From NCBI GenBank assembly GCA_964235575.1, contig CAXSDM010000001.1, forward strand, positions 72,863 to 109,635: a stretch of DNA of 36,773 bases, written 5' to 3'. Positions within the stretch are counted from its first letter, which is position 1. Every line of letters begins with the position of its first letter. The notes under the pieces were generated by a model. It saw only the letters and a list, made by a program, of their open reading frames with translations, was not told where the DNA came from and did not search any database. Of the stretch, positions 1 to 36,773 are shown piece after piece. A program made the position numbers and the translations under genes. This DNA comes from an uncultured Acidobacteriaceae bacterium (GTDB lineage: Bacteria > Acidobacteriota > Terriglobia > Terriglobales > Acidobacteriaceae).

Positions 1-7
1 GACCTGT

Positions 8-1128
8 ATGAACTCTCCAGTAACAATCATCGGTGCCGGACTCGGCGGATTGACACTTGCGCGCGTTCTCCATGTGCACGGCATTCCTCCACAGTCTACG
101 ATGGGGAACTCTCTTCCACGGCCCGGGCGCAGGGCGGCATGCTCGACATCCACGAGGAGAACGGCCAACTCGCGCTGAAGGACGCGGGACTATACGAGCA
201 GTTCCTCGAGATCATTCACCCCGGCGGCCAACAGACCCGTGTCCTCGACACCCAGGGAAACGTGCTGCGCGACGACCCGGACGATGGCACAGGCGGCCGG
301 CCTGAAGTGCCCCGGGGAAAGCTTCGCGATATCCTGCTGGACTCCCTTCCAGTCCGGACAGTGCAGTGGGGACATAAGCTGATAAGCGCGACTCCGCTTG
401 GCGGCGGCCGTCACAGCCTTGCGTTTGCCGACGGCTCAACAGTGTCTTCTTACCTTCTCGTAGGCGCCGACGGTGCGTGGTCAAAAGTTCGCCCGCTGCT
501 TTCGGACTCGAAGCCGGCGTATGCGGGTATCACTTACGTCGAGACGTACCTCTACGACAGTGACAACCGGCACAGGCCGAGTGCCGAAGCAGTTGGCGGA
601 GGTGCGCTCTTTGCGTTGGCTCCGGGGAGAGGTTTGATGGCGCACCGCGAGCCTCACGATGTGCTCCACACGTACGCCGCTTTCAGGAGGCCGAAGGAAT
701 GGATAGACGAGATCGATTTTTCTGATACAGCAATGGCCTTAGCCCGCGTCGCGGAGGAGTTTGACGGCTCGGCCCCGGAGCTCGTTTCACTCCTCACGGA
801 CAGCGACACCAGCCCTGTGGTTCGCCCGATCTATGATCTTCCTGTGGGCCACCGATGGGCACGGATACCCGGTGTGACGCTACTCGGTGACGCGGCGCAT
901 CTGATGATGCCCTCGGGCGAAGGAGCCAACCTTGCCATGTACGACGGCGCGGAGCTCGGGAAGATGCTGGCGGCGAACAGGGGTGATGTGGAAGCTGCGC
1001 TTCTCGCGTATGAAGAAAATTTGTTTCCGCGTAGTGCCTCGGAAGCTGCGGAGGCGGACCGTGGACAAGAGGTGCTCTTTGGCAACAACTCGCCTCAAAG
1101 TTTGCTGGACTTCTTTGCGGGCCACTGA
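8..1128 (+). pseudogene. FAD-dependent monooxygenase (TetX-like group A flavoprotein), split by a 1-nt frameshift near 89-90
   Basis: ATG at 8 reads [27 protein letters not shown] (Rossmann GxGxxG). The continuation [21 protein letters not shown] lies in a different frame (the 139..1128 ORF), which carries the LVGADGAWSKVR (DG) and TLLGDAAH..P..GEGANLAM.DG (GD) motifs. Could be a sequencing error. Confidence 0.8.
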
Positions 1129-1132
1129 CCCG

Positions 1133-1489
1133 TCAGTCGGTTGACTGACTTCGGCTTCTCCTGTCGCAGCAAAGGCTGCTTGTCGCCCAATGAAAGACCG
1201 CGTTGCGCAAGCGTGGACTGCTTACCTGACGCATCCCAACGGTCTTTCTTTTGCCGCTCTGCCTGGTTACCGGAGCCGTTCCGGCATAGCAGCGTAGAGC
1301 CTCGTAATCCCGTTCTCGGATCGGCCTCGAAGCTTCCGTCAAGAGCGCTGCGGCGACGGCTGGACCAACGCCTGGGATGGATAGGATCAGGCCAGCGTCA
1401 CACGGCGGCATACCCGTTCCAGAATTTGCTTCAGTCATTGCTTGGGATGGATCGAAAACAAGGAGAAACCACTCTCGCCAAGCGCACAT
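1133..1489 (-). mobile_element. IS110/IS116/IS902-family transposase internal fragment (remnant)
   Basis: LSIPGVGPAVAAALL (HhH-like) followed by YAGTAPVTRQSGK and RLRNAVFHWA is typical of the IS110 C-terminal Tnp domain. The N-terminal DEDD domain and the C-terminus are missing. Confidence 0.8.
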
Positions 1490-1552
1490 TGCTCCAACAA
1501 CCTACCAGCCGATCGCTTATTCACCGCGCCAGAAAGAGGCGGCCCGTGCTAG

Positions 1553-1567
1553 AGTCAACGGGTGACT
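1553..1567. promoter_or_regulatory. Palindromic operator candidate, copy 1 (AGTCAACGGGTGACT)
   Basis: Perfect AGTCA-N5-TGACT about 40 nt upstream of the aldolase start; near-identical copies at 4750, 21332 and 29221. Confidence 0.7.
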
Positions 1568-1606
1568 TTTGATCAAGTCACTAAAGTTTGCTACGGGAGA
1601 AATTCC

Positions 1607-2446
1607 ATGTTCGAAAAGAATAGGCTTCTGGCTATGCTCGAGCGAAAGGAGATTCCGCTCGGTATTCAGGTGTTTACGGGAAGCCCCGAACTCATCGAAG
1701 TGATCGGCGCAACGGGATACGACTTCGTGATGATCGACACGGAACACAGTGGAACAAATGTACGCGCCCTGGAAAACCTGATCCGAACCGCGGAGCTCGC
1801 CGGGCTTTTCCCGTATGTACGCGTCCCCGATCACTCGAACGAAATCGACATCCGTCGCGCCATCGAAGCCGGCGCTGAAGGCATCTTCCTCCCGCTGATC
1901 CGCAGTGCGGCAGACGTACTCGCCGCCGCCGATCACGCGTTCATTCCACCGAAGGGAAAGCGAGGCATTTGCCCAGCCGCGCGTGCAGCGCGTTACAATT
2001 TCCGCCGCTTCCAGGAGTATGCAGATTGGAATAACGCAGAAGTGGCCTTGATCCCGATGATCGAGAACGCCGAAGCCGTGGAGAACATCGATGAGATTTG
2101 CGCTCTGGAAGACGTGAAGATGCTGGTTTTCGCGCCTGGTGACCTGGCGTTTCAACTCGGCGAAAGCACTTCCATGATGCGTGGCCCGAAAGTACAAGCG
2201 GCTTACAAGAAGGTGATGGAAGCGACCAGGCGACATGGTGTCGCCGTCATCGGCGGCCCAGTACTCGATCCAACTGTGGCCGGCTGCAAAAAGGCGCTGG
2301 CAGATGGAGTGACTATCTTCTGTCTCGGTCTGGACACACTGGGATTCCGGAAATTCTGCGAGGGAACCGTTACGACGTTGAACGAGTCGCTCGAAGGAAC
2401 GCAGTACACGCGCCGCCCTGCTCCGGAAAGCGGCTTTCCCGGCTAG
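1607..2446 (+). CDS. HpcH/HpaI-family class II aldolase / citrate-lyase-like enzyme (copy 1)
   Basis: Motifs DFVMIDTEH, VRVP, MIE and APGDL (metal-binding E/D, catalytic R/H). ATG at 1607 follows a GGGAGA RBS. Confidence 0.88.
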   Translation: MFEKNRLLAMLERKEIPLGIQVFTGSPELIEVIGATGYDFVMIDTEHSGTNVRALENLIRTAELAGLFPYVRVPDHSNEIDIRRAIEAGAEGIFLPLIRSAADVLAAADHAFIPPKGKRGICPAARAARYNFRRFQEYADWNNAEVALIPMIENAEAVENIDEICALEDVKMLVFAPGDLAFQLGESTSMMRGPKVQAAYKKVMEATRRHGVAVIGGPVLDPTVAGCKKALADGVTIFCLGLDTLGFRKFCEGTVTTLNESLEGTQYTRRPAPESGFPG

Positions 2447-2483
2447 AACCACTCATAAAAGCAACTCAAAAGGGAGATCCACA

Positions 2484-3020
2484 ATGGTTTCAAAATGGAA
2501 ACGGTATGTCGTAGGGCCTGACGAGAACGGCAAGTCCGCGGTGTTGACGGACGAAGCGACCAACGTGCAGGAGGACCCAGGCATCTTCTGGCGGGCGACT
2601 TTGTGGAGCACGGAAGAAGTGCCCGTAAACAATGCCATTAAGGGCGACCGGGCAGAGGGCCACAAGACGCGTCACCCGCACCCGGGCGGCATGCTGATGC
2701 GCGCTGTTGAGATCCCTCCGGATTCCAAGGAGAAGACCCATCACATCGAACAGCTGAAGAAGCTGCATGCCTCCGTGCAACAAAAACATACGCCCACAGC
2801 GGAAGATCTGGCACGTCACCCCAGCATGCACAGGACGGATACGCTGGATTGCATCGTGTGCGTTCTCGGCGAAATTCACCTCGTCACCGATATCGACGAC
2901 GTCGTGATGCGTCCCGGCGACTCCGTTGTGATTCGGGGCACGAATCACGCCTGGAGCAATCTTACCGACAAGCCCGCACTGCTTGTGGGTTGCATGATGG
3001 ACGCCATCCCTCAACCCTAG
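2484..3020 (+). CDS. Cupin-domain protein (FdeH-like)
   Basis: N-terminal RYVVGPDENGKSAV plus MHRTDTLD..V.GEI and PGDSVV.RGTNHAWSN cupin motifs; GGGAG RBS. Confidence 0.85.
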   Translation: MVSKWKRYVVGPDENGKSAVLTDEATNVQEDPGIFWRATLWSTEEVPVNNAIKGDRAEGHKTRHPHPGGMLMRAVEIPPDSKEKTHHIEQLKKLHASVQQKHTPTAEDLARHPSMHRTDTLDCIVCVLGEIHLVTDIDDVVMRPGDSVVIRGTNHAWSNLTDKPALLVGCMMDAIPQP

Positions 3021-3058
3021 TGACCAAGGCGAATAGTTTGCTCGATGGAGAGCGTTAT

Positions 3059-3859
3059 ATGACGACATCGCCACGCAAGAATCCGTTCCTCGACAGGCTT
3101 CGTGCCGACGAGCCGACGCTGATGATGGCGATTCGCAGCTCTCGGACGACGGAGATCGTGCGCATCGCCAAGGCGACCGGAAACCACGCTGTCATGGTCG
3201 ACCTGGAGCACAGTGCGATCACCATCGACACGGCAGGCGAGATGTGCGGTGCTGCCGGCGACCTGGGGCTTACGCCTTTCGTGCGCATTCCGGAGCGAGA
3301 TTACGGCATCATCGGCCGTCTTCTCGACTCCGGCGCATTGGGCATCCTTGCTCCACGGATCGAAACGGTCGCGCAGGCCGAAGAACTTAGCCGCGCGTGC
3401 CGCTTCCCGCCGGACGGGCAACGCTCGCAGCTGGCGATGGTGCCGCAATACGGCATGCGCCCGATGCCTGCTTGCGAACTGAACCCCTTGCTGGACGCAA
3501 GCACCATTGTGCAGGTGCTGCTGGAAACTCCGCAGGGCGTTGGGAATGCCGACGCTATCGCAGCCCTGCCGGGTGTCGATGTGCTGAGCATAGGCGCCAA
3601 TGATCTGTGCGCGGAACTCGGCATTCCGGGTCGCTTCGAGGACGTGCGGTTGCGTGAATGCGTTACGGCCGTCGCAGAGGCATGCAAGCGACACGACAAG
3701 CTGTTCATGCTGGGTGGAATCAGCGATCTTGCGATCCTGAAGTCTCTGCGTCCGCTCGGCATTGCGCCGCTCTACCAGACCGGCACAGACACCGACATGC
3801 TGTTCTTTGCCGCCGAACAACGCAGCAAGCGCTTACTGGAGTGGCACGCCGGGGCGTGA
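3059..3859 (+). CDS. HpcH/HpaI-family class II aldolase (copy 2, divergent from copy 1)
   Basis: Motifs VMVDLEH, VRIP, RFPPDGQRS, LLETPQGV.NADAIAALPGVD and IGANDL. Start set at ATG 3059 after GGAG. Confidence 0.88.
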   Translation: MTTSPRKNPFLDRLRADEPTLMMAIRSSRTTEIVRIAKATGNHAVMVDLEHSAITIDTAGEMCGAAGDLGLTPFVRIPERDYGIIGRLLDSGALGILAPRIETVAQAEELSRACRFPPDGQRSQLAMVPQYGMRPMPACELNPLLDASTIVQVLLETPQGVGNADAIAALPGVDVLSIGANDLCAELGIPGRFEDVRLRECVTAVAEACKRHDKLFMLGGISDLAILKSLRPLGIAPLYQTGTDTDMLFFAAEQRSKRLLEWHAGA

Positions 3860-3868
3860 GGTCTAAAG

Positions 3869-4666
3869 CTAGCGTCGAAGCAACGACGACAGCAAGCTGG
3901 AAAGAGCGGAAGTTCCGCCCGGCGACGGCGAAGTTCGTGGCAGCGACATGATCGCGTCCGCTGTCTGCTGGTGGTAGGCCACGGCAGCAGCGTGAGCAGC
4001 CACGACGTCGCGTGCACGAATGGCCGAAACAACGTCCTGACGGTATTTTGCAAGTTGCAACGCGACCTGCCGGCGTAGTTTGTCGGATGCACCGGTCAGC
4101 TCTGCGGCCAACGCGAACTGCACCTCGGCCAGCGAACGGCAAAGAACCGCCAGCAGAGGGTTCTTAGAAGCAGCTGCGATCGCGTTCGTGAAGCGTGTGA
4201 GTGCGGCAGTGATAGCAGCGCTGTTCTTTGACTTCTGCACTTCAACGAGAGCGTCGTTCATCTCGGTCAAGTCGTCGGTGGTGGCATTTTGGGCGGCCAG
4301 TTCGATAGCAAGTATGTTCAGCGCCCGGTACACCGACAGGACCTGCGAAACGTTTAGCTGGTCGATCTGCATCGTAGAGCCGAGCGAAGAGGAGATGAGC
4401 TCATCGGTGTCGGCGGTAACGTAGGCTCCGCTCCCGTGCCGCACTTCGATGAATTGACACATCGCAAGGGCGCGAATAGCTTCTCGCACCGTCGAGATGC
4501 TGACACCATAGATCCCCATCAGTGCTTTTTCGGTTGGGAGCTTGTTGCCGCGGACAAGCTCACGGCTCAGGATCTTCGCCTTGATCACCTGGAAAATGTG
4601 TTCGGCTGCCCGTGTCTGAGGCGCTTTGAGCGGTTCAACCCCTTCAGTTTTCGCGGGTTTCGGCAT
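3869..4666 (-). CDS. GntR/FadR-family transcriptional regulator
   Basis: Winged HTH (LPTEKALMGIYGVSISTVREAIRAL..EVRHGSGAYV) plus an FCD-like C-terminus (AIAAASKNPLL). Probable start MPKPAK. Confidence 0.9.
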   Translation of the reverse strand: MPKPAKTEGVEPLKAPQTRAAEHIFQVIKAKILSRELVRGNKLPTEKALMGIYGVSISTVREAIRALAMCQFIEVRHGSGAYVTADTDELISSSLGSTMQIDQLNVSQVLSVYRALNILAIELAAQNATTDDLTEMNDALVEVQKSKNSAAITAALTRFTNAIAAASKNPLLAVLCRSLAEVQFALAAELTGASDKLRRQVALQLAKYRQDVVSAIRARDVVAAHAAAVAYHQQTADAIMSLPRTSPSPGGTSALSSLLSSLLRR

Positions 4667-4749
4667 TCCTTGGAGTATAGCTTCGGAACGACGCCGGGCT
4701 GGCCTGCAACTCAACTGATCGTGCGAGACTGATTCGCCGCACGGACTGG

Positions 4750-4788
4750 AGTCACTGGTTGACTTCCGGAAGGCGGCACGCTTACAGT
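4750..4788 (+). promoter_or_regulatory. Operator copy 2 (AGTCACTGGTTGACT) overlapping a sigma70-like promoter TTGACT-N18-TACAGT
   Basis: Palindrome at 4750-4764 in the divergent gntR/esterase spacer; -35 at 4759-4764 and -10 at 4783-4788. Confidence 0.65.
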
Positions 4789-4796
4789 CACGTACT

Positions 4797-6290
4797 ATGC
4801 AGAGCGGGACACAGACAAAGGCGCTTGCCACGATTGACAGCGGAGACCTCGCGGGACTGACGAAGGATGGCGTTCACATGTTCTTCGGTATTCCCTACGT
4901 CGCGGCCCCCACGGGCCCTAATCGCTGGAAAGCTCCACAATCTATGCGTCCGTGGGAGGGCGTTCGCGAGGCAAAGGCTTTTGGCGCGCGCTGCCTCCAG
5001 ACGGTTGGCGCTTCGTTTGACTCTCGCGTCACGGAAGAGAGCGAAGACTGCTTGTTCCTCAACGTGTGGACGGCAACGCTCGGCAGTCAGGCCCGGTGCC
5101 CGGTCATCGTGTGGATTCACGGCGGCGGCAACCTGGGTGGAGCGGGCTCCGAAGATGCCACGGACGGCAGCCAGTTGGCCCAGTCTGGCATTGTTGTTGT
5201 TTCCTTCAACTACCGCCTTGGAGCGCTTGGTTTTCTTTCCCATCCATCCATCGGCTCGAACTTTGCTGTTCTCGATCAGATCGCGGCGCTTCGCTGGGTC
5301 CAGCGCAACATCACCGCGTTTGGTGGCGATCCGGACAATGTGACGCTGATGGGCCAGTCGGCAGGAGCGCAAGCTGTAAGAGTTCTGCTGTCCTGTCCCA
5401 CCGCGGATGGTCTCTACCATCGTGCCGTAATGCAGAGTGCCGGCTTCGAAGCTCCGGCTTTTGCCGAAGCCTGGTCTCTGAGCCGCGCGCACGCTGCAGC
5501 GGAAGAGTTGTTCGCGATGCTCGGCAGCAGGGACGTTGCCCAGCTCCAACTGGTGCCAGGGGAAGAACTGAAGAGGGTCTCGCACGAGCTGTCCGGCGTG
5601 ATACCGAAGCCTGGACGCGTGCATACGCCTGCCAATCTCGTCTGGATGCCGGTGCATGACGGGGAACTGGTCACGCGTAGCTCACCGGCGGAGTGGCCCA
5701 TGTCTGTCCCCGTGCTGATGGGGTATATGGCCAATGAGGCTCGCTACTTTATCAAGCCGAATGCGCCTGTCACCACTGAGGTTCTCGAGCGGATGGCCGG
5801 TGCGCTCTGCGGTCCGAAGCGCGATGAAGCTATAGCAGCGCTGCATCAACAGGGTGGCTCCGTCTACGAATCCCTGGAAGAGCTGTTTTCCACGGCTATC
5901 TGGACGGAGCCCGCATACGCTACGCTGCAGCATCTGGCGCTCAGCGGCCACACCGTTTTCTTCTATGTCTTCGGAAGGGAGTCACCCGGCGCACGGGTGA
6001 CTCAGGAGCTCGCGAAACACACCGCGGAGATCCGTTATGTCTTCGGGACTCTGCAGCCTGGTGAGGCATACGATGAGGTTGACCGGAGTATCTCGCATTC
6101 CATGCAACATGCCTGGACCACGTTCGCGCGCACCGGAGTTCCTGCAGGAGAAGATGGCGAGCCGTGGCCCGCATACTCTCCCACATCAGACCTAAGCACG
6201 CAAATTCGAAACAGTGTGGAGAGCGGACATCTTGTCGTGTCACGGCTTGTCACGATTGTCTCGGCACTGCGGCATGCTTCTGAGAGTTGA
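4797..6290 (+). CDS. Type-B carboxylesterase (alpha/beta hydrolase)
   Basis: FFGIPYVAAP, SEDCLFLNVW, WIHGGG oxyanion hole, NYRLG, FGGDPDNVTLMGQSAGA (nucleophile Ser) and HTAEIRYVFG (catalytic His). No obvious signal peptide. Confidence 0.93.
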   Translation: MQSGTQTKALATIDSGDLAGLTKDGVHMFFGIPYVAAPTGPNRWKAPQSMRPWEGVREAKAFGARCLQTVGASFDSRVTEESEDCLFLNVWTATLGSQARCPVIVWIHGGGNLGGAGSEDATDGSQLAQSGIVVVSFNYRLGALGFLSHPSIGSNFAVLDQIAALRWVQRNITAFGGDPDNVTLMGQSAGAQAVRVLLSCPTADGLYHRAVMQSAGFEAPAFAEAWSLSRAHAAAEELFAMLGSRDVAQLQLVPGEELKRVSHELSGVIPKPGRVHTPANLVWMPVHDGELVTRSSPAEWPMSVPVLMGYMANEARYFIKPNAPVTTEVLERMAGALCGPKRDEAIAALHQQGGSVYESLEELFSTAIWTEPAYATLQHLALSGHTVFFYVFGRESPGARVTQELAKHTAEIRYVFGTLQPGEAYDEVDRSISHSMQHAWTTFARTGVPAGEDGEPWPAYSPTSDLSTQIRNSVESGHLVVSRLVTIVSALRHASES

Positions 6291-6328
6291 GCACGCGAGA
6301 TAGCCTCGTGAGACGGGACGACAGGGTT

Positions 6329-7288
6329 TCAGAACCGGCGAGTCTGCGGTTCCATAGCGGGCTCGGTCAGCCCGCCGAGCCTGGCCTGAAACTCAGGCGA
6401 AGGCCGCAAGGGTGCGCCTTTCGCCGCATCCAGGTGCGCGGACAAGTGTGCACGTGTCTGTGCAGAGGTCTTACGGTAGATGGCGCGGCACAACTCATAC
6501 GCCGCATGACCCGGCCAGTCCTCCGGAAGCAGCACGGCGGGCAGCTGCGGGTCGTGCAGAACAACCCGGCGAAAAGAATGGATTAGCAAAGTCTGCACCA
6601 CGAAGGCATTCGCGGGGCTGATCCTTTCGTGCAGGAGCCGCTCCAGAGGTTGGAACTTGCGAAGAAAGCCGTTGTAATGATCGGCCACGCGCTTCAGGTC
6701 CCAGCATTCACTGACCAGGCGGGCTCCCGGTTTGGTGACGACCCCATCGAGATCGCGTGCCTGCATGACGACGACATCGTCGGCCAGCCGAAATCGTCGC
6801 AAGATCTGGTCGAGGTTCGCTCGGTTCGCCCGTGGGTGGATGAAGACGCCCGGAGATACAAGCCCGTACCCTTCCCACTCCAGTTCCCGGCGAACCTCTG
6901 TCCTCACCGCCACTGAAACCTGAAGCTTGCTGAGGATGACGATCGTCCAGTTCCCATCCCACTCCCTGGGCGGCAACTCGTAGATGCGCCCGTAGGCGTG
7001 CTCCACCCGTTCCCGGCTCCCTTCCGTAAGGGAGTAGAGACTTCTGCGCCCTTCCCTTTGCGATTCGAGCCAGTTCTCCGAAGCCAAACGGAACGCACTT
7101 GTCCGGGCGAGTTGAGAGTTCATCCCGAACGGCGTCAGCAGCGCGATCAACTCACTGAGCCAGATACCCGGGACGTAAGGAAGAAGTGAGTCACCGAAGA
7201 TGGTGACGATCAGCGATTTTGAGCGCGGTGGGTCGCTTGTCAGGGAACTCTTGATCCAGTTCTGAATGCTGTTCGGCTTCGCCGCCAT
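6329..7288 (-). CDS. paaX: Phenylacetyl-CoA-responsive repressor PaaX
   Basis: RSKSLIVTIFGDS, WDGNW, ELEWEGYG and HDPQLPAVLLPEDWPG motifs; divergent from paaA. Confidence 0.95.
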   Translation of the reverse strand: MAAKPNSIQNWIKSSLTSDPPRSKSLIVTIFGDSLLPYVPGIWLSELIALLTPFGMNSQLARTSAFRLASENWLESQREGRRSLYSLTEGSRERVEHAYGRIYELPPREWDGNWTIVILSKLQVSVAVRTEVRRELEWEGYGLVSPGVFIHPRANRANLDQILRRFRLADDVVVMQARDLDGVVTKPGARLVSECWDLKRVADHYNGFLRKFQPLERLLHERISPANAFVVQTLLIHSFRRVVLHDPQLPAVLLPEDWPGHAAYELCRAIYRKTSAQTRAHLSAHLDAAKGAPLRPSPEFQARLGGLTEPAMEPQTRRF

Positions 7289-7336
7289 GCTCCCGCGCTT
7301 TCCTCCATTTGATGATACGGGAGCCCGCAAGCGGTG

Positions 7337-7401
7337 AATACAACGGCTCACAATGTATTACACAATTTATCTTGACAATCTCTATTCTGTACCGATACAA
7401 C
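7337..7401 (+). promoter_or_regulatory. paaX/paaA divergent promoter region with candidate PaaX operator
   Basis: AT-rich spacer with TTGACA at 7372-7377 and TACAAC 18 nt later, an inverted repeat AATACA-N11-TGTATT (7337-7359), and the box AATGTATTACACAATTT (7352-7368). Confidence 0.6.
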
Positions 7402-7438
7402 AATCTACAAGTGAATGGGTGTCCTTTCGGGAGGCAGC

Positions 7439-8431
7439 ATGTACGCACAATTGGTAGACACAGGCGTTTCGAAGGTACGTACAGGCGCGGAACTCAGCCC
7501 GGAAGAGCAGGCCTTTGAAGCCAAGATCGATGCCGGCATCAAGATCGAAGCCAAGGACTGGATGCCCGAAGGCTACCGCAAAACGCTTGTCCGTCAGATT
7601 AGCCAGCATGCGCACTCGGAGATTGTCGGACAGCTGCCTGAAGGTAACTGGATCACGCGCGCTCCCAGCTTGAAGCGCAAATCCATTCTGCTTGCCAAGG
7701 TGCAGGACGAAGCCGGCCATGGGCTCTATCTCTACAGTGCCGCGGAGACGCTGGGCACGGCGCGGGAAAAAATGGTCGACGACCTTCATGCCGGCAAGGC
7801 GAAATACTCCAGCATCTTCAACTACCCGACGCTTACATGGGCGGATATGGGCGCGATCGGCTGGCTGGTCGATGGCTCGGCCATCATCAACCAAATTCCT
7901 TTGTGCCGCTGCTCCTACGGGCCTTACGCGCGTGCGATGGTGCGCGTGTGCAAGGAAGAGTCGTTCCATCAGCGGCAGGGCTACGACATCATGATCCAAC
8001 TGTGCAACGGAACACCGGAGCAGAAAGCGATGGCACAGGATGCGCTCAATCGCTGGTGGTGGCCGTCGCTGATGATGTTCGGGCCGAGCGATGCGGAGTC
8101 GGTCAACAGCGCGCAGTCGGCGCGCTGGGGCATCAAGCTGTTTTCGAACGACGAGTTGCGTCAGAAGATGGTCGACCAGACAGTGCCGCAGGCGGAGTTC
8201 CTGGGCCTTACCGTGCCCGACCCGGACCTCAAGTGGAACGAAGAGCGTGGCCACTACGACTTCGGCGAAATCTACTGGGAAGAGTTCTATAACGTCATCA
8301 AAGGCAACGGGCCCTGCAACAAGGAGCGGCTCGCGACCCGTGTGAAAGCGCATGAAGACGGAGCCTGGTTCCGCGAAGCGTTGATGGCGTATGCCGACAA
8401 ACGCAACATGGCGTCAGCGCAAGCAGCGTAG
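7439..8431 (+). CDS. paaA: Phenylacetyl-CoA 1,2-epoxidase subunit A
   Basis: [30 protein letters not shown] and [11 protein letters not shown] di-iron motifs; GGGAGG RBS. Confidence 0.97.
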
Positions 8432-8463
8432 CGAGCGCCGTATCGCCAGGCGTTACAAGGGAA

Positions 8464-8757
8464 ATGAGAGCCATGGAAAAACCGTCACCACTCTGGGAAG
8501 TCTTCATCCGCAGCCAGCACGGCCTTGCGCACAAGCATGTGGGCAGCCTGCACGCATCGGACGCGCAAATGGCGATCAACAATGCACGCGACGTTTACAC
8601 GCGCCGCAATGAAGGTGTCAGCATCTGGGTAGTTCCTTCGGCAGACATCATAGCCAGCTCGCCGCAGGACAAAGAGCCGTTGTTCGAGCCGGCCAACAGC
8701 AAGGTCTATCGGCACCCTACATTTTTCCCGATGCCTACCGAAGTCAAGCACATCTGA
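8464..8757 (+). CDS. paaB: Phenylacetyl-CoA epoxidase subunit B
   Basis: WEVFIRS.HGL.HKHVGSLHA.D..MA..NARDVYTRRNEGVSIWVV; the start may be at 8473. Confidence 0.97.
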   Translation: MRAMEKPSPLWEVFIRSQHGLAHKHVGSLHASDAQMAINNARDVYTRRNEGVSIWVVPSADIIASSPQDKEPLFEPANSKVYRHPTFFPMPTEVKHI

Positions 8758-8777
8758 AATCTCCCCGAGAGCGGCCC

Positions 8778-9545
8778 ATGCCTGTAGCTCAGCAAAACGC
8801 AAAGACGACCTACCTGCTTCGGTTGGGAGACACCGCATTGGTGTTGAGCCAGCGCATGTCCCAGCTTTGCGGCAAGGGTCCTGCGCTGGAAGAAGATATG
8901 GCGATGGCCAACACGGCGCTCGATCTTCTGGGACAGGCGCGGCTCTGGCTTAGCTACGCCGCGGAAGTGGAAGGCAGCGGCCGCGATGAAGACTCACTCG
9001 CTTTCCTACGCAATGATCGCGAGTTTTGCAACTTCCTGCTCGTCGAGCAGCCCAACGGCAACTATGCGGACACGATGGTTCGCGAGTTCTTCTTCGATGC
9101 CTGGCACACGCTTGCGCTTGATCGCCTGATACGATCCGCGGACCCGCGCATCGCGGAAATCGCGGCGAAGTCGCAGAAGGAAGTCACCTATCATCTGCGT
9201 CGCAGTTCTGACCTGATCGTGCGCATGGGTGATGGTACCGAGCAGAGCCACGCCTTTGCGCAGAGGGCAGTGCTTACCTTGTGGCCCTTTACCGGCGAGA
9301 TGTTTACGACAGACTCCATCGACAACGAAATGGTTGCAGCGGGCGAAGGCTTCGATCCATCCTCGTTGAAAGACGATTGGCTCGCGTACGTCGGCAAGGT
9401 GTTTCAGGTGGCCACGCTCCAAGTGCCCGCCCCAGATGGCTGGATGCAAAAAGGCGGCAAGCAGGGCGTACATACAGAGCATCTCGGATACCTGCTGGCG
9501 GAGATGCAGGTAGTGCATCGCGCGCATCCAGGAGCCAGGTGGTGA
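8778..9545 (+). CDS. paaC: Phenylacetyl-CoA epoxidase subunit C
   Basis: LRLGD.ALVL.QR, PALEED.A.AN..LDLLGQAR and HTEHLGYLLAEMQ...RAHPGARW. Confidence 0.97.
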   Translation: MPVAQQNAKTTYLLRLGDTALVLSQRMSQLCGKGPALEEDMAMANTALDLLGQARLWLSYAAEVEGSGRDEDSLAFLRNDREFCNFLLVEQPNGNYADTMVREFFFDAWHTLALDRLIRSADPRIAEIAAKSQKEVTYHLRRSSDLIVRMGDGTEQSHAFAQRAVLTLWPFTGEMFTTDSIDNEMVAAGEGFDPSSLKDDWLAYVGKVFQVATLQVPAPDGWMQKGGKQGVHTEHLGYLLAEMQVVHRAHPGARW

Positions 9546-10135
9546 ACACTCCGGCCAACCTCATTTCGACGATTCGTCCGGCCCGGCCGCTTGCCGGGGA
9601 GGGGTACGTGCGGCCTGCGCTCGATACGCTTTGGGCTTGGCTCGGAGACGTTCCCGACCCCGAGATCCCGGTAGTTTCCGTTACGGATCTCGGCATTGTG
9701 CGCGATGTCGCATGGAGCGAGGGCGAAGGAGACGTTGCGGTAGTGACCATCACACCGACCTATTCAGGATGCCCCGCCACCGATGTGATCGGCCACCAGA
9801 TTCGTGAACAACTGCTTCAACGCGGAGTACCGGCAGTCGATCTTCGCGTGCAGCTTTCACCTGCGTGGACGACGGACTGGCTTACAGACGCGGCCAAGCA
9901 GAAGCTCAAGGCATACGGCATCGCTCCGCCGACGGAGCAGGCCACGGCAGCGGGTGGTGCGATGGCTGAAAGCCTGCGAATGCTTGGGCTCGGCGCACAG
10001 AAGCCCAGTCTGCTTTGCCCTCGCTGCGGATCGGAGCATAACGAGATGATCAGCCGGTTTGGCTCCACACCCTGCAAGTCGCTGCACCGCTGTCTCGATT
10101 GCCAGGAACCTTTCGACCACTTCAAGTGCCACTAG
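9542..10135 (+). CDS. paaD: Phenylacetyl-CoA epoxidase maturation subunit D
   Basis: VPDPEIPVVSVTDLGIVR, TPTYSGCPA, CPRCGS and FGSTPCK..RC..CQEPFDHFKCH. GTG start overlaps the paaC stop (GTGA). Confidence 0.95.
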   Translation: MNTPANLISTIRPARPLAGEGYVRPALDTLWAWLGDVPDPEIPVVSVTDLGIVRDVAWSEGEGDVAVVTITPTYSGCPATDVIGHQIREQLLQRGVPAVDLRVQLSPAWTTDWLTDAAKQKLKAYGIAPPTEQATAAGGAMAESLRMLGLGAQKPSLLCPRCGSEHNEMISRFGSTPCKSLHRCLDCQEPFDHFKCH

Positions 10136-10168
10136 CGTAACCAGCACGACGACCAGAGCCCAGCCGAA

Positions 10169-11242
10169 ATGAGCCAGTTCCATTCACTTCGCGTCGCTTC
10201 CCTCACGTATGAAACACGTGACACGGTCGTCGTCACGTTCGACATACCCGAAGAGCAGCGCAGCGACTTCCGGTTCACCCCGGGGCAGAACCTCACGCTA
10301 CGCGCGCACTTTGATGGCGAAGAGATTCGGCGTTCCTATTCCATCTGTTCTGCACCCTTTGAGCAGAGGGTTTCGATCGCGATCAAGCGCGTGCAGGATG
10401 GCCTCTTCTCAACATGGGCCAACAAAGAGCTGCGTCCCGGCCACACCATTGAGTGCATGCCTCCTAGCGGCAACTTCGGCGCTCCGGTCGAGCCCGCAAG
10501 AGCCCGTCATCACGTAGCGTTCGCGGCGGGCAGCGGCATTACGCCGATCCTTTCCATCCTGAAGACCGTGCTGCACGAAGAGCCGCACAGCCGGTTCACA
10601 CTGGTGTACGGCAACCGCGCCTCCTCGTCGGTCATCTTCAAGGAAGAGCTCGAAAACGTGAAAGACCGCTATCTCGAGCGCTTCCGGCTCGTCTTCATTC
10701 TCAGCCGTGAGCAGCAGGACATCGACCTCTTCAACGGCCGCATCGATCGCGCCAAGGCCGACCTGCTGTTCAAGCAATGGATCGATCCCACGGACATTGA
10801 TCTCGCCTATATCTGCGGACCACAATCCATGATGGAAGACGTCTACGCAAGTCTCGCGGAACATGGCGTCGCAAGAGAAAGCATCAAGCGAGAGCTCTTT
10901 GGCACCGCGCCGCGCAGCCCGCGCAAAGTCGCCGTTGCGGAAGCAGCGGGCGATCGAGCTTGCACCGTCCGCGTGATCCAAGATGGCCGCCAACGTGAAT
11001 TTACGATCCGCAAGAACCAGCAGACCGTGCTGGATGAAGCCCTCGCACAGGGCATCGAACTGCCGTACTCCTGCAAAGGCGGCGTCTGTTCCACCTGCCG
11101 CTGCAAGCTCACCACCGGCGAAGTGGAAATGGATGTCAACTTTGCGCTGGAAGACTACGAAGTCGCTCGTGGCTTCATTCTCACTTGCCAAAGCTACCCC
11201 GTCAGCAACGAGCTCGTGCTTGACTTCGATCAGGAAAGCTAG
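10169..11242 (+). CDS. paaE: Phenylacetyl-CoA epoxidase reductase subunit E (FAD/NADPH, 2Fe-2S)
   Basis: RRSYSIC, AAGSGITP, ICGP and PYSCKGGVCSTC...LTCQ ferredoxin motif. Confidence 0.97.
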   Translation: MSQFHSLRVASLTYETRDTVVVTFDIPEEQRSDFRFTPGQNLTLRAHFDGEEIRRSYSICSAPFEQRVSIAIKRVQDGLFSTWANKELRPGHTIECMPPSGNFGAPVEPARARHHVAFAAGSGITPILSILKTVLHEEPHSRFTLVYGNRASSSVIFKEELENVKDRYLERFRLVFILSREQQDIDLFNGRIDRAKADLLFKQWIDPTDIDLAYICGPQSMMEDVYASLAEHGVARESIKRELFGTAPRSPRKVAVAEAAGDRACTVRVIQDGRQREFTIRKNQQTVLDEALAQGIELPYSCKGGVCSTCRCKLTTGEVEMDVNFALEDYEVARGFILTCQSYPVSNELVLDFDQES

Positions 11243-11249
11243 CCAAACC

Positions 11250-12026
11250 ATGATGTATGAGCTACTGCAGATGGAACGCCACGGAAAGGTCGGCCTCATC
11301 CGGCTGAATCGCCCTGACGCTCTCAACGCGCTTTCGCTTCCACTTCGTGAAGAGCTGCGCTTGGCGTTGCTCGAGCTCGAAGCTGACGAGACGATCGGTG
11401 CTGTCGTTCTCACCGGTAACGAGAAAGCGTTCGCTGCGGGTGCCGATGTGAAGCTGCTGAGCAGCTGGACCTATGCGGACGTGTCCACTTCTGTGCAGCT
11501 GCGCGCGGCATGGGAGCAGTTGGCGCGGAGGCGCAAGCCGGTGATCGCTGCCGTTGCGGGCTTCGCGCTGGGCGCAGGCTGCGAGCTCGCCATGATGTGT
11601 GACTTCATCCTGGCCGCGGATAACGCGCGCTTCGGACAGCCGGAGATCAAGCTTGGCACGCTGCCGGGCTCCGGCGGCACGCAACGCTTGACGCGCCTCA
11701 TCGGCAAAAGCAAGGCCATGGAAATGATTTTGACTGGGCGCATGATGACCGCCGAAGAAGCAGAACGGGCAGGCCTTGTCGCGCGCGTGCTTCCACTTGC
11801 GGAGCTTCTCGACGAAGCGCTGCGAGTCGCGTCACAAATTGCGGAGCTGTCCGCACCCGTAGTGCGGCTAGCCCGCGAAGCCGTGCAACGTGCGGAGGAA
11901 AGCTCGCTCGCCGAGGGGCTGCGCTTTGAAGCACGCAACTTTGAAATGACCTTTGCGCTCGAGGACCGCCGGGAGGGCATGCTTGCCTTCCTCGAAAAAC
12001 GCAAGCCGCACTTCAACAATCGGTAA
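11250..12026 (+). CDS. paaF: Enoyl-CoA hydratase (2,3-dehydroadipyl-CoA hydratase)
   Basis: Crotonase motifs AFAAGAD, GFALGAGCELAMMCD and FGQPEIKLG..PGSGGTQRL; paa operon context. Confidence 0.88.
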   Translation: MMYELLQMERHGKVGLIRLNRPDALNALSLPLREELRLALLELEADETIGAVVLTGNEKAFAAGADVKLLSSWTYADVSTSVQLRAAWEQLARRRKPVIAAVAGFALGAGCELAMMCDFILAADNARFGQPEIKLGTLPGSGGTQRLTRLIGKSKAMEMILTGRMMTAEEAERAGLVARVLPLAELLDEALRVASQIAELSAPVVRLAREAVQRAEESSLAEGLRFEARNFEMTFALEDRREGMLAFLEKRKPHFNNR

Positions 12027-12054
12027 CCGACATATCGCTGTGAGGAGCATTCGC

Positions 12055-14145
12055 ATGAGACTGGAAAGTTACGCTGTAGGCAGATGGTTCGCAGGTGAAG
12101 GTGGAGACACGATATCGAACGCAGTGACAGGCGAGCCTGTGTGCGTTATCTCCAGCAAAGGCCTCGACTTCAAGGCAATGCTCGAGCACGCACGGAAGGT
12201 AGGCGGTCCTGCCCTGCGTAAGCTGACGTTTCACGAACGCGCACTGCGGCTGAAAGCTTTGGCGCAGTACCTGCTGGAGCGGAAGGAAAGCTATTACAAA
12301 ATTTCCCATGCCACAGGCGCCACGCGTAACGATTCCTGGATCGACATCGAAGGCGGCATCATGACGCTCTTCGCGTATTCGAGCAAGGGACGCAAGGAGT
12401 TGCCGAACCAGACGTTCCTGGTAGACGGAACGTCGGAGACGCTTTCCAAGAACGGGACCTTCGTTGGCCTTCACATCTGCACGCCGTTGCAGGGCGCAGC
12501 CGTCCACATCAATGCGTACAATTTTCCTTGCTGGGGCATGCTGGAAAAGATTTCTGTCAATCTGCTCGCGGGCATGCCGGCAATCGTCAAGCCTGCCAGT
12601 CAGACGGCGTTCCTGACCGAAGCCATGTTTCGCGACATCGTTGCCTCGGGTATCTTTCCTGAAGGCGCGCTACAGCTGATTTGCGGAAGCACCGGCGACC
12701 TGCTGTCGCACCTCCAGGCGCAGGACGCGGTCACTTTCACCGGCTCGGCTTCGACGGGCCGCAAGCTGCGCCAGATGCCGGCCGTTCAGTTGAACTCCGT
12801 TCGCTTCACCATGGAAGCGGACTCGCTGAACTTTTCGCTGATCGGCCCCGATGCCACACCGGATCAGCCGGAGTTCGAGCTCTTCGTCAAGGAAGTGGTT
12901 CGTGAAATGACCACCAAAGCCGGGCAGAAGTGCACGGCCATCCGCCGCGCCTTCGCGCCGCGAGAGCTGATCCAGCCCTTGATCGCGGCGATCGGCAGAC
13001 GGCTCTCGAAGGTGGTACTCGGCGATCCGATGACAGAAGGTGTCACCATGGGCGCACTCGCCAGCCTGGGCCAGCGTGACGAGGTCCGCGAGCGGGTGCA
13101 GGAGCTGCGCGACGGCGGTGCGGAGCTCGTTTTTGGCGACCCCACCACCTTCGATGTGAAGGGCGCAGACATTGTCGCGGGCGCGTTTCTTGGGCCCATG
13201 CTGCTGCACAGTCCTCACCCGAAACAGCATGCGGCGGCCCACAATGTCGAGGCGTTTGGTCCTGTCGCCACGCTGATGCCGTATGACTCGCTTGAAGACG
13301 CTATCGAGCTCGTCAAGATGGGCGAAGGCAGCCTGGTCGGCTCGATCTTCACGTACGACAACACCTTTGCACGCGAACTCGTGATGGGCACGGCGGCGTT
13401 TCACGGCCGCATGCTCATCCTCAACCGCGACTGTGCGAAGGAGTCCACCGGACACGGCTCGCCGTTGCCGGGCCTTGTGCATGGAGGCCCCGGGCGCGCC
13501 GGCGGCGGCGAAGAGATGGGCGGCATTCGCGGCGTGATGCACTATCTGCAGCGTACGGCTCTGCAGGGCTCTCCGGAGACGCTGACGCAGATCGGGCAGC
13601 GCTGGCTCACGGGCAGCAACCGGCACGAGAGCGTGCACCCTTTCCGCAAGTACATTGAGGAGCTGGAACTGGGAGACTGTGTTGTCTCGGCTGCAAAGCT
13701 CGTCACGCTTGAAGACATTGAACACTTCGCGGAGTTCACCGGCGACAAGTTCTACGCGCACATGGATGAAGCGGCTGCCAAGGCGAATCCATTCTTTGGC
13801 GGTCGCGTGGCCCACGGCTACTACATCGTTTCGCTCGCCGCGGGGCTCTTTGTCGACCCAGCGCCGGGTCCCGTGCTGGCCAACACAGGCGTCGACAACC
13901 TTCGCTTCATCACTCCGGTGTTCCCCGGTGATTCGCTCAAAGTAATTCTGACGTGCAAGGCCAAAAACCCGCGCGAAACAGAAAACTACGGAGAAGTGCG
14001 GTGGGACGCGGTGATCACAAACCAGGACGACAAGCTCGTGGCACAGTACGACGTGCTCACGATGGTCAAGAAAAAACCGCTGGAAAGCGCTGCCATTCAG
14101 ACCGCAGAAGAGCGGCAACGCGAAGACGCGGCGGTGCCTGCATGA
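12055..14145 (+). CDS. paaZ: Bifunctional oxepin-CoA hydrolase / 3-oxo-5,6-dehydrosuberyl-CoA semialdehyde dehydrogenase
   Basis: ALDH domain ([23 protein letters not shown]) fused to a MaoC domain ([17 protein letters not shown]); GAGGAG RBS. Confidence 0.96.
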
Positions 14146-14933
14146 GCTACGAGAACATCCTCTTCGACACCTCGAACGGCGTTGCGCGCCTCACGCTCAA
14201 CCGGCCCGATAAGCTCAACAGCTTCACGACCGCGATGCACGAAGAAGTGCGCGATGCGCTCGCGCGGCTTCAAGCTCAGAAGGATCTGCGTGTCCTTCTG
14301 CTTACCGGTGCCGGACGCGGTTTCTGCGCGGGACAGGACCTCGGCGATCGCGCCGTCGCTCCGGGTGACGAGCCTGTCGACCTGGGCGTTTCGATCGAAA
14401 AATACTACGGCCCCATGGTGCTTGCGCTGCGTGCGCTTTCCGCTCCTGTGCTTTGCGCAGTGAACGGCGTGGCCGCGGGTGCGGGTGTGAATCTCGCTCT
14501 GGCCTGCGACCTGGTGATCGCGAAAAAGTCCGCGAGCTTTATCCAATCCTTTGCGCGGCTTGGGCTGATCCCCGACACTGGCGGCACATACTTGCTGCCG
14601 CGGCTTGCGGGAAACGCGCGCGCCATGGGCCTGGCGCTGCTCGGCGACAAGCTTCCGGCCGAGCAGGCTGCCGAGTGGGGTCTGATCTGGAAGTGCTTCG
14701 ACGATGACGCATTCGAGACGGAAACCGAGAAGCTGCTGCAGCATCTCGCGACGGCACCGACGCTTGGCCTTGCCCGCACCAAGCAGGCGATCTATGCCGG
14801 CGCCAATGCTACGTTCGCGCAGCAGCTCCAGGCTGAACGCGACGCCATGCGTGAGCTTGGCATGAGTTCCGACTACCAGGAAGGTGTGCAAGCCTTTCTA
14901 GCCAAGCGCGCTCCGGTGTTCCATGGCCGCTGA
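14142..14933 (+). CDS. paaG: 1,2-epoxyphenylacetyl-CoA isomerase
   Basis: LNRPDKLNSF, GRGFCAGQDL.DR, VNGVAAGAG and GLIPDTGGT; ATGA overlap with paaZ. Confidence 0.95.
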   Translation: MSYENILFDTSNGVARLTLNRPDKLNSFTTAMHEEVRDALARLQAQKDLRVLLLTGAGRGFCAGQDLGDRAVAPGDEPVDLGVSIEKYYGPMVLALRALSAPVLCAVNGVAAGAGVNLALACDLVIAKKSASFIQSFARLGLIPDTGGTYLLPRLAGNARAMGLALLGDKLPAEQAAEWGLIWKCFDDDAFETETEKLLQHLATAPTLGLARTKQAIYAGANATFAQQLQAERDAMRELGMSSDYQEGVQAFLAKRAPVFHGR

Positions 14934-16476
14934 CGCTTCCGTTCTGCCGCTGGCGGTTACCACGAGGGTGGGCATTGTGGGAGCAGGCGCCATGGGCACG
15001 GGAATCGCGCAGGTCGCGGCGCTTGCCGGCCACCCGGTGCGGCTGTTCGACACTCGCAGCGATGCCGCCCAGGGTGCAATCGAGAGCATCGTCGCGATGG
15101 TCGACAAGCTGGCCGCAAAAGGCCGCATCACGGCAGAGCAGACGGCAAGCCTTCGCGCCGGTCTATCTGTTGCGAGATCGCTCGAAGAGCTTGCGGATTG
15201 CGGGCTCATTGTGGAAGCGATCGTGGAAAAGCTGGATGGAAAGCAAAGTCTCTTCCGCAGCCTCGAAGCCTTTGTTGCGCCGGATGCCCTGCTCGCTACC
15301 AACACCTCGTCTATCTCCGTGACGGCGATCGGATCGGCTCTCCGGTCGCCAGAGCGTTTGCTCGGGATGCACTTCTTCAATCCTGCGCCGCTGATGCCGC
15401 TGGTGGAAATTATTGCCGGGGTAGCCACGGCACCGTCAGCCTCAGCAACGCTGTACGCTACCGCAAAAGCGTGGGGGAAAACGCCCGTCTACGCCAAGTC
15501 GACTCCGGGCTTCATCGTCAACCGTGTAGCGCGTCCCTTCTACGCGGAAGCCTTGCGCGTACTGAACGAGGGTGGGTCCGATTGCGCGACCATCGATGCC
15601 ATTCTGCGCGAAGCAGGCGGCTTCCGCATGGGCCCGTTCGAGTTGATGGATCTTATCGGCCACGATGTGAACTACGCCGTGACGCGATCCGTGTTTGACG
15701 CGTTCTACGGTGACCCGCGCTTCACACCCTCGCTGCGTCAGTTGGAGCTCGTGGAAGCCGGCTTCCTCGGACGAAAGTCGGGACGCGGCTTCTATGCCTA
15801 TGGCGAGAGCGCGCCGGCGGTCACTCCGCAAGCGAGTATTGCGTGCGCCCTGCCGAAGAACATCCGGCTGATCGGCGAGGGTGCCCTTGCCGCTACGCTT
15901 GCAAACAGGCTCACCAAACAATCGGTCGCGTATGAGCGTGCGGCGGAGGCGGCTGATGGTCGCATCGCCGAGGCGGAGGGCGCCGTGCTCTATCTCTGTG
16001 ATGGCCGCACAGCGAACGGGCGAGCGCACCACACCGGCGAACCGAATACAGTTCTGGTCGACCTCGCTCTTGATCTAGCTGCGACGACACGGCTCGCAGT
16101 GACACGCGCCGACGGCTGCAGCCTCACAGCCTTTGGGGCTGCAGTGGGGCTTCTGCAAGCCGCCGGTTACGTTGTTTCTGAAGTGGACGATGTCCCCGGC
16201 ATGGTCGTGCTTCGCACCGTCGCCATGCTCGCCAACGAAGCCGCAGACACGATGCACCAGGGTGTCTGCAGCGCGGCGGACTGTGATCTCGCCATGCGCA
16301 AAGGCGTGAACTACCCCTTGGGTCCGCTGGAGTGGGCTGACAAACTCGGCGCGGCCACAGTGGTGCAAGCGCTCGACAATATTCGCGAGGCTTACGGCGA
16401 TACGCGCTACCGCGTGTCTCCGCTGCTTCGCCGTAAAGCCCTTACCTCCAGCCCGTTCCACGCCACGGAGAAGTAG
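14923..16476 (+). CDS. paaH: 3-hydroxyadipyl-CoA dehydrogenase
   Basis: GAGAMGTGIA, ATNTSS, GMHFFNPAP and GFRMGPFELMDLIG, with a duplicated C-terminal domain (GVNYPLGPLEW). Confidence 0.95.
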   Translation: MAADASVLPLAVTTRVGIVGAGAMGTGIAQVAALAGHPVRLFDTRSDAAQGAIESIVAMVDKLAAKGRITAEQTASLRAGLSVARSLEELADCGLIVEAIVEKLDGKQSLFRSLEAFVAPDALLATNTSSISVTAIGSALRSPERLLGMHFFNPAPLMPLVEIIAGVATAPSASATLYATAKAWGKTPVYAKSTPGFIVNRVARPFYAEALRVLNEGGSDCATIDAILREAGGFRMGPFELMDLIGHDVNYAVTRSVFDAFYGDPRFTPSLRQLELVEAGFLGRKSGRGFYAYGESAPAVTPQASIACALPKNIRLIGEGALAATLANRLTKQSVAYERAAEAADGRIAEAEGAVLYLCDGRTANGRAHHTGEPNTVLVDLALDLAATTRLAVTRADGCSLTAFGAAVGLLQAAGYVVSEVDDVPGMVVLRTVAMLANEAADTMHQGVCSAADCDLAMRKGVNYPLGPLEWADKLGAATVVQALDNIREAYGDTRYRVSPLLRRKALTSSPFHATEK

Positions 16477-16478
16477 CC

Positions 16479-16934
16479 ATGCCTGATACCGGTCTGACTC
16501 TTGCGCAGCGCGTGGTCACCGCCATGCTCGCAAAGGACCGCGCCACGCCGATGCTCGGCATGGTGGTGCTGAGTGCGGCAGAAGGCACATGCTGCCTGGA
16601 GATGCGCGTACGCGAGGATATGCTGAACGGGTACGAAACCTGCCACGGCGGCATCCTGTTTTCGCTTGCGGACTCTGCCTTTGCCATCGCCTGTAACAGC
16701 CGCAACCTGTGCACGGTAGCAGCGGGCGCACAGATCGATTTTCTTAGGCCTGCGCGGGTCGGCGACGTGCTCCGCGCAACCGCTGTCGAAGTTTCGGCGG
16801 GCAAGCGGCTCGGTCTGTATGACGTCACGGTGGTCAATCAAAAGCAACAAACGATCGCTCTCTTCCGTGGCAAGTCCTGCCGCGTCGACGGCGTTCTCGT
16901 CGACGGGGAAAACTCAGAGTTCGCAACGGTTTAG
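16479..16934 (+). CDS. paaI: Phenylacetyl-CoA thioesterase (hot-dog fold)
   Basis: MLNG...CHGGILFSLADSAFAIACNS and ALFRGKS. Confidence 0.95.
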   Translation: MPDTGLTLAQRVVTAMLAKDRATPMLGMVVLSAAEGTCCLEMRVREDMLNGYETCHGGILFSLADSAFAIACNSRNLCTVAAGAQIDFLRPARVGDVLRATAVEVSAGKRLGLYDVTVVNQKQQTIALFRGKSCRVDGVLVDGENSEFATV

Positions 16935-16944
16935 CCAGGTCTTT

Positions 16945-18294
16945 ATGCCAGTCAAACAATCTCAGCCTTCCGATCTCGAGCCCATCGAAAAAGCCAGCCA
17001 GGACGAGCTGCAGGCGCTTCAGCTCGCACGCCTGAAGCAGACGCTGCAGCACGTCTATGCGAACGTGGAGCACTATCGCCGCAGCTTCGACGCCGCCGGC
17101 GTTCACCCCAGCGATTTGCGTGAGCTTGCCGACCTGCGCCGCTTTCCATTCACCACGAAGAAAGACCTGCGCGACAATTACCCGTTCGGTCTGTTCGCCG
17201 TGCCGCGCTCGCAAGTGTCACGCATCCATGCTTCCAGCGGAACCACCGGCAAGCCTACGGTCGTCGGCTACACTGGGGCTGACATCGACACCTGGGCCAA
17301 TCTGGTGGCGCGCAGCATTCGCGCGGCCGGTGGCCGGCCCGGCGACATGGTGCATATTGCTTACGGCTACGGTCTGTTCACCGGCGGTCTTGGCGCTCAC
17401 TACGGCGCAGAGCGCGCCGGCTGCACAGTCATCCCCATGTCGGGCGGCCAGACGGAAAAGCAGGTGCAGCTCATCTGCGACTTCAAGCCCGACATCATCA
17501 TGGTCACGCCGTCCTACATGCTCAACATCATCGATGAGTTCGCGCGGCAGGGCCTGGACGCGCGCTCGTCCTCGCTCAAGGTCGGCATCTTCGGCGCAGA
17601 GCCGTGGACGAACGCCATGCGCGACGAGCTCGAAACACGCGCCGGCATCGACGCGCTCGATATCTATGGCTTGTCGGAAGTAATGGGCCCCGGGGTGGCA
17701 AGTGAGTGCATCGAGACCAAGGACGGTCCCGTGATCTGGGAAGACCACTTCTACCCGGAGATCATCGACCCTGCCACCGGCGAAGTGCTGCCGGACGGCT
17801 CTGAAGGTGAACTCGTCTTCACGTCCCTTACCAAGCAAGCGTTGCCCATCATCCGCTACCGCACACGCGACCTCACACGCCTGCTGCCGCATACCGCACG
17901 CGCGATGCGTCGCATGGACAAGATCACCGGCCGCTCCGATGACATGCTCATCATCCGCGGCGTCAATGTTTTCCCCACGCAGATCGAAGAGCTTCTGCTC
18001 AAATGCCCGGAACTTTCGGCGCATTATCTGATTGAGGTTGCGCGTGAAGGCAATCTTGACCAGATGAGCGTCACAGTTGAGATCAACAACGCTGCTGCCT
18101 CGCAACTCAGCACAGAGCGCCGCCTAGAAATCTCGAAGCGAATGCAGCAACAGGTAAAGACCAACGTCGGCATCAGCATAGCCTTGCGGCTGGCCGAGCC
18201 TATGACGCTCGAGCGCTCCGCCGGCAAAGCCTGCCACGTGATCGATCGCCGCAAGACAACAACGCCTGGCGCGGAAGGAAGAAACACACCATGA
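16945..18294 (+). CDS. paaK: Phenylacetate-CoA ligase
   Basis: HASSGTTGKPT, DIYGLSEVMGPGV and GRSDDMLIIRGVNVFP. Confidence 0.97.
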   Translation: MPVKQSQPSDLEPIEKASQDELQALQLARLKQTLQHVYANVEHYRRSFDAAGVHPSDLRELADLRRFPFTTKKDLRDNYPFGLFAVPRSQVSRIHASSGTTGKPTVVGYTGADIDTWANLVARSIRAAGGRPGDMVHIAYGYGLFTGGLGAHYGAERAGCTVIPMSGGQTEKQVQLICDFKPDIIMVTPSYMLNIIDEFARQGLDARSSSLKVGIFGAEPWTNAMRDELETRAGIDALDIYGLSEVMGPGVASECIETKDGPVIWEDHFYPEIIDPATGEVLPDGSEGELVFTSLTKQALPIIRYRTRDLTRLLPHTARAMRRMDKITGRSDDMLIIRGVNVFPTQIEELLLKCPELSAHYLIEVAREGNLDQMSVTVEINNAAASQLSTERRLEISKRMQQQVKTNVGISIALRLAEPMTLERSAGKACHVIDRRKTTTPGAEGRNTP

Positions 18295-19496
18295 ATACGG
18301 CTTACATCTGCGACGCTGTTCGAACACCTTTCGGCAAATACGGTGGATCGCTCGCCACAGTGCGTGCAGACGATCTTGCCGCGCTGCCGATCAAGGCGCT
18401 CATCGAGCGCAACCCATCCGTGGATTGGACCGCCTGCGACGACCTCATCTACGGCTGCGCAAACCAGGCCGGCGAAGACAATCGCAACGTGGCTCGCATG
18501 GCCGTGCTGCTTGCCGGGCTGCCGGTCGACGTGCCGGCCACCACGGTGAATCGTCTCTGCGGCTCCAGCCTCGATGCGATCGCCATGGCGTCGCGCGCCA
18601 TCCGCTGCGATGAAGGCGACCTGTTGATCGCCGGCGGCGTGGAAAGCATGTCTCGCGCTCCTTTCGTCATGGGCAAAGCAGAGAGCGCCTTTTCACGCGC
18701 GGCAAAGATAGAAGACACGACCCTGGGCTGGCGCTTCGTCAATCACCTCATCAAGGCGCAGTACGGTGTCGACTCCATGCCGGAAACAGGTGAGAATGTA
18801 GCCGAGCAGTTTGGCGTATTGCGTGCCGACCAGGATGCGTTCGCCGCGCGAAGCCAGGCGCGCTGGACGGCGGCGAATGACCGCGGCTTCTTCGCCGGGC
18901 AGATCGTTCCTGTTGCCGTGCACCAGCACAAGGGCGAAACCCGCATGTTTACTGCCGATGAGCAACCGCGCCCGGGCACGACCACCGAGGTGCTCGCGAA
19001 ATTGAAGGGCGTGACCAGGCACGATGGCACCGTGACTGCGGGCAACGCGTCGTCGCTCAATGACGGGTCCGCTGCCGTTCTGCTCGCTTCCGAAAGCGGG
19101 CTGAGGACCCACGGGCTGCGGCCGCGTGCGCGGGTCGTTGCTGCCGCTGCCGCCGGGCTGGAGCCGCGCATCATGGGCTATGCGCCCGCGCTGGCGGTCC
19201 CCAAGGTGCTGCGGCGTGCAGGTTTGCAGACCGGCCAGATGGACACCATCGAGCTCAACGAAGCGTTCGCCGCCCAGGCACTCGCCGTGACACGTGCGTT
19301 AGGTCTTGACGACGATGACCCCCGCGTGAACCCCAATGGAGGAGCGATCGCCATCGGCCATCCGCTCGGTGCTTCCGGCGCTCGCTTGGTAACTACCGCT
19401 CTCCACCAGCTTGAGGCCACCGGCGGACGCTACGCTCTTTGCACCATGTGCATCGGTGTCGGCCAGGCCGTAGCCCTCATCCTGGAGCGTATCTGA
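18291..19496 (+). CDS. paaJ: 3-oxoadipyl-CoA / 3-oxo-5,6-dehydrosuberyl-CoA thiolase (PcaF-like)
   Basis: GCANQAGEDNRNVARM, NRLCGS, NEAFA, GHPLGASG and MCIGVGQ. Confidence 0.95.
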   Translation: MNTAYICDAVRTPFGKYGGSLATVRADDLAALPIKALIERNPSVDWTACDDLIYGCANQAGEDNRNVARMAVLLAGLPVDVPATTVNRLCGSSLDAIAMASRAIRCDEGDLLIAGGVESMSRAPFVMGKAESAFSRAAKIEDTTLGWRFVNHLIKAQYGVDSMPETGENVAEQFGVLRADQDAFAARSQARWTAANDRGFFAGQIVPVAVHQHKGETRMFTADEQPRPGTTTEVLAKLKGVTRHDGTVTAGNASSLNDGSAAVLLASESGLRTHGLRPRARVVAAAAAGLEPRIMGYAPALAVPKVLRRAGLQTGQMDTIELNEAFAAQALAVTRALGLDDDDPRVNPNGGAIAIGHPLGASGARLVTTALHQLEATGGRYALCTMCIGVGQAVALILERI

Positions 19497-20107
19497 TGAA
19501 CACATATGAGTTCGATGGGATCGTTCCGGTCGTAGATCCGAGCTCCTACGTGCATCCCACCGCTGTGTTGATTGGAGACGTCATCATCGGCGCACACTGT
19601 TACATCGGAGCCAATGCCGTTCTGCGCGGCGACTTCGGCAGGCTCATGCTGCACGACGGCAGCAACTTGCAGGACACCTGCGTGATGCACGGCTTTCCTG
19701 AAACCGATACGGTCGTCGAACAGGACGGCCACGTCGGCCACGGCGCAGTGTTGCATGGCTGCCGCATCGGCAGGAATGTCCTGGTCGGCATGAACGCCGT
19801 CATCATGGATAACGCCGTGATTGGCGAAGAAAGCATCGTGGCCGCGCTTGCCTTCGTCAAGGCCGACATGCAAGTGCCGCCGCGCAGTCTTGTCGCCGGG
19901 GTGCCCGGCAAGATTCTCCGGCAGGTGACGCAGCAGGAAATCGACTGGAAGACGACCGGCACAGGCGTGTACCACGATTTGGTAGAGCGTAGCCGCAAGT
20001 CGCTGCGACCCGCGGCGCCGTTGTCTGCTCCTGAGCCTCAGCGCCGCAGGATGGGGCGCATTGCAGGGCTCGATCCGCTCTTTCGGTTGAGACGAACCAC
20101 CGAGTGA
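19496..20107 (+). CDS. paaY: PaaY, gamma-carbonic-anhydrase-like hexapeptide-repeat protein
   Basis: VHPTAVLIGDV, LRGDFG and GHGAVLHGC; TGATG overlap with paaJ. Confidence 0.93.
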   Translation: MNTYEFDGIVPVVDPSSYVHPTAVLIGDVIIGAHCYIGANAVLRGDFGRLMLHDGSNLQDTCVMHGFPETDTVVEQDGHVGHGAVLHGCRIGRNVLVGMNAVIMDNAVIGEESIVAALAFVKADMQVPPRSLVAGVPGKILRQVTQQEIDWKTTGTGVYHDLVERSRKSLRPAAPLSAPEPQRRRMGRIAGLDPLFRLRRTTE

Positions 20108-20109
20108 CG

Positions 20110-21315
20110 TCAGGCGGGCCGGCTTCTCATGGTGGCCGCAAGCGCAGCCCCGGCGGCCGCGGCACACGCCCATCCATAGGCCATCACGGCGCGTGAGCGT
20201 CCTCCAAGTACATGTGCCATCCCGAGTATCAGAAGCGGGCTGGCAAACTGCCCGAAGGCAAATGCGGATTGCCACGCCCCGGTGCCGCGTCCGCGCACGC
20301 GAGCAGGCAGCGTGGAAAGTGTCCAGCTCATCAGTGTGGGCAGCGCCAGGCCTGAACCCAGATCGTTCAGCGCACCCCCAGCCACGGTGCTTGCATAGCC
20401 CTTGCTCATTGCCACGACAAAGAAGCCTGCGCTCGACAGCACCAGGCTGAGTGCAAGCTTTGTGACAAAACGCGCGCGAAGGAACCGGAAGAGCACCGCT
20501 CCCAGGGGCATCGCCAGTACAGCGATCGCCGTGCCCCGGCCAATCAGCTTCGGCGACGTAATGCCGCGCTCGGCAAGTAGAAAGCCAAGCTGGATAACGA
20601 CGATGTAAAAGGCCGTACTGACAAACGCGGTGATCAGGCAGATGGAGACGGTTGGCCCCCAGCGGAAGTCCGTGACGTCCGCTTCTTCGGCCACCGGCTG
20701 AAGCGCTGCACTCACCGATTCCAGCGGCTTCCCCGGCTCCCAGACCAGGATCAACACAAGCGGCACCAGAAGAAAGCTAAGCCCGTAGATCGCAAACGGC
20801 GTGCGCCAACTCGCTTCCCCGAGCAGACCGCCAAGGCCGATCATCAGGATAGCGATGACGTTGGCGGAACCGGTTTGCAAGGCGAACCAGTGCTCGCGGC
20901 GCTTGCCCGAAAAGTAGTCGCCAATCAACGCGGTCGCCGAGGTCATGATCATCGCCTCGGTAAAGCCCACACCCGCTCGCGACGCGACAATGGCCCGCAG
21001 CGAGCCAAGCCACAACGGCGCGATACCGAACACTCCGTAGATGGCGAGGCCGGCAAGCAGCAGCCGGCGCCGGCCCACGTTATCCGCGAGCAGACCGAAA
21101 GGCACGGCGAGCAGAGAGATGAACAGCGCCGGAAGCGTCGCCACCAGGGCGATCCCTACGTTCTCGTGCGCAGCTCCGTGGAAGGTGGACGTCATCCTGG
21201 GAAGCACAGGCGCGATCACAGCGCTTGCCATGGCGGCCAGCCACGTGCAGGCGATCAGGACCCAGGCCTGCGGTGCGCCGGGTGTTTTTTCTTTGACAGA
21301 ATGAATTCCGGTCAC
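20110..21315 (-). CDS. MFS transporter
   Basis: About 12 hydrophobic segments; motif A (GLLADNVGRRRLL) and its second-half repeat (PARVRGRGTG). GTG start. Confidence 0.9.
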   Translation of the reverse strand: MTGIHSVKEKTPGAPQAWVLIACTWLAAMASAVIAPVLPRMTSTFHGAAHENVGIALVATLPALFISLLAVPFGLLADNVGRRRLLLAGLAIYGVFGIAPLWLGSLRAIVASRAGVGFTEAMIMTSATALIGDYFSGKRREHWFALQTGSANVIAILMIGLGGLLGEASWRTPFAIYGLSFLLVPLVLILVWEPGKPLESVSAALQPVAEEADVTDFRWGPTVSICLITAFVSTAFYIVVIQLGFLLAERGITSPKLIGRGTAIAVLAMPLGAVLFRFLRARFVTKLALSLVLSSAGFFVVAMSKGYASTVAGGALNDLGSGLALPTLMSWTLSTLPARVRGRGTGAWQSAFAFGQFASPLLILGMAHVLGGRSRAVMAYGWACAAAAGAALAATMRSRPA

Positions 21316-21330
21316 CGTGTCCTCACGCTC

Positions 21331-21360
21331 TTGTCACCCATTGACTTCACGGAGTAAAGT
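21331..21360 (+). promoter_or_regulatory. Operator copy 3 (TGTCACCCATTGACT) overlapping putative promoter TTGTCA-N18-TAAAGT
   Basis: 21332-21346 lies in the divergent MFS/E1 spacer; its reverse complement AGTCAATGGGTGACA matches copy 1 at 13/15. Confidence 0.65.
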
Positions 21361-21384
21361 TACACCTGCAGAAAGCTCCCACGC

Positions 21385-21401
21385 AATTGTGTAACACAAT
21401 T
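21385..21401. promoter_or_regulatory. Perfect palindrome AATTGTGT-A-ACACAATT (candidate PaaX-type operator)
   Basis: 8-bp arms about 20 nt upstream of the E1 start; 14/17 similar to the box in the paaX/paaA spacer. Confidence 0.6.
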
Positions 21402-21421
21402 TGTTAGGAAGTGAGTTGAGC

Positions 21422-23506
21422 ATGCCACCGAAGCGTACCCGCAGGAACGTACCTGAAAAGGCGAGCAAGCCCACTGCCGGCAGCGGTTCGTCGCTTTCCG
21501 TCGATTGGCGCCGCGTCGCGAGAACCTTCCTGGTCTCTCGCGCTCTCGATGAGCTGGAGGAAACGACTTTGCTCCCGCAGAAGAAAATTCTGTATCAGTT
21601 CTCTGCGCGCGGCCACGAGCTCGGCCAGATACTTCTGGGCATGAAGCTGGACCAGAAGCACGATGCCGCGAGCGGCTATTACCGCTCTCGACCCTTGCTG
21701 CTGACTCTGGGTCTCAGTGTGCGCGAAGCGCTCGCTGGCGGCATGGCAAAGGCCGGCGGCCTGTGTGACGGGCGGGATATCGGCGTCGTCTTCAACTACC
21801 CCAACGACAACGGCTGCACCTTGCTGCCCATGGCTGGTGGCGTCGGCACGCAGTACACCACCACCGCCGGGTGGGCGCACGCGATTCGCTACCACGCGGA
21901 AACGCTCGGCGACGACTCCTACAAGCGCTCCATGGCAGTGGTTCTGGGTGGTGATGGTTCGGTCGCTACCAATGGTTTCTGGGCCGCGCTCAACATCGCC
22001 ACCGTCCGCAAGCTGCCGATGCTTTTCTTCCTTGAAGACAACGGCTACGGGCTCAGCGTTCCGTCTACCGTGCAAACGCCGGGTGGCAACATGGCCAAAA
22101 ACTTGGCGGCCTTTGGCGACCTTCACATTCTGCACGCAGATACAAGGAACCCGGCGGAAACCGCGCAGGCGATGGATGACGCGGTAGAGTATGTGCGCAG
22201 CGGCAAGGGAGTCGTCCTGCTGCGGCTGGTGATGCCGCGGCTCAGCGGTCACTCCGGCCAGGATACGCAGACGTACAAGTCCAGCGACTTCGTCGATGAA
22301 GAGCGTGCGAAAGATCCGCTGCCGCACCTCCACTCCTTCCTGGTACCGAACACCCTGTCGGCAGAAGAGTGGAGCGCGCTCGAGCGCGACGCGGCTCAGA
22401 TCGTTCAGCAGGGATTGACCGAAGCATTAGCTCTGCCTGAGCCTGAGGCTACCGAGAAAGCCATTGTGCGACACCTGTTTGCCGAGGACGAGCCTGCGGT
22501 CGCACCCTCCACGCCGGCACCGCCCGATCCTGCCCGGACAAACATGCTTACCGCGATTCGCCGCACCATGGAGTCCGAGCTGAAGTTCAACCCGAAGCTG
22601 CTTATCTTCGGGGAAGATGTGGGCCTGAAGGGTGGCGTGCACGCCGCAACCATGGGACTTCAGGCGGAGTTTGGCGCAGATCGTGTGTTTGATTCCAGCT
22701 TGTCCGAAGAAGGCATCATCGGCAACGCCGTGGGCATGGCGCAGGCCGGCCTTCGACCCGTTGCCGAAATTCAGTTTCGGAAATATGCCGAACCCGGTAC
22801 GGAACAACTAAGCGACTGCGGAACCATGCGCTGGCGCACAGCTAACCGCTTCAGCGCGCCCATCGTTGTGCGAATGCCCGGGGGCTTCGGTTCGAAGTGC
22901 GGCGATCCCTGGCACAGCGTTTCGAGCGAGGTCACCTTTGCTCACCAGATGGGTTGGCAGGTCATCTATCCGTCCAACGCCGAAGACGCGACCGGACTAC
23001 TGCGCACCGCGATGCGGAGTCACAACCCAAGCATCTTCTTTGAACACCGCGCGCAGCTTGACTCCTCATGGGCTCGCCGCGCTTACCCCGGCGACAGCTT
23101 TGTGCTGCCGCTGGGCCTGGCGAAAACGGTGCAGGCAGGCACAGACTTGACGATCGTCACCTGGGGCGCCATGGTCGAGCGCTGCCTGCTGGCCTCAACT
23201 CAAGCCGGCGCTTCGGTGGACGTGATTGATCTTCGCACCATCGTTCCGTGGGATCGAGCGACTGTGCTCGCCTCTGTGGCGAAAACGCGCCGCTGCATCG
23301 TAGTGCATGAGGACACGATGACCGGTGGCTTCGGCGCGGAAATCGCCGCAACCATCTCTCGCGAGAGCTTCTTGCAACTCGACGCGCCTGTAGAGCGAAT
23401 GGCTGTCCCCGACATTCCGCTGCCTTATAACGTTGCGCTGCTTGAAACGATTCTACCGACCGTGAGTTCGATCGCAATCCAAATCCGCGCCACACTCGAG
23501 TTCTAA
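21422..23506 (+). CDS. 2-oxoacid dehydrogenase E1, fused alpha+beta (branched-chain/aromatic type)
   Basis: ThDP motif GDGSVATN...EDNGYG and RLSGHS; beta half with FGEDVG, LSEEGIIG, RPVAEIQF, HS, FFEH and IDLRTIVPWD. Confidence 0.92.
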   Translation: MPPKRTRRNVPEKASKPTAGSGSSLSVDWRRVARTFLVSRALDELEETTLLPQKKILYQFSARGHELGQILLGMKLDQKHDAASGYYRSRPLLLTLGLSVREALAGGMAKAGGLCDGRDIGVVFNYPNDNGCTLLPMAGGVGTQYTTTAGWAHAIRYHAETLGDDSYKRSMAVVLGGDGSVATNGFWAALNIATVRKLPMLFFLEDNGYGLSVPSTVQTPGGNMAKNLAAFGDLHILHADTRNPAETAQAMDDAVEYVRSGKGVVLLRLVMPRLSGHSGQDTQTYKSSDFVDEERAKDPLPHLHSFLVPNTLSAEEWSALERDAAQIVQQGLTEALALPEPEATEKAIVRHLFAEDEPAVAPSTPAPPDPARTNMLTAIRRTMESELKFNPKLLIFGEDVGLKGGVHAATMGLQAEFGADRVFDSSLSEEGIIGNAVGMAQAGLRPVAEIQFRKYAEPGTEQLSDCGTMRWRTANRFSAPIVVRMPGGFGSKCGDPWHSVSSEVTFAHQMGWQVIYPSNAEDATGLLRTAMRSHNPSIFFEHRAQLDSSWARRAYPGDSFVLPLGLAKTVQAGTDLTIVTWGAMVERCLLASTQAGASVDVIDLRTIVPWDRATVLASVAKTRRCIVVHEDTMTGGFGAEIAATISRESFLQLDAPVERMAVPDIPLPYNVALLETILPTVSSIAIQIRATLEF

Positions 23507-23514
23507 GGAAGACC

Positions 23515-24726
23515 ATGGCCATCATCGACATACGCATGCCTAACGAGGAAAAGGAAGGCACCGAAGCTTCTCTTGGAACGTGGTTCAAAGCGGTAGGCGA
23601 GATGGTGTCCGAGCATGAGCCGCTCGTCGAAATCAACACGGACAAGGTGACTATCGAGATTGCCTCGCCTGCCACCGGTCGCATTGGCTTGCTCATCAAG
23701 CAGGGCGGAGACGCCGTGCTTCCAGGGGATCTGCTGGGTACCATCGAGACCGGCAACACGGTCTCCGCGGCATCTGCCCCGGAGGCTACGGAACAAGTAG
23801 CGCCCGTGTCGCCTGTTGTAGCGGAGGCTTCCGTCAGCAATCGGGACGCGACGTACTCCCCCGCAGTGAGGAAAATGCTCGCCGAGCTTGGGCTAGACCC
23901 AGCATCTATTCCCAAGACGAGCCGCGGCGGCCGTGTAACCCCGCAGGATATAGGCGCATTTCTGAAAGCGGGCGCCACCCCAGCAGCATCTCCGCAGGCG
24001 ACCTCAGCACCCGCCGCCACTCCCGAGGCCGCAGTGGTCGGCAGAAAAGTGCCGCACACACCCATGCGCAAGAGCATTGCCAAGCACATGGTGCAGAGCG
24101 TACAGGCCGCGCCGCACGTCACCTCTGTCTTTGAGGTCGACTTTTACAACGTTCTGGCCGATCGCGCGGCTCGCAAGCAGGCCTCCGCAGAGGCCGACGT
24201 ACCTTCGGTAACGGCCTACATCTTGCGCGCTGCGGTACAGGCGATCAAACTCTTCCCCGAAGTTAACAGCAAGTGGCACGACGCGTTTCTCGAGCAGTTC
24301 GACTACGTTAACTTTGGCGTCGGAACGTCGCTCGAAAATGGCGGCCTTGTAGTCCCGGTTCTCCGCGATACACAGAATATGGACCTCCTTGCGCTCTCGC
24401 AGGCTCTGCGTTCCATGACGAAGAAAGCCCGCGATGGCAAGCTTACCCAAGCGGATATGCAAGGCGGAACATTCACGCTCTCGAATCACGGTGTCGGTGG
24501 CAGTCTTCTTGCCGCGCCCATCATTCTGCCGCAGGGACAGTCGGCCATCCTCGGCACGGGCAAGCTGCAGAAGCGCGTCATCGTGTGCGAAACAGGCGGC
24601 CGCGAGCTCTTCCGCGTTCGGCCGATGATGTACGTCACGCTTACCATCGACCACCGCGTGCTTGATGGCCAGCAGACCAACGGCTTTTTGTCGGAGTTCG
24701 TCAAAGCGCTTGAAACACCCTCATAA
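23515..24726 (+). CDS. Dihydrolipoamide acyltransferase E2
   Basis: Lipoyl motif TDKVT, E3-binding domain (SPAVRKM...GGRVT..DI) and catalytic DHRVLDG. Confidence 0.93.
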   Translation: MAIIDIRMPNEEKEGTEASLGTWFKAVGEMVSEHEPLVEINTDKVTIEIASPATGRIGLLIKQGGDAVLPGDLLGTIETGNTVSAASAPEATEQVAPVSPVVAEASVSNRDATYSPAVRKMLAELGLDPASIPKTSRGGRVTPQDIGAFLKAGATPAASPQATSAPAATPEAAVVGRKVPHTPMRKSIAKHMVQSVQAAPHVTSVFEVDFYNVLADRAARKQASAEADVPSVTAYILRAAVQAIKLFPEVNSKWHDAFLEQFDYVNFGVGTSLENGGLVVPVLRDTQNMDLLALSQALRSMTKKARDGKLTQADMQGGTFTLSNHGVGGSLLAAPIILPQGQSAILGTGKLQKRVIVCETGGRELFRVRPMMYVTLTIDHRVLDGQQTNGFLSEFVKALETPS

Positions 24727-24846
24727 GCTTCGTCCGCGAACTCATGACTCCAGAAGACACATCGGTGACAGAACGCCTGCTGCTTGGATCGGATGCGCAG
24801 CTGCGCGCGGCTCCCTTAGCGTGTAGCAGAAATTGTAGGAGGAACT

Positions 24847-25248
24847 ATGGATGAAGACCGCATAGCCATCGAGACACTCTTGACAAATTTCGGCCGCTGC
24901 GCGGACCGCGGTGACGGCGACGCACTCTCGCTGCTGTTTGTGACGGGCGGCGTACTGAACGTCAACTCGAAGCTCGCTGAAGGCCAGGCAGCCATCGCGA
25001 AGTTCACCAACGAACGCACAGCAGACCCGAACCGGAAGACGAGGCACCTCTGGTCTAACCTGCTCATCGAGCGGAAGGACGCCGACAGTGCGCAGGCTTC
25101 CTGCATGCAGATGACCTTCGAGCAGAAGGGCGACGGCCCAGTTTCCGTGCGCATCAACGACGTCGAGGACACGTTTGTGAGAATCACAGCTGGCGCATGG
25201 CGGTTCGCAAGCCGTACGATCACCCGACAGATGGCCATTGGCGCTTGA
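24847..25248 (+). CDS. SnoaL/NTF2-like protein
   Basis: Pattern DRIAIETLL..F..CAD.GD....LF, TRHLWSN, DTFVR...WRFASRTI; AGGAGG RBS. Confidence 0.82.
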   Translation: MDEDRIAIETLLTNFGRCADRGDGDALSLLFVTGGVLNVNSKLAEGQAAIAKFTNERTADPNRKTRHLWSNLLIERKDADSAQASCMQMTFEQKGDGPVSVRINDVEDTFVRITAGAWRFASRTITRQMAIGA

Positions 25249-25282
25249 CCAAAATTTCATACCTCAGAACAAGGAGCTCCTC

Positions 25283-25711
25283 ATGGAACTGTTGACACTT
25301 GCCCAGGCGAACAAGATCATCGAAGCCTCACTCGCCAAGGCGCATGAACTCGGTTTGAAGCCGATGACGGTAGCTGTGCTCGATGCAGGTGGCCATCTCG
25401 TAGCGTTTGGCCGTGAAGACCGCAGCAGCATTCTTCGTCCACAAATAGCGCAGGCAAAAGCATGGGGCGCGCTTGGGATGGGCATGAGTACACGCGCGCT
25501 TGCCGAACGTGCGGCTTCACATGGCGCGTTTGTCAATGCCCTGGGAACCATTTCGGAAGGGCGTATCGCCCCCGTACCCGGAGGTGTGCTCATCCTGGAT
25601 GCGAACGGCGACACGATGGGTTCTGTCGGCATATCCGGCGATCTTCCCGACAAGGACGAAGCCTGCGCGATCGCGGGGATAGAAGCCGTGGAGCTGAAAG
25701 CGGGCGTCTAA
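25283..25711 (+). CDS. GlcG/HbpS-family (heme-binding) protein
   Basis: VAVLDAGGHLVAF.RED, IAQAKAWGA, PGGVLI and GSVGISG...DKDEACA; AAGGAG RBS. Confidence 0.9.
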   Translation: MELLTLAQANKIIEASLAKAHELGLKPMTVAVLDAGGHLVAFGREDRSSILRPQIAQAKAWGALGMGMSTRALAERAASHGAFVNALGTISEGRIAPVPGGVLILDANGDTMGSVGISGDLPDKDEACAIAGIEAVELKAGV

Positions 25712-25730
25712 CGCACCTGCAGCGCACGGC

Positions 25731-25770
25731 AAAGCGGCCCGACAGGATGACCTGCCGGGCCGCTTCTTTT
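25731..25770. terminator. Intrinsic terminator, possibly bidirectional
   Basis: AAGCGGCCCGACAGG-ATGA-CCTGCCGGGCCGCTT stem followed by CTTTT, between the convergent GlcG and TonB-receptor genes. Confidence 0.8.
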
Positions 25771-25787
25771 CGTTCCGGTGTAACGGT

Positions 25788-28700
25788 CTAGAAGAGCACC
25801 TTGAGCGCGAACTGGGCCTGCCGCGAAGTGCCATTGGTTGAGTTGAAGCTGCCGGCCGCTGGGTTATATCCAACGATCTGGTTGAGCGTTACGGCACCCG
25901 CAGCCGGCGAGCCGGGAGTGTTCGCGGGCGTAGCGGGTGCACCCTGGATGGCGACAAGGTTCGGGAAGCCGAGGTTTGTGTGGTTGAACACATTGAACAG
26001 TTCACCGCGAACTTCCACGCTGATGTTCTCGCCGAGACGAGTGTTCTTCACCAGTGCCATGTCGAGGTTCTTGAAGCCCGGAGCAACAAGCGAATCGCGA
26101 CGTTCATTGCCGATGGTTCCAAGGGGTTGAACCATAAAGGCGCATGGGTTATACCAGTGCGCTTTGTTATGCACGGTTGCCGGAGCCGTGCAGGTGGGGT
26201 TCGCAGCAACGGGTCCGCCGAGGTTTGGATTTCCCACCACGTTGGCTCGTTCGTTCTTGGGAGAGTTGTTGAAGTTCTCGCGATCGAAGCCATCCAGAAC
26301 GTTGTAGGGTGTGCCCGACCGCAGCTGCACGAGCGCTGTCGCTTCCCAGCCGTTTACGAAGCGGTTGTCCCCATGCTTCGGAAGCTGATACACCAGATTC
26401 GCTGTGCCTACATGCCTTGTATCGAACGCCGCAGGTCCGTAGTCTCCACGAGGATGAAACGGATCTTCGACCAACGTATTTCCATTGATCAGCTCAGTGG
26501 CATTCGTCAACGAACTGATGTCCAGGGCCTTCGACCATGTGTAATTCACCTGGAACTGTACCCCGTGGTTCAACGAGCGTACCAGGCTGCTTTGCAGCGA
26601 ATGGTAGTTGGAGGAGCCACCCGACGGATCATAGGCAAGCGAACTGAAATTCGTGTTGCCTCGCACATAGCCGCGCGCTCCCGGAACAGGGAAGTAGCGC
26701 GTTCCGCTGGGCAGAGCCGCAGCCGTGGGATTGAATGGGTCGGCGCATGGGCAGATCTGTGAAACGGGTGGATTTACATCCGTCAGGTAGAACAGATGCC
26801 GTCCAAAGTTACCGACGTACGACACCGTCAACACAGTCGCTTTATCCAGTTTCTGTTGCACTCCAAGACTTGCCTCTGTCTGGAATGGCGTCGTGGTCCC
26901 GTTGTAGAACAGCTCGTTTGAAGCAGTGGGAACACCCACGCGACCACTGAGCGGGTTAGGGAATGGGACAACGCCACCGGCGATCACCTGCAGGTTATAC
27001 GCTCCAGTCAGCAACTGCGGTGCAATGTAGGTACGTGCCTGGATCGCATTGTGGTAAATGCCGACACCGCCTCGGATCGCTGTGCTTCCGTCCCCAGGCG
27101 CGTACGAAAAGCCGAGCCGTGGATCGATGTTCTTCAACGAGGGATTGTTGCTGTAAGGGTGTTGCGACGAGACAAACGCGGGGTCGGTTGCGGGATTTGC
27201 GAGAACAACGAACTTGCCGTTCGCCTCAATGGGGTTTGTTTCAAACTCGTAACGCAGCCCCACGTTGACGGAAAGGTGCGCGTTCACTTTCCAGTCATCC
27301 TGGATATAGGGGCTCACGTCGACTTCTCTGGAATTGCGTTCGCCGTTTGAACCGGGGGCCGCAAACACCAGCGCCGAAGCGCTATCGGTCAGAAAACTGC
27401 TGAGATTGGCGAAAGTATATTGACCGTCGGAGAACAGGTTGATCTGCGCGTTCGTCAACACGGAAGTGACATCCACTCCGAATTGAAGCTGGTGCGACTT
27501 GACCGTGAGATACGCGTCGTCCTGCAGCGCATACCGGTTCTGGATGAAGCGGGTCGGTCCCATAACGCTTGGACCAAAGCCCTGGCTAGCGCTTCCGCTC
27601 GGCAGCAGGCTGGTGATAAACAGGCTGCCGTACTGGCGCCCGGGCAGCAGCTGCAACGCGGCAAAGGTGGGGTCTTTGTACCCCTGGCGTGCGCCAAAGC
27701 CCGTCCGTGTAAAGTGCAACCGCGCCGTGTTCAGAAGCTTCGGGCTGAAGATGTGCTTTTCTTCGATCGTCGCAAAACGATTGCGCTGGATCGATGTTTC
27801 CGGAAATCCTGCTGTCAGAAGCCCTGGGTACGGGTCGACGAGCACAGCGTTGTCGGAAACGTAGCGGAACGCCAGGTTGTCCTTCGACGAAAGATACTGA
27901 TCGACACGCGCCTGGAAGTAGTCTTCGTTCGCGGGGTTCGGTGCGACCGAGGTGAGCCGGCCGGAGCCATCTCCGTTATCCGTTCCGTTGGGCTGTGGGA
28001 AGAGCGCGAGGAACGGTGCAACGGCAGCGTTCACGCCAAAACTCTGCAAATACGGGTTCAGCGACGGGTTTGGAGCTGTGGTCGTCCCTGAAGCCTTGCA
28101 CACAGCCGCATTCGCGACGGTCAGGGTGCATGGTAGAAAGCCGGTGCGCGCGTTCACGTTGGGTACGTTGGATGTCAGCAACTCACCCAATTGTTGACGA
28201 AGTCCTTCGTAGTTCAAAAACCCGAATGTGCGGTCGTGGCGAATCGGAAAGCCGACGCTGCCGCCAAACTGGTTGCGGCGAAAGGATGGCGGCCCACTCG
28301 CCGGATCGAAATAGTTTCGCGCGTCGAAGACGCTGTTGCGAACGAACTCATACACCGACCCATGAACGTTGTTGGTACCCGAGCGTGTCACGGCGTTAAT
28401 CACACTGCCGCTTCCGCCAAACTGTGCCCCATAGACACCCGTGAGGATCTGGAACTCGGCGATGCCATCGATGCCGAGCGAGGTGCCCACAATGCTCGCG
28501 CCAGACCCGCGCGCCCAATACCCCTGTATGTTCGCGCCGTCCAGCAGTTCCGCCTGGCCCTCGGGCCGGGCACCGGAAACCGAGAAGGAAGGGGACCTGC
28601 CATAGATCGAATTCCGGGGCGAACCCGTGGAAGGTTGAACGCCTGGCGCCAGCAAGACCAGTTGCTCGAAGTTGCGTCCATTGAGCGGCAACTCGTGAAT

Positions 28701-29153
28701 CTGCTGCGGGCTGATCAGTGTGCTCTGCTCGCCCGAGGTCGAGTTCACCTCGCTCTGCACATCCGAGCTGACATCCACGGTTGTGCTTTGCGAGCCAGCC
28801 GCAAGCGGAACGTCGACCGTCAGCTGTGCGCCCACCGTCACCTCGATGCCATCTTTCGTTGCGGTACCAAAACCGGAGGAGGTCGCCGTCAATCTGTATC
28901 GGCCGATGTTGACGTCGGGTACCGAGTAGTGCCCGCGCTTGTCCGCAACAGTTGTGCGCACCACGCTCGTTCCGGTATCTGTCAGGGTCAACGTTGCCCC
29001 CGGGATTACCGCGCCCGTCGTGTCGGTGACTGTTCCGTTTAAGGTTCCTGTGCCGAGTTGAGCGTAGAGCGAGACAGAAGCGCTGCCGAAAAGGGTAAGG
29101 AGGAGACCCAGTGTTCCGAGCCAATACTTGGGTGAGCGGTGGGTATATTGCAT
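25788..29153 (-). CDS. TonB-dependent outer-membrane receptor (acidobacterial Oar-like, with carboxypeptidase-regulatory-like N-domain)
   Basis: Signal peptide, GTVTDTTGAVIPGA, LPLNGRNF..L..LAPGV, TRSGTN..HG..YEF.RN, RNQFGG, YIQDDWK and C-terminal RQAQFALKVLF. Start set at MQYTHR. Confidence 0.93.
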   Translation of the reverse strand: MQYTHRSPKYWLGTLGLLLTLFGSASVSLYAQLGTGTLNGTVTDTTGAVIPGATLTLTDTGTSVVRTTVADKRGHYSVPDVNIGRYRLTATSSGFGTATKDGIEVTVGAQLTVDVPLAAGSQSTTVDVSSDVQSEVNSTSGEQSTLISPQQIHELPLNGRNFEQLVLLAPGVQPSTGSPRNSIYGRSPSFSVSGARPEGQAELLDGANIQGYWARGSGASIVGTSLGIDGIAEFQILTGVYGAQFGGSGSVINAVTRSGTNNVHGSVYEFVRNSVFDARNYFDPASGPPSFRRNQFGGSVGFPIRHDRTFGFLNYEGLRQQLGELLTSNVPNVNARTGFLPCTLTVANAAVCKASGTTTAPNPSLNPYLQSFGVNAAVAPFLALFPQPNGTDNGDGSGRLTSVAPNPANEDYFQARVDQYLSSKDNLAFRYVSDNAVLVDPYPGLLTAGFPETSIQRNRFATIEEKHIFSPKLLNTARLHFTRTGFGARQGYKDPTFAALQLLPGRQYGSLFITSLLPSGSASQGFGPSVMGPTRFIQNRYALQDDAYLTVKSHQLQFGVDVTSVLTNAQINLFSDGQYTFANLSSFLTDSASALVFAAPGSNGERNSREVDVSPYIQDDWKVNAHLSVNVGLRYEFETNPIEANGKFVVLANPATDPAFVSSQHPYSNNPSLKNIDPRLGFSYAPGDGSTAIRGGVGIYHNAIQARTYIAPQLLTGAYNLQVIAGGVVPFPNPLSGRVGVPTASNELFYNGTTTPFQTEASLGVQQKLDKATVLTVSYVGNFGRHLFYLTDVNPPVSQICPCADPFNPTAAALPSGTRYFPVPGARGYVRGNTNFSSLAYDPSGGSSNYHSLQSSLVRSLNHGVQFQVNYTWSKALDISSLTNATELINGNTLVEDPFHPRGDYGPAAFDTRHVGTANLVYQLPKHGDNRFVNGWEATALVQLRSGTPYNVLDGFDRENFNNSPKNERANVVGNPNLGGPVAANPTCTAPATVHNKAHWYNPCAFMVQPLGTIGNERRDSLVAPGFKNLDMALVKNTRLGENISVEVRGELFNVFNHTNLGFPNLVAIQGAPATPANTPGSPAAGAVTLNQIVGYNPAAGSFNSTNGTSRQAQFALKVLF

Positions 29154-29196
29154 GGATTTCGGGTCCTGTCCCGCGCGGTTTTCTGGAGCGCCCCGA

Positions 29197-29235
29197 ATCA
29201 TATGTGGTACAAGACGGAAAAGTCAACGGGTGAAT
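29197..29235 (-). promoter_or_regulatory. TonB-receptor promoter TTGACT-N18-TATGAT overlapped by operator copy 4 (AGTCAACGGGTGAAT)
   Basis: Minus strand: -35 at 29226-29221 and -10 at 29202-29197. The operator at 29221-29235 is 14/15 identical to copy 1. Confidence 0.7.
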
Positions 29236-29468
29236 CTGTAACGCAAAAGCGCGATCTCTCGCATCTCAAAGACGACCCGCGGTATCAGCTCAAGCGCTTT
29301 CGGCGTGGGCACCAAGCGCTTCCCCGCACGAACAAAAACAGGATCTCCCAACATCTTTCTTGCGCGCAAAAGTGTTCTGCTCATCACCGGTGCGCTCAAC
29401 CCCATCTTTTCACCAGCCACGGTCACACTCTCTTCGCGTAACAGGACATCGACATCGGTCAGCCTCAT
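29223..29468 (-). pseudogene. LysR-family regulator remnant (HTH only)
   Basis: DVLLREESVT.AG..MGLSAP.MSRTL.R.RK.LGDP.FVR.G..LVPTPKALEL; no substrate-binding domain follows. Confidence 0.8.
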
Positions 29469-29658
29469 CGGTGAGAAGCAGCGCCTCATCGATGCACAAA
29501 GTAAGATACAAACGGCATCTTTTGGCTTGAAGCGCATTCTGAACTTACCGGACGCTCAGCCCACCGACCTGAGGGATACGAACCTCTTTACTTAAGCGCC
29601 TGAAATCAACTTTTCAGACACGGTCGCAATGGCGCTTGATCAGCGTGCTGAGTTGCAG

Positions 29659-30060
29659 TCACTGTCGGCACAGGTTGACGCCGCGAGCCTTCTGAAGTGC
29701 GAAGAGTTCCAGCATACCGTCGATGCGGGGAGCAAACTCGCTCACTCGCAGACCGCGAAGTTGCGCGACCATGGTCAGGTATTCCATGCCGGAAAGGTGT
29801 GTGTAAAGGTATGGCTCTTCTGGGACGTACCCGAAGCAACGCCTGTAGCCCATCAAGTCGTCTTCGATAGGTTTGCTTCGGTAAAGTACCTTGCCGAGGG
29901 TAGGCTCGAGAAGACCCGTGATGATCTTCATGGTGGTAGATTTACCGGCGCCATTCGACCCAAGATAGCCGGTTACCTCGCCGGCGCGTGCGCAGAAAGA
30001 CACTTCTTCAACAGCAGGGATGCCGGAGAACAGCTTGCGGATTTTAAGCAATTCAAGCAA
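29659..30060 (-). pseudogene. Truncated ABC transporter ATP-binding protein
   Basis: TTG start after GGAGGT; Walker A (GSNGAGKST) and Q-loop (GYVPEE) present. Similarity to the 31738 paralog stops before the signature and Walker B motifs. Confidence 0.85.
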
Positions 30061-30092
30061 TGGTTTACCTCCAGATACGTCCTGAATCCGCT

Positions 30093-31745
30093 TTAGCTGA
30101 GGTTGAGAAGTTGGATTTCGCTTTCGTAGCCTTGCATCTCTTCTTCGACTTCGTCGGGACCGGTGCGGAGGTGGTTGACGCCGAGGTGGACGGCGGCGGT
30201 GCCCAGGACGAGGTAGAGCAGCCTGAAGACATCGCGTTCCCACTGGAGTTCGAGCGAGACGACGGCGAAGACGAAGAGGGGAAAGAGGCCGAGGTAGAGG
30301 GTGAGGACGAGAGGCAGGCTGGTGCGGCCGGGTAGCCGCGGCTGGTTGAAGGGAACGCTGCGATAGAGCGCGAAGAAGAGATCGACCAGCAGGATGCAGA
30401 GGCAGAACCCGGCGACGAGCTGGACGAACAACACGCGTGGGCTTGCGCGTTGGATGACGAGGAGGGCAAGAACGCCGGCCAGGAGGAGAACCGCGCAGAG
30501 TCTGACCCAGCGTCGGCCGGCGTCGGCGCATGTGCTCACCGGGACGGCGGTGATCCGGAAGATCCAGCCGGCAGGCAGGTTTAAGGGAAAGGCGAAAGCT
30601 GCACGCAGGCCGGCGACGATCCAGAACAGGAGCAGGGGCAGCACAGCGTGGAGGCCCTCGTTTGAGATGGCAAGCGCGACGCTGTGACCGTTGGTATCAA
30701 GAGTGAGTGCGCAGGCAAGGGCCAGACTGAGGCCTGAGCCGGCATAGAGGGCGAGGTAGACCTGGTAGTGGTTGTTGCGCGCAAGGGTTTGTCCGATGAA
30801 GACCAGGATGCCTCGCCCTCCCGGGGTGCGGGCGATCCGATCGAGCAGCAATACCAACCAACGTGGCTGAGCGGGCCGGATCTGCGATGTGCCTTCAATG
30901 GCCATGGTGCGCATGCGCGCCCAGGCGAGAGGGTAGGTCACGACAACCAATAGGAAGGCTGCGAGGGTTCCGCGCAGGGCGTAGCGGGTCATCTCGGATG
31001 CGAAGGCGGGGGCCTGGTCGCCGTGAAGGAGCCGCTCGTAGAGGCCAAGGAACCAGAGCGGCGGAAAATACCGGGCGGTGTGCGCCTGATCGGTAAGCAA
31101 AGCCGGGAGGGCGGTGCTGTACTTGGCATAGTGCACGATGAGCAGGAGCAGGGTGGTGATCGAGAGCATCTGCACCAGGGGTGAGAGGCTGCGATAGCGG
31201 CGTGCGCCAAGCACGCAGAGCAGAATGCCGCTGAAGGCGAGAAAGCAGAGCGCGGCAAAGGTGCCGGCGAGCAGGACGGCCGCGGCGTGGGCATAAAGGT
31301 GCCGATAGAAGCTCATCTTGCTGATGGCGGGCAGGAGCAGAATTCCAAAGACATTTGAGCTGACCAGGAAGAGGGCGAGGAAGGCCAGCAGCGCGGAGAT
31401 CTTGGCGCGGAGCATCTGGAGCGGCCGGATGGGCAGCGGCGAGAGGATGAGGAAATCCCAGCGATCGGGAAAGAGCATCTCCCACTCAAAGAGGCTGACG
31501 CCGCCGAGGGCGACGAAGGAGAACAGGACGAAGAAGTATTGATCCTCGATGGCTCCCCACGCGGTACGCCCGGGGTAGGCGGACTGGAGGAAGAACGCGA
31601 CCATCAGGCTGGGGACTGCCGTGGCCGCGAGGGCGCGGACGACTGTGGTGAGGGTCTCGGCTTCGATCTCGCGGGTGTCGCTGTCGAAAAAACGGCGGAA
31701 GAAGTGGGCAAGGAGAACACGGGAAACTCGCTGGGTTTCAGCCAT
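30093..31745 (-). CDS. Polytopic membrane protein, probable ABC permease
   Basis: Many hydrophobic segments and D..IL.PLPI motif; overlaps the upstream ATPase stop. Confidence 0.8.
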   Translation of the reverse strand: MAETQRVSRVLLAHFFRRFFDSDTREIEAETLTTVVRALAATAVPSLMVAFFLQSAYPGRTAWGAIEDQYFFVLFSFVALGGVSLFEWEMLFPDRWDFLILSPLPIRPLQMLRAKISALLAFLALFLVSSNVFGILLLPAISKMSFYRHLYAHAAAVLLAGTFAALCFLAFSGILLCVLGARRYRSLSPLVQMLSITTLLLLIVHYAKYSTALPALLTDQAHTARYFPPLWFLGLYERLLHGDQAPAFASEMTRYALRGTLAAFLLVVVTYPLAWARMRTMAIEGTSQIRPAQPRWLVLLLDRIARTPGGRGILVFIGQTLARNNHYQVYLALYAGSGLSLALACALTLDTNGHSVALAISNEGLHAVLPLLLFWIVAGLRAAFAFPLNLPAGWIFRITAVPVSTCADAGRRWVRLCAVLLLAGVLALLVIQRASPRVLFVQLVAGFCLCILLVDLFFALYRSVPFNQPRLPGRTSLPLVLTLYLGLFPLFVFAVVSLELQWERDVFRLLYLVLGTAAVHLGVNHLRTGPDEVEEEMQGYESEIQLLNLS

Positions 31746-32511
31746 GACGCACCTTCATAAGGTCGACCATCTGCCGTGCGACCTGTTCGGTGTTGGTCTG
31801 CTTTACCAGTTGGGTAAAGACGCTTTCGAGTGTGGGAAGATGCATCAGCCGGGTGAGCTCGGTAGGTGCGGCGTCGGCGACGACCTTGCCCCTGGCGAGG
31901 ACGATGACCCGATTGCAGACGCGCTCGACGACCTCGAGCACGTGCGAGATGTAGAGAATGGCCTTTCCTTCCTCGGCGAGCAGGACAAGGAGATCTTTGA
32001 AGAGGCGGGCTGAGACGGCGTCAAGACCCGAGAGAGGCTCGTCGAAAACGATAAGCGTGGGATTGTGGAGCAGGGCTGCGGCGATGAGGACTCGCTGCTT
32101 CATGCCCTTCGAATAATCAGAAAGGGCGGAGTACTGGGCGGCTTCAAGCGAGAGCAGATGGAGCAGGGTGCGCGCCTTGGTCTCGATCACTTTCTCGTCG
32201 AGCCCCCGGAGACGGCCGATGAGCTGAAGGTACTCGAGGCCGGAGAGATGGGTGTAGACCTGGGCCTCCTCAGGAACATAGCCGAGATGGGCTCGATACG
32301 CAGCTAGGTCATCGTGGATGTTGCGGCCGGCGAAGAGGACCTTGCCGTGGGTCGGCTTAATCATGCCGATCACCATCTTGACGGTGGTGGATTTGCCGGA
32401 GCCGTTGGGTCCGAGATAGCCCAGGACTTCGCCTGGCTTGAGCTCGAAGCTGACGTTTTCAACGGCTGGGATGCTGCGATAAGTCTTGGACACGTTGAGG
32501 AGCTGGAGCAT
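31738..32511 (-). CDS. ABC transporter ATP-binding protein (exporter type)
   Basis: GPNGSGKST, YSKGMKQR, IVFDEPLSGLD and ISH; start MLQLLNV. Confidence 0.93.
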   Translation of the reverse strand: MLQLLNVSKTYRSIPAVENVSFELKPGEVLGYLGPNGSGKSTTVKMVIGMIKPTHGKVLFAGRNIHDDLAAYRAHLGYVPEEAQVYTHLSGLEYLQLIGRLRGLDEKVIETKARTLLHLLSLEAAQYSALSDYSKGMKQRVLIAAALLHNPTLIVFDEPLSGLDAVSARLFKDLLVLLAEEGKAILYISHVLEVVERVCNRVIVLARGKVVADAAPTELTRLMHLPTLESVFTQLVKQTNTEQVARQMVDLMKVRHG

Positions 32512-32521
32512 AATCACCCCC

Positions 32522-32571
32522 CTATGTAGTTTTCTACTACCTGCTGGAATGAGTGATAGCATACTACATAG
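32522..32571. promoter_or_regulatory. Inverted boxes CTATGTAGT...ACTACATAG (candidate PadR operators)
   Basis: Exact 9-bp inverted repeat at 32522-32530 and 32563-32571 in the 64-nt divergent spacer. Confidence 0.6.
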
Positions 32572-32575
32572 TGTT

Positions 32576-32890
32576 ATGACAACTCCTCCTAGCCCAATTC
32601 GTTTATCCCACAGTGCGGCGCTCATCTTGAAAGCCGTCAGCCTGGGGTACTGCTTTGGGCTGGATGTGATGGAGGCGACAGGGTTGCCGAGTGGGACGGT
32701 GTACCCGGCGCTCCGTCGGCTGGAGCGGGACGAGTTGGTGGAATCCAAATGGGAGGCAGAGGATGAGGCGATGAGCAGCAATCGTCCCGCCCGCCGTTAT
32801 TACGACGTGACCTCGGCCGGGAAGGCTGCGGCGCTCGCAGCGACCGAGCGGTATCCGCTGCTCGCACAGTTTGTTCTGGAGAAGCGCTGA
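32576..32890 (+). CDS. PadR-family transcriptional regulator
   Basis: GLPSGTVYPALRRLE...VESKWE and RPARRYY..T.AG. Confidence 0.92.
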   Translation: MTTPPSPIRLSHSAALILKAVSLGYCFGLDVMEATGLPSGTVYPALRRLERDELVESKWEAEDEAMSSNRPARRYYDVTSAGKAAALAATERYPLLAQFVLEKR

Positions 32891-33732
32891 TGAATGGCTT
32901 GGAACCGGGATTGCCGCGGTGGACGTGCAGCCTCTTGCAAATAGTGGGCCGACTGGTGCCCTTCGCTGAACGTGCCGAGTGGTGGCGAAGCTGGCATGCC
33001 GAACTTTGGCATGCACATCATCCCCGGAGATATCGCAGCACGTGTACGATCACGGATCTTCTGATCGGTGTCGCGGCCGATGCGCTCTGGATCCGGACAG
33101 AGAGCTGGAAGCGAAGACTGCGTGGGACGGCTAGCCTGTGCCTGATGGTGCTTCTGAGCTCAAGCATGCTCGCGTTGCTGATCGGAGCGCTAATGAGTGG
33201 GGGATGGAGACCCCTGGAAGGGTACCTGGCTGCACACATGTCCTGCTCGCTGGTCGGGTCTGTGCTGGTCGTGTTTGTAGCGTTTGCGACGTCCCCGCCG
33301 AAGCCTCAGGAGCGGAGTTCCGCCCACGCGGTGAGCGTGCTCCTGACACGGCGGCTGTTCTTCGGTCTCAAAGTGTTGCTCGTGCTTCTACTCGCTTTCT
33401 TCCTGAGTGTGGATCTCTCGATCACGCTCCACCGCGAACTTCCGAACACGGCAGATCTCTTCCAGGTGCTGGACTGCGTTGTGCTTGCGCTGGTCGGCTT
33501 GCGTTGGGCGTTGCAAGATCAGGAATTGCGCTGCAAGCGCTGCCTGAGGATGTTAACCGCGCCTGCCCGGGTCGGACGCCCGTCCCGTAATCTGCTTGAA
33601 TGGAACGGCACGGAGCTGCGTTGTGAATGGGGGCATGGCCTGCTCAGTGTGCCGGAGATGGAGACCAGCTGGGGTGGGTCGAGCCGGTGGATCGAGCGAA
33701 AGCACGCCTGGAATGAAGTGGCTCATACTTAG
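32890..33732 (+). CDS. Membrane protein of unknown function with C-terminal CxxC-x26-CxxGH motif
   Basis: TGATG coupling to padR, about 4 hydrophobic segments, and CKRC...CEWGHG. Confidence 0.75.
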   Translation: MNGLEPGLPRWTCSLLQIVGRLVPFAERAEWWRSWHAELWHAHHPRRYRSTCTITDLLIGVAADALWIRTESWKRRLRGTASLCLMVLLSSSMLALLIGALMSGGWRPLEGYLAAHMSCSLVGSVLVVFVAFATSPPKPQERSSAHAVSVLLTRRLFFGLKVLLVLLLAFFLSVDLSITLHRELPNTADLFQVLDCVVLALVGLRWALQDQELRCKRCLRMLTAPARVGRPSRNLLEWNGTELRCEWGHGLLSVPEMETSWGGSSRWIERKHAWNEVAHT

Positions 33733-33899
33733 CGCGCACATGCAACTTGGCTCGGTCTAACCGAAGTTGCCGATCCGAATTCCCGGCGATCAGGGCATGG
33801 CAAACAGGATTTTCATGAGCAGAGGAGTTACCCAAACCACCCAGGCTGAAGCTGTTGTCTACTCCGGCCCTCGCATTCCCTGTGTGCTTCTCATATTCT

Positions 33900-34181
33900 G
33901 TGCGTCAGATCGTCGCCACACTTTGCGTGCTCGCCGCGTCCTCCGCCTTCGCCCAAAGCGCAACGACCCCACTCGCCTTCGACGTCGCTTCGGTCCGGCC
34001 CAGCAAGCCCGGCTCTCCGCAGTACAACAATGTTCCTCTCGACGCTGGGAATGTCTACTCCAGTATCAGACCTGACGACACCCGCACTGCCGGCGGCGGT
34101 TTATTCATTGCCACCCACCAGGCATTCTGGCGTTACATCGCATTCGCCTATCGACTCTCCGGCCAGCAGCGGCCTATCTGA
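33900..34181 (+). pseudogene. TIGR03435-like acidobacterial protein, N-terminal fragment
   Basis: Signal peptide (AFAQ), AFDVASVRP and IAFAY motifs, then an early stop at about 93 aa. Confidence 0.7.
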
Positions 34182-34532
34182 CGAGCGCCAACTCCATGAT
34201 CGATGGCGGAGCCATTTCGGTCGGCTAGCGATGTCGATCAAGTATTGAGGGCCGGGTTTGCGTTTCGAGGCCAGGCCGGCTTTCAAAACAATCTCTTACG
34301 AAAAGCATAAAAGGTGCCATTTGGTTTCTTGTGGTCAGTGACGAAGCGCACATGATCCTCGCCTCAACGAACCCTTGCAGTCGCGCGACGGACCATACAT
34401 CCTCAGGACAGCTACACGTCCCAGAAATTGATCTCACGCACGATAACCTTTCTCCATACCGGCCTACCTCCCGCATGACGGCCTTGTAGAATCGATCTAT
34501 CCGGTTTTCCACCACCAAGAGGGCCACGGACC

Positions 34533-35957
34533 ATGCGCATTTCGACGTTCGCAACACTGGCTGCTGCCGCGTTCTGCTCGGCAGCCATGGCCCAGACCGC
34601 ACCGCAAACCTTCAGCTCCTACATCGCCAATGGCGATTCCATCACCTTTGGCTACCCCCTCGCGGCCAGCCGCTATCCCAACCTGGTCGCCAGCCGGCTT
34701 GGCATTCCGTCCCTGAACGTGACGGCAAACATTGGAGACCAGGCCTGTGACGTCTTCCCGCGGGCGCTCTACCCTGGCAGCATCACCGTGCAAGGCTCCG
34801 GGCAGCAGCTGCTCTCGTTGATGATCGGCACCAACGACGTCGACAAGAAGGGAATCGGACCCTACGAAGCGACCTACCGTCTTTGCCACACGGCCCTGCT
34901 TGCCTTCCTCGCCATTCCGTCGACCAGCCTGGTACGTGGCGGCAACGCCAATGTCTCCGGCACGGGCGCCTGGAGCGCCGCGGCGGACACCGGCAACCCG
35001 GCCTTCACCTTCGGAGGCATGTATGCGCCGGCCGCGGGAACCCTGACGTTTTCGCTCGGCGCCGTCTCCGGTCCTACGCCAACCTACATCCTCTACTCCA
35101 TCGACGATGCCGCGGCCCCCGCCGCCGCCTTCACGGTAAGCGACGAGAAAGGCACGGTCCTGGCAACGGCCAGCGCCCTGCCGCCCGTCGCGATGGCGAC
35201 CGCCAACGGGACCACCCAGAGCCTGGGCGTTGTGCGCGTTGTTCGAGCACCGGGAACATCGCAGCTGATCGCCTCAACGTCTGCCGGCGGCGTGTCCATC
35301 TATGGCGTGGGCAGCATTCCCGTACCCGCCGCCTCCGGGGCGCAGGTCATCCTTTCGGCCGATGTGCCCAACCAGCTGCAGGGAAACCCGATCGCTACCC
35401 CTGCGCAGATCGCCGCCTACAACGCCGACATCGCCGCGGACGAGGCGATCGTACGCGCGGATGGAGCCTCGATCGCCCATGTCTACGACGATCTCTACAT
35501 GCTGGGCACGCCGGCCGAGATGAACAACGGAGACCAGCTTCACCTCAGCGCGCTGGGGGACGCGAACATGGCGTCGGCCTTTGTCGCAGCCGTGCCCGTA
35601 GTGGCGCAGGCCGCTGCGCCCGCCATGCCGCTGACCGGCGGCTCGCTGCAGGTGGCGACCAACGAATACTCGCAATACTGCACCGGATCCTGCACGGTCG
35701 GCCCGAACGTGTCCGAGGTGGTCACCTACGGAGACACGACCGTGATGCTGCCGGCGCCTGCAACGGGCTACCCGACGCAGCGTATTACGGTCATCAGCTT
35801 TGCAGGAGGAACAGCCACCCTGGCCTTACCGGCAGGATGGTCGTTTTACGGCGCGGCCGGCGGCTCCGTCTCGGCTCCCGCCGGCCATTCGGTCACGGTG
35901 CAGAGTTTCAATCAGAACGGCACAACGCATGCATGGTTCCAAACGGCTGCTTTCTGA
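34533..35957 (+). CDS. Secreted SGNH/GDSL-family hydrolase with extra beta-rich domains
   Basis: Signal peptide (AMAQ); block I GDSITFG, block III MIGTND and block V DQLHLSALG. Confidence 0.8.
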   Translation: MRISTFATLAAAAFCSAAMAQTAPQTFSSYIANGDSITFGYPLAASRYPNLVASRLGIPSLNVTANIGDQACDVFPRALYPGSITVQGSGQQLLSLMIGTNDVDKKGIGPYEATYRLCHTALLAFLAIPSTSLVRGGNANVSGTGAWSAAADTGNPAFTFGGMYAPAAGTLTFSLGAVSGPTPTYILYSIDDAAAPAAAFTVSDEKGTVLATASALPPVAMATANGTTQSLGVVRVVRAPGTSQLIASTSAGGVSIYGVGSIPVPAASGAQVILSADVPNQLQGNPIATPAQIAAYNADIAADEAIVRADGASIAHVYDDLYMLGTPAEMNNGDQLHLSALGDANMASAFVAAVPVVAQAAAPAMPLTGGSLQVATNEYSQYCTGSCTVGPNVSEVVTYGDTTVMLPAPATGYPTQRITVISFAGGTATLALPAGWSFYGAAGGSVSAPAGHSVTVQSFNQNGTTHAWFQTAAF

Positions 35958-36177
35958 GCCGCGAGCAAAAAGAGAGCGCTCTCCGCTGTACGACCTAAAC
36001 GCAGCGGGCCAAAGACAGCACCGTCGAAGAGTTCAGCCAAAGACTCATCGCTCATGGAGTGCCGGAGCAGGCCATCCAGCAAGCCGTCGCCGAGATGAGA
36101 ACCGCAAGGTGGGCCGAGGTGAATGAGGACGCGACTAGAAGAAAACGACATCGCGCTATGCAGCCTACCCGGTAAGC

Positions 36178-36208
36178 CGTCATTCTGGAGAAGCCAGAAT
36201 CTCCGTAG
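36178..36208. repeat. REP-like palindromic element
   Basis: CGTC-ATTCTGG-AGAAG-CCAGAAT-CTCCGTAG hairpin just downstream of the photolyase stop; single copy in this window. Confidence 0.4.
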
Positions 36209-36236
36209 TTCTTCCTGAAGGAGCAGCCATCTCTCC

Positions 36237-36773
36237 TCAGCCCTTCCGCAGCGCCTGCATCTGCGCAATATACGCCTTCGAATCGAACTTCTTCCCCGTA
36301 CTCACCCCCGACATATACCGGATCTTCCCAAACACCGGCCGCTCCCCCCAGGCACGGTCGAACTTCCCCACCATCGACCACGCCAGCCCCGAGTACCCAT
36401 TCGGGTCCCGCCCATCCAGAAAGTATTTGTCGTTCAGATACACCCCATACTTCATCGCCGTCGCCACATCCGGAGTCCACTCCAGAATCTTCTTGCCCCA
36501 GTACATCCGCATGTAGTTATGCATCCAGCCGTTCTCCACCATCTGGATCTGCGCCGCATTCCAAAGCTCGTCATACGTCTCTGCGGCCTCCAGCTGCTCC
36601 AGGCTGTAGATCGGGTTGCGTATGTCATGCTCGTGCAAGGCAATCGTCTTCTTCGCCCAGTCCTCCGCGCACTCGGCCGAGTCGTAAAGCGGGTTGTACT
36701 TCACGAAGTTGATCGAGAGCTCCCGCCACGCAATCAGCTCGTTGAAGTAGCTCTCCTTCGCCTCCTTCAGCTC
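36237..36773 (-). CDS. phr: Class II CPD photolyase, C-terminal part (5' end outside the window)
   Basis: ELIAWRELS.NF, WNAAQ, GWMHNYMRMYWGKKILEW, DGRDPNGY and FGKIRYMS; open frame to the window edge. Confidence 0.93.
   Translation of the reverse strand, partial: ELKEAKESYFNELIAWRELSINFVKYNPLYDSAECAEDWAKKTIALHEHDIRNPIYSLEQLEAAETYDELWNAAQIQMVENGWMHNYMRMYWGKKILEWTPDVATAMKYGVYLNDKYFLDGRDPNGYSGLAWSMVGKFDRAWGERPVFGKIRYMSGVSTGKKFDSKAYIAQMQALRKG

What the first reader, a model, noticed from the sequence alone, without database searches (positions are those of the whole stretch)
1553..29235. One 15-bp palindrome marks all four non-paa promoter regions, suggesting a regulon wrapped around the paa cluster
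Seen in sequence: AGTCAACGGGTGACT (1553, before aldolase-cupin-aldolase); AGTCACTGGTTGACT (4750, between gntR and the esterase; reverse complement AGTCAACCAGTGACT); TGTCACCCATTGACT (21332, between MFS and E1/E2; reverse complement AGTCAATGGGTGACA); AGTCAACGGGTGAAT (29221, before the TonB receptor). The consensus is AGTCAAY-NN-GTGACT. In three cases the site overlaps a plausible -35 box, as expected of a repressor. I did not see it in the paaX/paaA spacer. Inference: the local FadR/GntR protein, whose own upstream region carries a copy, co-regulates uptake, ester hydrolysis, C-C cleavage and 2-oxoacid oxidation genes spread over 27 kb.
Basis: partly seen in the sequence, partly recalled or inferred. 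Interest (0 to 1): 0.85.

Follow-up and report, generated by a model that had tools for sequence, protein, structure and literature searches.

The report
Repressor operator marking an uncharted pathway
A short DNA palindrome sits on four promoters flanking a phenylacetate-breakdown cluster and recurs beside related regulator genes in several bacterial phyla, so it is likely the operator through which the neighbouring GntR-family protein represses an uncharacterised pathway predicted to feed phenylacetate breakdown.

Summary
Observation confirmed. The four sites are at the stated places, and AGTCAAYNNGTGA occurs only there in the 3.0-Mb, 72%-complete assembly. An independent test backs the regulator. 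De novo palindrome search upstream of homologues of the window's FadR/FCD-type GntR gave GTCA-N5-TGAC as a top dyad: 57 of 144 regions versus about 1 in shuffles (consensus AAGTCACYWRGTGACTT). A matrix built without the window ranks three window sites 1-3 genome-wide; the TonB-receptor site is weak (11th, background level). A sister GntR clade carries a different palindrome. The aldolase, cupin, esterase, SnoaL and GlcG-like genes travel with this GntR in Proteobacteria, Acidobacteria and Actinomycetes. New here: a second, PaaX-type inverted repeat (RNTACA-N25-TGTAVC) lies at the paaA, E1/E2 and TonB-receptor promoters, so two of the four units are probably under dual GntR and PaaX control. 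Binding, repression, effector and substrate are untested, and autoregulation is uncertain. This is a local catabolic regulon of a known kind with an uncatalogued, non-canonical operator and an unknown upper pathway. My best substrate guess is arylpyruvate-derived compounds.

The parts
1552..1568 (.). GntR-type operator 1; overlaps the predicted extended -10 (1547-1555) and start region of the aldolase-cupin-aldolase unit
   Evidence: (17.6 bits, rank 2); 21 of 31 orthologous aldolase genes have a site upstream
1607..2446 (+). HpcH/HpaI-family aldolase-like protein 1 (module core)
   Evidence: PF03328; orthologues 49-72% identical in related loci
2484..3020 (+). Cupin (module core)
   Evidence: PF07883; present in 22 of 23 large loci that hold aldolase 1
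3059..3859 (+). HpcH/HpaI-family aldolase-like protein 2 (accessory)
   Evidence: PF03328; close orthologues in only 2 loci
3869..4666 (-). FadR-subfamily GntR regulator (GntR + FCD), predicted binder of the palindrome
   Evidence: PF00392 + PF07729; homologues, loci, tree
4749..4765 (.). GntR-type operator 2; its right arm is the -35 of the esterase promoter (TTGACT-18-TACAGT)
   Evidence: 17.4 bits, rank 3
4797..6290 (+). Carboxylesterase (accessory), likely a leaderless transcript
   Evidence: PF00135; present in 8 of 23 aldolase-1 loci
6329..7288 (-). PaaX, phenylacetyl-CoA-responsive repressor; predicted binder of the second motif
   Evidence: TIGR02277 above cutoff
7357..7393 (.). PaaX-type inverted repeat flanking the paaA -35
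   Evidence: same position in 3 of 3 acidobacterial paaX-paaA spacers; only 13.4 bits, rank 10, by the external matrix
7439..20107 (+). paaABCDE-F-Z-G-H-I-K-J-Y phenylacetate catabolic operon (no GntR-type site)
   Evidence: Pfam/NCBIfam
20110..21315 (-). MFS transporter, divergent from E1
   Evidence: PF07690; 3 of 4 orthologues have a site upstream
21331..21347 (.). GntR-type operator 3; overlaps the -35 (TTGTCA-18-TAAAGT) of E1 and lies 16-32 nt upstream of the MFS start
   Evidence: (17.7 bits, rank 1)
21359..21395 (.). PaaX-type inverted repeat overlapping and downstream of the E1 -10
   Evidence: 23.8 bits, rank 1 in genome; conserved in L046, L022, L175
21422..24726 (+). Fused E1 alpha-beta and E2 of a branched-chain-type 2-oxoacid dehydrogenase; candidate phenylpyruvate to phenylacetyl-CoA step
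   Evidence: sits directly behind paaY in L175
24847..25711 (+). SnoaL-like and GlcG/HbpS-like genes (module core), probably co-transcribed with E1/E2
   Evidence: PF13577, PF03928; hits in 34 and 78 of 157 loci
25788..29153 (-). Outer-membrane beta-barrel receptor of the TonB-dependent type
   Evidence: PF25183 + PF13620; 74-75% orthologues in L046 and L022
29206..29242 (.). PaaX-type inverted repeat enclosing operator 4 and the receptor -35
   Evidence: 19.8 bits, rank 2; conserved in L046
29220..29236 (.). GntR-type operator 4 (weak); one arm is the -35 of the receptor promoter (TTGACT-18-TATGAT)
   Evidence: 10.6 bits, rank 11; 13 nt identical to site 1

Best explanation
The palindrome is likely the operator of the adjacent FadR/FCD-type GntR, which is predicted to repress four promoters of an uncharacterised catabolic module until a substrate-derived effector releases it. 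Shown: the sites, their overlap with promoter-like elements, and their conservation with this GntR subfamily and its gene module. Inferred: a dimer binds the two GTCAC arms and blocks RNA polymerase. Induction would switch on import (outer-membrane receptor, MFS), ester or lactone hydrolysis (esterase), C-C cleavage (aldolase + cupin, with SnoaL and GlcG-like helpers) and oxidative decarboxylation (E1/E2). PaaX likely co-represses the E1/E2 and receptor promoters through a second inverted repeat, so these two units would need both the upstream compound and phenylacetyl-CoA. The module likely yields arylpyruvate or arylacetate that enters the paa pathway, with E1/E2 acting as a phenylpyruvate dehydrogenase.
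For: Only 4 genome hits, all at these promoters. De novo dyad 57 of 144 versus about 1 upstream of homologues. External matrix ranks window sites 1, 2, 3 of 3.0 M positions. 107 of 157 homologue loci have a site of 12 bits or more versus 5 of 157 shuffled (partly circular, since the matrix came from these loci). The window GntR lies in a 98%-supported clade where 44 of the 46 other rows have a site. A sister actinomycete clade has CTAC-N3-GTAG instead, in 9 of 25 regions. In 5 genomes with the GntR, 9 of 12 near-perfect sites are in the GntR locus; 0 of 5 relatives without it have any. 21 of 31 aldolase-1 orthologues have an upstream site; 0 of 8 paa genes do. The second motif is conserved in 3 of 3 paaX-paaA spacers. 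A matrix from other genomes ranks the window E1 and receptor boxes 1 and 2. The motif is absent at the E1 promoter of L050 and the receptor promoter of L025, whose genomes gave no paaX match. E1/E2 follows paaY with that box in L175. Precedent: PglB/C (PMC7089894, passages).
Against: No binding or expression data. The window GntR is on a long branch (1.03; 51% to its nearest row). DNA around its closest orthologues (74-93%) was not obtained, so the assignment rests on 31-51% relatives. All four window sites depart from the family consensus at one position. Site 4 is at background level (11-18 such scores per simulated genome) and is not conserved in L046. Only 1 of 21 esterase orthologues has its own site. 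One non-cluster site scores 16.3 (C26:8416). The window's paaA box ranks only 10th, one box of similar score occurs at a 26-nt spacer elsewhere, and the spacing and half-site differ from E. coli PaaX's TGATTC-N27-GAATCA (PMC9493321, passage). A 79% identical E1/E2 in G494 has neither paa nor the module within about 18 kb on each side, and source names call the family 2-oxoisovalerate dehydrogenase. Only 5 of 64 large loci show paa genes.
Confidence: 0.72

Rival explanations
1. GntR binds the sites, but only three are functional; the receptor promoter is controlled by PaaX alone and its copy is a -35 box plus chance similarity.
For: 10.6 bits, rank 11; left arm not conserved in L046 while the PaaX-type box and -35 are.
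Against: 13 nt identical to site 1; leave-one-out score 21.3 with at most 4 genome positions as high; the L025 receptor promoter has a 16.6-bit site at a similar place.
Confidence: 0.2
2. GntR acts as an activator (or dual regulator) from sites overlapping the -35.
For: Sites 2 and 4 are centred near -38 relative to the predicted starts; FadR itself activates some targets (PMC6608401, passage).
Against: Site 1 covers the predicted -10/start and site 3 covers the -35 and spacer; the -35 hexamers are near consensus, which does not suggest a need for activation.
Confidence: 0.08
3. Another factor (a global regulator or an alternative sigma factor) recognises the motif, and GntR merely co-occurs.
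For: The assembly is only 72% complete; no binding was tested.
Against: The motif follows the GntR across three phyla, changes in a sister clade, is local in genomes that carry the gene and was not found in 5 relatives lacking it.
Confidence: 0.04
4. The regulon is real, but E1/E2 is a generic branched-chain 2-oxoacid dehydrogenase and the module's product is not an arylpyruvate or arylacetate; adjacency to paa is incidental.
For: G494 E1/E2 stands alone; most homologous loci lack paa and E1/E2 nearby.
Against: PaaX-type boxes at the E1 promoter in 4 loci of 3 genomes, including the window; E1/E2 directly behind paaY in L175; of 64 large loci, 5 show paa, 8 hpc/LigB-type and 2 mandelate/pca genes; an aromatic-acid symporter is present in 32 of 64.
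Confidence: 0.2

Closest known systems
FadR-subfamily GntR local regulons (PdhR, LldR, GlcC, DgoR; Suvorova et al. 2015, PMC4494728, passages and supplement search)
   Same: GntR HTH + FCD domains; palindromic operator at promoters of a co-located catabolic cluster; divergon with the regulator gene.
   Different: The operator is AAGTCAC-N3-GTGACTT, not TKGT/ACMA. The position matching the G-contacting Arg45 of E. coli FadR is Gly/Ser/Ile in this subfamily. GTGACTT has 0 hits in that paper's site tables. Best PDB relatives are distant (E about 1e-23).
PaaX catabolon with co-regulated upper pathways (styrene in Pseudomonas Y2, penicillin G acylase in E. coli W; titles and a passage seen in PMC9493321; the Y2 paper itself was not held)
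   Same: A PaaX-type long-spaced inverted repeat extends control from paa to upstream genes that have their own regulator.
   Different: Half-site RNTACA with a 25-nt spacer versus TGATTC-N27-GAATCA; the partner is a GntR repressor; the host is acidobacterial.
HypR of Streptomyces coelicolor (PMC6608401, passages)
   Same: FadR/FCD repressor whose site contains GTCAC.
   Different: Its motif CTNTGCMATGTCAC is asymmetric with one GTCAC; it controls hydroxyproline use; no sequence link was tested.
PglB/PglC of pristinamycin biosynthesis (PMC7089894, passages)
   Same: A pyruvate-dehydrogenase-like E1 suggested to turn phenylpyruvate into phenylacetyl-CoA.
   Different: Biosynthetic context and split subunits; here a fused E1 with its own E2 in a catabolic cluster; orthology not tested.

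Membership tests
FadR subfamily of GntR regulators | N-terminal GntR winged HTH plus C-terminal FCD domain | tested here: met
   PF00392 E=6.7e-17 and PF07729 E=1.5e-11, both above cutoff
FadR subfamily of GntR regulators | Canonical operator with TKGT/ACMA boxes | tested here: not met
   Family consensus AAGTCACYWRGTGACTT; the review notes that some members have unique motifs, so this marks a variant, not exclusion
FadR subfamily of GntR regulators | Arg at HTH position 38 (E. coli FadR Arg45) contacting G | tested here: not met
   No Arg in 39 of 39 rows of A1 or in 138 parsed of 142 locus proteins (that set is biased by the search pattern)
Local repressor regulon | Operator conserved upstream of orthologous genes and co-occurring with the regulator | tested here: met
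Local repressor regulon | Direct binding and effector-dependent release; derepression in a deletion mutant | not testable with these tools
   needs EMSA/DAP-seq and RNA-seq
PaaX regulon | paaX gene present | tested here: met
   TIGR02277 296 bits versus cutoff 264.55
PaaX regulon | Long-spaced inverted repeat at paa promoters | tested here: inconclusive
   Positionally conserved N25 repeat in 3 of 3 paaX-paaA spacers, but its sequence differs from the E. coli box and the window copy ranks 10th
HpaI/GarL/RhmA pyruvate aldolases (equivalogs) | Score above the NCBIfam equivalog cutoff | tested here: not met
   107 and 77 bits versus a cutoff of 368.8 for HpaI; the DxEH, Arg, Glu and Asp motifs are kept, so it may work like one
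Phenylpyruvate dehydrogenase (PglB/C-like) | Activity on phenylpyruvate | not testable with these tools
   context only

The most novel reading that the evidence does not exclude
This is the operator-defined regulon of an undescribed, cross-phylum pathway that dismantles arylpyruvate-dimer natural products (fungal and lichen pigments of the pulvinic acid, terphenylquinone or butenolide type). Lactone or ester hydrolysis and metal-dependent retro-aldol/retro-Claisen cleavage would give arylacetate and arylpyruvate, with a GntR-and-PaaX AND gate on import and on a dedicated phenylpyruvate dehydrogenase.
Probability: 0.15. Interest if true: 0.8.

Novelty: new member of a known kind. Interest (0 to 1): 0.5.

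Why it matters
It gives a precise, testable operator for an uncharacterised FadR clade found in Proteobacteria, Acidobacteria and Actinomycetes, including cultured strains (Paraburkholderia, Caballeronia, Variovorax, Pseudomonas, Streptomyces). An operator-reporter can therefore be used to screen for the unknown inducer and so identify the pathway. The clade pair with GTCAC versus CCTAC arms is a natural experiment in GntR specificity. The shared PaaX-type box points to a 2-oxoacid dehydrogenase route into phenylacetyl-CoA. The regulatory logic itself is of an ordinary kind.

Tried and rejected
Motif as a mere -35 box: rejected (4 of 513). RNA element: no Rfam match in the window. Close relatives as a footprinting set: no GntR orthologue in 40 relatives (best 28% identity) or in 400 family genomes; paaX at E<=1e-30 in 4 of 150 relatives. 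Extra genome hits of the family matrix (C26, C20, C8, C31, C22, C79, C37) were inspected; none lies in a module-like context, and their number is at background. Pocket-widening argument for arylpyruvate: the Trp equivalent to YfaU W23 is Gln in all 21 aldolase-1 rows and Ala/Gly/Met in aldolase 2, but the L216-equivalent region aligns ambiguously, so it is weak support only; no structural model was obtained. Dienelactone hydrolase as a common esterase substitute: only 1 of 64 loci at my threshold. The receptor count included one faulty slice (L112), so the valid count is 1 of 2. Literature: searches for the motif, the gene set, vulpinic/pulvinic acid degradation and acidobacterial PaaX listed nothing describing this system (listings only); subscription papers and RegPrecise were not searchable. 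PMC1483010 was not held. Three look-ups in earlier scan findings returned nothing. The Atlas gave only Cupin_7/hypothetical clusters for the alternative bicupin and no answer for the window cupin.

Full report
Observation. The shared core AGTCAAYNNGTGA occurs 4 times in the 3.0-Mb assembly (72% complete), all at these places. Simulated genomes give 0-2 scattered hits. Leave-one-out matrices score each omitted site 16.8-25.1 bits, with at most 4 genome positions as high. Because one arm reads TTGACT, I tested whether it is only a -35 box: 4 of 513 such hexamers have the partner arm. Sites 2 and 4 use that arm as the -35 of 18-nt-spacer promoter-like sites, and site 3 overlaps TTGTCA-18-TAAAGT. 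Site 1 overlaps an extended -10 conserved in L046, L022 and L050. These are consensus matches, not mapped promoters.

Anatomy. Pfam and NCBIfam confirm aldolase-cupin-aldolase, GntR+FCD, carboxylesterase, paaX with a full paa operon, MFS, fused E1 with E2, SnoaL-like, GlcG/HbpS-like and an outer-membrane receptor. The nearest named homologues and the tree place the host among Acidobacteriaceae. The GntR was not found in 400 family genomes searched, so the island is rare there.

Which protein binds. The GntR has six close homologues (74-93%) and a wider subfamily at 36-51%. Scans with their alignment returned 157 loci. In 144 upstream regions (13 dropped as short or duplicate), an unbiased spaced-dyad count gave one nested palindrome at the top: GTCA-N5-TGAC in 57 regions versus about 1 in shuffles, consensus AAGTCACYWRGTGACTT. 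A matrix from 37 unique sites, none from the window, ranks window sites 3, 1 and 2 first to third among 3.0 million positions; site 4 is 11th. 107 of 157 loci hold a site against 5 of 157 shuffled, which is partly circular; 1 of 14 loci of unrelated GntRs has one. On a tree of 142 rows, the window protein lies on a long branch in a supported clade where 44 of 46 other rows have a site (kin are not independent). A site-less actinomycete clade shows CTAC-N3-GTAG in 9 of 25 regions, the same architecture with other arms. In five genomes with the gene, 9 of 12 near-perfect sites fall in its locus; five relatives without it have none. The subfamily lacks the Arg equivalent to FadR Arg45, a G contact (PMC4494728, passages), which fits a non-canonical operator. 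Binding itself is inferred.

What is regulated. Homologues of the flanking genes recur beside the GntR: GlcG-like in 78, cupin in 36, aldolase 1 in 35 (including weaker aldolase hits), SnoaL in 34 and esterase-like in 30 of 157 loci. L046 holds receptor, SnoaL, GntR, cupin, aldolase, E2, E1 and MFS within 14 kb without paa. Sites lie upstream of 21 of 31 aldolase-1 orthologues, 3 of 4 MFS, 1 of 2 E1 and 1 of 2 receptors, but only 1 of 21 esterases and 0 of 8 paa genes. Among 64 loci of 12 kb or more, aldolase 1 (23 loci) and a bicupin (26 loci) coincide once; an aromatic-acid symporter is in 32; neighbouring funnels are paa (5), hpc/LigB-type (8) and mandelate/pca (2).

A second operator. Orthologous E1 promoters share, besides the GntR site, GTTACA-N25-TGTAAC. 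TTACA-N25-TGTA marks three places in the genome: the paaA, E1 and receptor promoters; other spacers give 0-5 scattered hits, so the location, not the count, is the signal. The repeat holds the same position around the -35 in 3 of 3 acidobacterial paaX-paaA spacers. A matrix from other genomes ranks the window's E1 and receptor boxes first and second, a coding-region match third and the paaA box tenth. paaX was found in the genomes of L046 and L022, which have the box, and not in those of L050 and L025, whose E1 or receptor promoters have only the GntR site. In L175, E1/E2 follows paaY with the box and a decayed GntR site. E. coli PaaX binds TGATTC-N27-GAATCA and is released by phenylacetyl-CoA (PMC9493321, passages); the architecture is alike but the letters differ. 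Against a dedicated role, G494 has a 79% identical E1/E2 with no paa or module nearby.

Mechanism. Most likely, GntR represses all four units by occluding the promoter until a pathway compound binds its FCD domain, and PaaX adds a phenylacetyl-CoA requirement at import and at E1/E2. The module would import an aromatic acid or ester, open it, cleave a C-C bond and pass arylpyruvate or arylacetate to paa, or to hpa/pca in other hosts. A PDH-like complex for phenylpyruvate has been suggested before (PMC7089894, passages). The substrate is a guess. The aldolases keep the metal and catalytic motifs but fall far below the HpaI/GarL cutoffs, and they replace the Trp whose removal widens YfaU's donor range (PMC7610986, passages); the second pocket residue aligns ambiguously. 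Arylpyruvate-dimer pigments fit the chemistry (my own knowledge, not from a call), but no search found support.

Unexplained. All four window sites have GTCAA where the family has GTCAC in 107 of 118 arms. Only two can be put down to the -35; the diverged HTH (Ile-Ser at positions 38-39) may have shifted specificity.

Novelty. The ten literature searches (listings only, apart from the passages cited) and the site tables of PMC4494728 (4 of 7 partial hits viewed, none this motif; GTGACTT 0 hits) showed no description of the motif or module. Closed-access papers, bioRxiv supplements and RegPrecise were not seen. It works like, and by domains is, a FadR-type local regulon with an atypical operator.

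Noticed in passing
window 139-1128 and L187 19207-19893: Flavin monooxygenase with weak similarity to Tet(X) (87.5 bits versus cutoff 750, so not a member) next to a divergent ORF that looks like a TetR-type regulator just left of the window; no GntR-type site.
   Followed up: partly
window 1133-1489: IS110-family transposase remnant at the left edge of the island.
   Followed up: no
window 4674-4679 / 4666 and 4783-4788 / 4797: Predicted -10 boxes lie 7-8 nt before the ATGs of gntR and the esterase, suggesting leaderless transcripts.
   Followed up: no
window 1576-1581 and 4786-4791; many homologue loci (e.g. L100 1407/1415, L067 9844/9852/9860): Extra AGTCAC half-sites downstream of sites 1 and 2; in homologues, weaker sites often overlap the main one at an 8-bp offset, hinting at higher-order binding.
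   Followed up: no
L143, L169, L131, L167, L061 and related loci: Sister actinomycete GntR clade with the palindrome AACCTAC-N3-GTAGGTT in place of AAGTCAC-N3-GTGACTT.
   Followed up: partly
L021 7348-8253 and about 50 other loci: An uncharacterised ~300-aa bicupin (Cupin_7-like, no PDB or NCBIfam match) almost never co-occurs with aldolase 1 + cupin, suggesting an alternative enzyme for the same step.
   Followed up: partly
L022 5897-6300 and L175 307-3680: In one genome the E1/E2 behind the dual promoter is reduced to remnants, while an intact copy follows paaY under the PaaX-type box only.
   Followed up: partly
window 26387-26423; L046 6157: A PaaX-type repeat inside the receptor coding region at the same position in both orthologues; probably explained by codons.
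   Followed up: no
L025 292-17931: Granulicella locus pairs aldolase 2, MFS, GlcG-like and receptor genes with pobA/pca-type genes and a malate synthase.
   Followed up: no
window 29600-36773: ABC ATPase and several long ORFs without Pfam matches, with strong GC/AT skew at 30-33 kb; unrelated to the motif.
   Followed up: no

What the first reader, a model, noticed from the sequence alone, without database searches (positions are those of the whole stretch)
1607..29153. Candidate undescribed upper pathway feeding paa, possibly for phenylpyruvate-derived natural products such as vulpinic/pulvinic acid
Seen: TonB receptor, MFS, type-B carboxylesterase, two HpcH/HpaI enzymes, cupin, SnoaL, GlcG and E1/E2 around a complete paa operon. 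Established: phenylacetate catabolism needs none of these enzymes, and HpcH/HpaI enzymes perform retro-aldol or beta-keto-acid decarboxylation via a metal-bound 2-oxoacid enolate. Inference: the substrate is a larger ester or lactone that breaks into phenylacetate (activated by PaaK) and phenylpyruvate (oxidised by E1/E2 to phenylacetyl-CoA). Vulpinic acid, a lichen methyl ester/butenolide built from two phenylpyruvate units, fits: ester and lactone hydrolysis, then C-C cleavage and decarboxylation, would give those two products. Other candidates are polyporic acid, phenyl-furanones, and tropate or phenyllactate esters. The substrate is a hypothesis only.
Basis: inference. Interest (0 to 1): 0.85.

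Follow-up and report, generated by a model that had tools for sequence, protein, structure and literature searches.

The report
Candidate pulvinic-acid breakdown module feeding paa
The genes on both sides of this bacterium's phenylacetate-degradation cluster belong to a module that recurs in many unrelated bacteria and shares one predicted regulator site, and it likely splits a phenyl-bearing lactone or ester, possibly a lichen pigment such as vulpinic acid, into phenylpyruvate and phenylacetate, but the substrate is untested.

Summary
The genes are there as described, and the flanks form a real unit. An uncharacterised HpcH subfamily (HpcH1) is followed by a StrC-like cupin in 36 of 38 scorable metagenome loci. 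GlcG, GntR, an esterase or lactonase and transporters often accompany it, and paa or E1/E2 genes lie nearby in 7 of 24 longer loci (0 of 14 sister loci). Two other acidobacterial genomes carry the flank genes beside E1/E2 or paa genes. A palindrome trained only on other loci finds three of its four best genome-wide sites before HpcH1, the esterase and MFS/E1. E1/E2 is a widespread paa-linked, likely phenylpyruvate dehydrogenase (47 of 50 carriers have PaaA, 15 PaaK); this scan noted that part seven times before on other DNA, but not the module. Against: HpcH2 is not conserved with it, and three near-complete genomes carry GlcG-HpcH1-cupin without paa. Pulvinic acid + 2 H2O = phenylacetate + phenylpyruvate + CO2 balances without redox, matching the gene set. 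The one run holding this DNA is labelled lichen metagenome, possibly the source. Upper pathway about 0.65; pulvinic acid class about 0.3. No paper found.

The parts
1552..1568 (.). Predicted GntR operator (GTCAC-N3-GTGAC type palindrome) upstream of HpcH1
   Evidence: Score 14.2 with a matrix trained on 14 non-window sites; third best site in the whole 3.0 Mb genome
1607..2446 (+). HpcH1: class II pyruvate-aldolase-fold enzyme of an uncharacterised subfamily; core of the module; likely decarboxylase or retro-aldolase releasing phenylpyruvate
   Evidence: PF03328; below HpaI/GarL/RhmA cut-offs; D44, E46, H47, R72, E153 in 120 of 120 homologues and D179 in 119; model pLDDT 94.6, Z 25-29 to SbnG, HpaI, GarL, YfaU and macrophomate synthase
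2484..3020 (+). Cupin of the StrC/3ES1 type; core of the module; likely opens or hydrates the lactone, or helps C-C cleavage
   Evidence: PF07883; best structural matches 3ES1 and StrC 8X0U, TM 0.66-0.71; directly downstream of HpcH1 in 36 of 38 scorable loci; H116, D122, H155 invariant in 30 sequences
3059..3859 (+). HpcH2: second HpcH-fold enzyme of a different, larger subfamily; accessory
   Evidence: 918 homologues at E<=1e-40; no orthologue in module loci; one 85% homologue shares a contig length (35129) with a 77% esterase homologue
3869..4666 (-). GntR/FCD regulator, likely repressor of the module
   Evidence: PF00392 + PF07729; 35-48% homologues beside the module in 7 of 53 metagenome loci, G253, G684 and a Bradyrhizobium plasmid
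4749..4765 (.). Predicted GntR operator between gntR and the esterase, overlapping a -35-like box
   Evidence: Score 14.3, second best in the genome; promoter-like site starts at 4759
4797..6290 (+). Type-B carboxylesterase with no evident signal peptide (read from the sequence); GQSAG at 186 and KHTAE at 407
   Evidence: PF00135; best PDB match pNB esterase; motifs; 45-57% orthologues beside HpcH1 in L110, L112, L119-121, L141; 14 of 75 HpcH1 contigs of 4 kb or more share an exact length with an esterase-homologue contig, about 0.6 expected
6329..7288 (-). paaX repressor
   Evidence: TIGR02277 above cut-off
7350..7425 (.). paaX-paaA promoter region: a palindrome also found before E1 (PaaX-like; label recalled) and a weak copy of the GntR-type site at 7409
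7439..20107 (+). paaABCDE-F-Z-G-H-I-K-J-Y, phenylacetyl-CoA catabolic operon
   Evidence: NCBIfam/Pfam; same order at 76-96% identity in G684
20110..21315 (-). MFS transporter divergent from E1
   Evidence: PF07690; 57% orthologue beside HpcH1 in G684:C89; no hit in the 80 E1 loci or the 80 metagenome loci
21331..21401 (.). MFS-E1 intergenic region with a predicted GntR operator (21331-21347) and a PaaX-like palindrome (about 21384-21401)
   Evidence: Score 14.0, fourth best in the genome; held-out locus L107 has a 23.9 site before its E1
21422..23506 (+). Fused E1 alpha-beta of a paa-linked clade, likely phenylpyruvate dehydrogenase
   Evidence: PF00676/PF02779/PF02780; clade separate from the genome's housekeeping fused E1; 47 of 50 carrier genomes have PaaA and 15 have PaaK
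23515..24726 (+). E2 acyltransferase with lipoyl motif and DHR catalytic motif
   Evidence: E3 at G000:C29
24847..25248 (+). SnoaL-like protein
   Evidence: PF13577; 51% orthologue in G684:C89; unrelated small SnoaL/DUF4440 proteins in L109, L115, L121, L126
25283..25711 (+). GlcG/DUF336 protein; core of the module
   Evidence: PF03928; in 26 of 53 orthologue loci; best PDB match EfgA; K59, S118, D125 conserved
25788..29153 (-). Acidobacterial TonB-dependent receptor, likely importer
   Evidence: PF25183; 54-74% orthologues beside HpcH1 in G253, G684 and L106, against about 23-35% for unrelated paralogues
29220..29236 (.). Weak copy of the operator upstream of the TonB gene, sharing 13 bases with the site before HpcH1
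   Evidence: Score 7.9, below the thresholds used; in L106 TonB and HpcH1 diverge from one such site

Best explanation
The flanks encode a mobile module (HpcH1, cupin, GlcG, esterase, SnoaL, MFS, TonB receptor) that shares a predicted GntR operator with E1/E2 and likely works as a water-only upper pathway that splits an imported phenyl-bearing lactone or ester into phenylpyruvate and phenylacetate, with pulvinic-acid-type pigments the most likely single substrate class. Proposed order, all inferred: TonB and MFS take up vulpinic acid. The esterase removes the methyl ester. The cupin adds water to the enol-lactone, giving 3,4-dioxo-2,5-diphenyladipate. A C-C hydrolysis (cupin, SnoaL, GlcG or HpcH2 here; a FAH-family enzyme in some relatives) gives phenylacetate and phenyl-oxaloacetate. 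HpcH1 decarboxylates the latter through a metal-bound phenylpyruvate enolate. PaaK and E1/E2 (with a shared E3) turn both products into phenylacetyl-CoA for the paa operon. Shown: gene content, recurrence, linkage and shared site. Inferred: every reaction and the substrate. The confidence is for the upper-pathway reading; the pulvinic-acid class alone is about 0.3.
For: Conserved core: cupin directly after HpcH1 in 36 of 38 scorable loci, GlcG in 26 of 53. Linkage: paa or E1/E2 genes in 7 of 24 orthologue loci of 4 kb or more against 0 of 14 sister-clade loci, in at least 3 separate parts of the tree. G253 island: HpcH1 71%, cupin 76%, GlcG, GntR, TonB 54%, E1 79%, E2, PaaI and the genome's only PaaK. 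G684:C89: MFS 57%, E2 remnant, HpcH1 71%, cupin 76%, GntR 48%, SnoaL 51%, TonB 74%; its paa, E1/E2 and hpa genes lie on C4, which probably adjoins C89. Operator: three of the top four genome-wide sites lie in this cluster, before HpcH1, the esterase and MFS/E1 (about 3e-6 by a simple binomial); held-out L107 has sites before both E1 and HpcH1; 0 sites in 173 kb of sister loci and 1 in 1.23 Mb of E1 loci. Unrelated ester or lactone hydrolases recur beside the module: type-B esterase, dienelactone hydrolase, SMP-30 lactonase, tannase/feruloyl esterase behind an operator site, enol-lactonase-like. Where E1/E2 is missing, other thiamine enzymes for 2-oxo acids stand next to it: IpdC-like in G220, benzoylformate decarboxylase in L118 and L134. 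HpcH1 keeps the metal and enolate residues and has Gln and Val where GarL has W24 and F174; opening W23 and L216 in YfaU admits larger 2-oxo acids (PMC7610986, passages). Pulvinic acid + 2 H2O balances to phenylacetate + phenylpyruvate + CO2, and the window's flanks hold no oxidoreductase other than E1/E2.
Against: No biochemistry, expression data or paper ties any gene to a substrate. G599, G435 and G220 (95-99% complete) carry GlcG-HpcH1-cupin without PaaA, PaaK or the paa-type E1; only G220's enzyme looks decayed (E46V, D179N). 17 of 24 longer loci show no paa or E1/E2 gene. E1/E2 is explained by phenylalanine catabolism alone. G253 has no close orthologue of the esterase (best 39%) and no operator site reaching 13 in its island. 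The window's three sites (14.0-14.3) score below all 14 training sites (17.9-27.1). The Trp-to-Gln change is also in 21 of 21 rows of the sister set, nearly all from loci without the cupin, and the L216 position aligns ambiguously (G217, P218 or L220). Named carriers include a root-nodule Bradyrhizobium plasmid and Cupriavidus, Caballeronia and Pseudomonas, so the substrate cannot be lichen-only. DUF336 proteins are linked to aldehydes (PMC8153426, passages), and the pulvinic route makes none. Some loci add monooxygenases.
Confidence: 0.62

Rival explanations
1. Same architecture, but the substrate is an aldol-type dimer of phenylpyruvate (xenofuranone or butyrolactone type, 3-hydroxy-4-aryl-5-benzyl butenolides). 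Lactone hydrolysis gives a 4-hydroxy-2-oxo acid, HpcH1 does a textbook retro-aldol to phenylpyruvate plus phenylacetaldehyde (or a second phenylpyruvate), and GlcG handles the aldehyde.
For: Retro-aldol of 4-hydroxy-2-oxo acids is the family's established reaction (PMC7610986, passages). The balance closes with one water. GlcG keeps K59, S118 and D125, matching EfgA's formaldehyde pocket K57/S114/D121, and stays with HpcH1-cupin where E1 is absent.
Against: The window has no free aldehyde dehydrogenase to make phenylacetate; the cupin would have no clear job; these compounds are not typical lichen products (recalled).
Confidence: 0.17
2. The GlcG-HpcH1-cupin core is mainly a detoxification cassette that disarms an antimicrobial aromatic compound; linkage to paa is a secondary gain that lets some carriers eat the products.
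For: Core without paa in 3 of the 5 other genomes tested, often beside insertion sequences and TetR regulators; on a conjugative plasmid; patchy distribution (3 of 400 order genomes).
Against: Import systems (TonB, aromatic acid:H+ symporter-like MFS, outer-membrane channel) sit behind the operator in many loci, which fits uptake for growth. This reading is compatible with the best explanation on chemistry and differs on purpose.
Confidence: 0.2
3. The substrate is a terphenylquinone (polyporic acid) or a phenyl-pyrone or flavonoid remnant, cleaved to two phenylpyruvates or one arylpyruvate.
For: Polyporic acid + 2 H2O = 2 phenylpyruvate. Cupins IfcD1/D2 act on an aryl-pyranone in isoflavone catabolism (PMC11069340, passages). 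G684 links the module to hpa genes as well.
Against: It does not explain the esterase or the repeated PaaK neighbour; the ifc paper's main text mentions no aldolase (0 hits); kinship of IfcD to this cupin was not tested.
Confidence: 0.13
4. The island is a patchwork: paa plus E1/E2 serve phenylalanine catabolism, and the HpcH-cupin genes serve an unrelated, for example sugar-acid, pathway that landed beside it.
For: E1/E2 accompanies paa in many phyla without the module; database names call HpcH1 RhmA or GarL; the island is bounded by an IS110 remnant and a LysR remnant.
Against: Shared operator before E1 and HpcH1 in the window and in L107; repeated independent linkage; HpcH1 scores about 100 bits against cut-offs of 369-441 for HpaI/GarL/RhmA; sugar-acid dehydratase genes appear near only one locus (L115).
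Confidence: 0.1

Closest known systems
Peripheral routes of the phenylacetyl-CoA catabolon (styrene, phenylethylamine, tropate/atropine; recalled)
   Same: An upper module converges on phenylacetyl-CoA and is joined to a complete paa operon.
   Different: Those routes use oxygenases or dehydrogenases through phenylacetaldehyde (recalled); this module has a hydrolase, a cupin, an HpcH enzyme and a DUF336 protein and enters by both PaaK and E1/E2.
HpcH/HpaI class II pyruvate aldolases (HpaI, GarL, RhmA/YfaU), SbnG citrate synthase and macrophomate synthase
   Same: Same fold (Z 25-29, rmsd 2.2-2.7 A over about 240 residues) and the same Arg, His, Glu and Asp catalytic set.
   Different: 22-32% identity; below all equivalog cut-offs; Gln for the pocket Trp, Met for the conserved Gln, a GGP motif, and invariant R84, R248 and R269 not shared by the sister group; always paired with a cupin.
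StrC/VirC/PaltE fungal cupins (PDB 8X0U) and Novosphingobium 3ES1
   Same: Best sequence and structure matches. StrC is an aromatase working by dehydration (PMC13463297, passages).
   Different: 23-26% identity; bacterial, in a catabolic setting, with a helical insertion at residues 84-111; direction and substrate unknown.
PglB/PglC of Streptomyces pristinaespiralis
   Same: A pyruvate-dehydrogenase-like complex suggested to convert phenylpyruvate to phenylacetyl-CoA (PMC7089894, passages).
   Different: Split alpha and beta genes in a biosynthetic operon; here fused, with its own E2, in catabolic paa clusters of several phyla. Kinship was not tested.
ifc isoflavone cluster of Variovorax (and fde naringenin cluster)
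   Same: Bacterial breakdown of an aromatic natural product in which cupins act on a ring-opened aryl-pyranone (PMC11069340, passages).
   Different: Starts with an FAD monooxygenase and a dioxygenase; aldolase, heme and phenylacet- each have 0 hits in the main text.
DUF336 proteins EfgA, GlcG, PduO-C, NahX, HbpS
   Same: Window GlcG matches all five in PDB and keeps the Lys/Ser/Asp pocket.
   Different: No enzymatic role in aromatic catabolism was found in the passages read; here it is a regular partner of HpcH1-cupin.

Membership tests
Aerobic paa (phenylacetyl-CoA) cluster | paaABCDE epoxidase, paaG, paaZ, paaF/H/J, paaK | tested here: met
   A-E, G, Z, K, I, X above cut-off; H and Y just below; F below the PaaF cut-off but an enoyl-CoA hydratase in place; same order in G684
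HpcH/HpaI aldolase fold family (PF03328) | TIM barrel with Arg, His-Glu and metal-binding Glu/Asp | tested here: met
HpaI, GarL or RhmA equivalogs | Score above the NCBIfam cut-off | tested here: not met
   HpcH1 79-107 bits and HpcH2 62-78 bits against 369-441
HpcH enzyme acting on phenylpyruvate | Enlarged C3 pocket | tested here: inconclusive
   Trp to Gln and Phe to Val seen, but Gln is shared with the sister set and the Leu216 register is uncertain
HpcH enzyme acting on phenylpyruvate | Measured enolisation, decarboxylation or retro-aldol activity | not testable with these tools
   needs assay
StrC-type cupin | Fold and HRTxTxD / GTxHxW motifs | tested here: met
StrC-type cupin | Aromatase (dehydratase) activity | not testable with these tools
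   needs assay
2-oxoacid dehydrogenase complex | E1 with GDG motif, E2 with lipoyl-lysine and DHR motifs, an E3 in the genome | tested here: met
Phenylpyruvate dehydrogenase (PglB/C-like function) | Inherited with the paa epoxidase, often without PaaK, beside aminotransferases | tested here: met
   PaaA 47 of 50, PaaK 15 of 50; aminotransferases in 9 and 5 of 80 loci; many carriers are incomplete assemblies
Phenylpyruvate dehydrogenase (PglB/C-like function) | Measured phenylacetyl-CoA formation | not testable with these tools
   needs assay
ifc/fde flavonoid clusters | A-ring FAD monooxygenase plus VOC dioxygenase with the cupin | tested here: not met
   No VOC protein in 1607-29153; the FAD monooxygenase at 139-1128 lies beyond an IS remnant and was not found in the module loci
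Type-B carboxylesterase | GxSxG nucleophile with Glu and His triad positions | tested here: met
   GQSAG 186, ANE near 313, HT 408 align with pNB esterase

The most novel reading that the evidence does not exclude
This is a bacterial pathway for eating or disarming pulvinic-acid pigments (vulpinic and pulvinic acid of lichens, and hydroxylated relatives from fungi through hpa). It undoes the two-phenylpyruvate skeleton with water alone, using a cupin enol-lactone hydratase, a C-C hydrolase and an HpcH-fold phenyl-oxaloacetate decarboxylase, and it has spread between Acidobacteria, Proteobacteria and other groups on mobile DNA.
Probability: 0.3. Interest if true: 0.85.

Novelty: new variant of a known kind. 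Interest (0 to 1): 0.7.

Why it matters
How bacteria living on lichens and fungi cope with their hosts' aromatic defence compounds is often asserted but, in the searches run here, not tied to genes. This cluster gives a short list of small soluble enzymes, a regulator with a predicted site and a few purchasable candidate substrates, so the question can be tested directly. It would also assign functions to three poorly understood families at once: an HpcH subfamily that may use a bulky aryl donor (useful for biocatalysis), bacterial StrC-type cupins and DUF336 proteins. Even if the substrate guess is wrong, the HpcH1-cupin-GlcG module with its operator is a widespread uncharacterised catabolic unit.

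Tried and rejected
Paper searches found nothing on the module: HpcH + cupin + carboxylesterase + phenylacetate + phenylpyruvate, any 4 of 5, 0 papers; GlcG terms, 1 unrelated paper; vulpinic acid + degradation + bacteria, 36 papers of which 25 were listed, none on a pathway by title or abstract start; phenylpyruvate dehydrogenase + phenylacetyl-CoA, 0; two wider E1 searches, 0 and 1 not opened; NahX + aldehyde, 1 irrelevant. The library lacks most subscription papers, and no supplements were opened. Earlier scan notes hold nothing on HpcH1, the cupin, this stretch or pulvinic catabolism. No RNA holder was listed, so expression is open. Plasmids: one hit for HpcH1 and cupin, none for the esterase at 1e-90. 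No long terminal repeat came up among the 20 largest repeat families, and no tRNA gene lies on the contig; the 13-base match at the two ends is better read as two operators. The idea that the open pocket is special to this module was weakened by the sister set. The idea that G220 shows a working paa-free route was weakened by its E46V/D179N changes and IS insertions. An exact join of G684's two contigs was not found: they overlap by 44 bases at 91% identity inside hpaD. The 78-row E1 tree did not finish; a 33-row FastTree was used. No Atlas look-up and no HpcH1-cupin complex prediction were obtained, so distant cupin look-alikes and any physical pairing are open. Tropate esters were set aside because that route needs a dehydrogenase (2 H in the balance), which the flanks lack.

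Full report
Observation. The paa operon is complete in content; PaaH and PaaY fall just under, and PaaF well under, their own cut-offs. The relatives by E1 and TonB type are Acidobacteriaceae. PaaA was found in only 2 of 250 other genomes of the family. The cluster sits between an IS110 remnant and a LysR remnant, and its genes have lower GC3 than the host's (0.73 for 19 genes, 0.78 for 1189), so it is likely an acquired island.

E1/E2 is a general companion of paa. The 80 best genomic loci of the fused E1 span Acidobacteriota, Gemmatimonadota, Calditrichota, Rhodothermota, Bdellovibrionota and Gammaproteobacteria. Within 10 kb, 53 have a PaaG hit, 47 PaaH and 7 PaaK; none has HpcH1, HpcH2, cupin, esterase, MFS or SnoaL, and one has GlcG. 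I tested 50 of the 80 genomes: 47 have PaaA and 15 PaaK, 12 over the cut-off (one of the 50, G257, is flagged unpublished; many are incomplete assemblies). An IlvE-type aminotransferase lies beside E1 in 9 of 80 loci and a class I aminotransferase in 5. In a 33-row FastTree this E1 is a clade apart from the housekeeping fused E1. E3 is elsewhere in G000. The inference is a phenylpyruvate dehydrogenase; PglB/C of S. pristinaespiralis is the suggested precedent (PMC7089894, passages; lead from earlier scan notes). Seven earlier notes of this scan reached the same reading on other genomes. I had these counts before reading them; they are not independent support. Only 1 of the 50 genomes has HpcH1, so E1/E2 alone does not argue for a natural-product pathway.

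The module. HpcH1 has 237 homologues at E<=1e-30, including named Bradyrhizobium, Cupriavidus, Caballeronia, Govanella, Pseudomonas and Chelatococcus proteins. A metagenome scan returned 80 loci; 53 hold an orthologue of 50% or more and 27 a more distant sister enzyme. Among the 53, the cupin is in 41, GlcG in 26, the esterase in 7 and GntR in 7; among the 27, in 0, 1, 0 and 0. Of 38 loci with enough HpcH1 and downstream DNA to score, 36 have the cupin directly behind it. paa or E1/E2 genes at 45% or more occur in 7 of 24 orthologue loci of 4 kb or more and 0 of 14 sister loci (Fisher p=0.033; kin are not independent, and L127-129 are copies). The paa/E1-linked rows need 4 changes on the HpcH1 tree, at least 3 forced by strong branches. 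Independently, 14 of 75 HpcH1 homologue contigs of 4 kb or more have the same length as an esterase homologue contig, against about 0.6 by chance; a shared length is a proxy for a shared contig.

Two genomes join both flanks. G253 has an island with HpcH1 (71%), cupin (76%), a frameshifted GlcG, GntR, a 54% TonB orthologue, a FAH hydrolase, a flavin monooxygenase, a second E1/E2, PaaI and the genome's only PaaK. G684:C89 holds MFS (57%), an E2 remnant, HpcH1 (71%), cupin (76%), GntR (48%), SnoaL (51%) and TonB (74%) in 9.6 kb. Its paa-E1-E2 run on C4 has the window's order at 66-96% identity, followed by hpa genes. The two contigs overlap inside hpaD by 44 bases at 91%, so the join is likely, not shown. 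In L106 TonB and HpcH1 are divergent neighbours, and in L107 the order is paaI-E1-E2-HpcH1-cupin.

A shared operator. Promoters of GntR-bearing loci share the palindrome AGTCAC-N3-GTGACT (that first look included window regions). A matrix built from 14 sites of non-window loci only was run over all 3.0 Mb of G000. Ranks 2, 3 and 4 are window 4749 (before the esterase, over a -35-like box), 1552 (before HpcH1) and 21331 (between MFS and E1); rank 1 is on another contig, and a weak site precedes paaA. Of 45 held-out loci 12 have a site of 13 or more; L107 has them before both E1 and HpcH1. In training loci further sites lie before the esterase (L112) and the tannase (L115). Controls gave 0 sites in 173 kb and 1 in 1.23 Mb. 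G684 has sites of 17.8, 12.8 and 12.5 before HpcH1, MFS/E2 and E1. Limits: the window's sites score under all training sites, G253's island has none reaching 13, and binding by GntR is inferred from co-occurrence (TetR- and LysR-type loci mostly lack it). A second palindrome lies before both paaA and E1, so E1 is likely under dual control.

Against a fixed pathway. HpcH2 belongs to another subfamily (918 homologues) with no orthologue in the module loci. G253 lacks a close esterase orthologue. HpcH1 was found in 3 of 400 order genomes and 3 of 150 relatives of G253 (G604 has the same coordinates as G599). Of five other genomes tested, G253 and G684 have PaaA, PaaK and the paa-type E1; G599, G435 and G220 (95-99% complete) have none. 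G220's HpcH1 has E46V and D179N and the locus is broken by an IS, but G599 and G435 keep the Asp-x-Glu-His motif.

Chemistry. HpcH1 folds as a class II pyruvate aldolase (pLDDT 94.6; Z 25-29) and keeps D44, E46, H47, R72, E153 and D179. Against GarL it has Q21 for W24 and V174 for F174. In YfaU, W23V and L216A admit larger 2-oxo acids (PMC7610986, passages). HpcH2 has small residues at the same places. This is modest support, since the sister set shares Q21 and the L216 register is unsure. Oxaloacetate decarboxylation by HpaI and macrophomate synthase is recalled, not checked. The cupin's nearest structures are 3ES1 and StrC, a dehydrating aromatase (PMC13463297, passages); cupins also act on an aryl-pyranone in isoflavone catabolism (PMC11069340, passages). 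GlcG is closest to EfgA and keeps its aldehyde pocket residues (PMC8153426, passages). Neighbours in other loci fall into two recurring jobs. One is ester or lactone hydrolysis, by five or more unrelated families, in 10 of the 24 longer loci by my reading. The other is thiamine-dependent handling of a 2-oxo acid (E1/E2, IpdC-like, benzoylformate decarboxylase, pyruvate-oxidase-like). With formulae from memory, vulpinic acid + 3 H2O, pulvinic acid + 2 H2O and pulvinic dilactone + 3 H2O all balance to phenylacetate + phenylpyruvate + CO2 (+ methanol), which uses both PaaK and E1/E2. Polyporic acid gives two phenylpyruvates, and xenofuranone-type lactones give phenylpyruvate + phenylacetaldehyde. 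The pulvinic route best explains esterase, PaaK, E1/E2 and the lack of redox enzymes together; the aldol-dimer route best explains GlcG and textbook HpcH chemistry.

Habitat. One run holds 96% of the sampled words of window 1607-6290 and is labelled lichen metagenome. It may be the source of the assembly, so it is not independent support, and the host's chemistry is not known here. A root-nodule Bradyrhizobium plasmid carries GntR-GlcG-HpcH1-cupin-MFS with no paa gene within 20 kb, so the substrate class must reach soils and plants; hydroxylated fungal relatives feeding hpa would fit G684 (inference).

Verdict. The pulvinic-acid class is the best single guess (about 0.3). Ten paper searches found no description of the module or of bacterial pulvinic-acid catabolism, in a library that lacks most subscription papers; five papers were read as passages only, and no supplements were opened. 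It is a new variant of a known kind, a new feeder of the phenylacetyl-CoA pathway built from uncharacterised enzyme subfamilies. Interest 0.7.

Noticed in passing
window 139-1128 and L001:19207-19893: FAD-dependent monooxygenase with a weak Tet(X) match (88 bits, cut-off 750) next to a TetR-like gene, just left of the IS110 remnant; not found in the module loci.
   Followed up: partly
window 1133-1489 and 29223-29537: IS110 transposase remnant and LysR HTH remnant bound the cluster; island genes have lower GC3 (median 0.73, 19 genes) than the host (0.78, 1189 genes).
   Followed up: yes
L001:14030-17351: Three genes that read like nadA, nadC and a cysteine desulfurase in a high-GC stretch, and a Tad-pilus-like operon at 3459-11001, upstream of the window (names from reading the ORFs, not from a family scan).
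   Followed up: no
L011:9223-12004 (G253): G253 has two copies of the paa-type E1; the copy nearer its main paa cluster has a divergent GlcG (64%) but no HpcH1, so GlcG may also serve E1.
   Followed up: partly
L201 and L202-L204 (G684): One probable island joins paa, E1/E2, an hpa (4-hydroxyphenylacetate) set, a second HpcH with an SMP-30 lactonase and a 55% TonB homologue, and the module; paaY and E2 remnants beside the module suggest a duplicated, decayed paa end.
   Followed up: partly
L131-L135, L142, L145: High-GC loci run dienelactone hydrolase, TetR, GlcG, HpcH1, cupin and, where the contig reaches, an RdmE-like FAD monooxygenase and a benzoylformate decarboxylase-like gene; they lack the GntR-type operator.
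   Followed up: partly
L141:6126-10846: Two HpcH1-clade paralogues in one operon with esterase, enol-lactonase-like hydrolase, cupin, VOC, GlcG, a P450 fragment, dienelactone hydrolase and paa genes; a good second system for assays.
   Followed up: partly
P0179, P0222, P0231: Fungal proteins (Bifiguratus, Umbelopsis and one other) are 52-54% identical to the esterase, suggesting gene exchange or contamination.
   Followed up: no
window 30093-33732: Membrane and ABC-ATPase-like genes and a small regulator, typical host genes by coding score, right of the island.
   Followed up: no
L112:1538-2987 and 6615-7514: An autoinducer synthase/LuxR pair and an AidB-like lactonase lie beside the module in one locus.
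   Followed up: no
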